A stretch of DNA of 64,000 nt, from the NCBI GenBank assembly GCA_900553895.1, contig USFB01000001.1, forward strand, positions 49,735-113,734. The letters run 5' to 3'. Shown here piece after piece: positions 1 to 64,000 of this stretch (position 1 is the first letter of the stretch; every line of letters starts with the position of its first letter). The notes under the pieces are model-generated. The model ran no database searches. It was given only the letters and a program-made list of their open reading frames with translations, and was not told the DNA's origin. The translations under genes and the position numbers were made by a program. This stretch comes from an uncultured bacterium. Lineage in GTDB: Bacteria > Cyanobacteriota > Vampirovibrionia > Gastranaerophilales > Gastranaerophilaceae.

Positions 1-505
1 ATAAATTAAATATATCAAACTCAATCGGTGTAAGCTTTTGCACTTTATCATTAATTTGAACGCTGTATGTTTCAGGCAAAAGTGTCACTTCTTTATAAGT
101 AAGAAGTTCTCTAACTGCGGATGATTTTGGAATCTGTTTTGTACGTTTTAAGAGTGCACGAACACGCACTATTAGTTCATCAATTTCAAACGGTTTAGTT
201 AAATAATCGTCAACACCGATATTAAAACCGTTTACTTTATCGTTAAGTTGAGATAATGCAGTAAGCATGATTATCGGAGTTTCTGCAATTTCAGGACACT
301 GTCGAATTCTCTGTGCAACCGTAAAACCGTCAACTTCCGGCATCATAACATCTAAAATAATTAAAGAAGGTTCTTCTTGTTTAGCGAGAGCAAATCCTTC
401 AATGCCGTTAAACGCCTGCACTACTTCATAACCTTGAAGTTCTAAATTTATTTTTATAAGTGCATTAATCGCACTATCATCATCAACTACAAGAATTTTT
501 GTCAT
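1..505 (-). CDS. OmpR-family response regulator (receiver + winged-helix), 3' end beyond window start
   Basis: Reverse translation from ATG (fwd cat at 503-505) gives MTKILVVDDD...LDVMMPEVDGF...TKPFEIDELIVRVRALLKR. This is a REC domain with the phospho-acceptor Asp, followed by an OmpR-like C-terminus. The frame stays open to window edge. Not in the ORF track because truncated. Confidence 0.75.
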   Translation of the reverse strand, partial: MTKILVVDDDSAINALIKINLELQGYEVVQAFNGIEGFALAKQEEPSLIILDVMMPEVDGFTVAQRIRQCPEIAETPIIMLTALSQLNDKVNGFNIGVDDYLTKPFEIDELIVRVRALLKRTKQIPKSSAVRELLTYKEVTLLPETYSVQINDKVQKLTPIEFDIFNL

Positions 506-1682
506 TTTGTGTATCCTCTTCTAATTCACATTCCAATAAATTTACTGGAATTTCTTTTGCTGAATTTATGCCATAATCTCTGAGTGATTCCACTTGAGAG
601 AACAGGCTTGGTTTATTATTATTTCTGCGTTTAAAGCGATTTATCGTTTTATTCAATTTTTTGTTTACCTCATCAAATCTCTTTTGAACATCTACTAAAT
701 CATCACAGAATTGAACAAAGGTTTCAAATAGATTTGTGCCTGCGTTTACTATATGATTAACACATTCGCACTGTTTTTGCTGTGTAAAGAGTTGGTTCAC
801 CAGCCTTATTGTAGCAAGAAGCGACGCTGTACCAACAATAATAACATTAGATTTATAGGCAAAATTAATCAAATCAAAATCTTGATAAAGTATTTGTAAG
901 GAGGTTTCTATCGGCATGAACATAAGAACAAAATCAGGTTGCCACAATTTGTCTGCTGATTGATAATTTTTATTTGCTAAATCCGCAATTCTCTTTTTTA
1001 CTTCAGCCTTAAAATCTTTAACTTTGTCTTTATCTTCAACACATGCTAGATAACTGGTAAGAGTAACCTTAGAATCGACTACAATATGGCGATTAGCAGG
1101 TAAATTTATTACAACATCGGGTCTTATCTTATGTTCAGTTTCATCGCACAAGTTTTCAGAAGTTGTTACAAACTGTTTTGTGTAATGAATACCTTCTCTC
1201 ATTCCGCAAGCTTGAAGAACCGTATCAAGAAGATTTTCACCATAAGCACCTTTTACGTTTTGATTCTTTGTTAAAGCTTCTGTAAGATTTTTAGTTTCCT
1301 GTGCAATTGTAGCACTATTTTTTTCAAGATTAAGAATTTGTTCAACTATTTTTGTTGTATTTTCTACTCCAGTTAGGTTTAATTTTTCTACTTTTGCCTT
1401 GAATTCACCTAATTCATTCTTCAGTGGGAGTATTTTTTCTTCCAAAGCTTCGCGGTTTTGTTTACGTAAATCTTCTTGTTCTTGTTTTATGCTTTCATTT
1501 GCTAAGCGCACAAAATCTTGCTTAATAAGCTCCGTTAAAGAGTTATAATTTTTAGATTCTGCTCGCAAACATATGAGTTCTTCTTTCTCAGATGTTTGTT
1601 TTTTTAGAAATATTAATGTAGTGATTAGTGTTGCTATAAATGCACCAATCAAAAATGAAATCAAATTTTGCACAGAGCACAA
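483..1682 (-). CDS. rmuC: DNA recombination protein RmuC
   Basis: 399 aa with an N-terminal TM helix, a long coiled-coil and a C-terminal RmuC-type domain. The start codon reads as non-ATG (TTG-like) in my reading, so coordinates may be off by one. Confidence 0.75.
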   Translation of the reverse strand: MCSVQNLISFLIGAFIATLITTLIFLKKQTSEKEELICLRAESKNYNSLTELIKQDFVRLANESIKQEQEDLRKQNREALEEKILPLKNELGEFKAKVEKLNLTGVENTTKIVEQILNLEKNSATIAQETKNLTEALTKNQNVKGAYGENLLDTVLQACGMREGIHYTKQFVTTSENLCDETEHKIRPDVVINLPANRHIVVDSKVTLTSYLACVEDKDKVKDFKAEVKKRIADLANKNYQSADKLWQPDFVLMFMPIETSLQILYQDFDLINFAYKSNVIIVGTASLLATIRLVNQLFTQQKQCECVNHIVNAGTNLFETFVQFCDDLVDVQKRFDEVNKKLNKTINRFKRRNNNKPSLFSQVESLRDYGINSAKEIPVNLLECELEEDTQNDKNSCS

Positions 1683-1723
1683 GTCCCCACCCTAACCCTC
1701 CCTCGAAGGGAGGGAATAATGTT
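1683..1723. repeat. GC-rich palindromic repeat element copy A (ccccaccctaaccctccctcgaagggagggaataatg)
   Basis: Contains the perfect inverted repeat ccctccc-tcgaa-gggaggg in an AT-rich background. It shares the CCCACC / CTCCC..AAGGG..GGAATAATG motifs with the copy at 49745-49798 and with the 3' end of the pepP insertion. Confidence 0.5.
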
Positions 1724-1724
1724 A

Positions 1725-2450
1725 TTATCTTCTATCTTGGAGTTTAGCTAACAATCTCAAGATTTCTAAGTACAACCAAACCAATGTTACCATCAAACCG
1801 AAAGCTCCAAACCATTCGAAATCTTTTGGTAAATAGTTTTGAGCACCTCTTTCTATAAAATCGAAATCAATAATTAAATTAAGTGCTGCAATAACACAAA
1901 TAACGGCACTCACAGCAAGTCCCATTGTTGAAGATGAATTAATTAAAGGCACTTGCATATGGAAAAAGCTTCCAATAAAGTTAATTAAATAAATACCTGC
2001 AATTGAAAGCGTTGCAATGAAAATTACACTTCTAAATTTATCTGTACATCTTATAACATTTGCTCTATAAAGAATTAACATAGAAAATAATGCTGCAAAA
2101 GTACCAGCAACGGCTTGAGAAACAATTCCTGGATAAGATGCTTCGAAAGTAGCTGAAATACCACCTAATCCCAGTCCTTCTGCTACAGCATAGACTGGAA
2201 CTAAATATTTGTTTCTTGTAAATGAGACTATTAACGCAGTGATAAACGCAACAATAAAACCACCTGCAGTCAACATCATTGCCAAATCTGTATATCCAGC
2301 AGTCATTCTTGACCAAGTAAATGCAGCACTAGCAACAACCAACAGACCTAAAAATGCTGTAATTTGTATTGTTCCATTGACTGTCATTGGAGCACCATCA
2401 AGCACTCTTTCTTGTTCTGTAAACTTTTCATTCAAAATAGGGTTAGCCAT
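1725..2450 (-). CDS. Bax-inhibitor-1/YccA (TMBIM) family membrane protein
   Basis: 241 aa with 7 predicted TM helices and a typical BI-1/YccA sequence pattern. Confidence 0.65.
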   Translation of the reverse strand: MANPILNEKFTEQERVLDGAPMTVNGTIQITAFLGLLVVASAAFTWSRMTAGYTDLAMMLTAGGFIVAFITALIVSFTRNKYLVPVYAVAEGLGLGGISATFEASYPGIVSQAVAGTFAALFSMLILYRANVIRCTDKFRSVIFIATLSIAGIYLINFIGSFFHMQVPLINSSSTMGLAVSAVICVIAALNLIIDFDFIERGAQNYLPKDFEWFGAFGLMVTLVWLYLEILRLLAKLQDRR

Positions 2451-2618
2451 AAATCCTCCTTCTCTTATCTCATTAATGTGATTATAACATGTTTTAAAAA
2501 ATGGAGAAATGTTATTAATTATTTATTAACTATTATAATTGTTGGGATGGGTATCAACAAAGCGAAAAAACTAACAAGCCTTGGTCATTCCTTCATTATG
2601 AGAATGTATTGGCATAAT

Positions 2619-3173
2619 TTATTTCTGCTCAATTGTTCTTATAACCTTCGCCGGATTGCCAACTGCAAGAGAATTTTCAGGAATATCTTTTGTTACAACA
2701 GCACCTGCACCTATTACGCATCCATCACCAATTGTAACACCAGGTAAAACAACAACAGAACCGCCTAACCAACAGTTTTTACCTATTTTTATCGGTTTTG
2801 CTGTTTCTATAAAAGTATTTCTTGTTTTAAAATCCAAAGGATGTATAGGGGTGTAAAATTGAGTATTTGGTCCGATAAATGTATCATCGCCAATTGTCAC
2901 TTTTGCACAATCTAAAATAACGCAATTTGCATTAAAATAAACTCTTTCGCCGAGTTCTGTATTACATCCATAATCAAAGAATATATTTGGTGTTATATAA
3001 CATCCATTGCCCATTTTTCCGATTACTGATTTTAAGATTTCTGCTCTTTTATTCTCATCTTTTTCTTGATTAAAATCACTAACTAAACCTCTTGTTCTAT
3101 CTCGAAGGTTTATTAAATAAGGCGTCATAGGATTGTAATCCTCACCTGCAATCATTTTTTTGTATTCTTCCAC
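2619..3173 (-). CDS. Maltose/galactoside O-acetyltransferase-like (left-handed beta-helix acyltransferase)
   Basis: 184 aa with hexapeptide repeats and a Maa/LacA-like C-terminus. GTG start. Confidence 0.75.
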   Translation of the reverse strand: MEEYKKMIAGEDYNPMTPYLINLRDRTRGLVSDFNQEKDENKRAEILKSVIGKMGNGCYITPNIFFDYGCNTELGERVYFNANCVILDCAKVTIGDDTFIGPNTQFYTPIHPLDFKTRNTFIETAKPIKIGKNCWLGGSVVVLPGVTIGDGCVIGAGAVVTKDIPENSLAVGNPAKVIRTIEQK

Positions 3174-3272
3174 TATTAATCACTCCTTTATATAAAATTT
3201 TAACAAAAAAGAAACGGAATTTTGCGGTGCAAAATTCCGTTTAAAATCATACTTCAATAAAACAAATCCTGA

Positions 3273-3458
3273 TTAACTATAAATAGCATTTGTTTGCATG
3301 TGCATGTTTTTACGTGCATCATCAAAAATACCTGCAGGACTCCATTTTGTTTTATTATCTTCTTCATTCATCCTTGCTTTCTGCAAGTCTGCCCAAGTAG
3401 ACTGTGTTTTTGAAACATGACTTCTTGAACCATAATTTCCTGAAACATGCGGTGCCAT
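3273..3458 (-). CDS. Small hypothetical protein (61 aa), member of the shared-promoter group
   Basis: ORF preceded on the minus strand by AATTACTTTATATATACATAAG 37 nt upstream of the ATG. The same motif occurs at three other small ORFs. Confidence 0.4.
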   Translation of the reverse strand: MAPHVSGNYGSRSHVSKTQSTWADLQKARMNEEDNKTKWSPAGIFDDARKNMHMQTNAIYS

Positions 3459-3494
3459 ATTTATATCCTTTCTATTATATCTTCGTATTTATAA

Positions 3495-3516
3495 CTTATG
3501 TATATATAAAGTAATT
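3495..3516 (-). promoter_or_regulatory. Conserved promoter-like motif (A)ATACTTTATATATA[CT][AG]TAAG, copy 4
   Basis: The minus-strand sequence aattactttatatatacataag matches the motifs at 8265-8295, 35187-35210 and 35536-35565. Confidence 0.4.
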
Positions 3517-3614
3517 CAGAACAACATAATTTCACTTTTTATTAAAAGATTTACAAATCGTTACAAATAGTGTATCATTAGTATAAAGTTTGAATTTAAA
3601 TAAGAGGAAGTTTT

Positions 3615-4487
3615 ATGAGCAATATTGTAATTTATTCAACAAAACCAATGCCTGAGCTACAAGCTAAATTAATGGAAATAGATGAAGCGGAAGTTAGAGT
3701 TGTTTCTATTGATAAAATGAAAGATTACGCGGTTATCAATCCGTCTTTAATGATTGTAGAAAATATTGATTTGGCAAAAGATGCACTTATGACAAACAAA
3801 TTTCCATGCCCAATTTTATTTTTTGGACCAACAAGAAGAGATGTAACAGTTAGAGCAGAAGGCTTCGACTTTATTAAAGATCCAGCAAATACCGATGAAT
3901 TAATCGTTCGTGTCAATGCTTTATTAAGAATTAAGGCATTAAAAGATAAGTTAGAAAGAGTTTCTACAACTGATGACTTAACTGGTTTACATAATAGAAA
4001 ATATCTGCAAGAGCGTTTAGAAGAAGAAATTTCTCGTTCAAGAAGATATGGCACAAAATTATCTTGTATTTTATTCGATTTAGATTACTTCAAAGTTGTT
4101 AATGATATGTATGGATATGAATGGGGCGATATATTGCTAACTAAAATTGCGAATAAACTTAATGCAATGATTAGAAAAGAAGATATTTTAACTCGTTACG
4201 GTGATGAAGAATTTTTGCTTGTATTACCTAATACTTCAGAAGATAATGCGTTCTTATTCGGCGAAAGATTCAGAAGAGAAGTTGAAAAAATGGAATTTAT
4301 TCCGGCTGGTGAAGAAGAACCGCATAAAGTAACAATTTCAGGTGGAATTTCAACATACCCTTGTATGCCTGATGTTGAAGAGGATGCAAATACTATAATA
4401 AGATATGCTGAACATGCTTTATATAATGCTAAGCATAGAGGTAAGAATAAAATAATTCAATTCTCTCAGATGAATTTAGAAATGTAA
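3615..4487 (+). CDS. Pseudo-receiver + GGDEF-family domain protein (degenerate GDEEF motif)
   Basis: The N-terminal REC-like fold has Glu where the phospho-Asp is expected (LMIVENID). The C-terminal GGDEF fold carries RYGDEEF instead of RxGG(D/E)EF. Confidence 0.75.
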   Translation: MSNIVIYSTKPMPELQAKLMEIDEAEVRVVSIDKMKDYAVINPSLMIVENIDLAKDALMTNKFPCPILFFGPTRRDVTVRAEGFDFIKDPANTDELIVRVNALLRIKALKDKLERVSTTDDLTGLHNRKYLQERLEEEISRSRRYGTKLSCILFDLDYFKVVNDMYGYEWGDILLTKIANKLNAMIRKEDILTRYGDEEFLLVLPNTSEDNAFLFGERFRREVEKMEFIPAGEEEPHKVTISGGISTYPCMPDVEEDANTIIRYAEHALYNAKHRGKNKIIQFSQMNLEM

Positions 4488-4493
4488 TTAAAA

Positions 4494-4520
4494 AGAGCAC
4501 CTTATCGGGTGCCTTTTTAT
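4494..4520 (+). terminator. Rho-independent terminator
   Basis: Hairpin gcacc-ttatcg-ggtgc followed by ctttttatt. Confidence 0.6.
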
Positions 4521-4608
4521 TACAAAAATTAATCAAACTTAATACTTTTTTTCAAACTTTGGCATGTTTATAGTATTATAGAGAAAAAGTTGGAGGGATT
4601 ATTTTATA

Positions 4609-5424
4609 ATGTCAGTAGCATTAGAACAAAAACAAGGTTTAATCGCAGGTGATGGTCTTTTGCCTGTAAAAATGGCTCAATATGCTAAAGAAAATGGTTT
4701 TGACGTTGTTGCAATTTCTTTATCAAATGATAATTATGCACAACTTAAAAAATATTGCTCAAAAGTTTATTCTTTCTGTCCGGGAGAAGTTCAAAAAATA
4801 GAAGACACTCTTAAAGCGGAAGGTATTAAACAAATTACATTTTTAGGCAAAGTTAGTAAAACAATTTTGATTAAACGCCCTAAATTTGACGCAAGAGCAT
4901 TAGACTTTATCAAAAAAGCTATAAGATTAAACGATGATAAAGTAATGCTAATGATTATAGAAGAATTGGAAAAAATTGGTGTAACAATTTTAGACCAAAC
5001 TTTGTTTATCAAAAATTTAATGATTCCATCAGGAGTTTTGGGAAAAGTTCAACCAACTCCTGAACAAATTGAAGACGTAAATTATGGTTACTGGTTAGCA
5101 AAAGAAACAGGGAAATTAGATGTCGGTCAGTCTGTAATTATAAAAGATAAGATGGTTATGGCAGTTGAAGCAATCGAAGGCACAGATAAATGTATCAAAC
5201 GCGGCTGTAAAATTGCAAAAAGAAATTCAAGAGTTATAAAAGTTGCAAAACCTTCTCAAGACAAAAGATTTGATATTCCTGCAATAGGTTTAAGAACATT
5301 AAAAACAATGCACAAATATAAAGCAGACCTAATTGCCGTTGAAGCAGGTGAAACAATTATTGTAGATAGAGAAGAAGTTATTAAATACGCAAATAAGCAT
5401 AATATTGTTGTAATGGCTGTATAA
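4609..5424 (+). CDS. lpxI: UDP-2,3-diacylglucosamine pyrophosphatase LpxI (DUF1009)
   Basis: 271 aa with an LpxI-like N-terminus (GLIAGDGLLP). Sits immediately upstream of lpxB, as is typical. Confidence 0.65.
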   Translation: MSVALEQKQGLIAGDGLLPVKMAQYAKENGFDVVAISLSNDNYAQLKKYCSKVYSFCPGEVQKIEDTLKAEGIKQITFLGKVSKTILIKRPKFDARALDFIKKAIRLNDDKVMLMIIEELEKIGVTILDQTLFIKNLMIPSGVLGKVQPTPEQIEDVNYGYWLAKETGKLDVGQSVIIKDKMVMAVEAIEGTDKCIKRGCKIAKRNSRVIKVAKPSQDKRFDIPAIGLRTLKTMHKYKADLIAVEAGETIIVDREEVIKYANKHNIVVMAV

Positions 5425-5428
5425 TTTT

Positions 5429-6553
5429 ATGAAAAAGATATTTATTATTACAGGCGAATACTCCGGAGATATCCATGCCGGCAAGGTTTTAGAAATGTTA
5501 AAACGTTCTATGCCCGATATTGTTGCAGAAGGTATTGGGGGAGAAAATTTAAAATCAGCCGGTGCAAAAATCTTTTGTGACCATTCAAAAATGTCAGGTT
5601 TTGGTTTAAATTTTAAGATGATTGTTGATCACTTATCTTTGGAAAAAAAAGTTGCTGATTATATTTTAAACGAATTTAAACCTGATTTGGTTTTGTTAAT
5701 TGATTATGGCACATTTAATTTAAGAGTTGCGAAAAGGCTTAAAGGAAGCGGAATTAAAGTATTCCATTATATTCCTCCACAAATTTGGGCGAGTCGCAAA
5801 TGGAGAATAAAAGGTATAAAAAAATATGTAGACAAAGTTCTTTGTATTTTCCCTTTTGAGCCTGAAATCTATCAAGCAGAAAACATTGATGTACATTATT
5901 GCGGACATCCTCTTGTTAAACAATTACCACCAAGAGCTGATAAAGAAGAATTCTTTAAACAGCATGAATTGGACATATCAAGACCTTTAGTGTCAGTATT
6001 TCCTGGCTCAAGACCATTGGAGCTAAAACTCTTCGGAGAACGCTTTATCGAAGCTGCTAAAGTTTTACAAAAACGCCATCCTGAATTGCAAGTTTGCATT
6101 TCGCATGCACCAAACTTGAAGGATGATATTTTTGATAAGTACATTAAAAATACTGATTTTAAAGTTATTAAAGGCGAAAACCAAGCTTTGCTGAGCGTTT
6201 CAGACTCATTAATTTTAGCATCAGGAACAGTTGCTTTAGAAGCAAGTTTATATCAAGTTCCAATGCTTATTGCATATCGCGGACCGTGGCTGCTTTATTT
6301 GATTTATTTGCTTGTAAGATGTATCAAGAGAGTTTCTTTACCAAATATTATTATGGATGAAGATATCGTACCAGAATTAGTTCAGCATAAATTTAGTGTT
6401 GAAAATATTTGCTACGAAACAGAAAAAAATCTGTATGACAAAAAGCATAGAGAGTGGATGATTAACGAACTTGCTAAAGTCAAAGAAAAACTTTCCGATA
6501 AGTATTCCGCAGAAGAAGTTGCAAAATGTATAAAAGAAGAATTGGATAGATAA
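5429..6553 (+). CDS. lpxB: Lipid-A-disaccharide synthase
   Basis: 374 aa with an MKKIFIITGEYSGDIHAG N-terminus and GT19 family pattern. Confidence 0.85.
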   Translation: MKKIFIITGEYSGDIHAGKVLEMLKRSMPDIVAEGIGGENLKSAGAKIFCDHSKMSGFGLNFKMIVDHLSLEKKVADYILNEFKPDLVLLIDYGTFNLRVAKRLKGSGIKVFHYIPPQIWASRKWRIKGIKKYVDKVLCIFPFEPEIYQAENIDVHYCGHPLVKQLPPRADKEEFFKQHELDISRPLVSVFPGSRPLELKLFGERFIEAAKVLQKRHPELQVCISHAPNLKDDIFDKYIKNTDFKVIKGENQALLSVSDSLILASGTVALEASLYQVPMLIAYRGPWLLYLIYLLVRCIKRVSLPNIIMDEDIVPELVQHKFSVENICYETEKNLYDKKHREWMINELAKVKEKLSDKYSAEEVAKCIKEELDR

Positions 6554-6555
6554 AG

Positions 6556-6587
6556 AAAGAGCCGGACATTTGCCGGCTTTTAAATTT
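6556..6587 (+). terminator. Rho-independent terminator
   Basis: agccgg-acatttg-ccggct followed by a T-run. Confidence 0.6.
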
Positions 6588-6718
6588 CTACAACCTTTTT
6601 TCTAACCTTATATATTAATAAAGTTTTCTTTTGTAAAAAAATTGCTTTTTTATGTCGAAATGTAAAGTTAATTTATGTTATACTTTTTTGAGCAAATATA
6701 AATAGCAAAAGGAATATT

Positions 6719-7879
6719 ATGAGAAAGAGTTATTGTTTATTACCACTGGCTCTTGGAACACTCGGGCTTGGTTTAACAGAATATGTAATGATGGGAATTC
6801 TACCCGATACAGCGCAAACCATGCACTGTTCTATACCAGAAGCAGGAAATTTTATTTCATTTTATGCACTCGGCGTCGTTTTTGGTGCAATAATGCTCGT
6901 TATTGTAGCAAGAACCAAACCTTTAAAAACGATATTATTATGGCTTATGGCAATTTTTACAATTGCAAATTTTTTAACAGCATTTGTAACAAACTATTAT
7001 ATATTTTGCTTAATAAGATTTATTGCAGGACTTCCACACGGTTGTTTCTTTAGCGTTGGCGCAATTTCAGCAGGAAAGCTTTGTGAAAAAGGCAAAGAAA
7101 ATCAAGCTGTCGCTACTATGTGTTCAGGCATGACGTTTGCAAACCTTCTTGGAATACCACTTGGGACAATGATAAGCCATAGTTTGTCATGGCGTCTTAT
7201 ATTTCTATTTATCGGAATTTTCGGATTATTAATCTTATATTCAATAAAAAGACTTATTCCAACTCTAAAATCACTTCCTGATACTGGTTTTAGAGGACAA
7301 TTTAAAATTATGAAACATTTAGCTCCTTGGTTATTAATATTAGCAGTAATAATGGGCAATGGGGGCATTTTCTGTTGGTATAGCTATATTAATCCTCTTT
7401 TAGTAAATGTTTCCGGTATCTTACCGCAATTTGTGTCATTAATTATGATTCTTGCAGGTGCAGGCATGTGTGTCGGGAATTTTTTGGGCGGAAAACTCTC
7501 TGACAAATATTCGCCTTCAATTGTAGCTAGCTTAACACAATTACTGGCTTGTATAGCTCTAATCTGTATTTTCTTTTTTGCGCATAACCCGATTGTATCA
7601 GTAATTTGTATGGTTATATGCACAGGTTGCTTGTTTGCTGTTTCTGCTCCACAACAAGTGTTGCTTATAGAAAATGCAAAAGGCGGAGAAATGCTCGGTG
7701 CCTCATTTTCTCAAATATCATTTAATTTAGGCAATGCAATGGGTGCTTTTGTAGGCGGAATTCCAATTGAACACAGCTATAACTACAATTACACTGCTAT
7801 ACCCGGAGCCTGTTTTGCATTTATTGGATTTTTGATTTTATTTTATTTTTATAAACGTTACAAATACAAAAATACTTAA
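6719..7879 (+). CDS. MFS transporter
   Basis: 386 aa with 12 predicted TM helices. Confidence 0.7.
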   Translation: MRKSYCLLPLALGTLGLGLTEYVMMGILPDTAQTMHCSIPEAGNFISFYALGVVFGAIMLVIVARTKPLKTILLWLMAIFTIANFLTAFVTNYYIFCLIRFIAGLPHGCFFSVGAISAGKLCEKGKENQAVATMCSGMTFANLLGIPLGTMISHSLSWRLIFLFIGIFGLLILYSIKRLIPTLKSLPDTGFRGQFKIMKHLAPWLLILAVIMGNGGIFCWYSYINPLLVNVSGILPQFVSLIMILAGAGMCVGNFLGGKLSDKYSPSIVASLTQLLACIALICIFFFAHNPIVSVICMVICTGCLFAVSAPQQVLLIENAKGGEMLGASFSQISFNLGNAMGAFVGGIPIEHSYNYNYTAIPGACFAFIGFLILFYFYKRYKYKNT

Positions 7880-7969
7880 TTGTAACAATACTTAACGAAA
7901 AATACTTGTAAAATAAATGTTTTTGAGGTAAGCTTGAGTTACACTGGTAGAAAGAAGGAAAATAGAACT

Positions 7970-8161
7970 ATGTCAAAACAATGTGAAGTATGCGGTAAAA
8001 AACCTATTAAAGCAGCAAAATTAACATTCTCTCATAAACAAATTAAAAAAGTTCAAACTCCAAATTTACAAGAAATTAGAGTTAATGTAAATGGTCAAAC
8101 TAAGAGAATGACAGTTTGCACTTCTTGCTTAAAAGCAGGCAAAGTTCAAAAAGCTGTTTAG
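7970..8161 (+). CDS. rpmB: 50S ribosomal protein L28
   Basis: MSKQCEVCGKKP...SHKQIKK...PNLQ...C..C pattern of L28. RBS gaaggaa upstream. The track ORF starts earlier at 7934 but the internal Met at 7970 is the likely start. Confidence 0.8.
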   Translation: MSKQCEVCGKKPIKAAKLTFSHKQIKKVQTPNLQEIRVNVNGQTKRMTVCTSCLKAGKVQKAV

Positions 8162-8182
8162 TTTTTTAGCAAAGTTTATTAG

Positions 8183-8215
8183 ACGGTTTAGATTCTCTAA
8201 ACCGTCTTTTTTAGT
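8183..8215 (+). terminator. Rho-independent terminator
   Basis: agacggtttag-attctc-taaaccgtct followed by ttttttag. Confidence 0.6.
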
Positions 8216-8251
8216 TTTTAAATATTAAGTTTTGTAACAATAATAACTCTC

Positions 8252-8295
8252 TGTGAAATTGTCTATTTTTTAAATACTTTATATATATGTAAGAT
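8252..8295 (+). promoter_or_regulatory. Conserved promoter-like motif TGTGAAATT-N-ATTTTTTAAATACTTTATATATATGTAAGAT, copy 1
   Basis: About 44 nt nearly identical to 35522-35565. The core is shared with 35187-35210 and 3495-3516. It ends 25 nt before the ATG at 8320. Confidence 0.45.
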
Positions 8296-8319
8296 GAAAA
8301 ATAACAAGGAGCTTAAATC

Positions 8320-8616
8320 ATGTCAACTAATATTAACGCAAACGTTCTTAAAAACTTTATAGTAAAAACTATCGGTGCTGAAAAATTAACACAAGCTCAA
8401 GCACAAAGATATGATATTGATGCTAACAAATACACTGAAGCAAATACAGATGAAAATGCTTATCTTGATTTAGATGAAATTCTTGATGATAAGGATTTGT
8501 ACGAACAATTTGCAACAATGTATGTTGAAGAAAAAGATAAAGAGAATGAAGTTAATGCAGAGAAAGAGAAAGAAGACGCCGCTAAGGTACAAGATAAAGG
8601 CGAAAGTAAAGCTTAG
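8320..8616 (+). CDS. Small acidic hypothetical protein (98 aa)
   Basis: ORF with an RBS (caaggag) and a D/E/K-rich C-terminal half. Followed by a terminator. Confidence 0.5.
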   Translation: MSTNINANVLKNFIVKTIGAEKLTQAQAQRYDIDANKYTEANTDENAYLDLDEILDDKDLYEQFATMYVEEKDKENEVNAEKEKEDAAKVQDKGESKA

Positions 8617-8639
8617 AGAAATTCGAGAAAAAGAGAAAA

Positions 8640-8670
8640 GATAATTAAAACGGAGTTTATACTCCGTTTT
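8640..8670 (+). terminator. Rho-independent terminator
   Basis: aacggagt-ttat-actccgtt followed by ttttatttg. Confidence 0.6.
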
Positions 8671-8778
8671 TTATTTGCAAACTATGATTTTTTAAAAAGA
8701 TATGTTATAATATTAGTAGGAGATCAAAATTGAACCGTTGCAGCCAAATGCGAAAGCAGAAAGGCATTATATATAAGA

Positions 8779-10350
8779 ATGATGAGCAATTTACAATTTC
8801 AAAATGACCTCGAAAGGCTAATCGCCATTATGCCCCCAAAAGTCGTGTCTAATTTGTCGTGTGAAAAATTGGATGATGTTATCGAAATAGTTCTCGATAT
8901 CGGACGAGTTCCTGAAGTCCGACATGCAGGAGGCAAGATTGAAAAATTACAGTGTGATGTAGTTAATGATGAAGATATTAAGTTTATAACTTCTCACCTT
9001 CAAGAATTCACGCATGATAATCGTTCAGGTATCCCAGGAACTTTGCACCGTATCAGTGCAATAAGAAACAGACAAGGAAAAGTTGTTGGTCTGACTTGTC
9101 GTATTGGGCGTGTTGTAACAGGTACAATTGCTTGTATAAAAGATATTTGCACTCAAGGAAAGAGTATTTTATTCTTAGGTCCTCCGGGGGTTGGTAAAAC
9201 TACAAAACTTAGAGAAATTTCACGACTTGTAGCTGATGAACTCGGTAAACGTGTTGTCATTGTAGATACATCAAACGAAATCGCTGGTGATGGTGATGTT
9301 CCGCACCCTGCTGTCGGTTCTGCAAGGAGAATGCAAGTTGCTCAGCCAGAATTTCAAAAAGATATAATGATTGAGGCGGTCGAAAACCACACGCCTGAAG
9401 TTATTGTAGTCGATGAAATCGGTACTGAACCGGAAGCTCAAGCTGCCAGAACAATTGCAGAACGTGGTGTAATGCTTATTGCAACTGCTCACGGCAACTG
9501 TTTGGAAAGTTTAATCAAAAACCCTACTTTATCTGATTTAGTCGGCGGTATTCAATCCGTAACGTTGGGCGATGATGAAGCTAAACGTCGAGCATCACAA
9601 AAAACAGTTTTAGAAAGAGAAAAACAACCTACTTTTGATATTGTTATTGAGATTTTAGATAGAAATACGCTTGCAGTTTATAAAAACACATCAGAAGCGG
9701 TCGATTATATCTTAAGAGGTTGGCCGATTCGTCCTGAAATCAGAAAAGTTGAAGAACAACATGTTGAAACAATTTCTGCTCCTGAACCCGTTAAGCAGGA
9801 AATTCCTGAAACTCCTCGAGATAACAGCATGAATTTCTCGTTCTCACGTCAAAAATACGTTGAGCAGGCTAAACCGCTTAAAAAATTGTATTTGTACGCT
9901 GTATCAAGAACTATTGTTGAAAAAACAATTGAACGTTTGAATTTGAATGTCGAATTGACGCGTAACGTAGAAGACGCTGATATTGTAATCGCACACAAAA
10001 ATTTTGCAAAAGGCGGGGCAAAAATTTTGAATACTGCAAAAGAATATAGAGTTCAAATTTTCTATGTAAAAACAAACTCAATGGCTCAAATTCAAAAGGT
10101 TTTGAAGGATGCGCTTGATATTCAACCGGGTGATGTTGAGCCATTGCAAGGTTATAGCGATGATACAGAAAAGGCTTTGGATGAAGCACGTGCTGCAATT
10201 AAACAAATCGCAGACGGTGCTGATATTGCGGAACTCTCACCACAACCTTCTCAAATAAGAAAACTACAACATGAACTTGTTGATCAGTATAATTTAAAAA
10301 GCACATCTATAGGCGAAGGCGACAATAGACATTTAAGAATTCATAAATAA
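8779..10350 (+). CDS. P-loop AAA ATPase with C-terminal R3H-like nucleic-acid-binding region (Ycf45/SpoIIIAA-like)
   Basis: Walker A FLGPPGVGKTT and Walker B VIVVDEIG. The C-terminal segment resembles an R3H domain. Confidence 0.6.
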   Translation: MMSNLQFQNDLERLIAIMPPKVVSNLSCEKLDDVIEIVLDIGRVPEVRHAGGKIEKLQCDVVNDEDIKFITSHLQEFTHDNRSGIPGTLHRISAIRNRQGKVVGLTCRIGRVVTGTIACIKDICTQGKSILFLGPPGVGKTTKLREISRLVADELGKRVVIVDTSNEIAGDGDVPHPAVGSARRMQVAQPEFQKDIMIEAVENHTPEVIVVDEIGTEPEAQAARTIAERGVMLIATAHGNCLESLIKNPTLSDLVGGIQSVTLGDDEAKRRASQKTVLEREKQPTFDIVIEILDRNTLAVYKNTSEAVDYILRGWPIRPEIRKVEEQHVETISAPEPVKQEIPETPRDNSMNFSFSRQKYVEQAKPLKKLYLYAVSRTIVEKTIERLNLNVELTRNVEDADIVIAHKNFAKGGAKILNTAKEYRVQIFYVKTNSMAQIQKVLKDALDIQPGDVEPLQGYSDDTEKALDEARAAIKQIADGADIAELSPQPSQIRKLQHELVDQYNLKSTSIGEGDNRHLRIHK

Positions 10351-10401
10351 ATGTAGCAAAAAATATTTTTAGAGGTTTTGTAATAGCCAAAGGGAAAAAC
10401 T

Positions 10402-11709
10402 GTGTTAAAACTTAGTCAATTACAAAACCAAAAAACTTATACCCAACAAACATCATTCAAAGGGCAAAATTATATAGAATATATTGCAAAGCGACAGCTA
10501 GTTTTGAAGAATAAACATACTCCAAAGAAATATTGGACGCTTAATGACTTTAATATGAAGAAACTTGAAGGAATTCAAAGTGGGCTGAAAGTTTTAGGCA
10601 ATTTAACAATGACACAAATAAAAAGCATTACGGAGCGTGCCCTTGCCATAATTTTGCGTCGCGGATGTAACAATATGTGCGCACATTGTTATGCAGATGC
10701 AAGACCTGAAAGTTTTTATAAAAAAGAAAATTCAATATCAGAAATAAATATTGAAGATTTTAAAAATTTTTGTGACGACATAGTTGGTCTAAATAATAAA
10801 CTTGGATTTAATATTTTCAATAAAAAAAATAAATATGATTATCAAACATTATTTCTTGATGCAGATAGTTCAATGATTCAAGCTAAAGATAAAGATGGCA
10901 AAGAATATGATTATTTAGACCTTAGCAAAATGTTGCATGATAGTTGTAATAAAGAAGTTTTATTTGATACAGCCGGTTGGAATATTCAAGATAAAAAAAC
11001 TCAAAACAGAATAGATAAACTTGTGCAAAAATTCAACGATAATTATAATAAGTACAAATTTGTCCATTTTAATTTATCATTCAATCCATTCCATTCCTTG
11101 CACTACACTTCTATACAAAGAAAAAAAGAAGGTAAATACGATATTGCAGAAAAATTGGATGATATATACGCGACAAGAATGGCTAATACGATAAACACGC
11201 TATTACCTATATTTTTAAATCATCCTGACAATTTTTCTATTATTTCACGAAGTTTTGAAAATTTTGAAAATAAAAATACAGAAGGTTTTCAACAAATAGA
11301 TTTGGCAGAATTGTATGATAAAACATTGGATAAATTAAAAAATATCTTTTATGAAAAATTTATAGATGAATATTCTGAAAAAGAATTGGATAAAGAATTT
11401 GAAAATATAAAACAATATTTTCGTAAAAATAGCATGCAAACTGCAACAAGGATTGGTATTACCGGAAGATTAGCAAAAAGATTTGATTATAAAAATTTCA
11501 GAAAGACACTTGATGAAGAATTTCCTGATGCCAGTGATAAAGTTATATCCAACAATATGCCTGCCGGTTTAATAGATTTGAACGGGAAATTTTATATAAC
11601 TAATTATTTGGAAACATTTCCTACAAATATACAATTAAATTACACTAATAAAGATAAGCTGACTGCACCAATTAACCCTAATTTGCACGATCATACGGTC
11701 CAAATTTAA
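10402..11709 (+). CDS. Radical SAM domain protein
   Basis: CX3CX2C motif (CNNMCAHCY) about 90 residues from the N-terminus. 435 aa, GTG start. No other recognisable domain. Confidence 0.65.
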   Translation: MLKLSQLQNQKTYTQQTSFKGQNYIEYIAKRQLVLKNKHTPKKYWTLNDFNMKKLEGIQSGLKVLGNLTMTQIKSITERALAIILRRGCNNMCAHCYADARPESFYKKENSISEINIEDFKNFCDDIVGLNNKLGFNIFNKKNKYDYQTLFLDADSSMIQAKDKDGKEYDYLDLSKMLHDSCNKEVLFDTAGWNIQDKKTQNRIDKLVQKFNDNYNKYKFVHFNLSFNPFHSLHYTSIQRKKEGKYDIAEKLDDIYATRMANTINTLLPIFLNHPDNFSIISRSFENFENKNTEGFQQIDLAELYDKTLDKLKNIFYEKFIDEYSEKELDKEFENIKQYFRKNSMQTATRIGITGRLAKRFDYKNFRKTLDEEFPDASDKVISNNMPAGLIDLNGKFYITNYLETFPTNIQLNYTNKDKLTAPINPNLHDHTVQI

Positions 11710-11715
11710 GTTGTT

Positions 11716-11768
11716 GTTGGGCAAGTATGCCCAACCGACAAATCCTTGGGGAAGTGGGGAGAGTGTTA
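11716..11768. repeat. GC-rich repeat element copy D (hairpin ttgggca-agta-tgcccaa plus ccttggggaagtggggagag)
   Basis: GC-rich island in the AT-rich spacer between the radical SAM gene and nusA. Its reverse complement contains CTCCCCAC..CCCCAAGG, which resembles copies A and B. Confidence 0.35.
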
Positions 11769-11847
11769 TTAACTTTAACATCTTTAACATCAACAAAAAA
11801 GCAGAGGAAACTTGCGCTTCCCCTGCTTTAGTAATAATAATCTTAAA

Positions 11848-13083
11848 TTATTCCTCTTCAGAAGCTTCATCAACTTCTTCTTGTTGAAGATCTTCTTCAT
11901 CAAGAGCTTGTTGATTCATTTCTTCTTCAATTTCTTCTTGGATTTCATCAGAATCAACTGTTCTTTCTTCATCTTCAACAGCTTCTTCTTCGTAGTCGTA
12001 ATTTGAATTTTTACGAGCTTCTTCATCTTCCATTTGAGAAACGCTCTTAATATCAATCTTCCAACCTGTCAATCTGTGAGCAAGTCTTACGTTTTGACCT
12101 TCACGACCGATAGCTAAAGAAAGTTGATCATCAGGAACGACAACCAAAGCATCTTTTGTTTCTTCATCGTCTGTCATAATATCAACTGAAACTACTCTAG
12201 CAGGTGAAATAGCGTTTACAATGTATTCAACAGGGTCCGGTGACCATCTAACTATATCTATTTTTTCGTTTTTCAATTCACCAACAATAGTTTGAATTCT
12301 TGAGCCACGAGGTCCTATACAAGCGCCAACTGAATCAACTTCAGGGTCATTTGACCAAACTGCAAGTTTTGTTCTAAATCCTGCTTCACGAGCGATTGAT
12401 TTAATTTCTACAATACCATCTTCTATTTCAGGAACTTCAAGCTCGAACAATTCCTTAACAATTTCAGGGTGAGCGTGAGAAACAATAACTTGTGGAAGTC
12501 TGCTTGTTTCTTTTACGTTAAGAACAAATACTCTGATTCTGTTACCAGGTTTATAGTATTCACGAGGGATTTGTTCTTTTTGTGGCATGATAGCATCAGT
12601 CTTACCGATATTAACAATAACATTTCTATTTTCAACTCTTTGAATAATACCTGTTACCAAAGTACCTTTCTTTTCTAAGAATTCGTTTAAGATGTTGTTT
12701 CTTTCTGCATCTCTGATTCTTTGTGTTATAACTTGTTTAGCAGATTGAGCTGCAATACGTCCGAATTGTTCAGGTGTAACTTCAATCTTAACTTCGTCAT
12801 CAACTTCAACTTCATCATCAATTTCTTGAGCTTCTTCTAATGAAATTTGAGTATCAGGGTCTTCAACTTCTTCTACAACTGTTTTTGTGCTGAATACACC
12901 GATTTCACCTGTTTGTTCATCTAAAATTGCTTCTATATTAGCAGCTTCTTTAACGTGCATGTGTTTTTTGTAAGCAGCTACCATTGCATCACATAATGAC
13001 GCAATAAGAACTTCTTTAGAAATTCCACGTTCTCTTTCAAGCTCTTCGCAAGCTTCAAATAATGCTGTTCCGATTTTAATCAT
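11848..13083 (-). CDS. nusA: Transcription termination/antitermination factor NusA (with acidic C-terminal tail)
   Basis: MIKIGTALFEACEELERERGI... with S1 and KH domains. The C-terminus is very acidic. Confidence 0.9.
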   Translation of the reverse strand: MIKIGTALFEACEELERERGISKEVLIASLCDAMVAAYKKHMHVKEAANIEAILDEQTGEIGVFSTKTVVEEVEDPDTQISLEEAQEIDDEVEVDDEVKIEVTPEQFGRIAAQSAKQVITQRIRDAERNNILNEFLEKKGTLVTGIIQRVENRNVIVNIGKTDAIMPQKEQIPREYYKPGNRIRVFVLNVKETSRLPQVIVSHAHPEIVKELFELEVPEIEDGIVEIKSIAREAGFRTKLAVWSNDPEVDSVGACIGPRGSRIQTIVGELKNEKIDIVRWSPDPVEYIVNAISPARVVSVDIMTDDEETKDALVVVPDDQLSLAIGREGQNVRLAHRLTGWKIDIKSVSQMEDEEARKNSNYDYEEEAVEDEERTVDSDEIQEEIEEEMNQQALDEEDLQQEEVDEASEEE

Positions 13084-13181
13084 GTTTTTTCTCCTTTATA
13101 TAAGTCAATAAGTTGAATATTTGAAAGGTTGAAAAGTTTATTTTATTCGCTAACGCTCATATATTCTAAATAAACAATTCT

Positions 13182-13664
13182 CTAATCTATATATAATTTT
13201 GCCGACTGAATATTCGTTTTCGGTATTTGTAATTCTTCGCCATCTTCGAAACGGAAAAAAGTTAAACCTTTATTGTCATCCCAATCTAAGATTTCACCTT
13301 TGAATATTTTTTCTGTTTCACTTTCCAAAGGCTGTTTTAACTTTAAGCTAATTCTTCTGCCTTTGAATATTAAAAATTCTTTATCTGATTTGAATTTTCT
13401 CTCTAACCCCGGTGAAGATACTTCCAAATAGTATTTAACAGGAATAAGTTCGTCCAAAAAGTCATTTAAGCTTCTTGTTACATTTTCACAATCATCCAAC
13501 GTAATATCTTTTTCGTAAGAATATAAATAAATTCTCAAAAACCACTTGTGATTTTCTTTCACAAACTCTATTTCAATAGGAATAAGGTTAAAACGCATTG
13601 CCGTATTTTCTATAAGCGGTGTAATTTTTTCTAAGACCTCAAATCTGTTTACATCTTGCTTCAT
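13182..13664 (-). CDS. rimP: Ribosome maturation factor RimP
   Basis: 160 aa lying upstream of nusA, as in the conserved rimP-nusA operon. RimP-like sequence. Confidence 0.75.
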   Translation of the reverse strand: MKQDVNRFEVLEKITPLIENTAMRFNLIPIEIEFVKENHKWFLRIYLYSYEKDITLDDCENVTRSLNDFLDELIPVKYYLEVSSPGLERKFKSDKEFLIFKGRRISLKLKQPLESETEKIFKGEILDWDDNKGLTFFRFEDGEELQIPKTNIQSAKLYID

Positions 13665-13699
13665 AACGCTCCTTCCTTAATTTTTGAGAATATTTTTTA

Positions 13700-13735
13700 T
13701 TCTCCTAATAAAAAAAGAACGGGAATTGTACCGTT
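13700..13735 (-). terminator. Rho-independent terminator (minus strand) for the 13801-14115 gene
   Basis: On the minus strand: gaacgg-tacaattc-ccgttc followed by ttttttt. Confidence 0.5.
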
Positions 13736-13800
13736 CTTTTTCTAAGAAACTATTTACTCTTTGAGTATAACAAAAATTTATAATTTTGTAAATCTTAATA

Positions 13801-14115
13801 TTAAGGTTTATGAAGTGATTTTACAACTACTTGAACAACCTTACCCAATGCAAGCAAAATTGGGCTTGCAAAAGGAATCGGGGACAACAAACCGACTGCA
13901 CCTGCAATTATTGGTAAATCATCAATAGTAGTTTCTTTCTTCAACTTTTTACCAACACCTTTTGATATATTCAATATCGTAGCAATTTCACACTGTTTGT
14001 GGATTTTTGATGTACGCATACCAATCTCATAGCCGCTTTTTCCGGCTTTTGATAATCGCTTTGAAGTTGCTCCTATATTTTGACATGTATTCGATATAAC
14101 TGGTAAAATCTTCAT
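13801..14115 (-). CDS. Small hypothetical protein (104 aa), hydrophobic C-terminus
   Basis: ORF with a downstream terminator. No recognisable family. Confidence 0.4.
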   Translation of the reverse strand: MKILPVISNTCQNIGATSKRLSKAGKSGYEIGMRTSKIHKQCEIATILNISKGVGKKLKKETTIDDLPIIAGAVGLLSPIPFASPILLALGKVVQVVVKSLHKP

Positions 14116-14186
14116 ATCTTAATTTTTACACAAAAATATTTTATGGTAAAATTTTATTACAGTATTCTTAAAAAGAGGAAAATAAA

Positions 14187-15722
14187 ATGACACAACAAAC
14201 AAAAGAGCCTATTTCGGCAAAAGAAACTATAAGACAGACAAGAATTCAAAAGCTTGCTGAACTTGCAGACAAAGGTATTAATCCATATCCTTATGCGTTT
14301 GATAAAGACGCCGATGCTGCTGATTTGCAAGCTAAATACAAAGACCTTCCTGCAGGTGAAGAAACTGAAGATTTCTACTCAGTAGCAGGTCGTGTAATGG
14401 CAATCAGAAATTCAGGCATGTTCATCGACTTAATGGATGCAACAGGTAAAATCCAAATATTTTCACACAAAGAAAACATGGATCCTGAAATGGTTAAAAC
14501 TTTAAAATTAGTTGATATCGGTGATATTTTAGGTTTTTACGGTTCAATCCGAAGAACTCCACGTGGAGAACTTTCTGTAAAAGCTAAATCATTTAAAATG
14601 CTTTCAAAATCACTACTTCCGCTTCCTAACAAGCAAATTAGCGAAGAAAAGTTGGAACAATTGAAGGCATATCACAACATGAACGATACTGAAACTAAGT
14701 ATCGTCAAAGATATGTTGACTTGATTATGAACGAAAAAACAAGAGATACGTTCAGAAAAAGAAGTTTGATTATCCAAAAAGTTAGAGAATACTTAACAAA
14801 ACAAGGTTTTATTGAAGTTGAAACTCCAATGTTGCACACTCAAGCATCAGGTGCAAACGCAAGACCGTTTATCACTCACCACAATGCTTTAGACATGGAT
14901 TTAACTTTAAGAATTGCACCTGAACTTCACTTGAAAAGATTAATGGTTGGCGGTTTAAGTGAGAAAATCTTTGAACTTTCAAGATGTTTCCGTAACGAAG
15001 GCATTGATACGCGTCATAACCCTGAGTTTACAATGATTGAACTTTATCAATCTTATGTTGATTACAACGAAATGATGGTATTGACTGAAAATCTTGTAGC
15101 TTACGTTGCTCAAGAAGTTTTAGGAACAATGAAAATTCAATATGGAGAAAATGAAATCGATTTAACTCCACCTTGGGATAGAAAAACTATGTTAGGTTCT
15201 ATTAAGGAATTTACTGGAATTGATTTCGGCGAATTCTTTACTGCAAAAGAAGCTTACGAAAAAGCAAAAGCTTTGCATATTGAAGTTGATGAAGAAATGA
15301 ATTGGGGACAAATTGTTGAAGCTGTGTTTGAAGCAACAGTTGAACCAACTTTAATTCAACCTTGTCACATCATCGATTACCCTCGTGAAATTTCACCTTT
15401 AGCAAAAGTTCATAGAGATAATGACAGATTAACAGAACGTTTCGAAACAAGAGTAAACGGCTGGGAAATTGCAAACGCATTTTCAGAATTGACAGATCCA
15501 ATCGATCAAAGACACAGATTTGAAGCTCAAGCTTTAGCAAAAGCTAATGGCGACGAAGAAGCAATGTCTTATGATGAAGATTATATTAACGCTCTTGAGT
15601 ATGGCTTAGCACCTACAGGCGGTATGGGAATGGGTATTGATAGATTAGTTATGTTATTAACTAACTCTCCAACAATTCGTGATGTAATCGCGTTCCCTAC
15701 TTTAAAGAAATTGGAAAATTAG
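14187..15722 (+). CDS. lysS: Lysyl-tRNA synthetase (class II)
   Basis: 511 aa with an OB-fold anticodon-binding domain plus class II motifs (FRNEG, GGMGMGIDR). Confidence 0.9.
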   Translation: MTQQTKEPISAKETIRQTRIQKLAELADKGINPYPYAFDKDADAADLQAKYKDLPAGEETEDFYSVAGRVMAIRNSGMFIDLMDATGKIQIFSHKENMDPEMVKTLKLVDIGDILGFYGSIRRTPRGELSVKAKSFKMLSKSLLPLPNKQISEEKLEQLKAYHNMNDTETKYRQRYVDLIMNEKTRDTFRKRSLIIQKVREYLTKQGFIEVETPMLHTQASGANARPFITHHNALDMDLTLRIAPELHLKRLMVGGLSEKIFELSRCFRNEGIDTRHNPEFTMIELYQSYVDYNEMMVLTENLVAYVAQEVLGTMKIQYGENEIDLTPPWDRKTMLGSIKEFTGIDFGEFFTAKEAYEKAKALHIEVDEEMNWGQIVEAVFEATVEPTLIQPCHIIDYPREISPLAKVHRDNDRLTERFETRVNGWEIANAFSELTDPIDQRHRFEAQALAKANGDEEAMSYDEDYINALEYGLAPTGGMGMGIDRLVMLLTNSPTIRDVIAFPTLKKLEN

Positions 15723-15728
15723 TTTACA

Positions 15729-15760
15729 AAAAGGGTGAAATTCAAATTTCACCCTTTTTT
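15729..15760 (+). terminator. Rho-independent terminator
   Basis: aagggtgaaatt-caa-atttcaccctt followed by tttt. Confidence 0.7.
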
Positions 15761-15802
15761 AAAGTCAATAAATTTGTTTAATTCGTTAAACTCTTAAATC
15801 GT

Positions 15803-16669
15803 ATGAAAGAACAAGATTTTATAAATATTATAAAAAAACAAATCGGCACTGAATATATAGGTGACGATTGTGCATTTCTTAAAGATTTAGGGATTGTTGT
15901 TACACAAGATAGTCTTGTTGAAGATGTCCATTTTAAAATGAATTGGTGTACACCGTATCAATTAGGATTCAAGGCTGTTACAGTTAATATTAGTGACGTA
16001 TTAGCTTCGGGGGCAGAGCCTAAATATGTAACAATTGCGCTATCTCTTCCTTCAAAAACAGAAAAAAAATTTGTAGAAGAGTTTTATAAAGGCGCAAAAT
16101 CGGCTTTAAGAGGGGCAAAAATTATTGGTGGCGATATTACAGGCGCGGACAAAGTCTATATTTCAATTGTTGCAATCGGTACTACTAACGGGCGCAAAAT
16201 CTCGTCAAGAAGTAATGCACATGTTGGTGATGTTGTTATTACAAAAGGTGAGTTTGGAAAAAGCTCATTGGGTTTAAAAGAATTAATGACAGGTGGAAGC
16301 GATTCTGAACTTATTAGATCTCATTTGGAACCGCAATTAGAAGAAAATTTTGCAAATGAGATTGCAACTCAAATTAACTCGGAATATGCAATGATGGACA
16401 CGTCAGACGGCTTAGCGGATGCTTTGTTCCAAATTGCAAACTCAAGTAATGTTTCTATTGATTCAAAATTTGTAGAAGGAATTTTCGGAGCAGAAGATTA
16501 TAAACTTGTAGCAACTGTTCCAAGAGAATTTTTGAAAAAACTTACCGAATATGAAATAATCGGCAAGGTAGTTGAAAAACAAGATTATATTTTAAAAGTT
16601 GGTAATAAAAAATATTATAGTTATGATGAATTAGGTTTATATAACCATTTTGGGAAAGAGGAAACATGA
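15803..16669 (+). CDS. thiL: AIR-synthase-related protein, probable thiamine-monophosphate kinase
   Basis: IGDDCAF motif near the N-terminus and PurM-like fold features. 288 aa. Confidence 0.55.
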   Translation: MKEQDFINIIKKQIGTEYIGDDCAFLKDLGIVVTQDSLVEDVHFKMNWCTPYQLGFKAVTVNISDVLASGAEPKYVTIALSLPSKTEKKFVEEFYKGAKSALRGAKIIGGDITGADKVYISIVAIGTTNGRKISSRSNAHVGDVVITKGEFGKSSLGLKELMTGGSDSELIRSHLEPQLEENFANEIATQINSEYAMMDTSDGLADALFQIANSSNVSIDSKFVEGIFGAEDYKLVATVPREFLKKLTEYEIIGKVVEKQDYILKVGNKKYYSYDELGLYNHFGKEET

Positions 16670-17316
16670 GAAATTTTTCACTTATAATAACAGCAGGCGG
16701 AACATCTTCACGTTATGGCAATACAAACAAATTATTAGAAAAAATTAACGATAAAACAGTTATAGAAGAAACTGTATCAAAGTTTATTGATTTTGATGAA
16801 ATTGATGAAATAATAATTTCTGCAAACAGTTCAATAATCGAAATATTACAGCAATTATTAAATAATCCGAAGGTTAAAATTATTGAAGGCGGGAATACAA
16901 GACAAAAGTCCGTTTATAATGCTTTGCAGGTTGTAAAAAATGACTATGTTTTAATTCACGATGGAGCTCGTCCGCTAATCAGAAAAGACACAATTGCTTA
17001 CGTTTTAGAAGCCGTTTTAGATAAAGATGCCGTAACTGTTATGACAAAAACTACTGATACAATTAAAGAAGTCGATTCAACAGGCAGAATTATTCGCACA
17101 ATTGATCGCTCAAAATTGTATAATACACAGACACCGCAGGCGTTTAAGACTTCAATAATAAAAGAGGCCCATGAAAAATTGAAAGACGGTAATTTCACGG
17201 ATGATTGCTCTATGCTTGAGGAATTGAAAATCCCTGTTTATATCGTAAATGGCAGTTATACAAATATTAAAATCACAATAAAAAGCGATTTGGATTTTGC
17301 AAAGTTGTATATATAA
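16666..17316 (+). CDS. ispD: 2-C-methyl-D-erythritol 4-phosphate cytidylyltransferase
   Basis: IITAGGTSSRYG...IHDGARP pattern. ATGA overlap with the upstream gene. Confidence 0.8.
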   Translation: MRNFSLIITAGGTSSRYGNTNKLLEKINDKTVIEETVSKFIDFDEIDEIIISANSSIIEILQQLLNNPKVKIIEGGNTRQKSVYNALQVVKNDYVLIHDGARPLIRKDTIAYVLEAVLDKDAVTVMTKTTDTIKEVDSTGRIIRTIDRSKLYNTQTPQAFKTSIIKEAHEKLKDGNFTDDCSMLEELKIPVYIVNGSYTNIKITIKSDLDFAKLYI

Positions 17317-17399
17317 AGTCTGTATTAAACTGATTTGTTCGACTAAAATTTTGAATTGTTTACAATAGCTGAAATTTATGCTATATTTCAAACAGAGAT

Positions 17400-18650
17400 A
17401 TGGCTTTACTGACGTCGGATAAAATTTTAAAACTTATTCCTTCACTATTTGAAACTGATTTGAATAGTGAAAGGCATTTGTTCAAAATTTTTGAAAAAAT
17501 CCTAGCATTTGATGAAGGATTCATATATTATGCGAATCCTGACAGCTTGCAATTAAAATACAGTTACAAAAAACATGTCAATTATGAAAAAGAAACTGCT
17601 TTCAAATTAAGTTCTGATTTAAAGAAGTTTATTTTTTCAAAGGCCGGTGATATAACAGACGAAACGTCTGATTTAGTAAAAACAATTGAATTGGCGGGAA
17701 CCTCTCAAAAATCTTATTTGGTATCAAAAATCTCTATTAAATCAACTGTTTTCGGAATTGTCGTCTTATCAAAAAGAGAAAAGAATTTTTATAAGCAAGA
17801 AGATTTGGATGCTCTCGATGCTGTTTCTTCTGTGCTTTCATATTTACTAAAAGATGTAGAACTTTCAAACGTATTTAAAATACAACTAAAAGCTTTAAAA
17901 GATGGCATTATAGAGAAAAATAATGCTTATAAAACGATAAAAGAACAAAACGAAAAAATTCTTGAAGCAGACAAAGTTAAAAACGAGTTTTTGGCAAATA
18001 TTTCTCACGAACTTAGAACCCCTTTGAATTCTATTTTGGGATTTTCAGATATACTCGGAACACAATTATATGGCAACTTGAATCCGAAACAGGAGGAATA
18101 CATTAACGATATCAAGGTTTCTGCGACACATCTACTCGGCATGATTAATGAAGTCTTGGATATGTCAAAGATTGAAGCAAACGCAATGAAAATTGTTAAA
18201 AGCGCGTTCTGGATTTCAAGAGCCGTGGATGAAGTTGCAAATATTCTTTCACCGCTTGCTCAGAAGAAAAATATTAAACTTATAAAAAACTTAGAAGCGG
18301 ATTTTGAGGTTTTCGCAGATTATCAAAAAATTCAACAAATTTTATATAATTTAGTGAGCAATGCAATTAAGTATTCGCCCGAAGATGATGAAGTTGAAAT
18401 CTCCGTTAATTCTGATGATGAAAATTTCAGAATTTTAGTACATGATAACGGAATTGGTATTGATAAAAAATACCACGGTAAAATTTTTGCAAAATTTGTT
18501 CAACTTGATAGTGCTTATACAAAAAAAGAGAGTTCAACAGGTTTGGGATTAACTATTACAAAGGAATTGGTCGAACTTCACGGTGGAAAAATTTCACTTA
18601 TCAGTGAAATAAACAACGGTTCGACTTTCATTGTAGAAATTCCATTTTAG
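17400..18650 (+). CDS. Cytoplasmic sensor histidine kinase (GAF-like N-terminus, HisKA, HATPase_c)
   Basis: H-box ISHELRTPLNSI, plus N, G1 and G2 boxes (GLGLTI). No TM helices. Confidence 0.8.
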   Translation: MALLTSDKILKLIPSLFETDLNSERHLFKIFEKILAFDEGFIYYANPDSLQLKYSYKKHVNYEKETAFKLSSDLKKFIFSKAGDITDETSDLVKTIELAGTSQKSYLVSKISIKSTVFGIVVLSKREKNFYKQEDLDALDAVSSVLSYLLKDVELSNVFKIQLKALKDGIIEKNNAYKTIKEQNEKILEADKVKNEFLANISHELRTPLNSILGFSDILGTQLYGNLNPKQEEYINDIKVSATHLLGMINEVLDMSKIEANAMKIVKSAFWISRAVDEVANILSPLAQKKNIKLIKNLEADFEVFADYQKIQQILYNLVSNAIKYSPEDDEVEISVNSDDENFRILVHDNGIGIDKKYHGKIFAKFVQLDSAYTKKESSTGLGLTITKELVELHGGKISLISEINNGSTFIVEIPF

Positions 18651-18674
18651 CCAGTAATTGTTTCTAAAAAACAG

Positions 18675-18795
18675 GATTGCTTCAGGCTAATCATCTATCA
18701 CTACTGTTCTTGAACGACATTCGCGCCACTAAGGTGTAGCGATTAGCTACGATAGTTAGTGAAAGGGGGCAAGCTCTGCTTGCTACATCCATTTA
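18675..18795 (+). ncRNA. Candidate structured RNA or leader (GC-rich hairpins) upstream of tig
   Basis: 250 nt non-coding gap. GC-rich segment with hairpins gtagc-gatta-gctac and gcaagc-tct-gcttgc. No tRNA, tmRNA or SRP signature recognised. Confidence 0.2.
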
Positions 18796-18903
18796 TATTA
18801 TATTTTGGAGCGATAAAGCTATCATTTATTTCGAAAAAGTTGCATATATCCTCTGTTTATAGTACCCTACAGTTAGGTAGGTATAGAAAAGAGGATATAT
18901 TAA

Positions 18904-20196
18904 ATGAACACAACTATTGAAAAACAACCTGAAAATGTAGTTAAGGTTGATATTGAAATCCCTGCTAAAGATGCAGTAAACTACTACAACGATGCAGCTA
19001 AAAGATTAGCTCAATATGTTAATATTCCCGGCTTCCGTAAAGGTAAAGCACCAAGAAATATTGTTGAACAAAATATAGGTGAAGAAAGAATTAAACACGA
19101 AGCTTTAGAAAATGCGCTTCCAAAAATTTTCTCACAAGTTATTAAAGAAAACGATTTTGACGTTGTTGCTCAACCTTATGTTGAATCTTATGATTTTAAA
19201 ATTGGTGAAGATTTAAAAATCGTTGCTAAATTAGAATTAAGACCGGAAGTTACTTTGGGTCAATACAAAGGTTTAACAATTGATGTTGATGCTTATAAAA
19301 CAGAAGAAGATGCTTTGCAAAAATCAATCGACGGACTTCTTCAACAACACGCGACAACTCTAGTAGTAACTGATAGAAAGACAAAAGACACTGATACTAT
19401 CGTATTTGACTTTGACGGTTATTCTAACGGTGAAAAAATCGAACACGGTGATGCTAAAAACTATACTTTAGATTTGGCACATTCAAGCTTTATTCCAGGT
19501 TTTGCAGAACAATTAGTTGATAGAGCTTTAGGCGAAGAATTCGAAATCAACGTAACATTCCCTGAAGAATACCACGAAAAGAAATTAGCCGGTCAACCTG
19601 CTACTTTCAAATGCAAAATCCATGAAATAAAGGCAAAAGTTCTTCCTGAATTAACTGATGAATTCGCTCAAAAAGTTGGTCCGTTTAAATCAGTTGACGA
19701 ACTAAAAGCTGATATCCAAAAATATTTAGATACTCAAAAAGCTGATATTGATAGAACTAATTCAGAAAAAGCTATTTTTGAAAAAGTGACTTCTGAAGCA
19801 AAAGTTGAAATTCAACAATCTATGATTGATAGAGAAGCAGATCAATTGGTTGCAGAATACAAACAAAAACTTGAAATGCAAGGTTTTACTTGGGATCAAG
19901 CAGTTGAGGCTCAAGGTTATGATGAAATCATGAACAGCTTAAAAGAAGATGCAGCTGTAAGAGTTAAAAACTCTTTAGTAATCGACAAGATTGCAAAAGA
20001 AGAAAATATCACAGTTTCTCAAGCTGATTTCGGTGCTAAATTATCAGAATTGAGCCAAATGTACCAAATCGACACACCAACGATGATAAAACAATTATCT
20101 CAAACTCCGGGTGTGTTTAACGCATTATCTCAACAAGCATTGAACGAAAAAGTAACTCAATTCTTGGCTGATAATAATACAGTTAATCTTAAATAA
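18904..20196 (+). CDS. tig: Trigger factor
   Basis: 430 aa with a GFRKGK ribosome-binding motif, an FKBP-like middle domain and a C-terminal arm. Confidence 0.9.
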   Translation: MNTTIEKQPENVVKVDIEIPAKDAVNYYNDAAKRLAQYVNIPGFRKGKAPRNIVEQNIGEERIKHEALENALPKIFSQVIKENDFDVVAQPYVESYDFKIGEDLKIVAKLELRPEVTLGQYKGLTIDVDAYKTEEDALQKSIDGLLQQHATTLVVTDRKTKDTDTIVFDFDGYSNGEKIEHGDAKNYTLDLAHSSFIPGFAEQLVDRALGEEFEINVTFPEEYHEKKLAGQPATFKCKIHEIKAKVLPELTDEFAQKVGPFKSVDELKADIQKYLDTQKADIDRTNSEKAIFEKVTSEAKVEIQQSMIDREADQLVAEYKQKLEMQGFTWDQAVEAQGYDEIMNSLKEDAAVRVKNSLVIDKIAKEENITVSQADFGAKLSELSQMYQIDTPTMIKQLSQTPGVFNALSQQALNEKVTQFLADNNTVNLK

Positions 20197-20208
20197 TTGA
20201 TTAGATAC

Positions 20209-20252
20209 TAAAAGAAGGAGCTTTGAAAAATTTTTCAAAGCTCCTTCTTTAT
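20209..20252. terminator. Bidirectional rho-independent terminator between tig and the pilin-like gene
   Basis: 19-bp stem aagaaggagctttgaaaaa / tttttcaaagctccttctt with AT-rich flanks on both sides. Confidence 0.65.
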
Positions 20253-20264
20253 TAATAAATTTTA

Positions 20265-21011
20265 TTACTTAGCTTTTCTAGGGTCAGCAATTTTTATAAC
20301 GCCTGTTCGTCCGGCACTGATATTATTATAGCCGGTAGAACAATCTAAATTAGCCATAGATACCTTTGCGCTTGCTCCATATACTGAACAGTATGCATCT
20401 TTATAACTGCCATACACAGGACGCTGATACTGCCAAGTTGATCTATCCATAACATTGTTACGACCAACTTTTCCATCATCAACATACGCAGCTAATAAAT
20501 CTCTACGATTTTGAATTTGGGAAAAAGCTGCATTGTCCTCATTACCTGGAATTAATTCATTTGTACTTAGAACATAATATAATTGTACATATTTTGAAGT
20601 TCCAGAACTAGTTGGAACATTCATCCAAATTGCAAGAAAATTACCAGGATATGGATATAAATAATATGTAATTCCATTTGCTGCACTAATTTGATATCCA
20701 ACCGCAGCCTTCCAGGTAACATCACTCTCTTCAACATTAAAACATTTTGCAAAGTGTTTTACTAACGTAGGAATTACTGAATGGTCAATCTCTCCATCAG
20801 CACCATTTGTTTGCGTCATAGAAGCATCACCAGCTGCAACTGCATCAGCAATTGCATTATACGCATTTACATACCCCGTATAATAAAACAAATTATACGC
20901 TTTTTCTGTACCCTTTTTTGTAATTGTCATCCCCATCGCAGAGACAATACCAATAATTGCAATACATAAAAGTAATTCTGCCATAGTGAAACCTAATTTA
21001 GACAATTTCAT
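20265..21011 (-). CDS. Type IV pilin-like / pseudopilin protein (prepilin N-terminal cleavage-methylation domain)
   Basis: N-terminus MKLSKLGFTMAELLLCIAIIGIVSAMGM, matching the class III signal G-F-T-x-x-E plus hydrophobic helix. Confidence 0.65.
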   Translation of the reverse strand: MKLSKLGFTMAELLLCIAIIGIVSAMGMTITKKGTEKAYNLFYYTGYVNAYNAIADAVAAGDASMTQTNGADGEIDHSVIPTLVKHFAKCFNVEESDVTWKAAVGYQISAANGITYYLYPYPGNFLAIWMNVPTSSGTSKYVQLYYVLSTNELIPGNEDNAAFSQIQNRRDLLAAYVDDGKVGRNNVMDRSTWQYQRPVYGSYKDAYCSVYGASAKVSMANLDCSTGYNNISAGRTGVIKIADPRKAK

Positions 21012-21013
21012 AC

Positions 21014-21958
21014 TTATAAAATCTCCGTCAATTCATCGTATGTATTTATTATATCACATGTATTCAAGAAATTCATTGGTGTTACATCTAAAACTGTTTG
21101 ATTTTCTTTTACAGCATAAACTTTAATACCTCTTTTTGCGGCTTCGAGAACCGGAATTCCGCCAATGGAATTGTATGGAACAACGACAAAATCTAAATTT
21201 TCTACGCTTAGACCAGTTTTAGTTAATTTTGGAGCCTGGTTTAAGCCTATCAAAATGCAAGGCAAAAAAGTTGGTGTAATATATTCCGCCGAACATCTTT
21301 TATCTACAATATCAGTTTCAACTTGAATATTATCAAAAGCAGGTGCATGCGCACAAGGTATTAAGAATTCTTTAGAAATATAATGAGATATAATAGCTTC
21401 AACTCCACCAACAGGGTCTACGCCAACACCATTAGCGTAATCGTCACCTTGTTCATCAGGAAAACGGCAGACAATCGCAATTGCTTCCGCCCCTCTTTCT
21501 ATAAGTTTTTCTGCAGCTTTTTTTAGAGTTAAAAGATTTTTAACATTACCCATTGAAACGCCTGTAGAATCAACAAAAAAATCAACTCCGACTTCTTCTT
21601 CCGTTATTTCATAGCCCATAATATTTAAGCCATAAACTACTTCAACTGCGTTCATTGTATTTATGTGAACATTCAAAACTTCCGGCTTTATAGCTTTATC
21701 AAAGATTATCCCGATTTTATTGTTATTAGAATGTTCAAGACAAGTTTCACCTTTAAAAAATCTATCCAGTGAATAACCTTCTACATAAAGCATATTTTCA
21801 TTAATCCCTGAAAAACATGCTGCATTAACAACATTAGGATTTACAATAAGTTCACATTTCTGTGAAATTTTTCTGGCAGCACGCGAAGCATCTCCTGCAA
21901 ACCCGCCTACCGACGCTCCAACTCCAGTCGGAACTATAAATGCTCCTAGTTTTTTCAT
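21014..21958 (-). CDS. Conserved hypothetical protein (314 aa), co-operonic with the pilin-like gene
   Basis: 2-nt gap to the downstream pilin gene. Gly-rich N-terminus (PTGVGASVGGFAGDA). No family assignable from sequence alone. Confidence 0.45.
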   Translation of the reverse strand: MKKLGAFIVPTGVGASVGGFAGDASRAARKISQKCELIVNPNVVNAACFSGINENMLYVEGYSLDRFFKGETCLEHSNNNKIGIIFDKAIKPEVLNVHINTMNAVEVVYGLNIMGYEITEEEVGVDFFVDSTGVSMGNVKNLLTLKKAAEKLIERGAEAIAIVCRFPDEQGDDYANGVGVDPVGGVEAIISHYISKEFLIPCAHAPAFDNIQVETDIVDKRCSAEYITPTFLPCILIGLNQAPKLTKTGLSVENLDFVVVPYNSIGGIPVLEAAKRGIKVYAVKENQTVLDVTPMNFLNTCDIINTYDELTEIL

Positions 21959-22082
21959 AATTTCCCTTAAATTTCTACTATTATTTTGCTAAGCTGATTG
22001 CATTTTATCATAGAGCATGCTCATTTACTAGATTTTTTTTTAATAATATGATATTATAAAGCATAGTATGGGAGAGTGTTAG

Positions 22083-24185
22083 GTGAATACTGATAATTTT
22101 TTGATAGAAGAGAACGATATTGAGTTTGCTCAAAATATATGCAAAGTTATTGAAAATAGTGATATTCGTAACAGAGCCGTAGCAAACAATTTAGCATCAA
22201 AGATTGCAGAACGCTTTTTTGAAAAAGGCAGTCTTGATATTGATACAATGTCAGGATTACACAATATCGGGCACGTACTGGAAGATATCGATATTGCCGA
22301 TATTTATATAAACGGTTCTTACATTGATGTAAGGCTTTATTTTAATGATGAAGAATTAGGTGTGCCAAAAGCACATTTTGATAATAACTTGTTGCCTGCA
22401 GCATACATGTTCATAAAAATTACGCCTGATTTATCAGGTGCAACAGTTACAGGTTTTATGCAGCCGGAAGAAATTGATACATCAAATACAAAAGATGGTT
22501 TTATTATAATTGATGAAACTAAATTAGTTTCCTTCTATGATATTGAACCTTTATTAATAACCAAAGAAGATCCGTTTAACATTAATGAAGCTGACATTTT
22601 CGCTTATTTAGAAAATAATATTGCGAACAAAAATGCATTTTACAAATCATTAATTGCTTCAAAAGACGGCAGATTGAGATTAGCAAAAGCTAATAAGGCA
22701 CAATATGCATTTAATTTTATTTCAATAAATAACGATACTCAAAATGTAGCCGAAACATTAGATAATGGAATTATTTCTGATGAGCTTCTGCCTGATGAAT
22801 CGATTACTGATGATTTCGCAGATTTGGGTGATGAAACATTAGATTTAGAACCGACTGATGATATTGCTGACTTAGGTGATGAAACTTTGGATTTAGAAGC
22901 AACAGATGAGTTTACAGACTTAAGTCCAGAAACATTAGATTTAGAGCCAACCGATGATGCAACGCAGTTGGAAGAAACTGATGCCATTTCAGATGATATT
23001 AATGACGGTTTATCTTCTTCATTAGACACAGTAGACGACTTAGAACCGATTCAAACAGCGGATTTAGATATAATAGATGAATTTAATTTAGATTCAGAAG
23101 ATAACTCACTAGAAGAAACTCCTGCGGAAGGCACAGCTTCTTCAAATGATGAAATTTCGGAATTAAATCTTGATGTTGAAGAAAATAATACAGAAGAAAC
23201 TAAAGATAATATTCAAGATAGTAGTTTTGAATTTTCAACAGTAACATCTCCAAGCTTAAACTCGATTGGTGACAGTTTAGACAATTTATTAAGCAACGAT
23301 GATGAAGAGAATTCTTTAAATAATATTGCTGAAGAAATTGCACCTTATCAAGAAGAAAAAACTTCTGATAAGGACGTAGCTTTTGATATTCCTGATAATG
23401 TTCACGAAACAGAATCAGCACAAGATACTCATCATGTTGAAGAACAAAATGAATACGAAATCACTGAAGAAGAGCAAACAGATAATGCAGAACAAATTGG
23501 AAATCTGTTTAATGCAGATGAAACAGTAGAAGAAACAGCAAACATGCTTGAACAGAAACCAAAACAAAAAAGTTCTATAAAATTGCTTACAATTATTGGT
23601 TTGTTGGTTGTACTTGGTGCAGTAGGATATTTTGGTTACAATCAATTCACTAATCAGACTCCGCAGGAAGAAGAAAACAGTTTAGTTGCCGATGCGGTAC
23701 AAACACCGATTAATAACCAATCTCAAGAGGAGGCAATGCCTGTTGAATCAGTCGAATCAACTCTTCCTAAAATAGCTGATGAAGAAGGAACTGCAGAAAC
23801 AATACCGGCTATAGAACAAAATTTAGACGCTTCAATTCTTGTTTCTAATTTGAAAGTAGATTGGGAAGTTCCTGCAGGTTATGTATCGAATACTGCAGCT
23901 AAGAGATATCTTGTTAAACTTGGTAAAGTAATTCAATTGAACTTGAAAACAGAATTATTACTTTTGAACAAACCGCCTATCACAAACAAAATTGCAGTTG
24001 AAATCAAGTATAACAGCGGTGCAAAGAAATTCGAAGCTGTTGGCGTTACGGTATCAAGCGGTGAAAAAACTGTTGATGATTTAATCATGCAAACCGTAAA
24101 CAGAGCTTTAGCTATGAAATTAAGCGCAAATACGGATTCATTTAATAATATTCAGGGTAATCCTGTTTTAATCATACATTTATAA
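22083..24185 (+). CDS. Acidic tandem-repeat membrane protein with a TonB_C-like C-terminal domain
   Basis: 700 aa. N-terminal ~190 aa globular region. D/E-rich region with 17-aa repeats D(I/F)ADLGDETLDLEPTDD. Single TM helix (LLTIIGLLVVLGAVGYFGY). The C-terminal ~130 aa resembles a TonB/TolA C-domain (IAVEIKYNSGAKKFEAVGVTVSSGEKTVDDLIMQTVNRAL). Confidence 0.55.
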   Translation: MNTDNFLIEENDIEFAQNICKVIENSDIRNRAVANNLASKIAERFFEKGSLDIDTMSGLHNIGHVLEDIDIADIYINGSYIDVRLYFNDEELGVPKAHFDNNLLPAAYMFIKITPDLSGATVTGFMQPEEIDTSNTKDGFIIIDETKLVSFYDIEPLLITKEDPFNINEADIFAYLENNIANKNAFYKSLIASKDGRLRLAKANKAQYAFNFISINNDTQNVAETLDNGIISDELLPDESITDDFADLGDETLDLEPTDDIADLGDETLDLEATDEFTDLSPETLDLEPTDDATQLEETDAISDDINDGLSSSLDTVDDLEPIQTADLDIIDEFNLDSEDNSLEETPAEGTASSNDEISELNLDVEENNTEETKDNIQDSSFEFSTVTSPSLNSIGDSLDNLLSNDDEENSLNNIAEEIAPYQEEKTSDKDVAFDIPDNVHETESAQDTHHVEEQNEYEITEEEQTDNAEQIGNLFNADETVEETANMLEQKPKQKSSIKLLTIIGLLVVLGAVGYFGYNQFTNQTPQEEENSLVADAVQTPINNQSQEEAMPVESVESTLPKIADEEGTAETIPAIEQNLDASILVSNLKVDWEVPAGYVSNTAAKRYLVKLGKVIQLNLKTELLLLNKPPITNKIAVEIKYNSGAKKFEAVGVTVSSGEKTVDDLIMQTVNRALAMKLSANTDSFNNIQGNPVLIIHL
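22808..22975 (+). repeat. About 3.3 tandem copies of a 51-nt coding repeat
   Basis: The unit gatattgctgacttaggtgatgaaactttggatttagaaccgactgatgat recurs in frame. Confidence 0.6.
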
Positions 24186-24200
24186 AATAAAGAGAGCGAT

Positions 24201-25607
24201 ATGGAAAAAACTAACAAATACTATGGTGTAATAGAAGATTTAGTAAAACAAAACAGAAAATATCAAGGCTTAGAGCCAATTTTAGATGATATTATCGATG
24301 ATGTTTACTCTCATTCAGAAGTTATCATTAATTCAATCAACAATGATAGCGTTATTCAATCGTATTTAGCAAAAGTTGTTTCGACATCTGTCATTACTGT
24401 TCCTAAACGATTAGGATTTCAACCGGAAGTTCAACGGAAAACAGTTGACGCTCAACAGGTATTAGAAAATGTTGTTCATAAACAAGAAAAAGCTGTTAAT
24501 ACAGTGCTTGTTGATAAAATGATTAATAATATCGCATTTGATGATAAAGAAGAAGAACCATCACTAGAGGAAAGTTTATCTCTTGAAGAACTTGAAGTTT
24601 CAGAACTAGAAACTCCTGAAACAACTATTGAAACAGCTTCTGAAACGGTTAATGAAAATAAAGATTTACTGATTTCTAATGATGATAAATTGGAAATAGA
24701 AACACCTAATATTGATACACAAGATGAAATTTCGTTTTCTGACAATGAGTTAAACGTTCTTATTGGAGAAAACGACAATGAAATTTCAGACATTGACGCT
24801 CAAACTGAGATAGTAAATGAAACTACTGAATCAACTGAGCCTGAAACAATTAAAGAATCGGAACAAGTTTCTTTAGAACTAAATGATTTAGATGAAATTT
24901 CAGAAGAGGAAGAAACTCAACACGATAAAACAGACGAAATCCAAACTTCAGAAGAAGTTGACTCTATAGAATTAGAGCCCGTATTGGCTGATGATTCAAC
25001 ACTTGAAATATCAGATGAACCATTATTACAAAACGACGAAATAGAAACTCATGAAGAGGAAACATTAGAACTTCATCAAGATGACTCTACGAACTTTAAT
25101 TCTTTGGATATTGAAGATTTAAATCCCGTTGAAGAAGATTCTGATACGTTTGAAACTAAAGACTTAGAAATTCTAAATTCAGACGACACATCAGATGTCA
25201 CATTAGATATACAAGATGATGATAATATAGAGCAATTAGAAACTTCTACTGCTGATGATAGTCCTCTGGATGTGATCAGCAATAACGGTTTAAATCAAAT
25301 TGCCGATGTAATTACAACAACATTAGAATATCCGGGAAATACTTCTTCTGAAAATACAGATTTCAAGCCAACTGATTATTCAGTATTTAGCTATTCAACA
25401 GACAAATACAAGGATGATATTGACGCAGAAGAAATTGTTAATGAAATAAAAGATTTGGCATCAAAACATCCTGAATTGAATATAATTAATGTATATAATT
25501 TGAAATTCAAGGACAAACTTACAATTCCTCAAGTAGCATCTGAGCTTAATATGAGTGAAGATAATGTAATTGAAGCTTTGAATGAGTTGGTAGCTATTGT
25601 ACAATAA
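24201..25607 (+). CDS. Highly acidic protein with C-terminal helix-turn-helix-like segment
   Basis: 468 aa with a D/E/S/T-rich middle. The C-terminus KLTIPQVASELNMSEDNVIEALNELVAIV resembles a sigma region-4 / HTH. 15-nt gap from the upstream gene. Confidence 0.5.
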   Translation: MEKTNKYYGVIEDLVKQNRKYQGLEPILDDIIDDVYSHSEVIINSINNDSVIQSYLAKVVSTSVITVPKRLGFQPEVQRKTVDAQQVLENVVHKQEKAVNTVLVDKMINNIAFDDKEEEPSLEESLSLEELEVSELETPETTIETASETVNENKDLLISNDDKLEIETPNIDTQDEISFSDNELNVLIGENDNEISDIDAQTEIVNETTESTEPETIKESEQVSLELNDLDEISEEEETQHDKTDEIQTSEEVDSIELEPVLADDSTLEISDEPLLQNDEIETHEEETLELHQDDSTNFNSLDIEDLNPVEEDSDTFETKDLEILNSDDTSDVTLDIQDDDNIEQLETSTADDSPLDVISNNGLNQIADVITTTLEYPGNTSSENTDFKPTDYSVFSYSTDKYKDDIDAEEIVNEIKDLASKHPELNIINVYNLKFKDKLTIPQVASELNMSEDNVIEALNELVAIVQ

Positions 25608-25615
25608 GGAAGCTT

Positions 25616-28564
25616 ATGCAGTGTCCCAAATGTAAAAATGAAATAGAAGATAATTCTTTGAAATGCAAATTTTGCGGAACAAAGATTGCTTCTGTGTGCA
25701 AAGATTGTGGGACTATAAATCCGATTACAGCAAAAGAATGTTCTAATTGTCATAAGGTATTGCTTAAAATTTGTACAGAATGTGGTGCTGCAAATCTTCC
25801 GGAAGCGAAAGCTTGTAGAAAATGCAGAATGGAATTTGTTATCCCGCAAAAGAAATTCAATCCAAAACCAGAATACAGTGCAGAAATGAATTCTCAACAA
25901 AAGGTTAAAGCAAGGCTTTTGGATTCTATCAAAGATGCTGATAAAACTATTATTACTTTGAATGGTGAAAGCGGTATTGGTAAGGATTTAGTTTTAAGAT
26001 ATACGATAAATGAGCTTAAAAATGCTAAACTACTTTGGTTATGGGGAACTTGTACACAAGTGACTCAACTTTCTCCGTTTGGTTATTTTCAAGATTTATT
26101 GCTAACATTTTTCAATGTAAATAATTTTTGTCCTGATACATTACAACTCAAAAAAAATTCTGTTAAATTTTTCAAGCAGGATTTTCCGACACTTTCAAAT
26201 GCAGAAATTTTAGATTTGTTGAACTTTTTATATCCTGAAAATTTGGATAAATACGAGAATATTTATTTTAATAAAGCAAAAATGTTCAATATAATGAAAA
26301 AAGTTTTGCTAACAATTATTGAAAAAATTAAAGCCGTTTTTGTTATTGATGATTTTGAAAATATTGATGGCATGTCTTTTGATTTTCTAAAAGAAATTTT
26401 AAAAGATGATTATTTTTTAGAAAGATGCAAATTTATTTTAATTTCTAAAATCATAAAACCGGGCATGGGTTGTATAACGTCACCTAAACTTACGGAAGAA
26501 AATTATGTTGATTTAACGATTGCGCCATTTACAAAAAGTCAGGTAGAAATTTTAGTAAAACAATATAGTGACTTAGAAATCGGTGATGATTTTGTAAATT
26601 TGGCACTAAATATTTCAGGCGGAAATCCTTCTATTGTAGAACAAATGGTGCTTTTGTATAAAGATATCAGAAGAAACGGCTTAAAGCATATTACATATAA
26701 ATCTTTAGAAACAATTCTTGATGCAAGACTCGGTATTCTTAAACAAGAAGATTTGCCATCATACAGAATCCTTGTTGCAATGTCTGTTTTGGGTTCAAAG
26801 TTCTATCCTGCAATGCTTGAGCATTTTGATAATAATTCTGAAAAAGAATTTGAACGCATAATTGAAAATCTTGTTCAACGAGGATATATAAATCAAATTA
26901 ACAATCTTTCTTTTGAATTCAAGAGCAACGAAATTTGGAAAAATATTGTTTCTGTTGTTAAAAATGATGATTGTTTTTATGAAGTTTTGAATATTTTATA
27001 TGAAACTCTAAGTATTTATAAACAATCTTCAATCGCACTATTAGGCTATATCGTACAAAAACTTAATAATGATGACCAAGCTCTTACAGTTTGGACGCTT
27101 TTGATGAAACAAGCATCTTATATCGGCGATATCGGACTTTATATTATTACCCAAAAACAAGCATTGAAACTTGTTGAAGATAAACATGGCGCATTTTATC
27201 AGAAAATTAAAAAGAATATTTATACAAGAGTCGGTAAATTACTCGAACCAATCGACCACAAATCAGCTTTTGAATATTTACAAAATGCAGTAATGATGCT
27301 TGACGATAATGAAGAATTTGAACATATTGAGCTTTTGGGTTATTTAGCATCATCTTCGATGAAGAGCGGTAACTATTGGGGTGCAATTGAGTGCGCAGAC
27401 AGCGTTTTGAATAAAGTTCCAGAAACAATGGAGTTAGAGCGCACGCTTGTTAAATCGCGTCAAGTTCGTCCAATGCTAAAACTTGGTAATTATGGTCAAG
27501 TTATTAATCTTATTGACACTGAAATAATGCCTGTTTTTGAAAAATATTTGGCTAAAGGAAGAAATACTCAAATTATCACATTAAAAGAATTGTATTTAAC
27601 TTGGATAGGTGTTTATTTTGATTTTGCAGAAGCTTTGACATTCCAAGGCGATGGAAGAATGTTTGAGATTATCAAGTTGATTTTTGATATAATAGAACGC
27701 AATCAAATTAAAGAACCTGCAATATTATGCAAAGCTCATTTGGCTCTAGCTTTAGCAAATACGATAAAAGGTGATATTAAGACTTCCGAAAAAATTCTGG
27801 ATGATATTTTGAAAGAATATCCGCTTGATAGTATGGACTCGTTTATTGTTTCAAGATGGAATTTTGTTGATATTTCTAATAAATTTATAGCAAAAGATTA
27901 TGACAGTTTGTATACAGAGTTATTCAATGTTGTTGCTTATGCTAATAATGTAAATGACAGCTTTACAAAAAATATTCTAAAGACTCTACTTGCTAAGATG
28001 CTTACGGATAAAAACGAATCAAAAAAAGCGTTAGAGATTTTAGAAGAACAAGTTGCATATTTTGCTAAAGAAAAAGTCGCAACCGGCGTTTTGCTTTGCT
28101 GGTACTTGATAGCAGAAATCAAATTGGTTATAAGCGGAACACAGTTTGCGCTTGATATTGCAAATAAAGCTTTAGACATTGCACAAGGCCCTAATATTAA
28201 TAACTACTATTTTATAGCCTTGTTTAATAAACTTATTGGCGAAATTTATATGGCTAAACAGGATTTTGACTCTGCTAAGGTTTATTTAGAAAAATCAATT
28301 TTTGTTGCAAAACAATTTAACTTGCTTACAATTTTGGTTAAAGATTATATTCAGTACGCTAAATTTTATCAAGAATTGGCATTACCAAAATCTACATTGA
28401 GAGCAAATTATATCAAACAATCGTTGAAAATGTTCCAAATGGCTAAAAATGTAAGTATTGTAGCTGAACATCCGCATTTACAGAAACTTATAAAAGAAGA
28501 ATTGTCCATTTTGACTTCGTTCTGTAAATTAAATGGTATAATACTTAAAAAAGGTACAAAATAA
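25616..28564 (+). CDS. Triple zinc-ribbon + AAA_16-like P-loop NTPase + TPR-like helical repeats (STAND-type signalling NTPase)
   Basis: N-terminal CPKC..CKFC, CKDC..CSNC and CTEC..CRKC ribbons. Walker A LNGESGIGKD and Walker B VFVIDDFENID. The C-terminal ~600 aa is alpha-helical and TPR-like. 8-nt gap from the upstream gene. Confidence 0.65.
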   Translation: MQCPKCKNEIEDNSLKCKFCGTKIASVCKDCGTINPITAKECSNCHKVLLKICTECGAANLPEAKACRKCRMEFVIPQKKFNPKPEYSAEMNSQQKVKARLLDSIKDADKTIITLNGESGIGKDLVLRYTINELKNAKLLWLWGTCTQVTQLSPFGYFQDLLLTFFNVNNFCPDTLQLKKNSVKFFKQDFPTLSNAEILDLLNFLYPENLDKYENIYFNKAKMFNIMKKVLLTIIEKIKAVFVIDDFENIDGMSFDFLKEILKDDYFLERCKFILISKIIKPGMGCITSPKLTEENYVDLTIAPFTKSQVEILVKQYSDLEIGDDFVNLALNISGGNPSIVEQMVLLYKDIRRNGLKHITYKSLETILDARLGILKQEDLPSYRILVAMSVLGSKFYPAMLEHFDNNSEKEFERIIENLVQRGYINQINNLSFEFKSNEIWKNIVSVVKNDDCFYEVLNILYETLSIYKQSSIALLGYIVQKLNNDDQALTVWTLLMKQASYIGDIGLYIITQKQALKLVEDKHGAFYQKIKKNIYTRVGKLLEPIDHKSAFEYLQNAVMMLDDNEEFEHIELLGYLASSSMKSGNYWGAIECADSVLNKVPETMELERTLVKSRQVRPMLKLGNYGQVINLIDTEIMPVFEKYLAKGRNTQIITLKELYLTWIGVYFDFAEALTFQGDGRMFEIIKLIFDIIERNQIKEPAILCKAHLALALANTIKGDIKTSEKILDDILKEYPLDSMDSFIVSRWNFVDISNKFIAKDYDSLYTELFNVVAYANNVNDSFTKNILKTLLAKMLTDKNESKKALEILEEQVAYFAKEKVATGVLLCWYLIAEIKLVISGTQFALDIANKALDIAQGPNINNYYFIALFNKLIGEIYMAKQDFDSAKVYLEKSIFVAKQFNLLTILVKDYIQYAKFYQELALPKSTLRANYIKQSLKMFQMAKNVSIVAEHPHLQKLIKEELSILTSFCKLNGIILKKGTK

Positions 28565-28565
28565 A

Positions 28566-28603
28566 AAAGAGTTGATAAACTGAACAGAAACCAACTCTTT
28601 TTT
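28566..28603. terminator. Bidirectional terminator between the convergent STAND NTPase and SNF2 genes
   Basis: aagagttg...caactctt followed by ttttattt. Confidence 0.6.
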
Positions 28604-28622
28604 ATTTATTAAAAATACTCGA

Positions 28623-31600
28623 TTAACCAGCTGTCAAAGAGAAAATATCGTAAATTTCTTGGTCTGAAAGCTCTGTAATAATCTTTTCGCCTTCGTAAAC
28701 CGCCAAATCCGCAAGTTCCTTTTTAGACTTCAACATCTCATCAATTTTTTCTTCAAAAGTTCCGAGTGTAATAAGTCTATGCACCATAACGTTCTTTTCT
28801 TGACCGATACGATACGTTCTATCTGTCGCTTGATCTTCTACCGCAGGGTTCCACCACAAGTCATAGTGGATAACGTTTGTTGCGCTTGTTAAGTTCAAAC
28901 CTGTACCACCTGCTTTAAGTGAAAGTATCATAATTTTTCTATCGTCATTCGTTTGGAAATCTTCAATCAACTTTTCACGCTGAGGAACTGTTAATGAACC
29001 GTGGAAAAATGAAGGTTCTGAACCACATTCTTCAAGTAGCATTTTAGTTAATAAATCGCCCATTTCTTTATATTGAGTGAAAATAAGAGTTTTTTCATTA
29101 TTATCCAAAATACTTTGCACCAAAGAAACGCATTTTTCTGCCTTACCTGAAAGTTCTTTAGACGTTTCACCGCTTTTTAAGAATTGATAAGGGTGGTTAC
29201 AAATTTGTTTAAGCGCAGTTATAAGCTTGAAAATATTACCGCGTCTGTTGACACCTGTAAATCCGCTGATTTTTTCCATCATTTCGTTAAGCGTTTTTTC
29301 GTATAAAATAGCTTGAGATTTAGCTAAATAGCAATAATCATTCATTACCATCTTGTCAGGCAAATCCGAAATTACGTGTTTATCCGTTTTCAAACGTCTT
29401 AAAACAAATGGAGAAACTGAAAGTTTAAGTTTAGATGCTCTTGTTTTTTCTTTAAACCTTTCAATAGGCACTGCATAACTCTTTTGGAATTCCTTCAAAG
29501 AGCCTAAATAACCTTTGTTAATAAAGTCAAAAATACTCCAAAGCTCTGTAAGACGGTTTTCTACCGGAGTACCTGTCATTGCAATCTTGATATCTGATTT
29601 TAGTGATTTAATCGCCAAAGTTTGCGCTGTGTCAGGGTTCTTGATGTTTTGAGCTTCGTCTACAACAATCATGCCCCAAGAATTTTTCTTCATTTCTTCA
29701 ACATCTATTCTCATGATTGCGTAAGTTGTAAGAATAACGTCGCATTTTAAATCAAGCTTTCTATCCATTCCATGATAAGTCGCAGTTTTTAGAGAAGGTG
29801 CAAACAGTTGCAATTCTTTCATCCAGTTTCCCATCAAAGTCGTTGGACAAATTACCAGCACGGGATTTTTGATTTTCTTTTCTTCTTTCAGTTTAAGAAT
29901 TAAACTGATAACCTGAATAGTTTTACCTAACCCCATATCGTCAGCCATACAGCAACCAAAACCTTTTGAAACGTTTGTCCAAAGCCATTTAAGACCGGTC
30001 ATTTGGTATGCTCTCAAATCGCCCTTCAAACCTTCAGGCTGAGTAACTTCAACAGGCTTTGCAAAATCCTTGATAACATTTGCATAAGCTTCATCATAAT
30101 TGAAGTCATAATTTTGAAGTTGACCTGACATAGAAGCATGAATAAGCTCAAGTCTTGTCATTTTCTTGTGGTTTGCGTTTTGAATTTGTTCAACAAGCTT
30201 TAAACCTTCAGCTTTATCAACCAAAATGTATTTGCCGTTGTATTGAATTAGACCGTTGCTTTCGTTTACAAGTTTGTTAAATTCTTCCAATGAAATCTTT
30301 TCATCACCTAATGAAATTTCATAAGTGAAATCAAGAATATCGTCTAATGAAATTGCGCTACTTGAAACAGTGTTAAAGATATTCATTAAATCATCAGAGC
30401 GCGAAGCTTTAACTTTCGCGTTAATTGAAGCACGAGGAATAATAATATTAGTCAATTCTTCCGGCAAGATTACGTCAATTTGTGCTTTTTGTAAGTAATA
30501 TGCCGTTTGAGCAATAATTTTATAAACTTCATTTAAGTTCAAAGTCAGAGCAAGCTTGTCTTCATCTTCAAAAAGAGTTTCAAGTTCCGGCATGTATCTA
30601 ACTGCATAATTAAGTTGTTTTTCAATGATTTTAGATATATCAGCCGTATCTAAGCCCCAAATCTCATCCTCGTGATAAAGTTCATCAAGAAGAATTGTTT
30701 CATCAGTTTTTCTGTTTTTGATATGAATCTTTAACTCAAATTTATCATCACTAACTTTATTAACCTTGAAGAATGGGATTAAGTCATATTTACCTAAATA
30801 CAATTCATCGAACCATTGCGCAAAGTTTTCGGCAAGGTCTTTACCCTTCATTAAGCATCTTTGTTCTAAATCCTTAATCATGTAATGACCAGATTTAATG
30901 TCTTTGAAACGGTAAGCCTTAATTCCTAAGAATTTGTAAACAAGGTAGTTTAAATATTCTCTGACAAATTTTTCTACAAAATCTTTTGGTTTATCACCTT
31001 TAATAAATAAGTTTTCAGGTAGATTGTTTTCTAGCTCGTTAATAATTTTTGCAGATTCTTTATTAGAAATAATCGGCTCATAAACAATTCTGAAAGAACC
31101 GCCTGATGCGCCTTCTTTTCTATGTACTGTCGGTATAAAGTACAATTTTTCAATAAGCTTCATAACAAAGTGTGTAAGCTTGTTGAAATATGCAAAAGTT
31201 TGAGTTAGTGAAGAGAAATCAACAACTTCACCAAATCCGCCAAAATAGTCTAAAACTAAATCTAACGGCATAATATAACCGATTTGACCGTTGACTTCTT
31301 TAGACGTAAATCTAAACATTGAACCTTTAGATTTCAGGTAAAATTGAAAATTGTTTGTAGGTGTTACAAAGAACGACAATTTAGGATTCGTCGCCGTTCC
31401 ATCGTTTATAAGTAAGAAATCAGTATTTCTTACAGGTGAATTCGGAGATAGAAAAATCCCCTCAAACTCATCCTCTACAAGCTGATAAATCAAACTTAAT
31501 GTGTAACGGAAATCTTTGTTCTTGAAACCGTTTGGGTTTTCACTCAAATTGTAAAAGAACTCATCTACATTGTTTTTCTTTAGTGATAAATCTATATTTA

Positions 31601-31628
31601 GTGGTTTTACGTTTTTTTCTTCAGTCAT
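28623..31628 (-). CDS. SNF2-family helicase with bacterial SNF2-associated N-terminal domain
   Basis: 1001 aa. SNF2_N (LRAYQMTGLKWL, DEAQNIKN) plus Helicase_C (QATDRTYRIGQ). The ~540 aa N-terminal extension is typical of bacterial HepA/RapA-like SNF2 proteins. Confidence 0.85.
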   Translation of the reverse strand: MTEEKNVKPLNIDLSLKKNNVDEFFYNLSENPNGFKNKDFRYTLSLIYQLVEDEFEGIFLSPNSPVRNTDFLLINDGTATNPKLSFFVTPTNNFQFYLKSKGSMFRFTSKEVNGQIGYIMPLDLVLDYFGGFGEVVDFSSLTQTFAYFNKLTHFVMKLIEKLYFIPTVHRKEGASGGSFRIVYEPIISNKESAKIINELENNLPENLFIKGDKPKDFVEKFVREYLNYLVYKFLGIKAYRFKDIKSGHYMIKDLEQRCLMKGKDLAENFAQWFDELYLGKYDLIPFFKVNKVSDDKFELKIHIKNRKTDETILLDELYHEDEIWGLDTADISKIIEKQLNYAVRYMPELETLFEDEDKLALTLNLNEVYKIIAQTAYYLQKAQIDVILPEELTNIIIPRASINAKVKASRSDDLMNIFNTVSSSAISLDDILDFTYEISLGDEKISLEEFNKLVNESNGLIQYNGKYILVDKAEGLKLVEQIQNANHKKMTRLELIHASMSGQLQNYDFNYDEAYANVIKDFAKPVEVTQPEGLKGDLRAYQMTGLKWLWTNVSKGFGCCMADDMGLGKTIQVISLILKLKEEKKIKNPVLVICPTTLMGNWMKELQLFAPSLKTATYHGMDRKLDLKCDVILTTYAIMRIDVEEMKKNSWGMIVVDEAQNIKNPDTAQTLAIKSLKSDIKIAMTGTPVENRLTELWSIFDFINKGYLGSLKEFQKSYAVPIERFKEKTRASKLKLSVSPFVLRRLKTDKHVISDLPDKMVMNDYCYLAKSQAILYEKTLNEMMEKISGFTGVNRRGNIFKLITALKQICNHPYQFLKSGETSKELSGKAEKCVSLVQSILDNNEKTLIFTQYKEMGDLLTKMLLEECGSEPSFFHGSLTVPQREKLIEDFQTNDDRKIMILSLKAGGTGLNLTSATNVIHYDLWWNPAVEDQATDRTYRIGQEKNVMVHRLITLGTFEEKIDEMLKSKKELADLAVYEGEKIITELSDQEIYDIFSLTAG

Positions 31629-31660
31629 TGTCTATATTTCTCTTTTTATTTTTTTAATAC

Positions 31661-31695
31661 GGTGGGAACCGCTCCGCTATTCCCACCCTACGCCT
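31661..31695. repeat. GC-rich repeat element copy C (ggtgggaa-ccgctccgcta-ttcccacc)
   Basis: 8-bp inverted repeat containing CCCACC, immediately followed by CCCTACGCC. Compare copy A, CCCCACCCTAACC. Confidence 0.4.
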
Positions 31696-31711
31696 TACTT
31701 TTTATTGTTCT

Positions 31712-31960
31712 TTATTGTTTACAGAATATTCCTACATAAGCAAAAAATATTATCAATCCGATTATAGCAATAGGTAATAATACAATTGTTACTATTATAA
31801 ACCAAGAGCAGGTTTTGTACATAAATTCTAAAAATTTGTGGTCATTAAATTTTGTAGCTATATGTTTTGCAATTATTAAAATCAAGCCAATTATGGCAAA
31901 CCATGTTGATATTCGAAGTTCTTGTAATGAATGTAAATATAAGTATTCAAAATTGTTCAC
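31712..31960 (-). CDS. Small membrane protein (82 aa, 2 TM)
   Basis: Hydrophobic ORF. No family call. Confidence 0.35.
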   Translation of the reverse strand: MNNFEYLYLHSLQELRISTWFAIIGLILIIAKHIATKFNDHKFLEFMYKTCSWFIIVTIVLLPIAIIGLIIFFAYVGIFCKQ

Positions 31961-32058
31961 GTTTTTCTCACCATGCAGGTAATAAAAAGTTTAGTTGTTT
32001 AGGAGTTAAGAAAAATTTAAAACGTCTTCTCAACTCCTAAACTTCTAAACTACTCAAC

Positions 32059-33597
32059 TTATTTTATCAAACTATCGCAATCCATTTCAGCAGGTTTTTC
32101 AATACCCATCAACTGCAATACAGTTGGTGCTACATTGCATAAAGCTCCATCATTTTTAAGTTCAAGATCTTTAGGACCGTTGATAACAACGAAAGGAACT
32201 TCGTTTGTAGTGTGCGCAGTGTGTGGCTTGCCTGTTTTGTCGTTAAACATTACTTCAGCATTACCGTGGTCAGCTGTAAGCAACATAACAACGCCGTTTT
32301 CTTTACATTTTTGAGCAATTTTACCAACGCATTCGTCAACAACTTTACAAGCCTTTTCAGCAGCTTCAAGTACACCTGTGTGACCAACCATATCTGGGTT
32401 AGCGAAGTTTACTAGTACGAAACCGTATTCAGGATTTGCTACAGCTTCCAATACGTTTTCACAAACTTCTGGTGCGCTCATTTCAGGCTGCATGTCATAA
32501 GTTGCAACCTTAGGAGAAGCTACAAGTTTTCTTGTTTCGTGAGGTTGAGGCTCATCAATACCACCGTTGAAGAAGAATGTAACGTGTGCATATTTTTCAG
32601 TTTCTGCTGTTCTGAATTGGTGAACGCCGTTTGTTTCCAAAACATCACCCAAAATGTTTACAAGTTTAGTTTTAGGGAATGCAACCGGGAAAGTGAATGT
32701 TGCTTCGTAACTTGTCATTGTACAATAGTAAATATTGTTTAAAACTTTCTTTCTATCAAAACCGTCAAAATCTTTGAAGTTAACAGCCTTAGTAATTTCT
32801 CTTGCTCTATCAGGACGATAGTTGAAGAAAATAATAGCATCATTATCTTGAATTCTGCTTTCATTTACTTCTGCTTCAGTACCGATAGCTGTTGGAAGAA
32901 CAAATTCATCCGTTACGCCTTCTTCGTAAGATTTTTGAACAGCTTCGCAAGCAGTCGCTGCGTGGTTACCTTCGCCTAATAACAAGCAGTTATAACCTTT
33001 TTCTACTCTATCCCAACGGTTATCTCTATCCATAATGTAGTATCTGCCGATAACTGTTGCAACTTTTGGTAAGTTGTATTTCTTTAATTCATCTTCAACA
33101 GTTTGCAAGTATGTGCAAGCGCTTGAAGGTGGGGTATCACGACCATCTAAGAATGCGTGTACATAAACTTTTGTAAGACCTTCATCTGCTGCAAGTTTAA
33201 TTAAGGCTAAAACGTGGTCTAATGATGAGTGAACTCCACCTGTTGAAACTAAACCGTAAATATGAAGTGAAGAATTGTTCTTTTTAGCATGGTTGATTGC
33301 TTCTAAGAATTTTTCGTTTTTGAAGAATGAACCATCTTTAATGGCTCTGTTGATTTTTGACAAATCTTGGTAAACAACTCTACCTGCACCTAAGTTTAAG
33401 TGACCAACTTCACTGTTACCCATTTGACCTTCAGGAAGTCCAACGTATTCGCCATCAGCGTGGATTTTAATTGAAGGGTAGTCTTTTATAAGTTCAGGAA
33501 CATTTACAGGATGTGAAAGCTTTGTAGCATCATATTTTTCTGCACCTGTTGAAATTCCCCAACCGTCCATAATACATAATAAAACTCTATTTTTCAT
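32059..33597 (-). CDS. gpmI: 2,3-bisphosphoglycerate-independent phosphoglycerate mutase
   Basis: 512 aa with the iPGM N-terminus (MDGWG) and metal-binding motifs. Confidence 0.9.
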   Translation of the reverse strand: MKNRVLLCIMDGWGISTGAEKYDATKLSHPVNVPELIKDYPSIKIHADGEYVGLPEGQMGNSEVGHLNLGAGRVVYQDLSKINRAIKDGSFFKNEKFLEAINHAKKNNSSLHIYGLVSTGGVHSSLDHVLALIKLAADEGLTKVYVHAFLDGRDTPPSSACTYLQTVEDELKKYNLPKVATVIGRYYIMDRDNRWDRVEKGYNCLLLGEGNHAATACEAVQKSYEEGVTDEFVLPTAIGTEAEVNESRIQDNDAIIFFNYRPDRAREITKAVNFKDFDGFDRKKVLNNIYYCTMTSYEATFTFPVAFPKTKLVNILGDVLETNGVHQFRTAETEKYAHVTFFFNGGIDEPQPHETRKLVASPKVATYDMQPEMSAPEVCENVLEAVANPEYGFVLVNFANPDMVGHTGVLEAAEKACKVVDECVGKIAQKCKENGVVMLLTADHGNAEVMFNDKTGKPHTAHTTNEVPFVVINGPKDLELKNDGALCNVAPTVLQLMGIEKPAEMDCDSLIK

Positions 33598-33834
33598 ATC
33601 AAAATTTCTCCTCTATAAAGTCTTTTTAACCTAATAAGTTTATGACAAAAGCAGGGGAATGTAAAGAGGGAAATGTATTCACTAAGCGAACTAATAGAAT
33701 GTGATTAGAAAAATTTTAGCTATATAAATAAGACCTACAACTTTTTAATAATATTTGCCGATATTTTTTATAATTGATGGTTGAATAGCTAAGCTTTAAA
33801 TCACAATTTATAGTGGTAACAAGGTGGTACTACT

Positions 33835-34737
33835 ATGAAAAAATTTCTTGCTACATTCCTAATATTTGCGTATATATTCGGTTTTACTGGATTTCGTGTT
33901 GAAGCTACAGCTCAGAAACCTGATAGTTTGATTACAAAAATTGAAAATGATATTTACGGTTTTGACTATTCAAATGACACAGCGCAAAATCGAATTTCAC
34001 GTCTTGAAAAAACTGTTTATGGAAAATCTTCAAACGGTGACATTAATAAAAGAATAAAAAAGCTTTCCGGTGATATTTCAGCAGACGTAATAGGTTTGGA
34101 AATCGAGCCGACAGAAGACAGTTTTAAAGAAGATGAAGCAATTGCGGATAGTTCGGTAAATTATCCTATTGTTGATGAAATAGAACAAAAAATATTTAAT
34201 CAAACATATAAGAATCGTGATTTTCATTCACGTATAGTCGCAATTGAGCGTAAAATATTCGGCAAAATATATGATGTAGATGATTATTCTACAAGAATGG
34301 ATAGAATAAAAGCCAAAATAATGCCGGAAACAATTGCTAAAAATTCCTATAATGGTGATTTTAGAAGCCAAAGTTATTATGATAATGATACTTTAACATC
34401 AAATGATTTGTCAGGCTTGAGTGGCAATCGTTTTAAAATGCCATTTGGACAAAAGAATTACACAAGACCTTACGCAAACTACGGCGATATGACCGGCGGT
34501 TCTGCAATGCTTCCATCTAATCCTAATTTAAATGATGAATTGGCACAGCTTGAATACGAAACATTTGGAACAGAATTTTCAAATGAAGATACAGCTTCAC
34601 GTATTAAAAGACTAAACAGTGTAAGTAAAGCTAAAAAATCCGCTTCAAAATATGATTCAAACAAATTCTCACAGCGCATGTCAACAGCCATGGAGATTGG
34701 AGCAATGATATTAATGATACTTGCAATGGTGTTATAA
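33835..34737 (+). CDS. Secreted/membrane-anchored hypothetical protein with internal RI..LEK..GK repeats
   Basis: Signal peptide, four or more degenerate ~35-aa repeats, and a hydrophobic C-terminus. Confidence 0.5.
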   Translation: MKKFLATFLIFAYIFGFTGFRVEATAQKPDSLITKIENDIYGFDYSNDTAQNRISRLEKTVYGKSSNGDINKRIKKLSGDISADVIGLEIEPTEDSFKEDEAIADSSVNYPIVDEIEQKIFNQTYKNRDFHSRIVAIERKIFGKIYDVDDYSTRMDRIKAKIMPETIAKNSYNGDFRSQSYYDNDTLTSNDLSGLSGNRFKMPFGQKNYTRPYANYGDMTGGSAMLPSNPNLNDELAQLEYETFGTEFSNEDTASRIKRLNSVSKAKKSASKYDSNKFSQRMSTAMEIGAMILMILAMVL

Positions 34738-34748
34738 AACTACAACAC

Positions 34749-34982
34749 TTATCCTTTGAAATAATCACAAATTAGTTTTTCTTTCTTAGAAAAAACATTT
34801 TTAAATTTTTCTGCTATCGGATTTTTTTCCAACTCTTCTAATTCTTTTTTCATAATAGCTTTTTCTAATATCAAAGTATTATAAAGCTGATTGCATATAT
34901 CAGATGATGTTTGGTGTAAATGTAATTTTTTTATTTGCAATTCTTTTAATTGAATTTGTTTTTTTAATTGATTCTTGTTCAC
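34749..34982 (-). CDS. Small coiled-coil hypothetical protein (77 aa)
   Basis: GTG start with RBS aaagagg. Confidence 0.3.
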   Translation of the reverse strand: MNKNQLKKQIQLKELQIKKLHLHQTSSDICNQLYNTLILEKAIMKKELEELEKNPIAEKFKNVFSKKEKLICDYFKG

Positions 34983-35186
34983 AGAAAACCTCTTTGTATA
35001 TAGATTATAACTTATAGATAAAATTTACAATCAATCTTTTAGAGGATTTAAAACTTATAAAATTATTATGACATACCAACGTTCAATATTTTAGCAACAT
35101 TCAATTAGAATTGAATATTTAAAATTTACAAATTCGCTTTACATTCCTTAACAATTAAAAACAAAAAAGGCAATTTTTTGAAACTG

Positions 35187-35210
35187 AAATACTTTATATA
35201 TACATAAGAA
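35187..35210 (+). promoter_or_regulatory. Conserved promoter-like motif copy 2 (aaatactttatatatacataagaa)
   Basis: 20 nt upstream of the ATG at 35231. Confidence 0.4.
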
Positions 35211-35230
35211 GATTTTATAAGGAAGAAATA

Positions 35231-35434
35231 ATGAACGAAAAAGAATTAAACGCTACAATGTCAGTTATCGCAGACCCAATCAAAAATGTTTATAAATTAG
35301 AAACAAGAAAAGACGTTGAAGAAATCCAAAGAATTTGTAGAATTTTCGCTATTTCTGAAAGACAAGCAAACAAACACAAAATGTTGTCAATCAAAAATTT
35401 AGCAACATTTAGACTTGTTTTGAGTAATAATTAA
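35231..35434 (+). CDS. Small hypothetical protein (67 aa)
   Basis: ORF downstream of the conserved motif. RBS aaggaag. Confidence 0.35.
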   Translation: MNEKELNATMSVIADPIKNVYKLETRKDVEEIQRICRIFAISERQANKHKMLSIKNLATFRLVLSNN

Positions 35435-35521
35435 GCTGGAATATGAATAAGTAGTATCGTCATTGGGCTATTTCCCAATGGCGATATTTTTATGTAAAGT
35501 TTTGTAAAGAATTAATGCTAT

Positions 35522-35565
35522 TGTGAAATTTAGTTATTTTTAAATACTTTATATATATGTAAGAT
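35522..35565 (+). promoter_or_regulatory. Conserved promoter-like motif copy 3 (tgtgaaatt...atttttaaatactttatatatatgtaagat)
   Basis: Near-identical to 8252-8295. It ends 19 nt before the ATG at 35585. Confidence 0.45.
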
Positions 35566-35584
35566 TTAAAAAAGGTATAAGAAG

Positions 35585-36022
35585 ATGGCAAACACAGCAG
35601 CTTTATTAGGAAACTTATTAAATAAGAATGCAGACTATAACTATTATGCTATGCAACAAATATATTGGAACAATATGTATGAAGCAAATAGCGCAAAACT
35701 TAGCAAACAAACTAAGTATGAAGAAAAGTGGGAAAGTGCATTTGATGATGCACAAAACGTTGATAAACAATGTAAAATCGGAAACACAACTTGGAAAGAA
35801 AAAGATCAAGTTTTGAGTGATGCACAAGCAGATGCTTATGCACACGCGAAAGTAAAAGAATACAATGAAAGTTTATCACTAGAATTAGCAGATTTAGACT
35901 TAGAATACGATACAATGAGAAATATGTATGATACTTTGATGCAAGAATTGCAATCTCAAAAAGAATCTGCAAAATCAGTTACTTCTACTGCAGCTCAAGA
36001 TACAGGTTTATTACAATCATAA
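35585..36022 (+). CDS. Hypothetical protein (145 aa)
   Basis: ORF with an RBS, downstream of the conserved motif. Confidence 0.5.
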   Translation: MANTAALLGNLLNKNADYNYYAMQQIYWNNMYEANSAKLSKQTKYEEKWESAFDDAQNVDKQCKIGNTTWKEKDQVLSDAQADAYAHAKVKEYNESLSLELADLDLEYDTMRNMYDTLMQELQSQKESAKSVTSTAAQDTGLLQS

Positions 36023-36051
36023 GATTAAGTCGAGGGGTTCACCCTCCTTAA

Positions 36052-36873
36052 TTAATAAACCTTTGAAGCATTGTACATTAAAGAAGCTATGGTCATTGGA
36101 CCAACACCACCGGGAACCGGTGAAATATAACCGCAAGTTGATGATACTAAATCAAAATCCACATCACCGGTCAGTTTGCCGTTAGAATCTCTAAATATTC
36201 CAACGTCAACAACACAAGAATTTTTCTTAACCATCTTACATCTTACAATTTTTTTACCAACCGCAGATATTACAATATCAGCGGTTTTTATTTTGTCTTG
36301 AATATCTTGTGTAAACGAATGACACATTGTAACAGTTGCATTGCGTTTTAGTAGAAGTTGAGCAATAGGCCTTCCAACAATATTAGAACGACCTACTACA
36401 ACGGCCTCTTTGCCTTCTATTGGAATATTATATTCGTCTAAAAGCATCATTATACCTTGCGGTGTTGCAGGATAAAAATAAGGTTCTAAACCGATAACCA
36501 TTTTACCAACATTTTCAGGAGTGAAGCCGTCAACATCCTTCTTTGGAGAAATTGCTAAAATAACTTTATTTTTATCAATATGTTTAGGAAGTGGTAACTG
36601 AACCAAAACACCTGTAACATCACTATCATTGTTCAGTTTTTCAATAGTTTTAAGTAATTCTTCTTCTGAAACATCAGCACTCATTTCAATAACAGTAGAT
36701 TTAATCCCGACTTTTTCCGCAGCTTTCTTTTTATTATTAACATAAATTTTGCTTGCAGGATTTTCGCCAACCAAAATTACAACAAGATGAGGTTGTTTAT
36801 CTAATTTTGCAACCCTCTCTTTAACTTGCTCCAATATTTTTAAAGATAATGCTTTCCCGTCTAAAATTATCAT
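36052..36873 (-). CDS. folD: Bifunctional methylenetetrahydrofolate dehydrogenase/cyclohydrolase
   Basis: MIILDGKALS... with a typical FolD N-terminus and the motif VGRSNIVGRP. Confidence 0.9.
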   Translation of the reverse strand: MIILDGKALSLKILEQVKERVAKLDKQPHLVVILVGENPASKIYVNNKKKAAEKVGIKSTVIEMSADVSEEELLKTIEKLNNDSDVTGVLVQLPLPKHIDKNKVILAISPKKDVDGFTPENVGKMVIGLEPYFYPATPQGIMMLLDEYNIPIEGKEAVVVGRSNIVGRPIAQLLLKRNATVTMCHSFTQDIQDKIKTADIVISAVGKKIVRCKMVKKNSCVVDVGIFRDSNGKLTGDVDFDLVSSTCGYISPVPGGVGPMTIASLMYNASKVY

Positions 36874-37622
36874 CTGTTCTCCTGAGGTAAATTTAATCTA
36901 AAATAAAACTGATTTAAAGCTTCTGATACAATTTCTGATTTTCTATCAACAACACCTGTTGCCAAGTGCTCATCAAACGGAATACTGCCTAAAACTTCTA
37001 CATCAGCGGTTTTTAGTTGTTCAGAAATAGCGTTCAAATCTTCGTTTTTAACTTTATTTATAACAACACCCATTTGACCGCCAACAGCGTATTTAGCAGA
37101 AAATTCACTTATGCGTTTAGCAAGATTGATTGAATCAACAGTCGGGTTTGCAACAACAAGAGTCAAATCTATATCAGTATCTACAAGTTGGTTTAAGTAT
37201 TTCAAATCAAATTCGCAATCAAAAAGCACAAAATCGTAACGTTCTATTAGCCTTTGGCAAGCGTCATTGATTTGACCTGTTATAGGGCATCTGCAATCTT
37301 TTGCCCCTACAAACCAAGAAGTAATAATATCAACGTTCTCGTTTAAAGGTTCAATAATGTCTTCCATTGCCCATTCAACGTATTCATGCTTTGACATGCC
37401 TTCGGGAATACCTGTTTTGTATTCGTGTTTACCGCTTCTGATACCATAAATCGTATTTCTGATATCAAGTCCAAATGAGTGACCAAGTTCTGAAGTTAAA
37501 TCATTATCAAATAATAAGATTGATTTTTCGGGGAAGTTTTTTTGTAAAACATTTAAAAACGCTTTTGTTAAAGTTGTTTTTCCACTTCCGCTTTTTCCTG
37601 TTATTGCTATTTTTATCGTCAA
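36870..37622 (-). CDS. P-loop NTPase of the MinD/ParA/CooC superfamily
   Basis: Walker A ITGKSGSGKTT. Likely TTG start with RBS aaagagg. The track ORF extends further, to 37691, into a GC-rich element. 4-nt overlap with folD. Confidence 0.55.
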   Translation of the reverse strand: MTIKIAITGKSGSGKTTLTKAFLNVLQKNFPEKSILLFDNDLTSELGHSFGLDIRNTIYGIRSGKHEYKTGIPEGMSKHEYVEWAMEDIIEPLNENVDIITSWFVGAKDCRCPITGQINDACQRLIERYDFVLFDCEFDLKYLNQLVDTDIDLTLVVANPTVDSINLAKRISEFSAKYAVGGQMGVVINKVKNEDLNAISEQLKTADVEVLGSIPFDEHLATGVVDRKSEIVSEALNQFYFRLNLPQENR

Positions 37623-37674
37623 AATAATACCTCTTTTGTTTATTTTAACATGAAAATGGAAAGGTTTTAAATTT

Positions 37675-37850
37675 GCTCCGCACAACCTCACTTGTCAGCA
37701 CTACCGTCCGAGATAATTTTGAAAAGCATATACCTCTTTTAATAAGTTGAATTGCTTCGTCACTATAAAATGTTCCTCGCAATGACCGGGCGTTTGACTT
37801 CCAAGCGTGCCGTCATTGCGAAGGCGATTAGCCTGAAGCAATCCAGCCTT
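37675..37850. repeat. GC-rich structured element E with a 12-bp hairpin (cctcgcaatgac...gtcattgcgaagg)
   Basis: GC-rich island between the ATPase start and the tolC-like stop. Long near-perfect inverted repeat at 37776-37825. Confidence 0.35.
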
Positions 37851-37924
37851 TTAATAACTATTTTTATTGTATTAAATAATTATTATGGATAATAATGCTA
37901 TCCATGGAGGTTGTTTGCTTTATC

Positions 37925-39373
37925 TTATTTCTTCTTACCCTTCGTCTTCACTTTCGTATTCTTATTCAATTCAACTTCACCATTTGCAATATTTTTTCCA
38001 ATAACTTTTTCTAAAGTTGCGCGAGCGGTATTATATTCATACATTGTTTGATAATACGTCAATTGTGCATTTTGATACTGAACTTGTGCCTCTTTAAGTT
38101 CAACAGGATTACCAACACCAACTTTATATCTGCCATAAGAAAGTTCATAGTTTTCTTTTGCCTGTTTCATTCCCAAAAACGCAACAGGAATTTTATTTTT
38201 CTTTTCTTTCAAAGAAAAATACGATTCTTGAACTTCATAGTAAATATTGTTTTTTGTATTAATTGCATTTGCTTGTTCTTTTGAGTGTAAAGCTTTTGCT
38301 TCTTTGATTTCATTTTTAATCAACATTCCATTAATAGTCGGAAAATTCAAATATCCACCGAAATTATAACCATAGTTAGAAGCAGGAGTTCTACCACCGA
38401 CTTGGAATTGTCCTTCAACACTCAATTGTGGAAAATACGATTTCTTGACCAATTTAACGTTTTGACGAGCTTCTTCTACCTTAACTTCCGCCAATTGAAA
38501 TTCTGGACGTGATTCTTGTGCAATCTTTATTGCAGATTCCAAAGTTACATCACAAGGTTCGTATCTTAAACACTCATTAATTTTATATTTGTTAAAATAC
38601 GGTAAACCCATCGCATTATTTAATTTTGCCATAGCAATATCAACAGCATTTTCAGCCTGAATTAATGTCAATTTAGCGTTTGATAAATTAACTTCCGCTA
38701 TCGTTACATCAACCTTTGGTTTTGTACCGACAGTATAAAACGCTTTTGCTTGATCATAAAATGCAGAATATTTAGCAACCATATCTTCTGCAACTTTCTT
38801 GGCTTCAATCGCATATTGAAGGCTGTAATAAGACTTTTTAACTTCACAAATCACATCATTTACGGTGCCTGTCAAAGTGATTTTATAGCCTTGATTATCT
38901 AACTTTCTTATTGTAACTTGGTTTTGAGTCACACCAAAGTCATAAAGCATTTGAGAAGCACTGATTTGCCCCAATACAAAGTAGTTGAACACCAAATTTT
39001 GTCTGAATACGTCTGACAATTGAAGTTGTCTTATTCTGGTGTAACCTGTTTGCCAACCAAATTGAGGAAAATAAGACGCCCATGCCTGCCTTATTCTATA
39101 ATCAGACGCGAATACATCCTGCATAGCCGCTTGTATTCGAGGATTGTTACCCAAAGCAAATTTTAAACATTCTTCCAGTGAAATATCAATTGAGTTTTCT
39201 ACTCCACCTTTAATCACGGCAACGTCATCAGCTTTTGGCTCAACATCTTTACTGTCAGGATATTCCTCTTGTTTAATTTTATTACCCAAATCATCTTTGT
39301 GCCAAAAAGCAGCATAAGAAGGTACTTGAGCTAAAAATTGAACAATTAAAAATGTAGCAATTAATTTTTTCAT
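37925..39373 (-). CDS. TolC-like outer membrane efflux protein
   Basis: 482 aa with a signal peptide and OEP repeats. Overlaps the acrB-like start. Confidence 0.8.
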   Translation of the reverse strand: MKKLIATFLIVQFLAQVPSYAAFWHKDDLGNKIKQEEYPDSKDVEPKADDVAVIKGGVENSIDISLEECLKFALGNNPRIQAAMQDVFASDYRIRQAWASYFPQFGWQTGYTRIRQLQLSDVFRQNLVFNYFVLGQISASQMLYDFGVTQNQVTIRKLDNQGYKITLTGTVNDVICEVKKSYYSLQYAIEAKKVAEDMVAKYSAFYDQAKAFYTVGTKPKVDVTIAEVNLSNAKLTLIQAENAVDIAMAKLNNAMGLPYFNKYKINECLRYEPCDVTLESAIKIAQESRPEFQLAEVKVEEARQNVKLVKKSYFPQLSVEGQFQVGGRTPASNYGYNFGGYLNFPTINGMLIKNEIKEAKALHSKEQANAINTKNNIYYEVQESYFSLKEKKNKIPVAFLGMKQAKENYELSYGRYKVGVGNPVELKEAQVQYQNAQLTYYQTMYEYNTARATLEKVIGKNIANGEVELNKNTKVKTKGKKK

Positions 39374-42300
39374 TTTGCTCTACCTTCCTTTTTAGCTTTT
39401 AAATAAGCAGCTGATTTTTCTTTCATTCTATTTATCATAACAAAAAATGCCGGAACTAATATACTACCCAAGAAGGCAACAGCCATCATACCACCGAATA
39501 CAGAAACCCCGATTGAGTGACGGCTGCCTGCACCTGCGCCTTTTGCAAACACAAGAGGTAATAAACCTAAGATGAACGCAATATTTGTCATCATAACCGC
39601 TCTGAAACGAAGTTTTGCAGCTTGCATCGCAGCTTCAATATAATTTAATCCATCCTTCTCCATCGCATCTTTTGCAAACTCTACAATCAAGATTGCTTGT
39701 TTTGTACTCAAACCGATTAACATAACCAAACCAACCTGAGCGTAGATATCAAGCGATAGACCTGATATATATTGGAAGAACAATGCGCCTAAAAGAGCAA
39801 CCGGCGAAATTAAAAGTACGGCAATCGGTAATGTCCAGCTTTCGTATAATGCTACAAGGAACAAATAAACGAAAGTTAAAGCCATTGCCAAAATTGGTCC
39901 GATTTGACCTGCGGATTTTTGTTCTTGTAAAGAAGTACCTGACCAAGCATAGTCCATATCTTTAGGTAAAACTTTATCAGAAATTTCTGACATAGCTTTC
40001 ATAGCGTCACCTGAACTTACACCGCTTGCAGGGTTCCCGTTAATAGTTATAGCAGGATACATGTTAAAACGAGAGAGCATATAAGGTCCAACGATGTTTT
40101 CTGTTGTTATTACAGAAGATATCGGAAGCATTTTACCCGAATTGTTTTTAACATAAATCTTGCTTATATCACCCAATGTAGCACGATATGGCGCATCAGC
40201 CTGCATGTATACACGATAAACTCTACCAAACTTGTTAAAGTCGTTTACATAAGTTGCACCGAATTGAGCCGCTAAAGTGCTATATATTTCAGTTATTGAA
40301 ACTCCTTGAGCTAAAGCTTTTTCTTCATTAATTTTTACTACAACTTGCGGTAGCGAAGAAGTAAATGACGTATATAAGCTGGAGAAAGCAGAATCCTGTC
40401 TTGCAACTTGTAATAAATTTTGAACCTGTGCAAATAATTCGTCTGCGGTTCTATCACCCTTATCTAAAAGTTGATATTCAAAACCGCCATACATACCCAT
40501 GCCGGAAATTGCAGGTGGTTGTGATACAAACGAAGTTGCTTCCGGATATTTACCAATAATTTTATTTGCTTGTGAAGTTATACTGCTTACGGATAACTTT
40601 GAAGATTTTCTCTTAGACCATGGTTCTAATTTCAAAATCATAAATGCCGAATTTTCGCCCTTCATACCGTTAATTTGCATTATTGAAGCAATCCCCGGTA
40701 TATTTGCAAACTCTTTGCTCATTTTATCAACAACGTTAGCTGTTCTTGTCAAAGTTGCACCGTCTTGTAATTGAACCATTACAAACAAAGCGCCTCTGTC
40801 TTCATCCGGCAAAAATCCTGTTGGAGTCAATTTAAACATGATAAATATTGCAAAAATAACACTAATAAGAACTCTTAAAGTCTTTTTCGGTGAAGCAACA
40901 AAATAATGTACAGTTTCTAAATATTTAGTTCTAACCCCGTTAAACCAATCCTCAAATTTTTGAATAAATTCAAAGTCTGTTTTTTCTTCACCTGATTTCA
41001 GAATCAGTGAACAAAGAGCAGGAGAAAGAGTTAAAGCAACGACGGTCGATAAACCGATTGAAGTTGCAATACAAACTGCAAACTGTCTGTACATCTGTCC
41101 TGTAATACCACTCATAAAGGATACGGGAACAAATACCGCCATTAATACAAGAGAAGTTGCAACAACAGCGCCGAAAACTTCTTGCATAGTTATTTCAGTA
41201 GCATCTTTCGGCGATTTACCTTCTTGAATGTGTCTTTGGGTGTTTTCCAATACTACAATAGCATCATCAACAACCAAACCTACCGCAAGTACCAAGCCAA
41301 ATAAGATTAACAAGTTAATTGAGAATCCCATTAATGCCATAAATATAAACACACCAATCAATGAAACAGGAATTGCACAGAATGGAATGAATGCTGCGCG
41401 CGCAGTTCCCAAGAATAAATACGTTACTGCACTTACAAGAGCAATCGCAAGTATAATTGCACTAACTACCTCGTGAATAGATTCTCTTACGAATTCTGTT
41501 GTATCATATTGAGTTGCATAATCCATGTCACTTGGGAATTTCTTACTCAAAGTTTTCATTTTTTTCTGAATTTGATTTACCAAGTCAATTGTATTAGCTT
41601 CCGGCAACTGCGAAATAGCAATAACAGCAATATCACTACCATCAGCAGATACGGCTGATGCATAGTTTTCAGCACCTAATTCTACACGCGCAACATCTTT
41701 AAGTTTTACGTTTGAACCATCTCGATTTGATTTAACGACAATGTTTTCAAACTCTTCAACATCCTTCAATCTTCCTTTTGTCCTTAATGTAAATTTCATC
41801 ATTTGAGGACTTTCCATAGGTTCAACACCAATATTTCCCGCAGGAGATTGTGTGTTTTGAGATGTTATCGCACTATTAATTTCGCTTGCAGAAACACCTA
41901 AACTAGCCATTTTATCGGGTTTCAGCCAAACTCGCATTGAATAATCGCCTGCACCGAAAACTTGAACCTGACCACAGCCTTTAGTACGAGCTAGCTCATC
42001 TTTTAAATATAAAGTCGCGTAATTGGCTAAAAATAATGAATTATACGTACCGTTTGGAGAAGAAAGGGCTAAGTATAAACATCCTGCACCACCCGTAGAT
42101 TTTTTAACAGTCAAACCATACCGCTTAACTTCTTCCGGCAATCTCGGCTGAACCAATTGTAATTGGTTCTGAACGTTAACCAGAGCCATGTCAGGGTCTG
42201 CACCGACATCAAAATACAAAGTCAATTGGTAAGAACCATTCTTTGATTCTGATGACATATAAAGCATGTCTTGAATACCGTTCAGTTGTAATTCTACCGG

Positions 42301-42492
42301 TGCTGCAATCGTTGATGCGATTACATCAGAACTGGCACCGCTGTATGTAGCGTTTACAATAACCTGCGGTGGCGTAATTGAAGGATACTCCTCCAATGGT
42401 AGAGTTGTTAGAGATATCAAACCCGCTAAAATAATCGCTAATGAGATTACAATAGACAGTTTTGGTCGTTTTATAAATAAATTACCTGCCAT
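39370..42492 (-). CDS. RND multidrug efflux transporter (AcrB/HAE1 family)
   Basis: 1040 aa with 12 TM helices and two large periplasmic loops. Confidence 0.9.
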   Translation of the reverse strand: MAGNLFIKRPKLSIVISLAIILAGLISLTTLPLEEYPSITPPQVIVNATYSGASSDVIASTIAAPVELQLNGIQDMLYMSSESKNGSYQLTLYFDVGADPDMALVNVQNQLQLVQPRLPEEVKRYGLTVKKSTGGAGCLYLALSSPNGTYNSLFLANYATLYLKDELARTKGCGQVQVFGAGDYSMRVWLKPDKMASLGVSASEINSAITSQNTQSPAGNIGVEPMESPQMMKFTLRTKGRLKDVEEFENIVVKSNRDGSNVKLKDVARVELGAENYASAVSADGSDIAVIAISQLPEANTIDLVNQIQKKMKTLSKKFPSDMDYATQYDTTEFVRESIHEVVSAIILAIALVSAVTYLFLGTARAAFIPFCAIPVSLIGVFIFMALMGFSINLLILFGLVLAVGLVVDDAIVVLENTQRHIQEGKSPKDATEITMQEVFGAVVATSLVLMAVFVPVSFMSGITGQMYRQFAVCIATSIGLSTVVALTLSPALCSLILKSGEEKTDFEFIQKFEDWFNGVRTKYLETVHYFVASPKKTLRVLISVIFAIFIMFKLTPTGFLPDEDRGALFVMVQLQDGATLTRTANVVDKMSKEFANIPGIASIMQINGMKGENSAFMILKLEPWSKRKSSKLSVSSITSQANKIIGKYPEATSFVSQPPAISGMGMYGGFEYQLLDKGDRTADELFAQVQNLLQVARQDSAFSSLYTSFTSSLPQVVVKINEEKALAQGVSITEIYSTLAAQFGATYVNDFNKFGRVYRVYMQADAPYRATLGDISKIYVKNNSGKMLPISSVITTENIVGPYMLSRFNMYPAITINGNPASGVSSGDAMKAMSEISDKVLPKDMDYAWSGTSLQEQKSAGQIGPILAMALTFVYLFLVALYESWTLPIAVLLISPVALLGALFFQYISGLSLDIYAQVGLVMLIGLSTKQAILIVEFAKDAMEKDGLNYIEAAMQAAKLRFRAVMMTNIAFILGLLPLVFAKGAGAGSRHSIGVSVFGGMMAVAFLGSILVPAFFVMINRMKEKSAAYLKAKKEGRAK

Positions 42493-43694
42493 TATTTTCC
42501 TTTAATCAATCTTTTTACTTTATTTGTTGCACGTTGAAATAAGCTTACTTTCTTTTGAGTCGCTTGTTCTTCAATCCTTTCCACAATTCTTACGGGACGT
42601 CCTTGTATAACTTTTTGAATACCTCCCGTAATAATTCTGTCACCTACATTAACACCTGAAGAAACAAGCCATTTGCCGTTATCTTCACCCATTGTTTTAA
42701 TATAAGTCATTTTTGGTAAATTATCCTTATCAAGAATGTACAAATAGCGTCCTTCTTGGTTTTCCATAGTTGCCTCTTGAGGAACAACAGCTACTTTATC
42801 TTTGTTTTTAGTATAAAGAATTACGCGCCCAAAATCACCTTGAATTAAAGAATCGTCAGGATTTGGGAAAGTTGCTCTCATTGTAATTGTACCGGTTGAA
42901 TCATCAATTTTGTTATCATGAAAATCTTGAACACCTTTAAATTTGTACTTTTCACCTGAACTAAAAATAAATTCAACATCTCTATTTACGTTTGCTGTTT
43001 TATCAATTCTAACAAGCTCTGCATAATCTTTTGATTCCAATGGGAAGGTTATATACATCGGATCAGAACTGTTAATGGTTGTTAAAGCCCCGCTATTCAT
43101 TGAAACATAGTTACCAACAGTTACGGAAATAATTCCGACACGTCCGTTCACAGGAGATTTAACTTTTGTGTAACCTAAATTTCTTTGAGTATCACGGTAA
43201 GCACTTTGAGCATTCGCAACCTGCGCTCTATAAGCATCTCTCTGAGATAAAATGCTATCATAATCAGAACGAGCTATATAATCATTTTGTACAAGTTCTT
43301 TATAACGTTTTAACTGCTTGTCATAATAAGCATATTGAGACTGCGCATTATCTAAATTCGCCTTAGCTTGATTTGCTGCATATTGATATTGTTGAGGTTC
43401 AATCTCAAATAACAATTGACCTGCTTTTACATAATCGCCTTCTTTAAAGTAACTTTTAGTTAAATATCCGCTAATACGCGCTAAAACATCAACTCTATAT
43501 TTTGCAACAACTCTTGCAGTAGCAGTAAATTGACGTTGAACTTCTTCTGAGCCGACTGTAGTAACCGTAACTGCCGGTGTGCCCATCATAGCACGTTGTT
43601 TAGCAGTTTTCATTTTATCCATATTAGATAAAAACATTCTGCCTAAAATTAGCGCAAGTACTACTAGTACAATGATTATAATATTTTTTCTCAT
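42492..43694 (-). CDS. RND efflux membrane fusion protein (AcrA-like)
   Basis: HlyD-like fold. Likely start MRKNIIII with RBS ggagag. The track ORF extends to 43811. Confidence 0.8.
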   Translation of the reverse strand: MRKNIIIIVLVVLALILGRMFLSNMDKMKTAKQRAMMGTPAVTVTTVGSEEVQRQFTATARVVAKYRVDVLARISGYLTKSYFKEGDYVKAGQLLFEIEPQQYQYAANQAKANLDNAQSQYAYYDKQLKRYKELVQNDYIARSDYDSILSQRDAYRAQVANAQSAYRDTQRNLGYTKVKSPVNGRVGIISVTVGNYVSMNSGALTTINSSDPMYITFPLESKDYAELVRIDKTANVNRDVEFIFSSGEKYKFKGVQDFHDNKIDDSTGTITMRATFPNPDDSLIQGDFGRVILYTKNKDKVAVVPQEATMENQEGRYLYILDKDNLPKMTYIKTMGEDNGKWLVSSGVNVGDRIITGGIQKVIQGRPVRIVERIEEQATQKKVSLFQRATNKVKRLIKGK

Positions 43695-43890
43695 TCTCTC
43701 TCCATAAATACTGGTTTTACATATCCTTGTATTTATTTTACACCAAAAAATAAATACAAAGATATGTTTAATTTTAAACACGATTTTAACAAAAAGTTGT
43801 TTTTGAATCAAGACACCAGTTGGAGAAAATTATAATAAAAAAGCACTCAATTATTACATTGAGTGCTTTTTATTACTTATTATTAACATT

Positions 43891-44202
43891 TTATTTTTTC
43901 AATGATTTCCAATAATTAGCTTCTGATTGGATAGCATTTTTAGTAGCTTCGTGTCTTGCTTTAGCCTCTTTTTGTTGTTGTTCTATTTTAGCTTTACGAG
44001 CTTCTTGTTGTTTTTTGTATTCTGCTTGTTTTTGAGCATTTGCTTTTTGTTGTGCTTCTGCTCTTGCATTCAATTCTTTTTCTTTAGTTGTAATAGGTGC
44101 TAACTTTTTGTCTACATAATTTTGTAATCTTGATTCAGCTGCTGATACTGCCAAAGTTGAAGTCAAGGCGATTAACATTAAAACTGATAGTAATTTTTTC
44201 AT
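43891..44202 (-). CDS. Small secreted K/Q/A-rich protein (103 aa)
   Basis: Signal peptide followed by a low-complexity helical region. Confidence 0.4.
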   Translation of the reverse strand: MKKLLSVLMLIALTSTLAVSAAESRLQNYVDKKLAPITTKEKELNARAEAQQKANAQKQAEYKKQQEARKAKIEQQQKEAKARHEATKNAIQSEANYWKSLKK

Positions 44203-44273
44203 TTTAAAACTCCTTTCTTATGCATATGAGAATTTTAAAATACTTTTTTTTATTTTTCAAGTATAATATTAAT

Positions 44274-44993
44274 ATGAGTGTAGAGTTACTAGGTTATAAT
44301 GTCGACGATTATTCGTTCGATGAAGCTATTATTAGAGCAAAAAGCTTAATAGACGGTGATAAAATTTCACAAGTCGTTACAATTAATCCTGAAATGTTTC
44401 AGGAAGCAGAAAAGAATGCAAATTTTTCTAACATAATCAAGGAAGCAGAAATGGTTATTCCCGATGGTGTTGGCGTAAAAATTGCACTTCAAATCACAGG
44501 CAAAAAAGCGAACCGAATTCCCGGAATTGATTTTGCCAAAAAACTTCTTCAAGAATCGGCTATAAGTGGGATTCCTGTTGCTATAATCGGTTCTAAAGAA
44601 GAAGTTGTTGTAAAAGCTGTAGAAAATTTACAAAAAGAAATTAACGGGTTAAATATAGTTTATTTTCACAACGGTTATTTTAAAGATGATGCGCCTATTT
44701 ATGATGAGCTTAAAACAAAGTCACCAAAATTAATCTTGGTTGCTCTTGGTTCTCCTCGACAAGAAGAATTTATTTATAACGCGAAAAATGTTTTAAATCC
44801 TGCATTAATGGTAGGAATTGGCGGAAGTCTTGATGTTTGGTCAGGCTCTGTTAAGCGTGCGCCAAAAATATTCCAAAAATTAGGTTTAGAATGGTTATAC
44901 AGAACAATTTCTCAACCTTCAAGATTTAAAAGAATTTTCCCAACGTTACCGTTGTTTTTGTTAAAAGTTATTAATTATAAGGATAGAATTTAG
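44274..44993 (+). CDS. WecB/TagA/CpsF-family glycosyltransferase
   Basis: Sequence pattern of family GT26. The start was chosen at MSVELLGY. Confidence 0.7.
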   Translation: MSVELLGYNVDDYSFDEAIIRAKSLIDGDKISQVVTINPEMFQEAEKNANFSNIIKEAEMVIPDGVGVKIALQITGKKANRIPGIDFAKKLLQESAISGIPVAIIGSKEEVVVKAVENLQKEINGLNIVYFHNGYFKDDAPIYDELKTKSPKLILVALGSPRQEEFIYNAKNVLNPALMVGIGGSLDVWSGSVKRAPKIFQKLGLEWLYRTISQPSRFKRIFPTLPLFLLKVINYKDRI

Positions 44994-45830
44994 ATGCTTA
45001 CAGAATTAGAGATTAACGAATTAAAGAAATTCGCTTGCGAAACAAGAAAAAATATTGTTAAGATGGTGCATAATGCAAAATCGGGTCATCCTGGTGGTTC
45101 GCTTTCTGCTGCTGACATTATGGCTGTTTTGTACAACAAATCTCTAAATATTCCTAAAGAATGGGATAAATCTGCTGATTTCGAAAATCGTGATAGATTT
45201 ATTTTATCAAAAGGGCATGCATCACCTCTTTTATATTCCGTTTTGGCGCAACACGGAATGTTCCCTCAAGAAGATTTGATGGGATTTAGAAAGTTTGGAA
45301 CTAAGCTTCAAGGTCACCCTGCAAAAGGTTATGTTCCGGGAGTTGAAACTTCTACCGGCTCTTTAGGTCAAGGACTTTCAATCGGATGTGGTATGGCATT
45401 AGGGTTAAAGCTTAAAAATAACCCTGCGCATGTTGTTGTATATACAGGCGATGGCGAATTACAGGAAGGTTCTTGCTGGGAAGCTTTTATGCAAGCTGCA
45501 CACAGAGATTTGGATAATCTTATTGTAATTATAGATAGAAACAGACTTCAAATTGACGGATGCACAGAAAATGTTATGGCTTTAGATAACTTACATGACA
45601 AATTAAAAGCGTTTAATTGGAATGTTTTGGAAATTGACGGGCATGATTTTGAAGAAATTTATGAAGGTGTAGAAAAAGCAAAACAATCAGATAGACCTTG
45701 CGCCATTATTGCTCACACAACAAAAGGCAAAGGTTGTTCTTTTATGGAAAACCAAGCAGGCTGGCATGGAAAAGCTCCAAGCGATGAACAATTAGAAGAA
45801 GCTATTAAAGAATTTGAAGGAGCATTATAA
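44994..45830 (+). CDS. Transketolase, N-terminal (TPP-binding) subunit
   Basis: 278 aa with GHPGGSLS and TGDGELQEG motifs, as in split transketolase. Confidence 0.85.
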   Translation: MLTELEINELKKFACETRKNIVKMVHNAKSGHPGGSLSAADIMAVLYNKSLNIPKEWDKSADFENRDRFILSKGHASPLLYSVLAQHGMFPQEDLMGFRKFGTKLQGHPAKGYVPGVETSTGSLGQGLSIGCGMALGLKLKNNPAHVVVYTGDGELQEGSCWEAFMQAAHRDLDNLIVIIDRNRLQIDGCTENVMALDNLHDKLKAFNWNVLEIDGHDFEEIYEGVEKAKQSDRPCAIIAHTTKGKGCSFMENQAGWHGKAPSDEQLEEAIKEFEGAL

Positions 45831-46048
45831 TGAACGATAATTCTATTAAAACATGTCCGTTTGCAGAAAATAAAGTTTGTAATGAAACTTGTCCTTTGTA
45901 TATTTCGCCTGAAGAATTGAACGAATTTGTAGTAGCAAGACTTTCTTCTATCGGAGTATTAGATAGAGCAGAAGGTGAATGTTCACTGAAAATGCTTGCA
46001 TTAAGCCAAGGTAGAGCTATTTTTGAAAATACAAATACTCGTGGGTAA
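45830..46048 (+). CDS. Small Cys-rich protein (72 aa) translationally coupled to the transketolase N-subunit
   Basis: TAATG overlap with the upstream gene. CX9CX3CP Cys pattern. It occupies the position where the transketolase C-subunit is expected. Confidence 0.35.
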   Translation: MNDNSIKTCPFAENKVCNETCPLYISPEELNEFVVARLSSIGVLDRAEGECSLKMLALSQGRAIFENTNTRG

Positions 46049-46060
46049 TAACGTTTTTAT

Positions 46061-46786
46061 CTAGCAATATAATAATTTGTACAAAATAACTCCGGCTGAA
46101 ATACTCAAATTAAGCGATTCGACCTTATCGGTCATTTCTATTGTTACATTTTTTGTTGCATAATCTTTTAGCTTTTGGCTCAAGCCTGATGATTCCGTAC
46201 CGAACATTATAAGAACTTTTTCTTGTGGCGTATAATCTTTTAGCCAAACGGTATTATCGGATTTAGGAAGTGTTGCAACTCTTTCATAATCTTCAAAAAC
46301 GCTCAAATCATCCATTTCAAAAACAGGAATTTTCCAAAGATTTCCAACGGATGAGCGCACACATTTTGGATTATACAAATCTACAGTATCACCATATAAT
46401 ACGACCGCATCAACATCAAAAGCACAAGCTGTTCTGAGGATTGTACCTAAGTTTCCCGCATCTTTGATATCTTCCAACAGAACTACTTTTTTATAGTTAT
46501 CTTGCCATTTTCGATTGATTTTTTTTGCAACAGCGACAGCTTTTGGCGCAGATTCTGTTGAAGAGATTTTAGAAAGTACGGCTTCTGTTGTTTCTATTCG
46601 TTCATTAAAATCTGTAAACTCGCTTGAGCCTTCCAAAACAAATAAGTGTTCTATTTCTAAACCTGATTCAATAGCTTCTTCAATACATTTAATACCTTCC
46701 AACAGAAAATGCTTTTTGCGGTATTTTCTCTGCAAAAGTTTTGCGGTTTCTTTCACTAATTCATTATTCACACTTGTTATTTTCAT
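46061..46786 (-). CDS. TrmH/SpoU-family RNA 2'-O-methyltransferase
   Basis: 241 aa with SPOUT motifs (LGTILRTA, GTESSGLS). Confidence 0.7.
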   Translation of the reverse strand: MKITSVNNELVKETAKLLQRKYRKKHFLLEGIKCIEEAIESGLEIEHLFVLEGSSEFTDFNERIETTEAVLSKISSTESAPKAVAVAKKINRKWQDNYKKVVLLEDIKDAGNLGTILRTACAFDVDAVVLYGDTVDLYNPKCVRSSVGNLWKIPVFEMDDLSVFEDYERVATLPKSDNTVWLKDYTPQEKVLIMFGTESSGLSQKLKDYATKNVTIEMTDKVESLNLSISAGVILYKLLYC

Positions 46787-48414
46787 AAGATTTTAAAATC
46801 CTTCAACCATTCTTTTTCTTGTTCATTCAGTAAATCATAGTTAATCAATTTACCTTCATAACCCATTTTAACAAAAGAATGAATTTTTCCACACTCCATG
46901 TAACAAGAATTTTCTAATCTTACGCCAAAATGTTCAGGATTATACAGCCCAGGTTCAATTGTGAATGTCATACCATCAACAATTTGCGTTTTAGCAATCT
47001 CGTTTTGAGAAAGGTTTGGTGGAGCTTCGTGCACATTGATTCCAATACCATGCCCTAGTCCATGACCAAATGTAAACCCTTCGATTTTATTATCTAAAAT
47101 AGAATGTGCCAACGTATCTATTTCAAAACCGCAAGGAGCATTGTCCCCTCGCCCCTTGTGGGAGAGCGGATTTTCGGTAGGGCGTAAGCCCGTAAGGTGG
47201 AGGTCGGACGTTACTCCGCCGACACCCCGAATAATCCAAGACGGGGAGCAGTCGTTAGCGAAGCTATGCTGAGCTTTACGGATGCGGGTGAGGGAATTAT
47301 CAAGATAATTAAACGAATTCAAAAACGCCTTCAATACCGTTGTATAAACCCTTTTCTGCAATTCATTCGGTTTACCTTTTACAAAAACTCTTGTAATATC
47401 GGTCGCCAAGCCACTGTCATAATACGCACCGCAATCAATTAAAACAAGCGAACCATCTTTTAAAATAACATCTTTGGCATTTTTTGCATAATGCGCCAAT
47501 GCCGAATTTTGATTAATTGCAACAATAGAATTAAAACTCAAAGATTTTGCACCGAATTTTATAAATTCTTCTCGCAAACGCTTTGCTATATCGTATTCTG
47601 AAAGATTATCATTATTTTCTATAAATTCTCTTATCGCAGAAACAGCCTTGTCAGTGCGCTCAAAAGCCTGCTTATAAGCTTCTAATTCTTCCTTTGATTT
47701 AACTGATTTCATGCTCTTTATTTCTGAAAATTTGTGAATAGGATTTTTGATTAAAGAATAATCATGCGCATTAATCGAATTTTTATCAACATTCAACTCA
47801 GCATCGAAGTTTTTTAAAAACTCATCAGTGTTATCTGTCAATAAAATTTGTTTTTCTTTGTCAGCATATAGTTTAGCCCAAATTTTTGATGAACAATCTT
47901 TTGAAAAATCACGTTTCCCGCTTATATAAGAAACTTCTTCCAAGTTTGTTACAAAAGTCGGATTCTCTGGATGGTATTCTTTTGCAGGCATTGCCTGAAC
48001 AAATTCTACGTTATGTGATTCTGTAAAATCATTAATCGGATCTTTATCTAATAATTTGATTTTATAATCTTTAAACGTCTCTAAACGTGTTTGAGAAATT
48101 TTTTTTGCAACAACACCTAATGTTTTATCAGGTCTGATAAGTTTTCTGATTTCATCATCTTGCTTTTGACCAAGTTTAAGTTTTACAACCGTAACACCCT
48201 CTTTTACTTCATTGTCAGCTTGTATATGATATCTGCCATCAACAAACAAATAAATATTATCTTTTGTAATTAAAGCATCACCAGTTGAGCCTGAAAAACC
48301 TGTCAAAGTGTATCGAGCGTTTTCGCTAAGAGCAGGATATTCTACTAAAAACTCATTTGTACAACACACGAGAAGATAATCCAAATTCAAATCGTTTAGG
48401 AGTTTGTTTGACAT
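46783..48414 (-). CDS. pepP: Xaa-Pro aminopeptidase (M24B) carrying an in-frame GC-rich insertion
   Basis: Creatinase_N plus an M24 domain with the DCGAYYDSGLATDITR metal site and HGLGHGIGINVHE. An extra ~65 aa encoded by a GC-rich element lies between the Asp-Asp and His ligands. Confidence 0.8.
   Translation of the reverse strand: MSNKLLNDLNLDYLLVCCTNEFLVEYPALSENARYTLTGFSGSTGDALITKDNIYLFVDGRYHIQADNEVKEGVTVVKLKLGQKQDDEIRKLIRPDKTLGVVAKKISQTRLETFKDYKIKLLDKDPINDFTESHNVEFVQAMPAKEYHPENPTFVTNLEEVSYISGKRDFSKDCSSKIWAKLYADKEKQILLTDNTDEFLKNFDAELNVDKNSINAHDYSLIKNPIHKFSEIKSMKSVKSKEELEAYKQAFERTDKAVSAIREFIENNDNLSEYDIAKRLREEFIKFGAKSLSFNSIVAINQNSALAHYAKNAKDVILKDGSLVLIDCGAYYDSGLATDITRVFVKGKPNELQKRVYTTVLKAFLNSFNYLDNSLTRIRKAQHSFANDCSPSWIIRGVGGVTSDLHLTGLRPTENPLSHKGRGDNAPCGFEIDTLAHSILDNKIEGFTFGHGLGHGIGINVHEAPPNLSQNEIAKTQIVDGMTFTIEPGLYNPEHFGVRLENSCYMECGKIHSFVKMGYEGKLINYDLLNEQEKEWLKDFKIL
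47140..47298 (-). repeat. GC-rich repeat element copy F inserted in-frame in pepP
   Basis: About 160 nt at ~60% GC inside a ~30% GC gene. It shares ccctcac-cgcatccgtaa with 50310-50330, and gccctaccgaaaatc plus attattcgggg with 51340-51465. Its terminal ctcccacaaggggcgagggg resembles copy B, ctcccgcaaggggcgaagg. Confidence 0.55.
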
Positions 48415-48505
48415 GTTCGCCTCTTTTTCTGTTTTTTATTTCCATAATTAATAAGGTAGACTAAAGTCTACCCTACTTTACAAGATTAATAAACCAATTA
48501 AATTC

Positions 48506-48784
48506 TTACTCATCAACATCCGTAAGTTTTATCAGGTGCCAACCGAATTGAGTTTCAACAGGTTTTGAAATTTCACCTTTTTTTAGTGCAAAAGCTGCAT
48601 CTTCAAAAGGCTTAACCATCATACCTTTACCAAACCATCTCAAATCCCCACCATCACGACCTGATGGACATTTAGAATATTGTTTTGCTAAATCTTCAAA
48701 AGCTACACCATTTTCAATATCAAGCAAAAGATTTTCTGCTTGTTCTTTTGTATCAACTAAAATGTGACTTGCTCTAATTTTCAT
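48506..48784 (-). CDS. ppiC: Parvulin-type peptidyl-prolyl isomerase
   Basis: 92 aa with the HILV...FGWH pattern. Confidence 0.8.
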   Translation of the reverse strand: MKIRASHILVDTKEQAENLLLDIENGVAFEDLAKQYSKCPSGRDGGDLRWFGKGMMVKPFEDAAFALKKGEISKPVETQFGWHLIKLTDVDE

Positions 48785-48869
48785 ATTTTTCTCCTTATTT
48801 TATAATTAGAATTTTAACATAAAAAAATGATATATAAAATAAAAAAAGCTCCTTTATAAAAAGGAACTT

Positions 48870-48905
48870 ATTATTAATATAAAAAAAAAGGCTAACCTTT
48901 CGGCT
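48870..48905 (-). terminator. Terminator after rplA (minus strand)
   Basis: On the minus strand: ggctagcc-gaaa-ggttagcc followed by ttttttttt. Confidence 0.5.
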
Positions 48906-48916
48906 AGCCGTAAATA

Positions 48917-49642
48917 TCAACCAACAATTTCTTTAACTTCTGCTTGAAGGTTCTTTGCATCAATCTTGATGCTTGGTCCCATTGTTGTTGTCAAATAGAT
49001 TGACTTAACATAAGTACCTTTTGCTGCAGAAGGTTTTGCTCTAAGAACTGCATCAACCAATGTTCCATAGTTCTTAACTAAATCTTCGTTAGCGAATTGA
49101 ACCTTACCGATAGGACAGTGAATCATACCCTGTTTGTCAGCTCTGAATTCAACTTTACCTGCTTTAGCATCTTTAACTGCTTTAGCAATATCAAGAGTTA
49201 CAGTACCAGTTTTAGGGTTTGGCATCAAGCCTTTAGGACCTAAAACTCTACCTAACTTACCTAACATACCCATACAGTCAGGAGTTGCGATTAATGTATC
49301 GAATTCAAACCAACCGCCAGCGATTTTGTCGATAATTTCTTCTGTTCCGTAGAAATCAGCACCTGCGTCTTTAGCTTCAGTAACTTTTGGTCCTTTTGCG
49401 ATAACGCAAACACGAACTTCTTTACCTAAACCTGCAGGAAGAACAACTGTTGATCTGATTTGTTGTTCTGCGTGTTTAACTTCAATACCTAATCTCATGT
49501 GACATTCAACTGTTTCGTTGAATTTTGCAACTTCTTTAGATACTTCTTGTAATTTAGTAAGAGCATCACGACCGCTAGCCGGTTGTTGGAAATCAGCTAA
49601 CAATTCTTGAAGCTTCTTTTGTTTTTTAGTTATTTTTGACAT
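48917..49642 (-). CDS. rplA: 50S ribosomal protein L1
   Basis: L1 sequence. Start placed at MSKITKK; the track ORF extends to 49660. Confidence 0.9.
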
Positions 49643-49744
49643 TTCTTTAAATCCTTTCATGGTGTTAACGGATTTTTCAATCCTTCCATATTATCTCTTT
49701 GTCCCTTATAAGAAGAAGGGATATTCGATGAGTAGATGTTATTC

Positions 49745-49798
49745 TACCCCTCATCCGGGCTCCGCCCACCTTCTCCCGCAAGGGGCGAAGGAATAATG
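49745..49798. repeat. GC-rich repeat element copy B (ccgcccaccttctcccgcaaggggcgaaggaataatg)
   Basis: Lies between rplK and rplA. It shares CCCACC, CTCCC, AAGG and GGAATAATG with copy A. Confidence 0.45.
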
Positions 49799-49805
49799 CG
49801 TTCAA

Positions 49806-50234
49806 CTAGTCTTCTTTAACAGTAACGCCCATAGCTCTGCAAGAGCCTTTAATCATGTTTACAGCAGCATCCATAGAAGTTGCGTTTAAATCGTTCATTT
49901 TAATTTTTGCGATTTCTTCTAATTGAGCTCTTGTAATTTCACCAACTTTAGTTTTGTTAGGAGTAGCTGAACCCTTAGGGATATTTAATGCCTTTTTAAT
50001 CAAAACTGGAGCTGGAGGTGATTTGATAACAAAAGTGAAACTTCTGTCTTCGTATACATCAATAATAACAGGGATAATATAGCCTGCTTGAGATTCAGTT
50101 TTTGCATTGAACTGTTTGCAGAAATCCATGATATTAACACCGTGTTGACCTAAAGCCGGACCAACTGGAGGTGATGGATTAGCTTTACCTGCTTGAATTT
50201 GTAGTTTAATTTTTCCTACTACTTTTTTTGCCAT
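49806..50234 (-). CDS. rplK: 50S ribosomal protein L11
   Basis: [13 protein letters not shown]..., canonical L11. Confidence 0.9.
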
Positions 50235-50249
50235 TTTGTTCTCCTTTCG

Positions 50250-50375
50250 TGGTACTAGCGGGGGGCACCCCCTTCCACGTTATTTGTGTTGTGTTTTCAA
50301 AGTGAAACCCTCACTCGCATCCGTAACTTTCGCTATGCTCAAGAGCGGTTGCGACCTCTCCAATGGAGAGGAGAA
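50250..50375. repeat. GC-rich element copy G in the rplK leader
   Basis: Contains ccctcactcgcatccgtaa, a 19/20 match to the pepP insert. It could additionally serve as the L1-binding leader. Confidence 0.4.
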
Positions 50376-50379
50376 GATT

Positions 50380-50991
50380 CTATAACTTTTGAATTTGTTT
50401 ATATTCTAATTCAACCGGAGTTTCACGACCGAATATAGAAACCATTGCTCTAAGTTTAGCCTTATCAGGATAAACTTCTGTAATGTCACCAACAAACTCA
50501 GCGAATGGACCGGAAGTAATTCTAACTTTTTCACCAACTTTAACATCCATTTCAATTTTTTGAGTTTGAGCTGTTGATCTGTGAATAATCTTTTTAATTT
50601 CACTGTCTTTTGCAGGAATAGGTTTTTTAGCAGAACCAACAAATTTGGTAACACCTGCTGTATGTCTTACTACATACCAGCTGTCTTCGTCCATAATCAT
50701 TTCTACTAAAACATAACCAGGGAAGATTTTTTCTTCTCTTTCTTGTTTTCTTCCGCCTTTAATTTGGGTAACAGTCTTTTGAGGAACTTCTACTCTAAAG
50801 ATTTTATCAGCCATGTTCATATATTCAATACGTTTTTCCAAGTTACTTTTAACTTTGTTTTCGTATCCTGAATAAGTGTGAACAATGTACCAACGTTTTT
50901 GATTTTTTCTTTCAGAAGACGCATGACTTTCAACTTCTTGAGTTTCTTCCATTACTTCTTCATTCATGATATTTTCGTCTTTTTCACTCAT
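50380..50991 (-). CDS. nusG: Transcription antitermination factor NusG
   Basis: NGN plus KOW domains. Position conserved between secE and rplK. Confidence 0.9.
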   Translation of the reverse strand: MSEKDENIMNEEVMEETQEVESHASSERKNQKRWYIVHTYSGYENKVKSNLEKRIEYMNMADKIFRVEVPQKTVTQIKGGRKQEREEKIFPGYVLVEMIMDEDSWYVVRHTAGVTKFVGSAKKPIPAKDSEIKKIIHRSTAQTQKIEMDVKVGEKVRITSGPFAEFVGDITEVYPDKAKLRAMVSIFGRETPVELEYKQIQKL

Positions 50992-51016
50992 TACTTTTAC
51001 CCTTTATAAATTTTAA

Positions 51017-51217
51017 TTAAAACTTAGATAACAACATATTGAAAATTACATCCACAAAATAAATAAAAACAGTGAATATAAAAACAATAGCAACAACAAA
51101 GAATGTTTCTACAACAACCTGATGTTTTTCAGGCCAAGTAATCTTGCCCCACTCAGTCTTTACGCCTTTAAAATAAGTAACAACATTTTTCTTTATTGTT
51201 TCAAAAGTATCATTCAT
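51017..51217 (-). CDS. secE: Preprotein translocase subunit SecE
   Basis: 66 aa, single TM, conserved position. Confidence 0.8.
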   Translation of the reverse strand: MNDTFETIKKNVVTYFKGVKTEWGKITWPEKHQVVVETFFVVAIVFIFTVFIYFVDVIFNMLLSKF

Positions 51218-51242
51218 TTTAATAACCTTTTTCTATAAAAAT

Positions 51243-51315
51243 CGCGCCCTGAAGGACTCGAACCCTCGACATCCGGTTTTGGAGACCGACGTTCTACCAA
51301 CTGAACTAAGGACGC
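51243..51315 (-). tRNA. trnW: tRNA-Trp (anticodon CCA)
   Basis: The reverse complement GCGTCCTTAGTTCAGTTGGTAGAACGTCGGTCTCCAAAACCGGATGTCGAGGGTTCGAGTCCTTCAGGGCGCG folds as a cloverleaf with a 7-bp acceptor stem, a GTTCGAGTC T-loop and anticodon loop CTCCAAA. Sits in the conserved rpmG-trnW-secE position. Confidence 0.85.
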
Positions 51316-51324
51316 ATGCGGGTA

Positions 51325-51468
51325 ATTAATACCCATTCCCAAATTATTCGGGGATGCAAGTTTTTGTTCCGTTATTAAATCCTTACGGATTCAGCCACTC
51401 CACCAAACTCTAGCATCTTGCGGGCTTGCTCGCTATCGCTCGACATCGCCCTACCGAAAATCTGGTTA
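51325..51468. repeat. GC-rich repeat element copy H between tRNA-Trp and rpmG
   Basis: Shares a 15-nt exact match gccctaccgaaaatc, plus attattcgggg and ctccacc, with the pepP insert. Confidence 0.45.
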
Positions 51469-51633
51469 CTTAGTTTCCTTGTGAGTTGTGTGTTTTTTAC
51501 AAGTTGGGCAATATTTGCTCAATTCTAATCTGTCTTTAACATTCTTTTTGTTTTTAACAGTTGTGTAATTTCTTTCCTTGCAATCTTCACAAGCTAGAAC
51601 TACCATTCTATCGTTTTTACCTTTGATACCCAT
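51469..51633 (-). CDS. rpmG: 50S ribosomal protein L33
   Basis: Manual translation: [55 protein letters not shown]. Not in the ORF track because it is shorter than 60 aa. Coordinates are approximate to +/-2. Confidence 0.8.
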
Positions 51634-51992
51634 TTTTAAGTTCCTTTATATTTACCTTTTATTGCTATTTTATAAATAATTTTGACCTTTTTAAAAAGAA
51701 TGTGCTGAACACATTCTTTCTTTAAATCGGCGTATAAGTTAATACTAAAATAAACATAAATAAATTGCAAATTATTGTAAAGATTTTTTAAAATTTGTTT
51801 TGTTGAACACCAATAACGCTTTGAGCGTACAGCACTTTACTATGATAACATACAAAATTAATGGTGCAAAAATTTGCACCCTACCTTCTTTCAATTATCC
51901 ATTTTCAATTTAGAAAGGATAGCACCATAAACATTACCTTCTTCAATTTGGAAAAACTTTTATGCTAAAATAAATTCAAAGAGGAGTAAAAA

Positions 51993-53273
51993 ATGATTAA
52001 ATCAATTATTTTAGCCGCAGGCAAAGGCACAAGAATGAAATCTGACACGCCTAAAGTTTTACATACAATTTTTGATAAAACTCTTGTCGGATATGTTATA
52101 GATGCAGTAAACAATACAGGTTTAGCTGATGAGAACTTTGTAATAGTAGGTCATCAAGCTGAAAGAGTAGAAGAATACATTAACAAAAATTATGATAATG
52201 CAAAATGCGTTCTTCAATCTCCACAGCTGGGAACAGGTCACGCTGTTAGCATGGCGCTACCTTACTTAAAAGACTTTGATGGCGAAGTAATAATTTTATG
52301 TGGCGACACACCATTAATTACATCAGAAACAATAAAAGAATTTGTTGAATATCATAGAGAAAATCAATCTGATTTAACTGTTATGAGTGCGATTTTTGAA
52401 AATCCGACAAACTACGGAAGAATTATCAGAAATCAAGACGGTTCTTTAAATTCTATCGTTGAAGAAAAAGATGCAACTCCTGAACAAAAAGCTGTTAAAG
52501 AAATTAACGCAGGAATTTACTGCATTAATTGGGCAAAAATCAAACCCGCATTTAATGAACTTACAAGCAACAATGCTCAAGGCGAATATTATTTAACAGA
52601 CATTATCAAATGGGGTAATGAAAATAATTTGTCAGTAAATGCCTATACTCTTAAAAACAATGAAGAAATATTTGGAATCAATTCAAAAACGCATCTTGCA
52701 GAAGCGACAAAGATGTTAAACAACAAAATTGTTCAAAAACATCTTGATAACGGAGTTCAAATAATTGACCCTGCTACAACTTGGATATCACCAGAAACCG
52801 AAATTGGTGCAGACACAGTAATTTATCCGTCTTGTTACATAAACGGCAAAAATAAAATCGGTAGACATTGCAAAATAGGACCATTTGCACATTTAAGAGG
52901 TGACGTTGTATTAGAAGATTACGTTAAAATCGGCAATTTTGTAGAAGTTAAAAAAACTACAATAAAATCACACACTAATGCTTGTCATTTAACATATCTT
53001 GGCGATAGTGAAATCGGTTCTAACGTAAATATCGGTGCCGGAACAATTACCGCAAATTACAACCCTTTAACAAAAGTAAAAAGTAAAACTATAATTAAAG
53101 ACAATGTTAAAATCGGTTCTAATTCTGTATTAGTAGCTCCCGTTACAATTGAAGAAGGTGCAAATGTAGGTGCTGTCGGAGTAATTACAAAAAATATTCC
53201 CGAATGGTCTTTAGCGATTACTCGTTCACCTTTGAAATTAATTGAAGGTTGGGTAAAAAAGCATTTAGGCTAG
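51993..53273 (+). CDS. glmU: Bifunctional GlcNAc-1-P uridyltransferase/GlcN-1-P acetyltransferase-like
   Basis: Nucleotidyltransferase N-terminus (LAAGKGTRM) plus a C-terminal left-handed beta-helix. Confidence 0.8.
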   Translation: MIKSIILAAGKGTRMKSDTPKVLHTIFDKTLVGYVIDAVNNTGLADENFVIVGHQAERVEEYINKNYDNAKCVLQSPQLGTGHAVSMALPYLKDFDGEVIILCGDTPLITSETIKEFVEYHRENQSDLTVMSAIFENPTNYGRIIRNQDGSLNSIVEEKDATPEQKAVKEINAGIYCINWAKIKPAFNELTSNNAQGEYYLTDIIKWGNENNLSVNAYTLKNNEEIFGINSKTHLAEATKMLNNKIVQKHLDNGVQIIDPATTWISPETEIGADTVIYPSCYINGKNKIGRHCKIGPFAHLRGDVVLEDYVKIGNFVEVKKTTIKSHTNACHLTYLGDSEIGSNVNIGAGTITANYNPLTKVKSKTIIKDNVKIGSNSVLVAPVTIEEGANVGAVGVITKNIPEWSLAITRSPLKLIEGWVKKHLG

Positions 53274-53306
53274 TTTAAACTGTTGGACTGAAAGCCCAAC
53301 CTACGG

Positions 53307-54752
53307 TTAGCCACCCAATTTAGGACCGTTATATTTTTCATAGAGTTTCATAACTTCATCGGAGATTTTGTCACCACGTACCATTTTTGCGTATGTTTCG
53401 GCGATGAATTCTCCTATGCTTGTTTGAGCATAGGATGACACCTCACCTGCAGCTTGTTGGTAATCTTGATTTGTTAAAAATTCATACAAATCAGGATAAC
53501 GTTTCTTGAATTTTGCAGGATCATTTTCAAATAAATTTTTATAACCTTTATACGTCAGTCCGCCCCAACGATTATCAACATGTTCTACTGACGAATTGTC
53601 AATATGTTTACGTCCGCTTCTTGCTTTGTTATAACATTCTTTAATGCTTGGTAACTTCCAGTGTTTTAAATCTAATTCTTTTAAGTTTTTCGCAAAATCC
53701 TGCAAATGCCCCATTTCATGATAAATTGTTTTTTCGGGCTTTAAGTATGGAATATCCAAAACAACTTTTGTACCTTTATTTTGAATTTGCAAAAAATACT
53801 CGTTTAATTTTATACTTTGTTCTTTTGTCGTTAGTTTTGAGAAGGTTTCAACATCAACATTTATACCATTATCAGTAAATGTTTTTAAATTTTTCTTCAA
53901 AGAAGACATTGGTGCTAATGATAACACCGAGCGTTGAATATTGCCTGCATTACATAGTGTATAATAAACATCACGCTTTTCAGCAATCGTCAAACTGTTA
54001 GGGTCTGATAAAAATTTATTGGTCAAATTTTTTATTCTGGCATCTAATCTACATTCAGGTACAAATTTTTGCCTTTGTGTTGTTGGTTTTACGGCGGGTT
54101 TACTTGCTCCTAGCCATTCTTTAATAGCTTTATCTAATGATTCGTTTTCAAAATACTTTTTATTTATGACAAGTTCCCCGAAATTAGGAGATTTTACATC
54201 TTGTTGAACGTATGCCATTGCATTTTTCAAACTCTTACAACCGATTTTCTTTGGCATAAACAAATGCCCTTTGTTTGCGTTGCTTATATCTACAAGACCT
54301 CTGTTAGCATAATTTATGGCATCGAGCGTAAAATTTCCCTCAACTTCGCCGATTTTTAAAACATCTTTTGCAAATTTTATACCTTCTTCAACCGTTTTTG
54401 CGTCTTTAAAATCTATATGTTCAGCAAGATTTACTAATTGCATTTTTTCGTTATACAACTTAGTAAGTTTATTAGTTTTATGTTTAAAACCACAAATGCC
54501 AATAGCTGTAAAGCCTCCAATAAGACCTAAAGCTGCAATCCCGATTTTTGCTGCGGTAGACATTTTTTCTTTGGTTTTTTGGCTTTTATTATTCTCTGAA
54601 ATTTCTACCGTATCAACAGGATTTGATAATTTCGGTTGAGTTTGTTGATTTGAAACAGCCGAATCAGCACCAAATGTCGGAACAGTTTGTGTTCTCTGAA
54701 TTTGATAATAATTCTGCGGAATTTTAGAATAATAATTATTTATTGTTGACAT
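53307..54752 (-). CDS. Membrane-anchored hypothetical protein with HExxH (HEMGH) metallopeptidase-like motif
   Basis: 481 aa with one TM helix near residue 70. HEMGH with a downstream E (GEFIAETYA). Confidence 0.45.
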   Translation of the reverse strand: MSTINNYYSKIPQNYYQIQRTQTVPTFGADSAVSNQQTQPKLSNPVDTVEISENNKSQKTKEKMSTAAKIGIAALGLIGGFTAIGICGFKHKTNKLTKLYNEKMQLVNLAEHIDFKDAKTVEEGIKFAKDVLKIGEVEGNFTLDAINYANRGLVDISNANKGHLFMPKKIGCKSLKNAMAYVQQDVKSPNFGELVINKKYFENESLDKAIKEWLGASKPAVKPTTQRQKFVPECRLDARIKNLTNKFLSDPNSLTIAEKRDVYYTLCNAGNIQRSVLSLAPMSSLKKNLKTFTDNGINVDVETFSKLTTKEQSIKLNEYFLQIQNKGTKVVLDIPYLKPEKTIYHEMGHLQDFAKNLKELDLKHWKLPSIKECYNKARSGRKHIDNSSVEHVDNRWGGLTYKGYKNLFENDPAKFKKRYPDLYEFLTNQDYQQAAGEVSSYAQTSIGEFIAETYAKMVRGDKISDEVMKLYEKYNGPKLGG

Positions 54753-54777
54753 AAACTAACCTAACCTTATATATTAA

Positions 54778-54810
54778 TAAAAACAAGAAACAGGCTAGAA
54801 TTGCCTGTTT
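54778..54810 (-). terminator. Terminator after the GT2 gene (minus strand)
   Basis: aaacaggc-aattcta-gcctgttt followed by a T-rich run on the minus strand. Confidence 0.5.
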
Positions 54811-54830
54811 GTAAATTTATATTAAGTATA

Positions 54831-55511
54831 TTATTTGAATCTATATTTTAAAAGTGTGAAGATTGCTTGTACGCCATCTTTCCAAGTAATTTTTTTACCT
54901 TCGCTTTCTTGGCGTGCATTATAAGAAATCGGAATTTCTTTAAAACGTGCATTCTTTTTCAATATCTTAGCTGTTATTTCAGGCTCAAAATCAAAACGAT
55001 TTGATTCAATTGTTATGCCTTTTATAAAATCGGCGCGGAAAGCCTTGTAACAGGTTTCCATATCTGTTAAAAATGTGCCGTAAAGAATTCTTGTCATAAA
55101 AGAAAGCGTTACGTTTGCCAAATAACTTAGCAATAAAAATTTGCCTTGATTTCTTGTGTCTGCTAAGCGTGAGCCGTAAACAACATCTGCTTCGTCATTT
55201 TTTATTAATTCTACCAGCGGTTTATAGTCAGCAGGATTGTATTCTAAATCCGCATCCTGAATTATTATAATATCGCCGGTTGCAGCATTAAAACCTGTTC
55301 TTAAAGCCGCACCTTTTCCCATATTTTTTTCATGATAAAGAATTTTATAATTTAAATCTTTGTATAATTCTTTGGTTCCGTCAGTAGAAAAATCATCAAT
55401 TAAGATTATTTCTTTTTCCAAACCAAAATCAACAGCTTCTACTTGTTTAAGAATTTCCTGTAGTGTGTTTTTTTCGTTGTATACAGGTATTAGAATTGAA
55501 ATTTTGTTCAT
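54831..55511 (-). CDS. Family 2 glycosyltransferase (polyprenyl-phosphate sugar transferase-like)
   Basis: 226 aa with ILIPVYNE...DDFSTDGT...QDADLE motifs. Confidence 0.8.
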   Translation of the reverse strand: MNKISILIPVYNEKNTLQEILKQVEAVDFGLEKEIILIDDFSTDGTKELYKDLNYKILYHEKNMGKGAALRTGFNAATGDIIIIQDADLEYNPADYKPLVELIKNDEADVVYGSRLADTRNQGKFLLLSYLANVTLSFMTRILYGTFLTDMETCYKAFRADFIKGITIESNRFDFEPEITAKILKKNARFKEIPISYNARQESEGKKITWKDGVQAIFTLLKYRFK

Positions 55512-55636
55512 ATTTATTTCCTTTTTGTCTAATTGATGACTTTAAATGACTCGGCGCAACATTGCATCGTTTAATATCCCCTCTTGTTTTAATGCGCCAT
55601 TTTATAGTATTATAGAATAAACAAGAGAGGGTTGGA

Positions 55637-57304
55637 ATGACTTTAGAAAATTTCATTTATGAGTCAGTGTCTGAAATACTTAATAATAAGTATGATGAAG
55701 CAAAAGAGCGAATCGAAAAACATAAAGATATTTATCATGATGATACAGCAGTTTGTTTTACGCTTTTGGCTCTAGGTGCTTTTTTAAAAAAGGATTATAA
55801 TTGTTTTTATCAATTCATGAATGATACAGCTTTTCTTGTAGAACAGTCAAATGACCCGATTACAAAAATTTTGTATGAAATGATTTTAGGATATATCAAT
55901 TTCTCGGAAAAAAGTACAGCTTTGTATGCAATAAATTATAATAAGGCACGTAAACTTTCTATTAAGAATCAAAAAACAGATTTCTTTGAAAAATTAAATT
56001 CTCTTTTAAAATGTCCTGCTGTTAGCCATTACACAAATCATAATCAAACAAAAGACCCTCTTATTGCCCTTGTAAATATTGGTCAAGCGGTTGCTGCCGA
56101 AAAAAATATTGATTTATTAATTAAAACAATAGCTGAAGAAACTAAAACTGCTATGAACGCTGATAGATGTACAATTTTTCTTTATGATAAAGAAAATAAT
56201 GAGCTTTATTCTAAAGTTGCAACAGGACTTGATACAAAAGAATTAAGAATCCCTGCCGATAAAGGTATTGCGGGGCATGTAGTTAAAACAGGCGAAACAA
56301 TTAATATTAAAGATGCTTATAACGATAAACGTTTTAACCCTGATGTAGATAAAAAAACAGGATATAGAACAAAAACAATCCTTTGTATTCCTATTAAAAA
56401 TTTTAATCAAGAAATCATTGGTGTATTTCAAGTTATTAATAAATTTGACGAATATTTTACGCCTGATGATGAGGATTTGCTTGTAGCTATCGCTTCAAGT
56501 GCGGGTATTTCTTTAGAGAACGCTCAATTGTTTGAAAAACAAAGAAAACTGCTTGAAGAGCAAAGAGTTGTTTTGGATAGCTTTATTGAAACACTTGCGA
56601 CATCTATTGATGCGCGTGATAAAATTACATCAGGTCATTCTTCTCGTGTAAAAATGTTTTCTTCTCTTATTGCACAAGAATTCGGCATGGAGAAAAATGA
56701 CTTGTACATTTTAGAAAAAGCCGCAGCGTTGCATGATATCGGAAAAATCGGTATAAGAGATTCTGTTTTGCAAAAAGAAGGAAAATTGACACCTGAAGAA
56801 TATAAACATATTCAACAACACGTGGAAATTACGCATCATATTTTAGAAAAAATTCACATGTCAAAAGATTTCCAACAAATTACTGAAATTGCTTGTTCTC
56901 ACCATGAAAAATTTGATGGAACAGGTTATTACAGACACTTAAAAGGTGAAGAAATTCCTTTTGGGGGAAGAATTTTGGCTGTGTCAGACGTGTTTGACGC
57001 GATAACTTCTAAAAGACATTATCGTGATAAAATGCCGATTGAAAAAGTTATTGATATTATTAAAAACGGTGCAGGTTCACATTTTGACCCGCTTGTTGTT
57101 GAAAAGTTTTTAGCAATAAAATTGAGTAAAATTGTAAAAGTATTTTGTACTGAAAACCATTTGACTATATCTGATGAAGATATGGAAACTTTGGATAAAT
57201 ACAACCTACTTGATTTATATTACTCAATAGTAAATAATTGTAGTAATAAATTGTTAGAAGTATTTAATAAATACTATGTAGGTATAGATACAGAGCATGA
57301 ATAA
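55637..57304 (+). CDS. GAF + HD-GYP-type phosphodiesterase domain protein (GYY variant)
   Basis: GAF region followed by an HD domain with HDIGK and HHEKFDGTGYY. Confidence 0.75.
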   Translation: MTLENFIYESVSEILNNKYDEAKERIEKHKDIYHDDTAVCFTLLALGAFLKKDYNCFYQFMNDTAFLVEQSNDPITKILYEMILGYINFSEKSTALYAINYNKARKLSIKNQKTDFFEKLNSLLKCPAVSHYTNHNQTKDPLIALVNIGQAVAAEKNIDLLIKTIAEETKTAMNADRCTIFLYDKENNELYSKVATGLDTKELRIPADKGIAGHVVKTGETINIKDAYNDKRFNPDVDKKTGYRTKTILCIPIKNFNQEIIGVFQVINKFDEYFTPDDEDLLVAIASSAGISLENAQLFEKQRKLLEEQRVVLDSFIETLATSIDARDKITSGHSSRVKMFSSLIAQEFGMEKNDLYILEKAAALHDIGKIGIRDSVLQKEGKLTPEEYKHIQQHVEITHHILEKIHMSKDFQQITEIACSHHEKFDGTGYYRHLKGEEIPFGGRILAVSDVFDAITSKRHYRDKMPIEKVIDIIKNGAGSHFDPLVVEKFLAIKLSKIVKVFCTENHLTISDEDMETLDKYNLLDLYYSIVNNCSNKLLEVFNKYYVGIDTEHE

Positions 57305-58814
57305 GATATTAAAAGAGTTTTTAATTACAGCATTAATATTATTAACGCCGGCAATTGCGCAGGCGGAAACGGTTAAACCATTGAAAATCAAGGCTGAAAC
57401 AACGGTTGCCAATATGGATATGGTGATTAAAGATAATTTTGTAAAAGCAAAATTTGCGTCAGCAGAAAATCGTTTTGCTCAAAGCAACGTCAAAGCGTCT
57501 TATGATGATTTTAATGATTTAATTCAAAGAGCTTCGCATGACGATTATGTGTTCCTTGTTTATGGAATGAAAATGGCAGAATACGGCTTTTTTGACCTAT
57601 CAGATGCTTTAATTGCAAAACTTGATGATAACGGCTTTACTTCGTCTTATGTAAGCGATATCAAAAAGTATTATTATCCGTCAGCTATGGTTAATCCAAA
57701 AGATGTTGTATATTTGGCTGATGCTTATTCAAACATAATGTATAATAATATGGCGATTGAAACAACGTCAGAATTATTGAACTCAAATCAAGCGTCAGAA
57801 AGCGATTACAAAAATTATTTAATCGCGCTCGGTTATTATAAGTCTAACAATTTACCACTTGCGCTAAAATACATTAACAATGCACTTGTTGAAAATGATG
57901 TAAATATTAATTACTTAGCGTTAAAAGCAAAAATTTTAGCAGATTCTAATAAATCAGCACAAGCATTAAAAGTTTTGGCAAAAATTAAAAAGGCGGATTT
58001 TAAAACTGTAGATTTTCAAAGAAAAGTTAAAGCTATAGAAGAATATGTGCTTTATAGAACAGCAAAAGCAGAGGCTTTGAAGGATTATCATTTAGCATAT
58101 TATTATCATTTACAAGAAAAAAGCTTGTTGGCGACAAAAGTTTTACAATCAACCGTTCTACACGCTAAACAATACAGTCCTTTGGTGTTTTCATTATTAG
58201 GCAGAATTTATTATGAAAACGAAGAACCATTAAAAGCACAAGAATTTGCGTCACGTGCTTTCAGAGAGGACAAGAATAACTATTTGGCATCTTTAACTTT
58301 GGCGGATGTAAGCTATGATAACAGAAAATATGAAGACTCTTTAAAATATTACAAGCATGCTAAGAAACTTACCAAAGATATTGAACCTTCTGTTGGTATG
58401 GCAAAAACATATTTAGCAATGGAAAAAGATAAAAAATCTAAGAAAATTTACGAAAAATTGCTCAAGAAGAATCAATATGATGAAGATTTATTAGTAAATT
58501 CTTTACAAGTTTTTCCTCAAAAATCTGATTATTTCATGCCTAGAGTTGCATCAATTGATATTTCAAACAATGATATTTGGCTTGGTTTAGCTAATATGGC
58601 GATAAGAGATAAGAATTTTAATATGGCTGCAACATATCTAAATAATTCTTATTATATTGACGCAAATAATTTTAAATATTATTATTATCTTAGCCTTGTT
58701 TTAAGAGCAAAAGGGGATAATGAACTTGCTCAACAATCTTTGATAAGATGTTCAAGACTAAATTCAGATTACGCAGCAGACATAAATCCGGGACACAGTA
58801 TTTATGAAGAGTAA
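57297..58814 (+). CDS. Secreted TPR-repeat protein
   Basis: Signal peptide plus multiple TPR-like repeats. Confidence 0.6.
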   Translation: MNKILKEFLITALILLTPAIAQAETVKPLKIKAETTVANMDMVIKDNFVKAKFASAENRFAQSNVKASYDDFNDLIQRASHDDYVFLVYGMKMAEYGFFDLSDALIAKLDDNGFTSSYVSDIKKYYYPSAMVNPKDVVYLADAYSNIMYNNMAIETTSELLNSNQASESDYKNYLIALGYYKSNNLPLALKYINNALVENDVNINYLALKAKILADSNKSAQALKVLAKIKKADFKTVDFQRKVKAIEEYVLYRTAKAEALKDYHLAYYYHLQEKSLLATKVLQSTVLHAKQYSPLVFSLLGRIYYENEEPLKAQEFASRAFREDKNNYLASLTLADVSYDNRKYEDSLKYYKHAKKLTKDIEPSVGMAKTYLAMEKDKKSKKIYEKLLKKNQYDEDLLVNSLQVFPQKSDYFMPRVASIDISNNDIWLGLANMAIRDKNFNMAATYLNNSYYIDANNFKYYYYLSLVLRAKGDNELAQQSLIRCSRLNSDYAADINPGHSIYEE

Positions 58815-59451
58815 TATTTTAATCGTAGAAGATCATGAATTAACAAGATTTGGCTTGAAAACCGCTTTTGAGAGCTGTGATTTTATTGAGCATATTTATG
58901 AAGCCGAATCAGCTGAACATGGTCTTGAAATTGCATCTGAAAATGAAATCAATCTGATTATTATGGATTTGGGTTTGCCCGGCATGGATGGAATCGAAGC
59001 TACAAGAAAAGTAAAAGCTTTGAATAAGGATATTAAGATTGTAGTTTTAACCTCTCATAATGATGAGCAAGAAGTTTTAAACAGCTTAAAAGCCGGCGCA
59101 AATGCTTATTGTTCAAAAGAAATTAATCCGAAACGCTTAATTCAAGTTGTTCAATCTGTGTTAGACGGTGCTGCTTGGTTTGACCCTTCAATTTCACATA
59201 TTGTTTTAGAAGCTGCTACTAAAGTCCAAGAAACAGAAGCTCCAAAACCTGAAAGAAACTACGGTTTAACAAGCCGTGAAACTCAAATTTTAAAACTTAT
59301 TACGGAAGGTTACAGTAATATTGAAATTGCAAAAGAATTGTTTGTAAGTATTAATACCACAAAAGCTCACGTTGCAAGTATATTGCAAAAGTTGGAAGTT
59401 GACGATAGATTACAAGCTGCATTAAAGGCATTAAAGGAGAAACTTGTATAA
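58804..59451 (+). CDS. Response regulator, NarL/FixJ (LuxR HTH) family
   Basis: REC domain (IMDLGLPGMDG) plus a LuxR-type HTH. Confidence 0.8.
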   Translation: MKSNILIVEDHELTRFGLKTAFESCDFIEHIYEAESAEHGLEIASENEINLIIMDLGLPGMDGIEATRKVKALNKDIKIVVLTSHNDEQEVLNSLKAGANAYCSKEINPKRLIQVVQSVLDGAAWFDPSISHIVLEAATKVQETEAPKPERNYGLTSRETQILKLITEGYSNIEIAKELFVSINTTKAHVASILQKLEVDDRLQAALKALKEKLV

Positions 59452-60071
59452 TGAACGGTGTAGCATCAATATTGGTAGTTGACGACAATCCAAAATTTTT
59501 AGCAGACGCTCTTCCTATGTATGGTTATGATGTGACTGTTGCAAATGATGGTTTGGAAGCTTTAAAAATTCTTATGAATAAAACTTTTGACCTGATTCTT
59601 TTGGATGTTATGATGCCAAATATGGATGGCTGGGACACTTTAAAAGCCATTCGCAACAATAAAAAAACTCAATATATTCCTGTAATTATGATTACGGCGG
59701 TTAGTGAAGATCAAAAGGTTGTTTCAGGGCTTAAAATAGGTGCGGATGATTATATTGTAAAACCGTTTATTTTACCAAACCTACTGGCAAGAGTTGAAGC
59801 TGTTTTAAGACGTTCAAAGTGGCAACAGGAAGCTCAACCAAAACAAGAAAAAACTTTAAACAAAGATGTTAATATTGACGCACTAACTCCAAAAGAAAAA
59901 GAAGTATTGGCTCTTGTTGCAAAAGGTGCAAGCAATCAGGAAATAGCCGATAAGCTTTTTGTTAGAGATGTTACGGTAAAAACACACTTAAATAGTATAT
60001 TTAAAAAGTTGAAAGTTACAAACAGAACGCAAGCGGTTTTGCTTGCAATGCAAATGAATTTAATTAGCTAG
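59451..60071 (+). CDS. Response regulator, NarL/FixJ (LuxR HTH) family, second tandem copy
   Basis: REC domain (LLDVMMPNMDG) plus a LuxR-type HTH. ATGA-type overlap with the upstream gene. Confidence 0.8.
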   Translation: MNGVASILVVDDNPKFLADALPMYGYDVTVANDGLEALKILMNKTFDLILLDVMMPNMDGWDTLKAIRNNKKTQYIPVIMITAVSEDQKVVSGLKIGADDYIVKPFILPNLLARVEAVLRRSKWQQEAQPKQEKTLNKDVNIDALTPKEKEVLALVAKGASNQEIADKLFVRDVTVKTHLNSIFKKLKVTNRTQAVLLAMQMNLIS

Positions 60072-60094
60072 AAATATTTGAAAGGGCATAAAGT

Positions 60095-60622
60095 ATGTTA
60101 TCAAAAGAAGAATTGATTAACTTAGTTTCAACGAATGTTGATGAATTTAACACAGAAATCAGAAATACAAAAGGTGGAATTGATTTAAGTGAAACAGATT
60201 TTTCTAATATAGAACTTGAAGGTGCTGAATTTTTTAACGTTGATTTGACATCATCTTCTTTTGCAGATTCACATTTAACAGAAGTGAAGTTTGAAGCTTG
60301 TGATTTAACATCTGTTGATTTTACAAGAGCAAATGTTATTGAATGTTCGTTTTCTGAATCCGTATTAAACGGAACAGATTTCAGTTATTCAAAAGTTGAT
60401 TATTGCAATTTCTCTGATGCAGATTTAGCAGGCGCAATTTTTCAAGGTGCAGATTTAACAAATTCAGATTTATCTATGGCAGAAAATTTAAGTGCTTGCA
60501 GATTTGATGAAGAAACTGTTTGGCCTGATAACGAATACTTACCTGAAGATTTTGATTCTAAATACTCATCAGATTTATCATCTTTGCAAGATGAGGATGA
60601 TTATCAACAATCAGATTACTAA
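60095..60622 (+). CDS. Pentapeptide-repeat protein
   Basis: Repeated A(D/N)LxG, (S/T)DFSx pentapeptides and an acidic C-terminus. Confidence 0.7.
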   Translation: MLSKEELINLVSTNVDEFNTEIRNTKGGIDLSETDFSNIELEGAEFFNVDLTSSSFADSHLTEVKFEACDLTSVDFTRANVIECSFSESVLNGTDFSYSKVDYCNFSDADLAGAIFQGADLTNSDLSMAENLSACRFDEETVWPDNEYLPEDFDSKYSSDLSSLQDEDDYQQSDY

Positions 60623-60692
60623 TATCATGGGTTTTATAAAATACACAAAACCACAATCTTTAGAAACACAGAGATTGTGGTTTTGTATTAAA

Positions 60693-61172
60693 TTATTTCA
60701 CTAAACAATCAACAACTTCCCTAAAAGCACCATTTCCACCTTGTGCGGTTGTAGTTTGGATACCTTCAATAGCTTTAACTTGTGCAACGGCATCAGGAAC
60801 GGTGATTGCATATTTTGTAAATTTTAATGATTCCAAGTCATTTATATCATCACCGATATAAACAAACTCATCTTCTTTTAATTTATATCTTTCAACTATT
60901 GATTTGATTACATCAATCTTAACTCTTATATCTTGATGAACTTCTTCAACTTTAAATTTCTTTGCAATAATTTCTATAGCAGAATTTTTTTCGCCTGAAA
61001 CAATACCGATATGATAACCGTTTTTCCTTAATATAGAAAATGCCATCACATCTTTGAAATTAAGCTTTCTAGTCATTTCACCTTTTGAATCAATGTAAAC
61101 ACAGTTATCGGTAACAATGCCGTCAAAATCAGTGATTACAAATTTTATTGTATCAGGTAAATTTAAAGTCAT
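60693..61172 (-). CDS. HAD-superfamily phosphatase of the KdsC family (Kdo-8-P / KDN-9-P phosphatase-like)
   Basis: 159 aa with DFDGIVTDN motif I and a typical KdsC fold signature. Confidence 0.7.
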   Translation of the reverse strand: MTLNLPDTIKFVITDFDGIVTDNCVYIDSKGEMTRKLNFKDVMAFSILRKNGYHIGIVSGEKNSAIEIIAKKFKVEEVHQDIRVKIDVIKSIVERYKLKEDEFVYIGDDINDLESLKFTKYAITVPDAVAQVKAIEGIQTTTAQGGNGAFREVVDCLVK

Positions 61173-62041
61173 TATTTAACCCTTCTCAATTTTTCAATAA
61201 TCGGCAGCTCTCTTTGATAAACCACCTTAACGCCATCTCCTAACAATTCAGGCACTTGTCTGATATCACGCACCATGTGGTAAAGACCTGCCATTTCTAA
61301 ACTTGCGGCTTGATCTGAACCCCAATTTGTTCTATCTACCGTAATATGACGTTCTACAGAATTTGCGCCCAATGCAGCAGCCAATACCGAAGGAGTTACT
61401 CCTCTTTCGTGTCCTGAATAACCGATAGGGCAAGAAAATTCTTTTTTAAATGTTTCTATTGCGCGTAAATTTGTTTCATCTGCATTTGACGGATAAGTAG
61501 AAGTGCAATGGTAAATTATTAAATTATCTTCACCCAAAATAGAAACAGCATGTCTGATTTCTTCCATTGAACTCATGCCGGTAGAAAGTAATATTGGCTT
61601 TCCTTTTGACTTTGTATATCTAAGTAAATTATCATCGGTTAAAGAGGCGGACGCGATTTTATAACATGGAATGTCAAATTTTTCCATAAAATCTACGGAC
61701 GCTTCATCCCAGCAAGATGCAAACCATAAAATGCCTTTTTTCTTGCAATATTCATCAATTTCCTTGTATTCTTTTTCTCCAAATTCCAAACCGCGTTTTA
61801 AATCGCCGTTAGTATTTCCAAAAACACTTTTTCTTTCCTTAGCCAATTCTTCTTTTGTATAAACGACATCAACGGTTCTTTTTTGGAATTTTACAGCATC
61901 ACACCCTGTAGTTACAGCTATATCAATCATTTTTTTTGCTAAAGCAACCGAGCCGTTATGATTAATCCCTATTTCAGCAATTATAAAACAAGGGTAACCG
62001 TCACCTACAATCTTATTTGCAATTTTCACACACTTTGCCAT
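61172..62041 (-). CDS. NeuB-family sialic-acid-type (nonulosonate / 9-phosphate) synthase domain protein lacking SAF domain
   Basis: FIIAEIGINHNG...KFQ NeuB hallmark. 289 aa, no C-terminal SAF domain. 1-nt overlap with the KdsC-like gene. Confidence 0.6.
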   Translation of the reverse strand: MAKCVKIANKIVGDGYPCFIIAEIGINHNGSVALAKKMIDIAVTTGCDAVKFQKRTVDVVYTKEELAKERKSVFGNTNGDLKRGLEFGEKEYKEIDEYCKKKGILWFASCWDEASVDFMEKFDIPCYKIASASLTDDNLLRYTKSKGKPILLSTGMSSMEEIRHAVSILGEDNLIIYHCTSTYPSNADETNLRAIETFKKEFSCPIGYSGHERGVTPSVLAAALGANSVERHITVDRTNWGSDQAASLEMAGLYHMVRDIRQVPELLGDGVKVVYQRELPIIEKLRRVK

Positions 62042-62066
62042 TAGCTCTCCTTATTTAACCCGATAT

Positions 62067-62861
62067 TTAGCCTAAATACTTCTTATAAAGTGCAAACTCG
62101 TCAGGGTCAACTTTATGTTCATTATCTTTTTCTTCTTGCGGTTGCTTGTTTTCTTCTGCTACCGTGTGGAACAATTTATCAATAATTCCATCAGGATTTT
62201 CTTCTTCAACATAAATATCCGAAATCTCAAAATTGTCACTTTCTTCTGTTTTAGTTTCCTCTTCCTGAGGCTGAGTTTCTTCTTCAACCGCTTTTTTTGC
62301 TACAACTTTCGTAAAACCCGGAAATTCAATTTTAGGAATCTCTATTTTCGGGATTCTGATATTAGGAATTTCAATTTTTGAATATTCACCTTCTTCAAAT
62401 TCATCCGGAGGAAAAGCACCTAAATCTTTTATCAAATGAATAGAATTTGCTGATGCGCCTATTAACATTCTTTTACCGTCAAGTTCTACTACATGCAAAG
62501 ATTTATTATTCCCTAATGGTGTAGTTGAAATAACAGAAACATGAGAATTATTGCCTTCACCCATTTGTTTTTTTAGAGTATTTAAGCCTAGTTTGTTAAG
62601 CTTTGCATAAATAATACCTGTTGCATAAATTAATAAAACAACAAAAATCAAAGAAAATACAATTGAAACTAGATTTGGTTCTTGTCCGATTGATTGAGTA
62701 GTGTTTATTGCATTATCGCTTGTTGTAACGGAAGAAGCTTGCGCCGCATTAGCTAAAGGTTCAGGCAAATCAGGCAAAATATCAAACTTTTCCGCAGCTT
62801 GTGCTGAAATAGCACATGACCAACAAAATACTCCCAAAAATATGTTATAAATCTTATTCAT
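62067..62861 (-). CDS. Secreted/membrane hypothetical protein with acidic C-terminal region
   Basis: Signal peptide, one TM helix and a segment faintly resembling a FliO-like motif. No firm call. Confidence 0.35.
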   Translation of the reverse strand: MNKIYNIFLGVFCWSCAISAQAAEKFDILPDLPEPLANAAQASSVTTSDNAINTTQSIGQEPNLVSIVFSLIFVVLLIYATGIIYAKLNKLGLNTLKKQMGEGNNSHVSVISTTPLGNNKSLHVVELDGKRMLIGASANSIHLIKDLGAFPPDEFEEGEYSKIEIPNIRIPKIEIPKIEFPGFTKVVAKKAVEEETQPQEEETKTEESDNFEISDIYVEEENPDGIIDKLFHTVAEENKQPQEEKDNEHKVDPDEFALYKKYLG

Positions 62862-62992
62862 GAATAAATCCGACTTTTTAAGGTTTAAGGCTCAAATTAA
62901 ACAGGCAAGCCCTATTTAAAAATATCCTTCCCCCTTATACTCCTTTTCTGTTATAATTGTATCATAAAATATTAAAATAGGACAAGTTGAGC

Positions 62993-64000
62993 ATGCTAAT
63001 GGAAGTGTTAAGTTATTATTTTGCAGATAAGGGAACATTATTTATACATATTTTAAATCTTTTTGTACTAGGCATGTTAATATTCCTCTTCTTTTTTGCA
63101 AGGCATGCAGGCAAAAAATGGTCTAAGATTAATGATTACTTAGGTGTAATTACAAAAACAGTAAATTCTGTTCGATATGGTGACTTGTCAAAAAAAGTTG
63201 AAAAAATGGAAATTCCAAGCACAGAACCTTTGGCAGACAGTATAAACAGGATGATTGAAACTCTTTATGATAGAGAAAAAATGATTACTGAATATCAAAC
63301 AGAGCTTCATCGTCAAAACAAATTTTTAGAAGCTGTTATTAATTCACTTTCTGATGGTTTAGTAGTAATTGATGACGAACATAAAATTTTACGTGCAACA
63401 GCTAAAATCAGTGAATGGTTTAATGTTACAGGAAAAGATTTGCTTGGAATAGATTTATTAGAATTTATACAAGTTGCAAAAAATAAAAATATTGAAAAAC
63501 TTAATGAAGATGACGTTTTTATTAAAGCTGATATGGCGTCAAATTTTGTTGCAAGCTGCATGGAATTAAAGCTTGAAGATAAAAAACGCAGATTTATAAT
63601 AATTATAAAAAATATTACAAATCAAAGAGAACTGGAAAGTCTTAAGGAAGATTTTGTTGCAACTTTAACGCATGACTTAAAAGTTCCGATAATTGCAGAA
63701 ACAAACATGCTTGAACTATTTTTAAATGAAAATTTTGGACCAATATCAGATAAACAAGAAGTCGCACTTAAAAATATGCAATCATCTAATAAAGAGCTTT
63801 TAGATTTGGTGCAAATTGTTTTAGAAACCTATAAGGTTAAAGACGGCTCTATCAGGCTTTATAAAGAAAATATCAAACTAAAACCTTTTATAGAAGAAAT
63901 AATTGACGAAATGCGTCCGATAGCCGATAAGACTCACAATCCGCTAAACTTTACAACGAATCGCGATATTTGTGTTTTTGCTGATAAAATGCAATTAAAG
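62993..64000 (+). CDS. Sensor histidine kinase (TM, PAS-like, HisKA), 3' end beyond window
   Basis: Open frame from the ATG at 62993 to the window edge. N-terminal TM helix, then a PAS-like region, then H-box FVATLTHDLKVPI. Confidence 0.7.
   Translation, partial: MLMEVLSYYFADKGTLFIHILNLFVLGMLIFLFFFARHAGKKWSKINDYLGVITKTVNSVRYGDLSKKVEKMEIPSTEPLADSINRMIETLYDREKMITEYQTELHRQNKFLEAVINSLSDGLVVIDDEHKILRATAKISEWFNVTGKDLLGIDLLEFIQVAKNKNIEKLNEDDVFIKADMASNFVASCMELKLEDKKRRFIIIIKNITNQRELESLKEDFVATLTHDLKVPIIAETNMLELFLNENFGPISDKQEVALKNMQSSNKELLDLVQIVLETYKVKDGSIRLYKENIKLKPFIEEIIDEMRPIADKTHNPLNFTTNRDICVFADKMQLK

Follow-up and report, generated by a model that had tools for sequence, protein, structure and literature searches.

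The Rickettsia palindromic elements (RPEs; Ogata et al. 2000) are presented in PMC10969869 as palindromic, relatively GC-rich units of about 100-150 bp in an AT-rich genome, which lie in spacers and also in-frame in unrelated housekeeping genes at positions tolerated by the protein fold. REP sequences are palindromes of 20-40 bp with a stem of about 5-13 bp and an unpaired GTAG tag (variants GYAG, GTRG and GTMG); they reach a high copy number per genome, and a RAYT gene is found flanked by the repeats (Di Nocera et al. 2013, PMC3733652). The loops of REP, BIME and REPIN units may hold self-complementary modules, and the units may be paired as inverted doublets or clustered in tandem; most lie behind convergent or co-directional genes, a few within genes (PMC3733652; Bertels & Rainey 2011, PMC3116915). 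Classical MITEs (Correia/NEMIS, ERIC, RUP) are non-coding, 100-200 bp long, strain-variable and have inverted ends; they are often co-transcribed with their neighbours, occur in a long version and a short one set apart by internal insertions, produce target-site duplications and can be traced to an identifiable parent insertion sequence (IS) (PMC10969869).

In this study, we report the analysis of GC-rich islands in a 64,000-nt stretch of DNA (GCA_900553895.1 USFB01000001.1:49735-113734, hereafter the window). We consider, with a probability of roughly two in three, that the islands represent several families of small GC-rich, hairpin-forming, non-coding and non-autonomous mobile elements of the REP/MITE/RPE kind. 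The source genome is a gut Gastranaerophilales/Melainabacteria of 33% GC, and the window from 46 to 55.5 kb is syntenic with a 'Candidatus Melainabacteria' MAG (L051) at 77-93% identity. The families occur mainly in AT-rich genomes of gut Gastranaerophilales (Melainabacteria), and also in some viral contigs. They are a familiar kind of selfish DNA, but for gut Melainabacteria we found no earlier description of such mini-repeats.

Cyanobacteria are the sister lineage of Melainabacteria, and the SDR4-6 repeats of Nostoc and related cyanobacteria are reportedly hairpin units of 21-27 nt, nested in other repeats in a conserved context, and are said to show evidence of recent mobility. Compared by description only, they resemble the present elements in being very small hairpin units nested in a conserved context, but the units described here measure 38-190 nt. 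The GC clusters of yeast mitochondria are short GC-rich palindromic mobile units of an AT-rich genome, strain-polymorphic and present in-frame in var1; here the likeness is an analogy only. The clusters are eukaryotic and organellar, and the sequences are unrelated.

Element families in the window

The preliminary description had listed eight GC-rich islands, and all were found where it had placed them, with some borders since revised. It had taken them for one intergenic repeat family. The islands comprise at least five unrelated element types, and most are intergenic, but the one at 47140-47298 lies in-frame within an ORF (46783-48414). Of the recurring blocks said to be shared, the long ones are far above chance (GCCCTACCGAAAATC, 2 copies against 0.00 expected; CCCTCACNCGCATCCGTAA, 2 against 0.01), whereas two short ones are marginal: CCCACCYTA has 2 copies against 0.17 expected, a count equalled in 2 of 100 shuffles, and AGGGAATAATG, with at most one mismatch, has 5 matches against 1.3 expected, two of the five within islands. 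The features assigned are as follows.

1683-1723, + strand: L1, empty form, read as CCCCACCCTAACCCT CCCTC-GAA-GGGAGGG AATAATG, in the BaxI/RmuC spacer
11716-11739, - strand: tagged palindrome of REP type, GTCG + GTTGGGCATACTTGCCCAAC, immediately behind the stop codon of ORF 10402-11709
18674-18692, - strand: half copy of D, one arm, GGATTGCTTCAGGCTAATC; its inverted-repeat partner is 37826-37862, 84% complementary
31661-31691, - strand: tagged palindrome of REP type, GGTGGGAA-N11-TTCCCACC then CTAC (GTAG on the - strand), between ORF 31712-31960 and an SNF2 gene
37696-37887, no strand: D-type element, GGATTGCTTC..CGCAATGAC, 25 nt, GTCATTGCGAGG..GACGAAGCAATTC, with AT-rich arms, between OEP and CbiA-like genes
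47144-47164, - strand: right half of L1 in the pepP composite, CTCCCACAAGGGGCGAGGGGA, predicted to pair with the left half
47165-47241, - strand: L3, short form, in slot 2 of this L1, in the sense direction of pepP (covariance model R1, 88.3 bits, E = 9e-20)
47248-47285, - strand: L2, GCATCCGTAAAGCTCAGCATAGCTTCGCTAACGACTGC (38 nt), in slot 1 of this L1
47286-47294, - strand: left half of this L1, CCCTCACCC
49745-49798, + strand: L1 with the mini-hairpin GGGCTCCGCCC in slot 1, within an insertion of ~110 nt (49690-49803) in the rplK/rplA spacer
50237-50295, - strand: not a repeat but the conserved 5' leader of rplK, which contains a GC hairpin; the neighbouring sequence is replaced between strains
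50308-50371, + strand: L1 (50308-50316 and 50355-50371) whose slot 1 is filled by L2 (50317-50354); nusG/rplK spacer, antisense orientation relative to the operon
51341-51464, + strand: L3 with the long hairpin, between rpmG and tRNA-Trp and antisense to the operon; absent from strains L002 and L166

Several borders changed accordingly. Within the island at 50250-50375 the repeat is confined to 50308-50371, whereas the rplK leader differs by at most one base among the window, L002 and L166. The element drawn at 37675-37850 truly spans about 37696-37887, and the L1 copy at 49745-49798 stands but belongs to the larger insertion of about 49690-49803. At 11716-11768 the tagged palindrome was upheld, while the remainder (11745-11768) lies outside the repeat assignment. 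The half copy at 18674-18692 had been overlooked.

The earlier view that the islands are not simple intrinsic terminators agreed with terminator scoring, which flagged none of them, and the missing U-runs were confirmed; a true terminator of nusA lies at about 11800-11835. When the window was searched against Rfam (release 15), the sole match at the gathering score was tRNA-Trp, and at E up to 10 nothing credible covered the islands or a typical L3 copy. Copies of the repeats were found at more than 100 loci of related genomes. Because copies recur outside the window and no Rfam family matches, the similarities are not confined to the window and the islands are not a set of different known cis-regulatory RNAs.

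L1 has the layout CCYCAYCC-slot 1-TAACCCT-slot 2-CTCYCC-loop-GGRGAGGG, and its slots are fixed: L2 follows CCYCAYCC, and L3 lies between CCCT(G) and CTCYCC. L2 (GCATCCGTAA...ACGRCTGC) has the first slot of L1 as its sole location, stands directly 3' of CCYCAYYC in all six independent copies seen, and has its inner part inverted between its two window copies. The full composite, L1 holding both L2 and L3, has the same arrangement at unrelated loci. The empty L1 at 1683-1723 is present in 8 of 8 strains (L167-L174) in two alleles, with stems CCCTCCC/GGGAGGG and CCTCCCA/TGGGAGG, each self-complementary; similar empty copies occur in L088, L161, L048 and L107.

D is an inverted doublet of 190 nt that is missing at the syntenic site of L002; it has copies in L136 and L143 (87-89% identity over 179 nt), and the doublet is also found in L058 and L119. 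The GTAG/GTMG-tagged palindromes are of two kinds, with stems of 7 bp (11716-11735) and 8 bp (31661-31687), and both have the palindrome and stem size of REPs. The close strains L007-L014 have kept the hairpin at 11716, and it is within this hairpin that many assembled contigs break off. Three relatives within 3 kb of one another in L162 carry GTAG where the window copy has GTCG, and no RAYT or other transposase is encoded between the inverted REP copies of this locus. Relatives of the 31661 hairpin (L063, L132) share its stem and tag and differ in the loop. Candidate GTAG tags occur on two hairpin families and beside P3 of L3. These two hairpins, P3, the D doublet and the 96-nt arrays of L3 fit REP patterns, but L1, L2 and D lack GTAG, no RAYT gene was found in the loci searched here, and the three-way junction of L3 (80-130 nt) differs from the simple 20-40 bp palindrome of REPs.

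Strain variation and the pepP composite

The window and L002 are syntenic and 95.6% identical, and all large indels between them at 46.7-51.7 kb, plus one at 37.7 kb, are islands. The comparison of strains proposed in the preliminary description showed that the islands vary in presence between the window, L002 and a third strain, L166, which has a third combination of states. The insertion in the rplK/rplA spacer (49690-49803) is replaced by 19 nt in L002 and by a different sequence in L166; the nusG/rplK repeat (50308-50371) is present with substitutions in L166, and unrelated sequence stands in its place in L002. Two spacers are empty in the window but filled elsewhere: one holds L1 and L3 in L051, and the Mac/BaxI spacer is longer by 85 nt or by 280 nt in further strains. 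Elements are gained and lost between near-identical strains, and from these presence/absence patterns we infer that they are probably mobile. The earlier likening to MITE, REP and RPE repeats was right in kind, since the islands are present or absent between genomes 95.6% identical elsewhere. Its alternative, RNA processing or protein-binding structures, is disfavoured because copies lie in both orientations relative to transcription and vary between strains.

The island at 47140-47298 is an L1 that holds L2 and L3, in-frame within the ORF of an M24 aminopeptidase P gene (pepP). The composite is 159 nt long and forms 53 stop-free codons. L166 carries an uninterrupted L1 at this place (CCCTCACCCTAACCCTCTCCCACAAGGGACGAGGGGG) and L165 carries L1 and L2 without L3; L3 is missing in L002, L003, L165, L166 and L004-L006. 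The resulting allelic series at one codon comprises 18, 60, 66, 96 and 180 nt, and the number of additional residues that orthologues carry at this codon is 0, about 15, about 26 or 53. In the product the Pfam M24 domain is recognised as two separate stretches, and all invariant columns are retained; in the predicted structure a pair of helices flanks the inserted residues (370-423), whose pLDDT is below 50. The protein is found on several contigs and belongs to a 51-member cluster. By these features the gene is intact.

This in-frame, stop-free and apparently fold-tolerated insertion is exactly the behaviour of RPEs. The likeness is drawn from behaviour, not sequence, and the host phylum differs; here a single conserved enzyme was found to carry an in-frame copy, and the cited account of RPEs does not describe them as three nested layers. 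With Melainabacteria as host, the elements are best regarded as RPE analogues, not as RPE members.

If our main reading is correct, gut Melainabacteria, which are uncultured and known almost solely from metagenome bins, harbour a rich, active repertoire of miniature repeats. Such repeats would break short-read assemblies (several contigs end within an island), produce spurious or lengthened ORFs, and serve as sensitive strain markers, as each of four adjacent spacers is in a different state in each of three strains. The aminopeptidase P series would illustrate cleanly, in nature, how a protein loop can grow step by step through repeats, a phenomenon earlier documented mainly in Rickettsia.

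The L3 element and its transposon association

L3 (~80-130 nt) forms a three-way junction that has invariant ends and one covarying hairpin. Its termini, GGATTATTCGG and CCGAAAATCC, pair with each other without variation across 69 to 93 copies. P1, P3 and the junction nucleotides are likewise invariant; P3 has a 4-bp stem with a variable extension. In the P2 helix both sides change in 12 of 12 pairs, with a covariation score of 0.219 compared with at most 0.06 for slid controls. Folding z-scores range from -2.3 to -3.5. The GTAG tag, which overlaps the P3 stem by one base, was itself included in the end-motif search pattern. An excess of G-T over A-C pairs in L3 comes from two columns alone and does not help to decide whether L3 acts as an RNA.

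The covariance model matched the L3 copy at 51346-51458 (27 bits, E = 2e-4) and gave 100 matches in 702 kb of related loci, which had been picked for containing L3. There are 2 copies in the 64-kb window and at least 3-5 per MAG. Among the 80 titled matches listed for the end motif, 54 are from Gastranaerophilales, Melainabacteria, Vampirovibrio or Cyanobacteria; the scan required an exact 17-mer, and its counts are to be read as "at least". L3 units up to 100% identical over 80 nt recur in many species and on viral contigs, where neither the loci nor the flanks are related. Tandem arrays with a 96-nt period were seen in L073, L078 and L131. About 45% of the copies lie within L1 elements, distant from any transposon. 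Copies were found between convergent genes 14 times compared with 4 between divergent genes, and between co-directional genes 15 are antisense and 7 sense; the two window copies are opposite in orientation relative to the local transcript. Open frames contain 14 of 104 copies, and most of these frames are doubtful.

At the flanks of 101 distinct L3 copies no target-site duplication was found; conservation there is limited to TGTCTT (5') and GCT (3'), both part of the element. In this L3 differs from MITEs, with which the present elements share a non-coding nature, inverted ends (the L3 termini and the D doublet), strain variability and long and short forms. An autonomous IS with the ends of L3 was not found. 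The sole transposon seen beside L3 is of TnsB/TniB type and holds it internally, not at its ends, in the order L3, TGCACT repeats, then genes for DUF2971, Mu-transposase_C/rve and a TniB-like ATPase. In 13 loci, including the viral contig L020, L3 lies with conserved flanks ~105 nt inside the left border. A second, inverted L3 fills the spacer after the ATPase gene in L065, L097, L098, L126 and L157, and is missing in L045.

Proposed modes of spread

Under our main reading, an enzyme encoded at another site would copy the elements in trans, and it would most plausibly recognise folded single-stranded DNA, as tyrosine HUH transposases (RAYT, IS200/IS605) do with REP. Such an enzyme is plausible because of the lack of target-site duplications, the GTAG-tagged palindromes, the conserved hairpin geometry and the head-to-tail arrays. 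Selection would remove genic insertions that break reading frames, which would leave inserts such as that of pepP, a multiple of three in a low-confidence stretch between two helices. No transposase was linked to any of the elements, and blastp and phmmer searches of about 1.1 Mb of related loci, a weak test with an approximate IS608 TnpA as query, found no IS200/RAYT-like ORF. The L3 covariance model offers a handle for finding the mobilising enzyme.

That the islands are chance GC-rich hairpins or ordinary terminators has a negligible probability. Some short motifs are just marginally enriched and the island near 11800 includes the nusA terminator, but blocks of 15-19 nt are shared where none are expected by chance, related copies outside the window number in the hundreds, and no island is called as a terminator; on the shared blocks and recurring copies this explanation is refuted. 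It is very unlikely that the hairpins spread and lengthened by recombination, gene conversion or template switching between existing GC-rich palindromes with no dedicated transposase, the nesting being stepwise hairpin expansion in place. The two self-complementary alleles of L1 at 1683, the inverted inner part of L2, the apparent interchangeability of hairpin modules, and the failure to find either target-site duplications or an enzyme would suit such a process. However, near-identical L3 units at unrelated loci, in many species and on viral contigs, and whole composites that recur at different loci indicate that copying to new sites is needed, not just growth in place.

Alternatively, L3 and perhaps other hairpins may be functional structured RNAs (cis stabilisers, processing sites or small RNAs) that benefit the host, with spread being secondary. 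The invariant and covarying parts of the junction, the folding z-scores and the preference for convergent spacers point this way, but we hold it to be doubtful, given the opposite orientations of the window copies, the excess of antisense copies between co-directional genes, the presence and absence between 95.6%-identical strains, the copy within a coding frame and the lack of any Rfam match. Distinctly unlikely, too, is that L3 is a working part or preferred landing site of the tRNA-targeting TnsB/TniB (Tn7/Mu-like) transposon, solo copies being decoys, footprints or former targets. The regular position near the left border and the second copy in five loci favour this explanation; against it, L3 is not terminal, the second copy is missing from L045, the window carries L3 twice yet lacks the transposon, L3 copies have neither a 5-bp duplication nor TG...CA ends, and nearly half of them sit in L1 elements far from transposons.

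With equal reservation as for the functional RNAs, L3 may be a conserved three-way-junction device that steers transposition as RNA or folded DNA, or may move into other hairpin elements, at defined points, by an undescribed chemistry free of target-site duplication. Its ends, junctions and P3 are invariant, and P2 and the P3 extension are freely exchangeable. As a counterpoint to passive mobility, the conservation of the junction and the two fixed positions in the transposon could mean a function of its own. In three genomes, the 3' end of L3 is read as '..PYRKS(G/A)' immediately before prepilin-type N-termini.

Several repeat families polymorphic between strains

The window has an overall GC content of 32.9% and carries ordinary bacterial housekeeping genes, among them the minus-strand cluster rpmG, tRNA-Trp, secE, nusG, rplK and rplA. 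Exact match look-up of a protein from the window returned human-gut metagenome assemblies, and the region at 46-55.5 kb was found to be syntenic, at 77-93% nucleotide identity, with L051, a GTDB genome labelled 'uncultured Candidatus Melainabacteria'. On this basis the window comes from a gut relative of the Gastranaerophilales/Melainabacteria. All eight GC-rich islands located in the preliminary description (1683-1723, 11716-11768, 31661-31695, 37675-37850, 47140-47298, 49745-49798, 50250-50375 and 51325-51468) were present and were conspicuous in a 30-nt GC scan. None was called as a simple intrinsic terminator, in agreement with that description, and an Rfam search of the window detected only tRNA at the gathering score and nothing for the islands, even at E values up to 10. 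The sequence blocks said to be shared among the islands were upheld for two long ones, present in two copies each with none expected in shuffled sequence, whereas the short ones were only marginally enriched. The proposed repeat family proved to comprise insertions varying by strain, but several families rather than one, and placement was not exclusively intergenic, as one island (47140-47298) sits inside ORF 46783-48414.

Over 46.7-51.7 kb, the window shared 95.6% identity with L002, which is syntenic and was assembled from a different gut sample in the Hadza/Nepal metagenome sets. Alignment failed in this region at four places only, each of them an island: a spot in ORF 46783-48414, the rplK/rplA spacer, the distal part of the nusG/rplK spacer and the rpmG/tRNA-Trp spacer. 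Another island, 37696-37887, was a clean insertion of ~190 nt in the window relative to L002. In a third strain, L166, the nusG/rplK element was present with substitutions and the other two spacer elements were missing. With L1, L2, L3 and D denoting types of hairpin repeat element, the rotamase/pepP spacer contained an L1+L3 composite in L051 and was empty in the window. The Mac/BaxI spacer (window 2450-2619; around 2551-3000 in the comparison loci L167-L174) was also polymorphic, being empty in the window and L174. L1-like and D-like modules make it 85 nt longer in L170 and L171 and 280 nt longer in L167-L169, L172 and L173. For island 31661, strain comparison found the neighbouring small ORF solely on a contig of the same sample, and a look-up of the iPGM protein returned no record. 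Five independent Logan contigs (L008, L009, L012, L013 and L014) ended at the same base inside the 11716-11740 palindrome, which suggests an assembly-graph break at repeated or variable sequence.

A GC-rich stretch upstream of rplK (50237-50295, GGAAGGGGGTGCCCCCCGCTAGTACCACGAAAGGAG) differed by one base across three strains, and the sequence adjoining it was replaced. Rfam gave no match for this stretch, which is a conserved rplK leader and no repeat, and which likely has a regulatory role for the L11/L1 operon.

Slot-specific nesting and frame-preserving insertion

Element L1 consists, in order, of CCYCAYCC, TAACCCT and a hairpin CTCYCC-loop-GGRGAGGG, and accommodates L2 in slot 1 and L3 in slot 2. 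Copies with both slots empty were as follows.

Empty L1 copies
Window, position 1683
Comparison loci L088, L161, L048 and L107

Comparison of the copy at 1683-1723 with L167, L170 and L172 (3726-3781) revealed a fixed L1 with two alleles, the stems of which differ at several positions and are both self-complementary (CCCTCCC/GGGAGGG and CCTCCCA/TGGGAGG), pointing to either module replacement or compensatory change. Six independent copies of element L2 (GCATCCGTAA...ACGRCTGC, ~36-39 nt) were seen, each directly after CCYCAYYC; the interior of the element varies, and the two window copies carry it in opposite directions. Element D, found at 37.7 kb, comprises two GTCATTGCGAGG...GACGAAGCAATCC units arranged as an inverted doublet, with copies of 87-89% identity in L136 and L143, the doublet also in L058 and L119, and a single arm at window 18674-18692.

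The hairpins at 11716 and 31661 have relatives elsewhere in which a matching stem is followed by CTAC (GTAG on the other strand). Tagged REPs, short palindromes, are defined by a stem and a GTAG tag, the GTMG variant included (PMC3733652). These relatives fit the published definition, and the tag of the window copy at 11716, GTCG, falls inside the GTMG variant.

The island within ORF 46783-48414, which encodes an M24 aminopeptidase P (pepP), cuts the Pfam domain into two stretches. Homologues were co-linear from end to end save at one point, where they carried 0 (proteins of 488-491 aa), ~15, ~26 or 53 extra residues, and the syntenic loci formed a stepwise series at this site.

Content of the pepP site
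No element: L004, 18 nt
L1 only: L002 and L166, 60 and 66 nt
L1 and L2: L165, 96 nt
L1, L2 and L3: window, 180 nt

The reading frame was kept at each step, and the invariant residues of the family were all retained. In a shallow-alignment AlphaFold model (mean pLDDT 66), the insert (residues 370-423) was placed between two helices with pLDDT below 50, which is consistent with, and does not prove, a tolerated loop.

Conserved hairpin geometry and placement of L3

The definition of L3 began with the right end of the element. Among IMG/VR viral contigs, the 16-mer CGCCCTACCGAAAATC yielded 10 true copies, and the 17-mer CGCCCTACCGAAAATCC occurred at no fewer than 120 loci (at least 120) in GTDB, searched with one genome per species. 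Among the matches listed for the latter, 54 of 80 titles named Gastranaerophilales, Melainabacteria, Vampirovibrio or Cyanobacteria and 17 of 80 were bacteria without a name; in a few others the left half of L3 was missing or the locus was possibly mis-binned. In the aligned copies the 5' end TGTCTTGGATTATTCGGGG and the 3' end CGCCCTACCGAAAATCCGCT pair as an 11-bp stem, P1, which closes a three-way junction. Hairpin P2 is variable, with several unrelated sequence types in long and short forms, and P3 has a conserved CUUACGGGC...GCCC with a 4-bp stem, sometimes bearing a further variable hairpin. On a specified structure, both sides had changed for 10 of 12 P2 pairs when copies were aligned with MAFFT, and for 12 of 12 when 93 distinct copies were aligned to the model. 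P2 had a covariation score of 0.219 versus 0.06 or less in slid controls; P1 and P3 are invariant and so are silent on pairing, either way. G-T pairs outnumbered A-C pairs in L3 (75 versus 28), but two columns drive this excess and it was not used to assign a strand. The covariance model of L3, R1, identified two copies in the window.

L3 copies in the window
47165-47241, minus strand, 88 bits
51346-51458, plus strand, long-hairpin form, 27 bits

R1 recovered 100 copies in 702 kb of genome loci and none at the syntenic loci of other strains, and blastn of L3 against annotated phages gave no match.

Read in antisense, L3 resembles twister or pistol ribozyme cores; this identification was dropped, the corresponding Rfam models giving no match, and a typical L3 copy matched nothing in Rfam at the gathering score or at E values up to 10. 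Target-site duplications were absent around 101 distinct copies; a seeming duplication of 'CT' where L1 is the host, and one of 'TATAT' at a single copy, did not generalise. About 45% of copies occupy slot 2 of L1, the rest lying after L2, in D-type or other palindromes, or in plain spacers, and several unrelated loci (window, L056, L063, L132, L142 and L164) have the whole L1[L2][L3] composite. In L073 (54-166), L078 (3228-3436) and L131 (3120-3357), two or three L3 units follow one another head to tail with a period of 96 nt. Relative to the local transcript, one window copy is sense and the other antisense; among copies with both neighbours callable, 15 were antisense and 7 sense to co-directional genes, and 14 lay between convergent versus 4 between divergent genes. 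The lack of duplication, the nesting, the arrays, the mixed orientation and the mostly intergenic placement favour an element that moves at the DNA level over a cis-acting RNA.

Most L3 copies are intergenic (90/104); the 14 in open frames are all sense, most of these frames being short and doubtful. In-gene copies in L111, L129 and L133 were set aside, since each immediately precedes, or is fused with, a prepilin-like N-terminus and is outside any conserved enzyme. In these three genomes (L111 723-811, L129 2528-2616, L133 6645-6713) in-frame translation of the 3' end of L3 gives ..PYRKS(G/A), followed at once by FTLAEVLITLGIIG, a prepilin-type N-terminal motif, so that L3 either adjoins or provides the leader of a pilin-like gene. 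A rule that L3 always inserts into the loop of another hairpin was rejected, flank complementarity being barely above that of shuffled pairings (runs of at least 6 bp in 22% versus 16%); anecdotal cases were seen in L052, L088, L094 and L079.

L3 is also carried by a TnsB/TniB-type transposon, which is absent from the window.

Transposon loci
L045, 2978-7875
L097, 2133-6352
L065, L098, L126, L157 and L154
Viral contig L020

The transposon usually lies just downstream of tRNA-Ile and encodes a DUF2971 protein, a Mu-transposase_C/rve protein (~600 aa), a TniB-like ATPase (226 aa) and a Phage_int_SAM-domain protein (186 aa), with Mrr, Hypoth_Ymh and a toxin-antitoxin pair as cargo and TGCACT repeats near its left end. 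L3 occupies two fixed internal positions: thirteen copies with conserved flanks lie ~105 nt inside the left border, and a second, inverted copy fills the spacer after the ATPase gene in five loci. L3 is thus not the terminal repeat, because the conserved left border lies ~105 nt beyond the first copy, the second occupying an internal spacer; passenger, regulator and target are candidate roles.

Proposed mobilisation, comparable known elements and other repeats

Because duplications are lacking and GTAG tags, hairpins and tandem arrays are present, we infer that an HUH-type enzyme may mobilise the elements in trans, in the form of folded single strands, on the model of REPs and their tyrosine transposases (RAYT) and of IS200/IS605. 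No RAYT/IS200-like transposase was found between the inverted REPs of L162, nor in ~1.1 Mb of loci, both being weak tests. Cyanobacterial small dispersed repeats are nested and behave like the present elements. In-frame insertion is shared with Rickettsia palindromic elements (RPEs) (PMC10969869), and tags, modular loops, doublets and clusters are shared with REP/BIME/REPIN (PMC3733652, PMC3116915). Given this match to RPE and REP behaviour, and since full-text literature searches returned no description of such repeats in Melainabacteria, these are new elements of an already known sort. They represent no new principle, except if the function of L3 proves tied to the transposon, and are of use in assembly, in strain typing and in studying how protein loops grow.

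Two further repeats were observed in the window. An AT-rich repeat of ~50 nt (TGTGAAATT...AAATACTTTATATATATGTAAGAT) occurs at 8252-8301, 35522-35571 and 35160-35208 and inverted at 3488-3565, two of the copies being 86% identical; it immediately precedes ORFs 8320-8616 and 35585-36022 and may be a shared promoter/operator or another repeat family. Inside ORF 22083-24185, three tandem 48-nt (16-codon) acidic repeats, 77-81% identical, were found at 22806-22958.

Follow-up and report, generated by a model that had tools for sequence, protein, structure and literature searches.

A near-invariant promoter-like motif precedes small orphan genes and small RNAs across the Gastranaerophilales and suggests a dedicated regulon

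The 64-kb window analysed here, a single stretch of 64,000 nucleotides, is chromosomal DNA of a member of the Gastranaerophilales (Melainabacteria), and it contains four copies of a repeated motif, each followed by a monocistronic small gene with its own terminator and each insulated from the gene upstream. The features of these units, and of a fifth, degenerate copy, are given below; block positions are relative to the T of the TAC trinucleotide in the motif core, and the predicted +1 positions derive from a Y/R signature and the register of sigma-28 promoters.

3212..3242, minus strand: intrinsic terminator of the site 1 unit, 14-bp stem and T-run
3273..3458, minus strand: gene for a 61-aa orphan protein, 7 close homologues, no family
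3495..3513, minus strand: site 1 core TACTTTATATATACATAAG, exact 19-mer, predicted +1 at 3499 (A)
3528..3533, minus strand: site 1 -35-like block GAAATT, class a, at -20..-15
3550..3565, minus strand: site 1 upstream element TGTAACGATTTGTAAA, forward orientation, at -52..-37
6560..6578, minus strand: terminator ~30 nt past the site 5 core, which would yield an RNA of ~55 nt
6607..6625, minus strand: site 5 degenerate core AACTTTATTAATATATAAG, a 3-mismatch match
6640-6645, minus strand: site 5 GCAATT, correctly spaced, with the upstream element displaced
8181-8207, upstream of site 2: rpmB terminator, insulating the site 2 unit
8223..8238, plus strand: site 2 upstream element TATTAAGTTTTGTAAC, forward orientation
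8255..8260, plus strand: site 2 -35-like block GAAATT, class a
8275..8293, plus strand: site 2 core TACTTTATATATATGTAAG, exact 19-mer, predicted +1 at 8289 (G)
8320..8616, plus strand: gene for a 98-aa acidic orphan protein (family cluster 7), in the conserved synteny lpxB-MFS-rpmB-98-aa gene
8647..8670, plus strand: terminator of the site 2 unit
35138..35153, plus strand: site 3 upstream element TTTACATTCCTTAACA, reverse orientation
35163..35179, plus strand: site 3 class b block AAAAAAG-GCAATT-TTTT (GCAATT at 35170-35175)
35190..35208, plus strand: site 3 core TACTTTATATATACATAAG, exact 19-mer, predicted +1 at 35204 (A)
35231..35434, plus strand: gene for a 67-aa orphan protein (cluster 3)
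35453..35488, plus strand: terminator of the site 3 unit, 15-bp stem
35493..35508, plus strand: site 4 upstream element TGTAAAGTTTTGTAAA, forward orientation
35525..35530, plus strand: site 4 -35-like block GAAATT, class a
35545..35563, plus strand: site 4 core TACTTTATATATATGTAAG, exact 19-mer, predicted +1 at 35559 (G)
35585..36022, plus strand: gene for a 145-aa orphan protein
36032..36046, plus strand: possible short hairpin GAGGG-gttca-CCCTC, read by eye, in the gap between the 145-aa gene and convergent folD; not called by the terminator scan

The terminator at 6560..6578 also serves lpxB on the opposite strand.

A first-pass annotation had reported a shared motif upstream of the four small ORFs, and the repeat is real: the 19-mer TACTTTATATATAYRTAAG occurs exactly at all four sites, with none expected in the window, and the degenerate site 5 differs from it at three positions. 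A slightly longer 21-mer, ATACTTTATATATAYRTAAGA, is matched perfectly at 8274-8294, 35189-35209 and 35544-35564 on the plus strand and with two mismatches at 3494-3514 on the minus strand; 100 dinucleotide shuffles of the window give an expectation of none. The motif ends 35, 25, 21 and 20 nt before the start codon at sites 1 to 4, respectively, which agrees with the 19-37 nt originally claimed. The near-identity described for two ~44-nt copies (8252-8295 and 35522-35565) also holds, with 39 of 44 positions matching when counted by eye and all mismatches confined to the spacer between GTGAAATT and AAATAC.

All four ORFs are conserved genes. The 145-aa protein has 371 homologues, the 67-aa protein 58 cluster representatives and the 61-aa protein 7 homologues, while identical copies of the 98-aa protein occur in 204 collection blocks. 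None of the four proteins falls in a Pfam or NCBIfam family, and the main families of the regulon gave nothing in these databases except an RHH_1 protein, an RHH DNA-binding protein that is itself motif-driven in three species; a PDB sequence search gave only insignificant coiled-coil matches. AF2 models the 145-aa protein confidently (pLDDT 91.7) as a long hairpin of helices tipped by a beta-hairpin, for which Foldseek returned only generic hairpins (Vipp1/PspA, prefoldin, colicin), all at E>0.1; the model of a 94-aa family (pLDDT 51) was unusable. In the output of some gene callers the predicted reading frame runs through the motif.

A scan of species-representative genomes places the exact 19-mer at no fewer than 118 loci in ~106 species-level assemblies among the matches listed, nearly all of them labelled Gastranaerophilales, Melainabacteria or cyanobacterial MAGs. 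Placement is intergenic in 120 of 126 instances, and the long open frames that make up 83% of the bases hold only six. The instances point toward the downstream gene and are flanked by terminators; an ATG-initiated ORF begins within 200 nt in 102 of the 126 (median distance from the motif to the ATG, 27 nt; median ORF length, 81 aa), and the others are followed by terminator-ended small RNAs or run off the contig. Within the window, too, its occurrence is non-random. Intergenic, oriented toward genes, bracketed by terminators, fixed in its upstream geometry and present in more than 100 species, the motif is promoter-like, as had been proposed. It matches nothing in Rfam, Pfam or NCBIfam, and the literature searched mentions neither its sequence nor Gastranaerophilales promoters.

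Conservation of the 19-mer in this survey is partly circular, as the scan was for exact matches, and independent evidence comes only from the flanking blocks and from four orthologues fetched by protein and not by motif, which retain 18-19 of the 19 core bases and identical spacing between unrelated spacers. The same genes carry the motif in syntenic position across species at 63-75% protein identity, and in orthologues as distant as 37% protein identity the conserved blocks are kept and the spacers randomised. Ends of short contigs fall inside the motif; contigs break there because the motif is a genomic repeat, and an inference of start sites from these ends was dropped as an effect of repeats on assembly.

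These comparisons bear directly on the suggestion that a promoter cassette was recently duplicated, or is mobile, and spread without shared regulation. The near-identical pair in the window and the presence of the motif on a phage moron are what such a cassette might produce, but it is the functional blocks that are conserved and not a contiguous cassette, the locations are syntenic with unrelated spacers between the blocks, and the blocks survive to 37% protein identity and in ~106 assemblies among the matches listed. We regard such a cassette, whether recently duplicated or mobile, as effectively refuted.

The motif is not restricted to protein-coding units. About 16 instances drive G-poor small RNAs that end in intrinsic terminators, with ACACACUAACCU and CCUUCC as putative seeds. 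Rfam identified only tRNA-Trp in the window, returned no match at the 18 sRNA-bearing loci and gave only chance-level matches around sites 3 and 4. Phages participate as well: (pro)phages of the lineage use the motif, as the moron shows.

An anchored alignment of 114 instances resolves three modules separated by unconserved spacers. The first is an upstream element, kTwAA-N4-TkTAAm at -52..-37, present in either orientation; the second is G[C/A]AATT at -20..-15, with zero variation in spacing among the 114 instances; and the third is the core, AWA-TACTTTATATATA-YR-TAAG, or in its longer form AWA-TACTTTAT-ATATA-YR-TAAG, which resembles a -10/discriminator/start block and has a conserved A at -3 and -1. 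The full core is present in 100 of 152 matches to G[AC]AATT-N14-TAC. At the YR step, 115 of 119 instances have TG or CA, and the consensus downstream of it is TAAGAGATAA. Conservation runs through the discriminator and +1..+5, with a fainter signal to about +15. The gene families divide between two sub-classes of promoter: class a combines GAAATT with a forward upstream element, and class b has GCAATT between an A-tract and a T-tract, with the upstream element in either orientation. Class is constant within a gene family, while the orientation of the upstream element and the choice of TG or CA flip within families. The upstream element is also common to other promoter types of the same genomes and, because it is shared in this way and is independent of orientation, is probably an activator or UP-like site. 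The first-pass annotation had seen the motif but not the upstream element, the division into two promoter classes, the small RNA members or the taxonomic setting.

The same alignment disposes of two familiar assignments. The proposal of a CRP-like half-site fails: a CRP/FNR site is an inverted repeat (TGTGA-N6-TCACA or a family variant), whereas across the 114 instances conservation is limited to the G at -20 and the AATT at -18..-15, does not extend to the T-G of TGTGA (the T being at -22), and includes no TCACA partner. Promoters of ECF sigma factors carry AAC in the -35 and CGT in the -10 with 16-17 nt between them; here the -35-like block ends in AATT and not AAC, and the -10 region has no CGT.

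The motif also differs from the housekeeping promoters of the lineage. The tRNA promoters of the same genomes are canonical, TTGACA-N17-(TG)nTATAcT, and both they and the motif are AT-rich at the -10, with WATACT embedded at -2..+3 of the motif; the motif, however, has no TTGACA at the right spacing and no extended -10 TG, and its conservation is much longer and near-invariant. A sigma-70 consensus scan (TTGACA-like -35, 16-18 nt spacer, TATAAT-like -10, at least 9 of 12 matches) calls none of the four sites toward the small genes.

Comparison with sigma-28 promoters (FliA/SigD, group 3; TAAA(G)-N15-GCCGATAA) is more informative. Canonical examples, CTAAAG-N14-GCCGATAT, are present in the same loci and carry the same upstream element, with their -35 and -10 boxes exactly at the positions of G[C/A]AATT and TACTTTAT. 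Both promoter types have two blocks, a long -10 of 8 nt and rigid spacing, the ~15-nt distance between boxes and the upstream register being found in the motif as well (n=114), and both define regulons of short transcription units. The box sequences are nevertheless unrelated (TAAAG versus G[C/A]AATT; GCCGATAT versus TACTTTAT), and with TAAA and GCCGATAA absent from the logo the motif is not itself a sigma-28/FliA box. Unlike sigma-28 promoters it remains conserved through the discriminator and +1..+5, and it precedes orphan small proteins and small RNAs, with recognisable flagellar genes absent. Flagellin promoters have a third box type, TGTTAA-N14-GTGGAATA, and a rough count shows no enrichment of the motif in the neighbourhood of flagellar genes (4 of 118 loci among the matches listed). 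A possible further parallel is with the ComX/SigH regulons, in which an alternative sigma of their own recognises the streptococcal cin-box (TACGAATA, with an upstream T-tract) and turns on a defined group of genes: the motif likewise has a TAC-initial 8-bp box, and class b a T-tract before TACTTTAT, although the box sequence differs, a separate -35-like block is present and no competence genes lie downstream.

On this basis we favor, with some reservation, the reading that the motif is the promoter core of an order-wide regulon dependent on a dedicated alternative sigma factor with sigma-28-like geometry; transcriptional activity, the position of the start site and the identity of the reader are all inferred from sequence. 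RNA polymerase with a group 3-like sigma would bind G[C/A]AATT at about -34..-29 from the start and contact TACTTTAT at about -14..-7, with the upstream element ~58 bp before the start site. Under sigma-28 geometry +1 falls on the purine of the YR step, and transcription would begin there (3499 on the minus strand; 8289, 35204 and 35559 on the plus strand) and yield short monocistronic mRNAs with leaders of 25-50 nt, together with small RNAs; every transcript would have an intrinsic terminator of its own. The earlier suggestion of co-regulation stands insofar as the motif marks a promoter-like, co-regulated set of small genes, with a dedicated factor as the best reading of the pattern.

Two features sit less easily with this sigma factor. 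Conservation is longer than the usual sigma contacts and could reflect an operator overlapping the promoter or an RNA element in the 5' leader, and the resemblance of WATACT at -2..+3 to the housekeeping -10 TATACT may point to involvement of the primary sigma. It is possible, if unlikely, that the motif is a housekeeping promoter, with WATACT or TACTTT as a weak -10, combined with an operator, TTATATATAYRTAAG and perhaps G[C/A]AATT, bound by a global repressor or activator. TATACT is the tRNA -10 of the lineage, conservation across the discriminator and early transcribed region is typical of operators, and the motif-driven RHH protein would supply a DNA-binding candidate. At 16-18 nt before WATACT, however, the logo has an A-tract and nothing resembling TTGACA; the spacing from G[C/A]AATT to TAC is invariant, in a register common to sigma-28 promoters; and the 19-mer, read by eye, has no clear dyad or direct-repeat symmetry.

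The leader-element alternative would move the start upstream, taking its -35 from the upstream element (for example TTGTAA or TTAACA) and its -10 from G[C/A]AATT, and leave the 19-mer to bind an RNA-binding protein or RNase. The 16-17 nt between these boxes is sigma-70-like, and mRNAs and small RNAs both carry the motif much as they would a common 5' tag; yet in class b the second base of the hexamer GCAATT is not the A expected at -11, the upstream element is equally distant from the sigma-28 -35 box, where a -35 role is impossible, and the distance to the start codon ranges from 20 to more than 46 nt. The TG/CA alternation, moreover, is a symmetry of DNA strands with no rationale in RNA, and Rfam has no match, all of which makes this arrangement improbable.

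A third alternative invokes a phage-type single-subunit RNA polymerase. Promoters of this kind (T7 class; plant mitochondrial CRTAAGAGA; yeast mitochondrial ATATAAGTA) have a contiguous ~20-bp core across the start, and the motif shares with them an AT-rich box followed by a YRTAAGAGA-like sequence; YRTAAGAGA with a start-spanning core of ~19-22 bp is reminiscent of plant and yeast mitochondrial and plastid NEP promoters. The long, contiguous core, the consensus TAAGAGATAA downstream of YR and the use of the motif by lineage (pro)phages are in keeping with such an enzyme. The motif differs in its additional upstream block at fixed spacing and in its shared upstream element, which fit sigma-type architecture, and no T7-like RNA polymerase was found by tblastn in 0.95 Mb of sampled loci, a weak test, or among 10 proteins scanned from the phage locus. 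We consider this reading very improbable.

For the favored alternative sigma, one candidate was considered. A divergent group-2-like sigma had three upstream regions that looked motif-like, as might be expected of an autoregulated cognate factor, and this lead was dropped because nine further orthologues carry a different conserved promoter of their own, a reverse upstream element with CTTGAA-N17-TATAyT.

The Gastranaerophilales, uncultured non-photosynthetic relatives of cyanobacteria, are widespread in the guts of humans and animals and are known almost only from metagenome-derived genomes; we found nothing published on their control of transcription in the literature searched. About 30 specified bases held near-invariant over an entire order are unusual for a bacterial promoter, and the motif provides a tag by which an entire regulon, by extrapolation on the order of tens of units per genome, can be recognised from sequence. 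It directs attention to small proteins and small RNAs that are real and probably strongly expressed but that annotation pipelines overlook or give the wrong start, it is a candidate natural strong promoter for future genetic tools, and it makes finding the sigma or regulator that reads it a well-posed experiment. We propose tentatively that a new specificity, a sigma or another dedicated factor, reads this near-invariant ~40-bp promoter and turns on together, as a single programme, dozens of small proteins particular to the lineage and small RNAs that are C-rich and anti-Shine-Dalgarno-like or CA-rich, which would give state control at both the transcriptional and the post-transcriptional level, and that phages may have copied the promoter for their moron genes.

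A search of the window places the 21-mer that the first-pass annotation had read as a promoter shared by small genes exactly at 8274-8294 (+), 35189-35209 (+) and 35544-35564 (+) and, with two mismatches, at 3494-3514 (-); every shuffled version of the window gave zero matches. All four sites contain a shorter core, TACTTTATATATAYRTAAG, without a mismatch, and gaps of 35, 25, 21 and 20 nt separate the motif from the start codons of the 61-, 98-, 67- and 145-aa orphan genes, respectively. The four aligned upstream regions also have in common GTGAAATT or GGCAATTTT, 14 nt 5' of the TAC of the core, and farther 5' a TGTAAAGTTTTGTAAA-like element. A terminator scan makes each small gene a separate transcription unit, and a generic sigma-70 scan of the window did not call the motif.

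Features of the window associated with the motif
6607-6625 (-): degenerate fifth copy, AACTTTATTAATATATAAG
8181-8207; 35453-35488: intrinsic terminators of upstream genes
3212-3242 (-); 8647-8670; 35453-35488: the small genes' own terminators
3499 (-); 8289 (+); 35204 (+); 35559 (+): start sites predicted from sigma-28 geometry

The window, with a G+C content of 29-37%, carries core chromosomal genes (lpxI-lpxB, rpmB, nusA-rimP, lysS, ispD, trigger factor, gpmI, folD, acrAB-tolC-like genes, secE-nusG-rplK-rplA with tRNA-Trp, and neuB), and an identical 98-aa protein is encoded on contigs from human gut metagenomes. At 22083-31628 lie three neighbouring large genes (700, 468 and 982 aa); Pfam has no family for the first or second, the product of the third joins a double zinc ribbon to an AAA_16/STAND-like ATPase, and with an adjoining convergent SNF2/DUF3670 helicase (28623-31628, -) they may form a defence or signalling island.

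An exact-match scan of 185,579 species, one genome per species, found the core at 118 loci at least, with about 106 assemblies, counted by accession prefix, among the matches listed. Nearly all of the matches listed are labelled Gastranaerophilales, Melainabacteria, 'Cyanobacteria bacterium UBA...' or 'Vampirovibrio sp.'; the other four (two Muribaculaceae, a Gammaproteobacteria and a Clostridium) are probably mis-binned, since their flanking architecture is the same. The motif thus belongs to an order of uncultured gut bacteria and not to this genome alone. Some short contigs start in or just after the motif; their ends were rejected as start sites, since these are assembly breaks that arise because the motif is repeated in the genome.

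We aligned 114 instances on the core, with position 0 at the T of TAC. A G[C/A]AATT block occupies -20 to -15, with A at -18 in 113 of the 114 and no insertion or deletion between block and core; positions -3 and -1 are a conserved A, an upstream element lies at -52 to -37, the spacers separating the blocks are unconserved, and conservation 3' of the core is moderate (TAAG-AGATAAATAA). Invariance of the 19-mer is circular, as it served as the search key, and the flanking blocks are the independent evidence. G[AC]AATT-N14-TAC occurs 152 times in 0.9 Mb; in 100 of these the core is complete, and a further nine or so are recognisable as degenerate copies. Four orthologues of the 145-aa gene, retrieved by protein sequence only (63-70% identity), retain 19 or 18 of the 19 core bases (variant TACTTTTTATATATGTAAG), and their blocks are spaced identically amid unrelated spacers. 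The original observation was correct and much stronger than the first-pass annotation could know; its suggestions of a CRP half-site and of a recently duplicated promoter cassette are wrong, and a mobile cassette is unlikely.

The upstream element, kTwAA-N4-TkTAAm, comprises two GTAA/TTAA half-sites 10 bp apart. Out of a full score of 16, it reaches 14-16 in 100 of the 119 instances scored and in one of 119 shuffles, and it may be forward or reverse without change of position. Two promoter classes are distinguished: class a (n=43) has GAAATT with the element always forward, and class b has an A-tract, GCAATT and a T-tract with the element forward (n=34) or reverse (n=33). Class is constant within gene families, within which both the orientation of the element and the TG/CA state flip; this YR step is TG in 80 instances, CA in 35, and TA or CG in only four.

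Open frames of at least 120 codons make up 83% of the DNA, yet no more than 6 of 126 instances lie within one. An ATG ORF follows within 200 nt in 102 of the 126 (median distance 27 nt), with a median length of 81 aa for ORFs at most 70 nt from the motif. These ORFs fall into lineage-specific families, including others besides those listed.

Motif-driven protein families
About 94 aa: 25 instances, 616 homologues
About 55 aa: 15 instances
145 aa: 13 instances, 371 homologues
67 aa: 6 instances
98 aa: 3 instances

Apart from a 62-aa ribbon-helix-helix protein, the motif-driven families gave no Pfam or NCBIfam match, and no regulon product is recognisable. The model of the 145-aa protein is confident (pLDDT 91.7) and shows a long helical hairpin whose tip is a beta-hairpin, for which a fold search returned generic, insignificant matches. 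Public gene calls for three members of the 94-aa family (P0186, P0224, P0231) begin too far 5' and translate the motif (e.g. ...YTLYIQEE...), the conserved promoter thereby accounting for their mis-annotated N-termini.

Approximately 16 instances lack an ORF and are followed by 50-200 nt of G-poor sequence and an intrinsic terminator; these are predicted to drive small RNAs. One family is CA-rich: its members have ACACACUAACCU and CACACGAG(G)AAU blocks in common, together with a small hairpin and terminator stems that show compensatory changes; a second group carries C-rich CCUUCC / UCCCUUCCUAA tracts that are anti-Shine-Dalgarno-like, and may comprise translational repressors targeting ribosome-binding sites. 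An Rfam search matched neither type.

Predicted small RNAs, by locus of relatives (L-numbers)
CA-rich: L057 538-652 (+); L068 5928-6073 (-); L080 1331-1465 (+); L085 7851-7958 (-); L090 5383-5528 (-); L104 5925-6072 (-); L116 6099-6237 (+)
C-rich: L009 4321-4406 (+); L058 2377-2458 (+); L074 6610-6680 (+); L024 6129-6266 (+); L076 3978-4135 (+); L040, L050, L114, L123

The complement of the CA-rich seed, AGGTTAGTGTGT, occurs exactly in L061 (~4766) and L113 (~2839) and with one mismatch in L018 (~1659), directly 5' of an AGGAG Shine-Dalgarno in a conserved intergenic region (in L018, between trpS and lptB), and GU-rich tracts flank the ribosome-binding sites of a flagellin gene (L009 7470-7490) and a 96-aa gene (L019 ~996-1020); both may be targets or sponges of the small RNAs. 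In the window, the fifth copy (6607-6645, -) and a terminator at 6560-6578 (-) would yield an RNA of about 55 nt, with AAGGUUAG and AAGGUUGUAG, which would lie antisense to lpxB at its 3' end and terminator; AAGGUUAG complements the CUAACCUU stretch, part of which is the CA-rich seed.

Because the motif drives mRNAs and small RNAs alike, with upstream blocks at a fixed distance and start codons at a variable one, it behaves as a promoter and not like a structural or translational RNA element; a 5'-leader role is unlikely. We conclude with considerable confidence that it acts at the DNA level as the promoter of the small genes and small RNAs that follow it.

Phages carry it as well. The exact core is present in eleven IMG/VR contigs, nine of which have the full class b architecture, each upstream of one gene of about 95 aa (MLFTTE...NRFGNNFIA; L131 4658-4990 (+), and L125-L134). 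In L131 this gene is opposite in strand to the phage genes, including an SU10-like portal (9548-11335, -), and it is moron-like, making use of the host promoter.

As to what reads the motif, the upstream element without it precedes, at fixed offset, textbook sigma-28 promoters (CTAAAG-N14-GCCGATAT) in at least 11 loci, whose -35 and -10 boxes occupy positions identical to those of G[C/A]AATT and TACTTTAT. Flagellin genes have a third box pair, TGTTAA/C-N14-GTGGAATA, which resembles SigB/SigF-type promoters; its L103 copy and a matching site in L021 come after the element in the same register. A few sigma-70-like promoters also have the element. Group 3 sigma genes, FliA-like ones among them, are present in the lineage, and a group 3 sigma gene adjoins the L103 flagellin.

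Sigma-28 and flagellin-type promoters in relatives
Sigma-28, preceded by the upstream element: L034 517; L048 1559; L037 5178; L028 3154; L050 3655; L058 2472; L094 (-)5843; L095 4091
Flagellin-type, following the upstream element: L103 1968-2100 (-); L021 670-745 (+)
Flagellin-type: L009 7290-7310 (+)

Several of these sigma-28 promoters drive large orphan proteins starting MG(M/L)xA(S/G)QARLL(S/T)(L/I)T(A/S)R, none of which, among those scanned, matched Pfam or NCBIfam. In sigma-28 geometry the 8-nt -10 box ends at -7, so that the YR purine becomes +1, in agreement with the bacterial preference for pyrimidine at -1 and purine at +1.

The main rival, a housekeeping-type -10 (WATACT, -2 to +3) paired with the conserved operator of a global regulator, would account for conservation running through the discriminator and first transcribed bases; we consider it rather doubtful. 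tRNA genes in the fetched loci have canonical TTGACA-N17-(TG)nTATAcT upstream, and therefore the specificity of the primary sigma is ordinary and the motif is of a different type. (In L008, L069, L097 and L120 these read as an extended CTTGAyTTGATATACT, the -35 TTGACA-like and the -10 TGnTATACT.) A single-subunit RNA polymerase promoter is unlikely; the sampled DNA yielded no T7-like polymerase.

A divergent RpoD/RpoS-like (group-2-like) sigma of about 294 aa (genes at L054 338-1219 (-), L083 1-831 (-), L112 1-666 (-), L068 7462-7998 (+) and L146-L154) lies at most 8 kb from the motif in four loci. It falls below every NCBIfam cut-off and has altered regions 2.4 (WWIKQAMFKAI) and 4.2 (VTKECIRQTE). 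Three of its upstream regions appeared motif-like; autoregulation through the motif was rejected, as nine further orthologues have a different conserved promoter, which combines the upstream element in reverse with CTTGAA-N17-TATAyT and with AGTATATA boxes in tandem.

Neither Rfam nor the searched literature describes this promoter type, and no paper mentioning the motif sequence was found. We lean, by a modest measure, towards a dedicated alternative sigma of group 3-like geometry as the reader, which a factor binding the upstream element would assist. A regulon with a dedicated factor, as first proposed, is the best interpretation, and the promoter falls within a class of system already known, the alternative-promoter regulon.

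What the first reader, a model, noticed from the sequence alone, without database searches (positions are those of the whole stretch)
47140..47298. GC-rich palindromic repeat element inserted in-frame inside the M24 aminopeptidase (pepP) catalytic domain
A ~160 nt, ~60% GC segment interrupts an otherwise ~30% GC gene. It adds about 65 residues (…SFNYLDNSLTRIRKAQHSFANDCSPSWIIRGVGGVTSDLHLTGLRPTENPLSHKGRGDNAPCGFE…) between the conserved Asp-Asp metal site and the HGLGHG / VHE ligands, without breaking the frame. The segment shares 15-20 nt near-exact blocks with intergenic GC-rich elements at 50310-50330 (ccctcac-cgcatccgtaa) and 51340-51465 (gccctaccgaaaatc, attattcgggg). Its end matches the copies at 1683-1723 and 49745-49798 (ctccc-caaggggcga-gg). 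This mirrors the in-frame insertion of Rickettsia palindromic elements into ORFs, but it involves an apparently distinct element family.
Basis: seen in the sequence. Interest (0 to 1): 0.78.

Follow-up and report, generated by a model that had tools for sequence, protein, structure and literature searches.

The report
Nested GC-rich repeat translated inside PepP
A 150-base GC-rich repeat sits in frame inside an aminopeptidase gene of a human-gut Gastranaerophilales bacterium; its ends are the long-known BoxC/PIT "triplex motif" repeat of E. coli and cyanobacteria, and two smaller structured repeat modules are nested inside it, apparently read as a floppy extra protein loop.

Summary
Window 47145-47294 (minus strand) is about 60% GC in a 33% GC genome. 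It lies in frame in pepP (46783-48414) and enlarges an 8-aa loop to 62 aa, about 54 extra residues rather than 65. It is not a new family at its core. Its ends (CCCTCACCC ... CTCCC-ACAA-GGGGCGAGGGG) are a BoxC/PIT/TM intrastrand-triplex motif (Holder 2015), present in 5409 of 5426 E. coli genomes and in many phage contigs. Orthologous pepP alleles show an empty site, a plain short TM, decayed TMs, TM plus module A, and TM plus A plus B (this window). Module A is a 39-nt hairpin with clear compensatory covariation. Module B is a 78-nt Y-shaped element that splits TM block 2 (CCCT|CTCC) with no target duplication. Copies with at most one mismatch occur at seven unrelated loci, and B also occurs alone, for example in a Mu-like prophage. 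The host is Candidatus Gastranaerophilales (Melainabacteria). Related elements lie in frame in an ABC ATPase and in PrmC. All allele lengths are multiples of 3 and only the used frame is open, so the insert is most likely translated; AlphaFold predicts a disordered loop. The in-frame parallel with Rickettsia RPEs holds. How the elements move is unknown. Verdict: a new variant of a known kind.

The parts
46783..48414 (-). pepP-like Xaa-Pro aminopeptidase gene (543 aa), host of the insert
   Evidence: ORF. Pfam Creatinase_N plus Peptidase_M24. PDB prolidase/aminopeptidase P homologues.
47131..47316 (-). Coding region of the hypervariable loop (residues 367-428). It is 8 aa in insert-free orthologues and 62 aa here.
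   Evidence: Alignment A1 and the loop table. AlphaFold gives pLDDT 21-26 and no secondary structure for residues 372-425, between helices 351-382 and 429-438.
47145..47294 (-). Whole composite element, 150 nt: TM scaffold plus modules A and B
   Evidence: The same architecture occurs in L131, L142, L146, L161, L167 and L179.
47286..47294 (-). TM block 3 ('head'), CCCTCACCC
   Evidence: Identical to the complement of block 3 (GGGTGAGGG) in Holder Table 1.
47247..47285 (-). Module A: 39-nt hairpin GCATCCG-TAA-...-TAA-CGACTGC-T, occupying TM loop 2
   Evidence: Also present in allele L004. Covariation across the family: 12 of 13 pairs show double changes, score 0.479 versus 0.147 in shuffles.
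47243..47246 (-). 5' fragment (CCCC) of the split TM block 2
   Evidence: Comparison of copies with and without B.
47165..47242 (-). Module B: 78 nt, GTCTTGGATTATTCGGGG...CCCTACCGAAAATCCGCT, Y-shaped fold
   Evidence: As single-stranded DNA it folds with z = -3.0. Ten places in the held sequences match with at most one mismatch: three pepP alleles and seven short TMs at other loci (L192, L195, L206, L224, L232, L250, L252). P3 stem variants GGGC/GCCC, GGGT/ACCC and GAGT/ACTC.
47145..47164 (-). 3' fragment of TM block 2 (CTCCC), loop 1 (ACAA) and block 1 (GGGGCGAGGGG), the 'mm' hairpin
   Evidence: Same as the E. coli type A mm motifs.
50308..50372 (+). Intergenic nusG-rplK copy: head plus A-type hairpin plus CCTCTCC-AAT-GGAGAGG
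   Evidence: Present, diverged, in L003 and L007 and absent in L001.
49748..49791 (+). Intergenic rplK-rplA copy: TM variant with a 12-nt hairpin in loop 2 (CCCTCATCC GGGCTCCGCCCA CCTTCTCCC GCAA GGGGCGAAGG)
   Evidence: Absent in L001, L003 and L007.
51343..51462 (+). Stand-alone, enlarged B-like copy between rpmG and tRNA-Trp
   Evidence: Absent in L001, L003 and L007.
1685..1714 (+). Short TM-like copy, CCCCACCCTAACCCTCCCTCGAAGGGAGGG

Best explanation
The segment is non-autonomous repeat DNA that has become part of a gene.

(1) Shown: a BoxC/PIT/TM intrastrand-triplex motif landed in the codons of a loop between two helices of the PepP M24 domain, in an ancestor of a Gastranaerophilales clade. 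Orthologues show the empty site, intact short TMs, and AT-decayed remnants.

(2) Shown: in this window's lineage, TM loop 2 holds module A, a hairpin that covaries across the family. TM block 2 is split between CCCT and CTCC by module B, a Y-shaped 78-nt element that also exists on its own. No target-site duplication is visible.

(3) Inferred: the A+B interior reached the pepP TM recently. The route was either insertion of B at a preferred site or copy-and-paste (gene conversion or template switching) from another composite copy, using the shared TM ends as homology. A simple insertion or deletion cannot interconvert the short allele and this one.

(4) Inferred: the insert is transcribed and translated as about 54 extra residues forming a disordered loop that PepP tolerates. 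Selection kept only an in-frame, stop-free version. The element most likely does nothing useful for PepP. Its own structure is what is conserved, probably as single-stranded DNA recognised by an unidentified mobilising activity.
For: TM identity: the termini match Holder's TMECO type A mm motif. The motif is in 5409 of 5426 E. coli genomes, upstream of fabI in K-12, and in at least 120 viral contigs of 36-73% GC.

Allele series at one site: loops of 8, 10, 12, 14, 17, 20, 22, 24, 25, 34 and 62 aa.

Family: multi-copy in Gastranaerophilales/Melainabacteria MAGs.

Structure: module A covaries. Module B folds into the same Y in three variants, z = -3 to -4, with compensatory changes in P3.

Recency: the pepP copy of B has counterparts with at most one mismatch in seven TMs at other loci. 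Against L186 the element is 97.3% identical while the coding flanks are 89.5% and 94.2%. Against L004 it is 91.5% versus 81.9% and 88.5%. Most flank changes are synonymous, 72:25 for the L186 upstream flank. Junction types are mosaic in L186.

Translation: only 1 of 6 frames is open. Every allele length is a multiple of 3. The allele cluster has 51 member sequences. AlphaFold gives pLDDT 21-26 for residues 372-425 between two helices.

Recurrence: in-frame copies in a double ABC_tran ATPase (three sites, one expanded by 42 aa) and in PrmC.
Against: No transposase or other mobilising gene was identified, and no clean empty/filled pair with exact boundaries was found for the TM itself. The single fixed junction of B in TMs could reflect one ancestral event spread by recombination rather than target specificity. 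The low divergence of the element could come from DNA- or RNA-level constraint rather than recent transfer. There is no transcript or peptide evidence. The AlphaFold model is mediocre (mean pLDDT 67, 20-sequence alignment), and I could not measure distances to the active site. Within the element, unique changes are 4 synonymous to 5 non-synonymous, which gives no sign of selection on the peptide and is too few to be conclusive.
Confidence: 0.75

Rival explanations
1. The insert is an adaptive, lineage-specific protein insertion, such as a new interaction or regulatory loop of PepP, whose GC richness and repeat similarity are incidental.
For: It is stably in frame and present in many samples (cluster P0001 has 51 members). 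Its sequence is better conserved than the flanks.
Against: The same DNA modules occur in intergenic sites and in both orientations relative to transcription. B has near-identical copies at unrelated loci. The insert is predicted to be disordered. Changes are 4 synonymous to 5 non-synonymous, against about 3:1 in the flanks. Close relatives such as L003, 94.6-99.2% identical in the flanks, lack A and B.
Confidence: 0.07
2. The element is removed before the protein is made: an intron-like RNA, translational bypass, or an intein-like segment. The protein would then lack the extra loop.
For: Modules A and B are strongly structured. No proteomic evidence shows that the insert is translated.
Against: All eleven loop lengths are multiples of 3, and only the gene's own frame is free of stops, which removal would not require. 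There is no Rfam match. 150 nt is too short for known self-splicing introns, and there are no intein motifs. Copies lie in either orientation relative to neighbouring genes.
Confidence: 0.04
3. The composite is the original full-length mobile element, a MITE with CCCTCACCC/GGGCGAGGG inverted ends. The short TMs at this site are internal-deletion derivatives, so nothing was nested later.
For: The ends are imperfect inverted repeats. Copies with B carry CTCTC on both sides in some subfamilies, which could drive deletion.
Against: The short TM is the widespread state, found in alleles 77-96% identical to the window protein, while A+B is confined to the closest alleles. The short allele has TAACC where this allele has 121 nt, so a simple deletion cannot produce it. 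Short TMs exist in phyla that lack A and B. B exists alone.
Confidence: 0.1
4. The segment is a member of the Rickettsia palindromic element (RPE) family or a direct relative.
For: Same behaviour: a palindromic repeat inserted in frame in housekeeping genes of an AT-rich genome.
Against: The host is Gastranaerophilales. The sequence is homologous to BoxC/TM instead.
Confidence: 0.01

Closest known systems
BoxC / PIT elements / TM (TMECO) intrastrand triplex motifs (Bergler 1992; Hoyne and Maher 2000; Holder et al. 2015, PMC4666352)
   Same: The three blocks and the hairpin loop of the element's ends are the same sequence as E. coli type A 'mm' motifs. Allele L003 carries an uninterrupted copy. 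Both are multi-copy, have no known mobilising gene, and are associated with locally variable sequence.
   Different: In E. coli these motifs are reported as always intergenic and about 34-37 nt with 3-nt loop 2. Here the motif is inside a gene, loop 2 holds a 39-nt hairpin, and block 2 is split by a 78-nt element.
Rickettsia palindromic elements (RPE)
   Same: Palindromic repeats inserted in frame into conserved genes of an AT-rich genome and apparently tolerated as extra peptide segments.
   Different: No sequence relationship was established and the host phylum differs. This element is built from a motif shared across many phyla and from nested modules.
Small dispersed repeats (SDR) of heterocyst-forming cyanobacteria (Elhai et al. 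2008; recalled from memory, paper not held)
   Same: As I recall them: very small repeats that nest inside one another and sit in genes without breaking frames, in the sister lineage of Melainabacteria.
   Different: I could not compare sequences. This is a lead, not a test.
BIMEs (mosaic REP clusters) and REPIN/RAYT systems
   Same: Mosaic combinations of several hairpin repeat types in intergenic DNA. Hairpin structure is conserved by compensatory change.
   Different: There is no GTAG or CGTC tag at the hairpin foot, and no RAYT gene was identified. REPs are extragenic.
IS200/IS605-derived palindrome-associated elements (comparison for module B only)
   Same: Module B shows no target-site duplication, a structured single-strand fold, and insertion next to a fixed short sequence (CCCT|CTCC, GCTT|CTCC).
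   Different: No Y1/HUH transposase was found or searched for systematically. B is a single Y-shaped fold rather than two subterminal hairpins.

Membership tests
BoxC / PIT / TM intrastrand triplex motif | Three blocks of about 9-10 nt: one C-rich block (CCCTCKCCC) plus two G-rich blocks (GGGAGAGGG, GGGTGAGGG) on one strand | tested here: met
   Blocks lie at 47145-47155, at 47160-47164 plus 47243-47246 (split), and at 47286-47294. They match Holder Table 1.
BoxC / PIT / TM intrastrand triplex motif | Short loops (1-6 nt), with loop 2 = TTA (type A) or CCG (type B) | tested here: not met
   In the window copy, 121 nt separate block 3 from the 3' part of block 2. The criterion is met in orthologous alleles L003 (TAA on the coding strand) and L007 (CAA).
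BoxC / PIT / TM intrastrand triplex motif | Intergenic location (reported as 'always' in E. coli K-12) | tested here: not met
   The element is inside the pepP ORF. Other in-ORF copies occur in an ABC ATPase and in PrmC.
BoxC / PIT / TM intrastrand triplex motif | Forms a stable intrastrand triplex as single-stranded DNA in vitro | not testable with these tools
   This needs CD or NMR on oligonucleotides.
Rickettsia palindromic elements | Repeat inserted in frame in protein-coding genes | tested here: met
Rickettsia palindromic elements | Host in Rickettsia and sequence matching an RPE consensus | tested here: not met
   The host is Gastranaerophilales. The sequence is homologous to BoxC/TM. 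No alignment to RPE consensus sequences was run.
MITE | Terminal inverted repeats | tested here: met
   CCCTCACCC versus GGGCGAGGG is 8 of 9 complementary. Module B has GGATTATTCGG versus CCGAAAATCC.
MITE | Target-site duplication | tested here: inconclusive
   No clean empty/filled pair exists for the TM. For B, stand-alone copies show no consistent duplication; the flanking CT is explained by B's own conserved ...CCGCT end.
MITE | Parent insertion sequence with the same ends | not tested
   No systematic search was made. A Mu-like transposase and a TniB-like ATPase lie next to one stand-alone B context, but B is internal to that element, not at its end.
REP / REPIN-RAYT | GTAG or CGTC tetranucleotide at the hairpin foot, and an associated RAYT gene | tested here: not met
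   No such tag is seen in the aligned copies. The RAYT gene was not searched for.
Self-splicing intron / intein | Matches a known ribozyme or intron family, or carries intein splicing motifs | tested here: not met
   Rfam gave nothing at gathering thresholds and only chance-level hits otherwise. The insert is 54 aa with no domain hit.

The most novel reading that the evidence does not exclude
TM/BoxC motifs act as landing pads in a hierarchy of tiny structured mobile elements. Module B, and perhaps module A, would be a new kind of roughly 40-100-nt element that inserts without target duplication at a fixed point in the pyrimidine arm of TM hairpins (YT|CTCC) and elsewhere. Its hairpin loops flip orientation, and it can be carried into coding sequence to create new protein loops. 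If so, this Gastranaerophilales system, with natural empty, short, +A and +A+B alleles at one site, would offer a handle on the 30-year-old question of how BoxC/PIT/TM repeats arise and spread.
Probability: 0.25. Interest if true: 0.75.

Novelty: new variant of a known kind. Interest (0 to 1): 0.55.

Why it matters
BoxC/PIT/TM motifs are among the most widely shared short repeats in bacteria, and nobody knows how they spread or what they do. In E. coli they are described as strictly intergenic. Here the motif sits inside conserved enzymes of a gut Melainabacteria lineage and serves as the scaffold for nested structured modules. One locus preserves a graded series of alleles, giving concrete junctions and testable substrates. 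The case also shows, outside Rickettsia, how selfish repeat DNA can add tens of residues to a housekeeping enzyme. That matters for annotating metagenome proteins and for understanding how new loops arise.

Tried and rejected
- Rfam, at gathering and permissive thresholds, on the pepP element, the intergenic copies, a canonical composite and a stand-alone B gave only tRNA-Trp and chance-level hits.
- tRNA origin of the neighbouring GC islands: only 51242-51316 is a tRNA.
- Target-site duplications from window versus L001/L003/L007 intergenic alignments: the flanks are too rearranged to read.
- A suspected in-frame insert in the AcrB-like gene (1070 versus 1040 aa) turned out to be a C-terminal difference with no element.
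- A protein search with the 55-aa insert peptide found only three short ORFs of 72-80 aa with no Pfam domain, so this reading frame of the composite is not widely translated.
- Synonymous versus non-synonymous counts in the insert (4:5 unique changes) give no evidence of selection on the peptide.
- I first thought the interior of module A in pepP was an inversion of the canonical A. On checking, it is a different interior subtype (GCTC...TCGCTAA, as in L152), not a reverse complement.
- The Elhai 2008 paper could not be retrieved.
- No paper in the library prints the module A or B sequences.
- An automatic tally put 45 B copies in the Mu-like context. The regex was too loose, so I rely on reading, which gives about 20 contexts.
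Full report
**1.

Window 47100-47299 reaches 0.53-0.62 GC, against 0.329 for the whole window. One ORF, 46783..48414 on the minus strand (543 aa), runs through it. It carries Creatinase_N and Peptidase_M24.

Solved prolidases and aminopeptidases P align to residues 212-376 and 428-504 with no residues of their own in between. The insert lies between the Asp-Asp metal site (D327, D339) and the HGLGHG/VHE ligands.

None of 100 dinucleotide-preserving shuffles of the window gave any match to either of the two blocks tested.

**2. The host and the locus**

A genome scan with the head-plus-A junction (CCCTCACNCGCATCCGTAA) returned 56 loci. Most are MAGs labelled Candidatus Gastranaerophilales, Melainabacteria or Vampirovibrio, with up to about 14 copies in one genome. 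About a dozen hits in unrelated high-GC taxa lack the rest of the element and look like chance.

Contigs encoding close PepP relatives come from human-gut samples. Most of those fetched share the rpmG-tRNATrp-secE-nusG-rplK-rplA-ppiC-pepP-spoU order.

**3. An allele series at one site**

Among 120 PepP relatives, the loop after ...KAFLN is 8 aa in the most distant ones (AFNSKFST). Other lengths are 10, 12, 14, 17, 20, 22, 24, 25 and 34 aa, and 62 aa in the window, P0001 and P0002.

| Allele | State at the insertion site |
|---|---|
| L005 | Empty |
| L003 | CCCTCACCCTAACCCTCTCCCACAAGGGACGAGGGGG |
| L007 | CCCTCACCCCAACCCTCTCCCAAAGGGCGAGGGAGG |
| L001 | AT-decayed remnant |
| L004 | Same ends plus a 39-43-nt interior (module A) |
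| Window | Same ends plus A plus a 78-nt module B |

A further lineage (P0113) has a decayed copy at the same place. Its relative P0114, 86.8% identical at nucleotide level, has the empty site. A neighbour-joining tree mixes the states. The history therefore includes several gains, losses or exchanges.

**4. The ends are a known repeat**

It also occurs in 5409 of 5426 complete E. coli genomes, with a median of 18 places per genome.

A full-text search for the sequence led to Holder et al. 2015 (PMC4666352). That paper treats it as the BoxC / PIT / 'TM' intrastrand triplex motif:
- 23 copies in MG1655.
- Type A has loop TTA, type B has loop CCG, and there is a common mismatched 'mm' form.
- It is always intergenic in E. 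coli and is not linked to transposons.
- It is present in more than 260 genomes and is very abundant in cyanobacteria.
- It is associated with local instability, and its function and mode of spread are unknown.

The copy I found upstream of fabI in K-12 is their motif no. 9. Allele L003 is a textbook type A mm motif. The window copy has the same three blocks.

**5. Module A**

In Gastranaerophilales the usual occupant of TM loop 2 is a hairpin. The canonical roughly 72-nt element is CCCTCACC-CGCATCCGTAACTTTCGCCTTCCGGCTCAAGAACGGCTGCT-CCCTCTCCC-ACAA-GGGGCGAGGG.

Across 37 distinct copies the outer stem appears as GCATCCG/CGGCTGC, GAATTTC/GAAATTC, GTTTTTC/GAAAAAC or GAAAATC/GATTTTC. The inner 3-bp stem also covaries.

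| Measure on alignment A2 | Value |
|---|---|
| Pairs with changes on both sides | 12 of 13 |
| Cells forming a standard pair | 85.5% observed, 63.8% shuffled |
| Covariation score | 0.479 observed, 0.147 shuffled |
| Best score with partners slid 1-3 columns | 0.138 |

The copies fall into subfamilies, so cells are not independent events. Even so, at least four different stems keep the fold.

**6. Module B**

B reads GTCTTGGATTATTCGGGG...CCCTACCGAAAATCCGCT. As single-stranded DNA it folds into the same Y shape in three variants, with z between -3.0 and -4.2. The P3 stem appears as GGGC/GCCC (48 copies), GGGT/ACCC (6) and GAGT/ACTC (2).

A metagenome scan with its 5' end gave 89 loci. Their contexts are:
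- inside block 2 of plain short TMs (CCTCACCCTAACCCT|B|CTCCTGCTAGGAGAGGG);
- inside a TM variant (…AGCTT|B|CTCCCCTCAAGGGCGAAGC);
- inside head-plus-A elements;
- alone.

About 20 stand-alone copies share one context. They lie between a TniB/MuB-like ATPase gene and an unknown gene, next to a Mu-type transposase gene. Nine viral contigs also carry B.

The junction in TMs is always YT|CTCC. Stand-alone copies show no consistent flanking duplication. The P2 loop occurs in both orientations (AAAGTTCTCAGCTTC and CGGAGTAACGTCCGA, each also found as its reverse complement). Some copies carry further insertions in that loop.

**7. How the pepP copy arose**

The short allele has TAACC where the window has 121 nt, so a simple insertion or deletion does not convert one into the other. 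Three further observations bear on timing.

- The pepP copy of B matches seven copies in short TMs at unrelated loci with at most one mismatch in 78 nt.
- The element is less diverged than the coding sequence around it:

| Compared with window | Element identity | Upstream flank | Downstream flank |
|---|---|---|---|
| L186 | 97.3% | 89.5% | 94.2% |
| L004 | 91.5% | 81.9% | 88.5% |

- Flank changes are mostly synonymous, 72:25 for the L186 upstream flank.

The element has therefore diverged several-fold less than the silent sites beside it. L186 also has the 5' junction of one allele class and the 3' junction of another.

I take this to mean the A+B interior arrived recently, by insertion of B or by conversion from another composite copy. 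This step is inferred. DNA-level constraint on the element is the alternative reading.

**8. Is it translated?**

Only the gene's own frame is free of stops across the 150 nt. Every one of the eleven loop lengths keeps the frame. The allele cluster has 51 member sequences.

AlphaFold, run on a 20-sequence alignment (mean pLDDT 67), gives pLDDT 21-26 and no secondary structure for residues 372-425, between helices 351-382 and 429-438. That fits a disordered loop. I could not compute its distance from the active site.

Unique substitutions inside the element are 4 synonymous to 5 non-synonymous, so nothing suggests the peptide itself is under selection. There is no transcript or peptide evidence.

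**9. Not a one-off**

- A double ABC_tran ATPase (L133, L156) carries three elements in frame. One is PLTRIRNSLTLKRLLPLPHGARG, which is head plus A plus hairpin in the same frame as in pepP. One short TM in that gene is enlarged by 42 aa in L133.
- A PrmC methyltransferase (L144, L164) carries TPHPDPLLKERE just before its SAM-binding motif.
- In about 514 kb of Gastranaerophilales sequence, 9 of 72 detected elements lay inside long ORFs. Those nine fall in just three genes, pepP, the ABC ATPase and PrmC.
- The exact frame of the pepP composite is rare as protein. A search with the 55-aa peptide found only three short ORFs.

**10. Verdict**

The family is not new at its core: it is BoxC/PIT/TM.

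What appears undescribed is:
- the motif inside conserved genes;
- its elaboration by the covarying hairpin A and the independent Y-shaped module B;
- the graded allele series at one loop.

No paper in the library prints the A or B sequences. I rate it a new variant of a known kind, of moderate interest. The mobilising mechanism is unknown.

Noticed in passing
window 37771-37848 (also L003 15190-15270): A different GC-rich palindromic repeat, CCTCGCAATGAC...GTCATTGCGAAGG. The same motif follows many composite elements in other Gastranaerophilales loci (for example L146, L167, L182), so intergenic DNA here is a mosaic of several hairpin families.
   Followed up: no
window 50240-50290 (also L001 8222-8274, L003 2695-2759, L007 7667-7717): A GC-rich hairpin, CGTGGTACTAGCGGGGGGCACCCCCTTCCACG, just upstream of rplK on the gene's strand. 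It is conserved in all relatives, unlike the repeats, and may be an L11-operon leader. It has no Rfam match.
   Followed up: partly
window 31654-31701; L144 around 6230-6270: A hairpin, GGTGGGAA...TTCCCACC, appears in the window and in a similar form beside a composite element in L144. It may be a further repeat family.
   Followed up: no
L209 5295-8507: A stand-alone module B lies between a TniB/MuB-like AAA ATPase gene and an unknown 186-aa gene, downstream of a Mu-type transposase gene (Mu-transpos_C, rve) and followed by a terminase-small-like HTH gene. This looks like a Mu-like transposable prophage seen in about 20 gut contigs.
   Followed up: partly
L237, L233, L275 versus L188, L190 and others (module B, P2 loop): The loop enclosed by the GGTGTCGG/CCGACACC stem occurs in both orientations in different copies, as if the segment between the inverted arms flips. 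Copies L192, L212, L214, L249 and L256 carry a further roughly 45-nt insertion in that loop.
   Followed up: partly
L133 and L156 (ABC_tran x2 ATPase): One gene carries three in-frame TM-derived segments. The middle one is 42 aa longer in L133 than in L156 and includes a B-like stretch (RKSALP).
   Followed up: partly
L003 3298-4015: rplA is called as two overlapping ORFs (109 and 145 aa) in this contig, where relatives have one 241-aa gene. This may be a frameshift or an assembly error.
   Followed up: no
window 45830-46048: A 72-aa ORF with Cys pairs (CPFAENKVCNETCP) and no Pfam hit lies between the split transketolase N-terminal gene and the SpoU methylase gene. An ORF of similar size holds the same position in related loci (72 aa in L001, L002, L003, L187 and L286; 70 aa in L287).
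   Followed up: no
L130 and L141 (Streptomyces palmae contig NZ_JBHLTX010000058.1): The 19-nt search pattern hit two near-identical GC-rich stretches about 5 kb apart in a Streptomyces contig. They have no TM hairpin after the match, so this is probably an unrelated local duplication.
   Followed up: no
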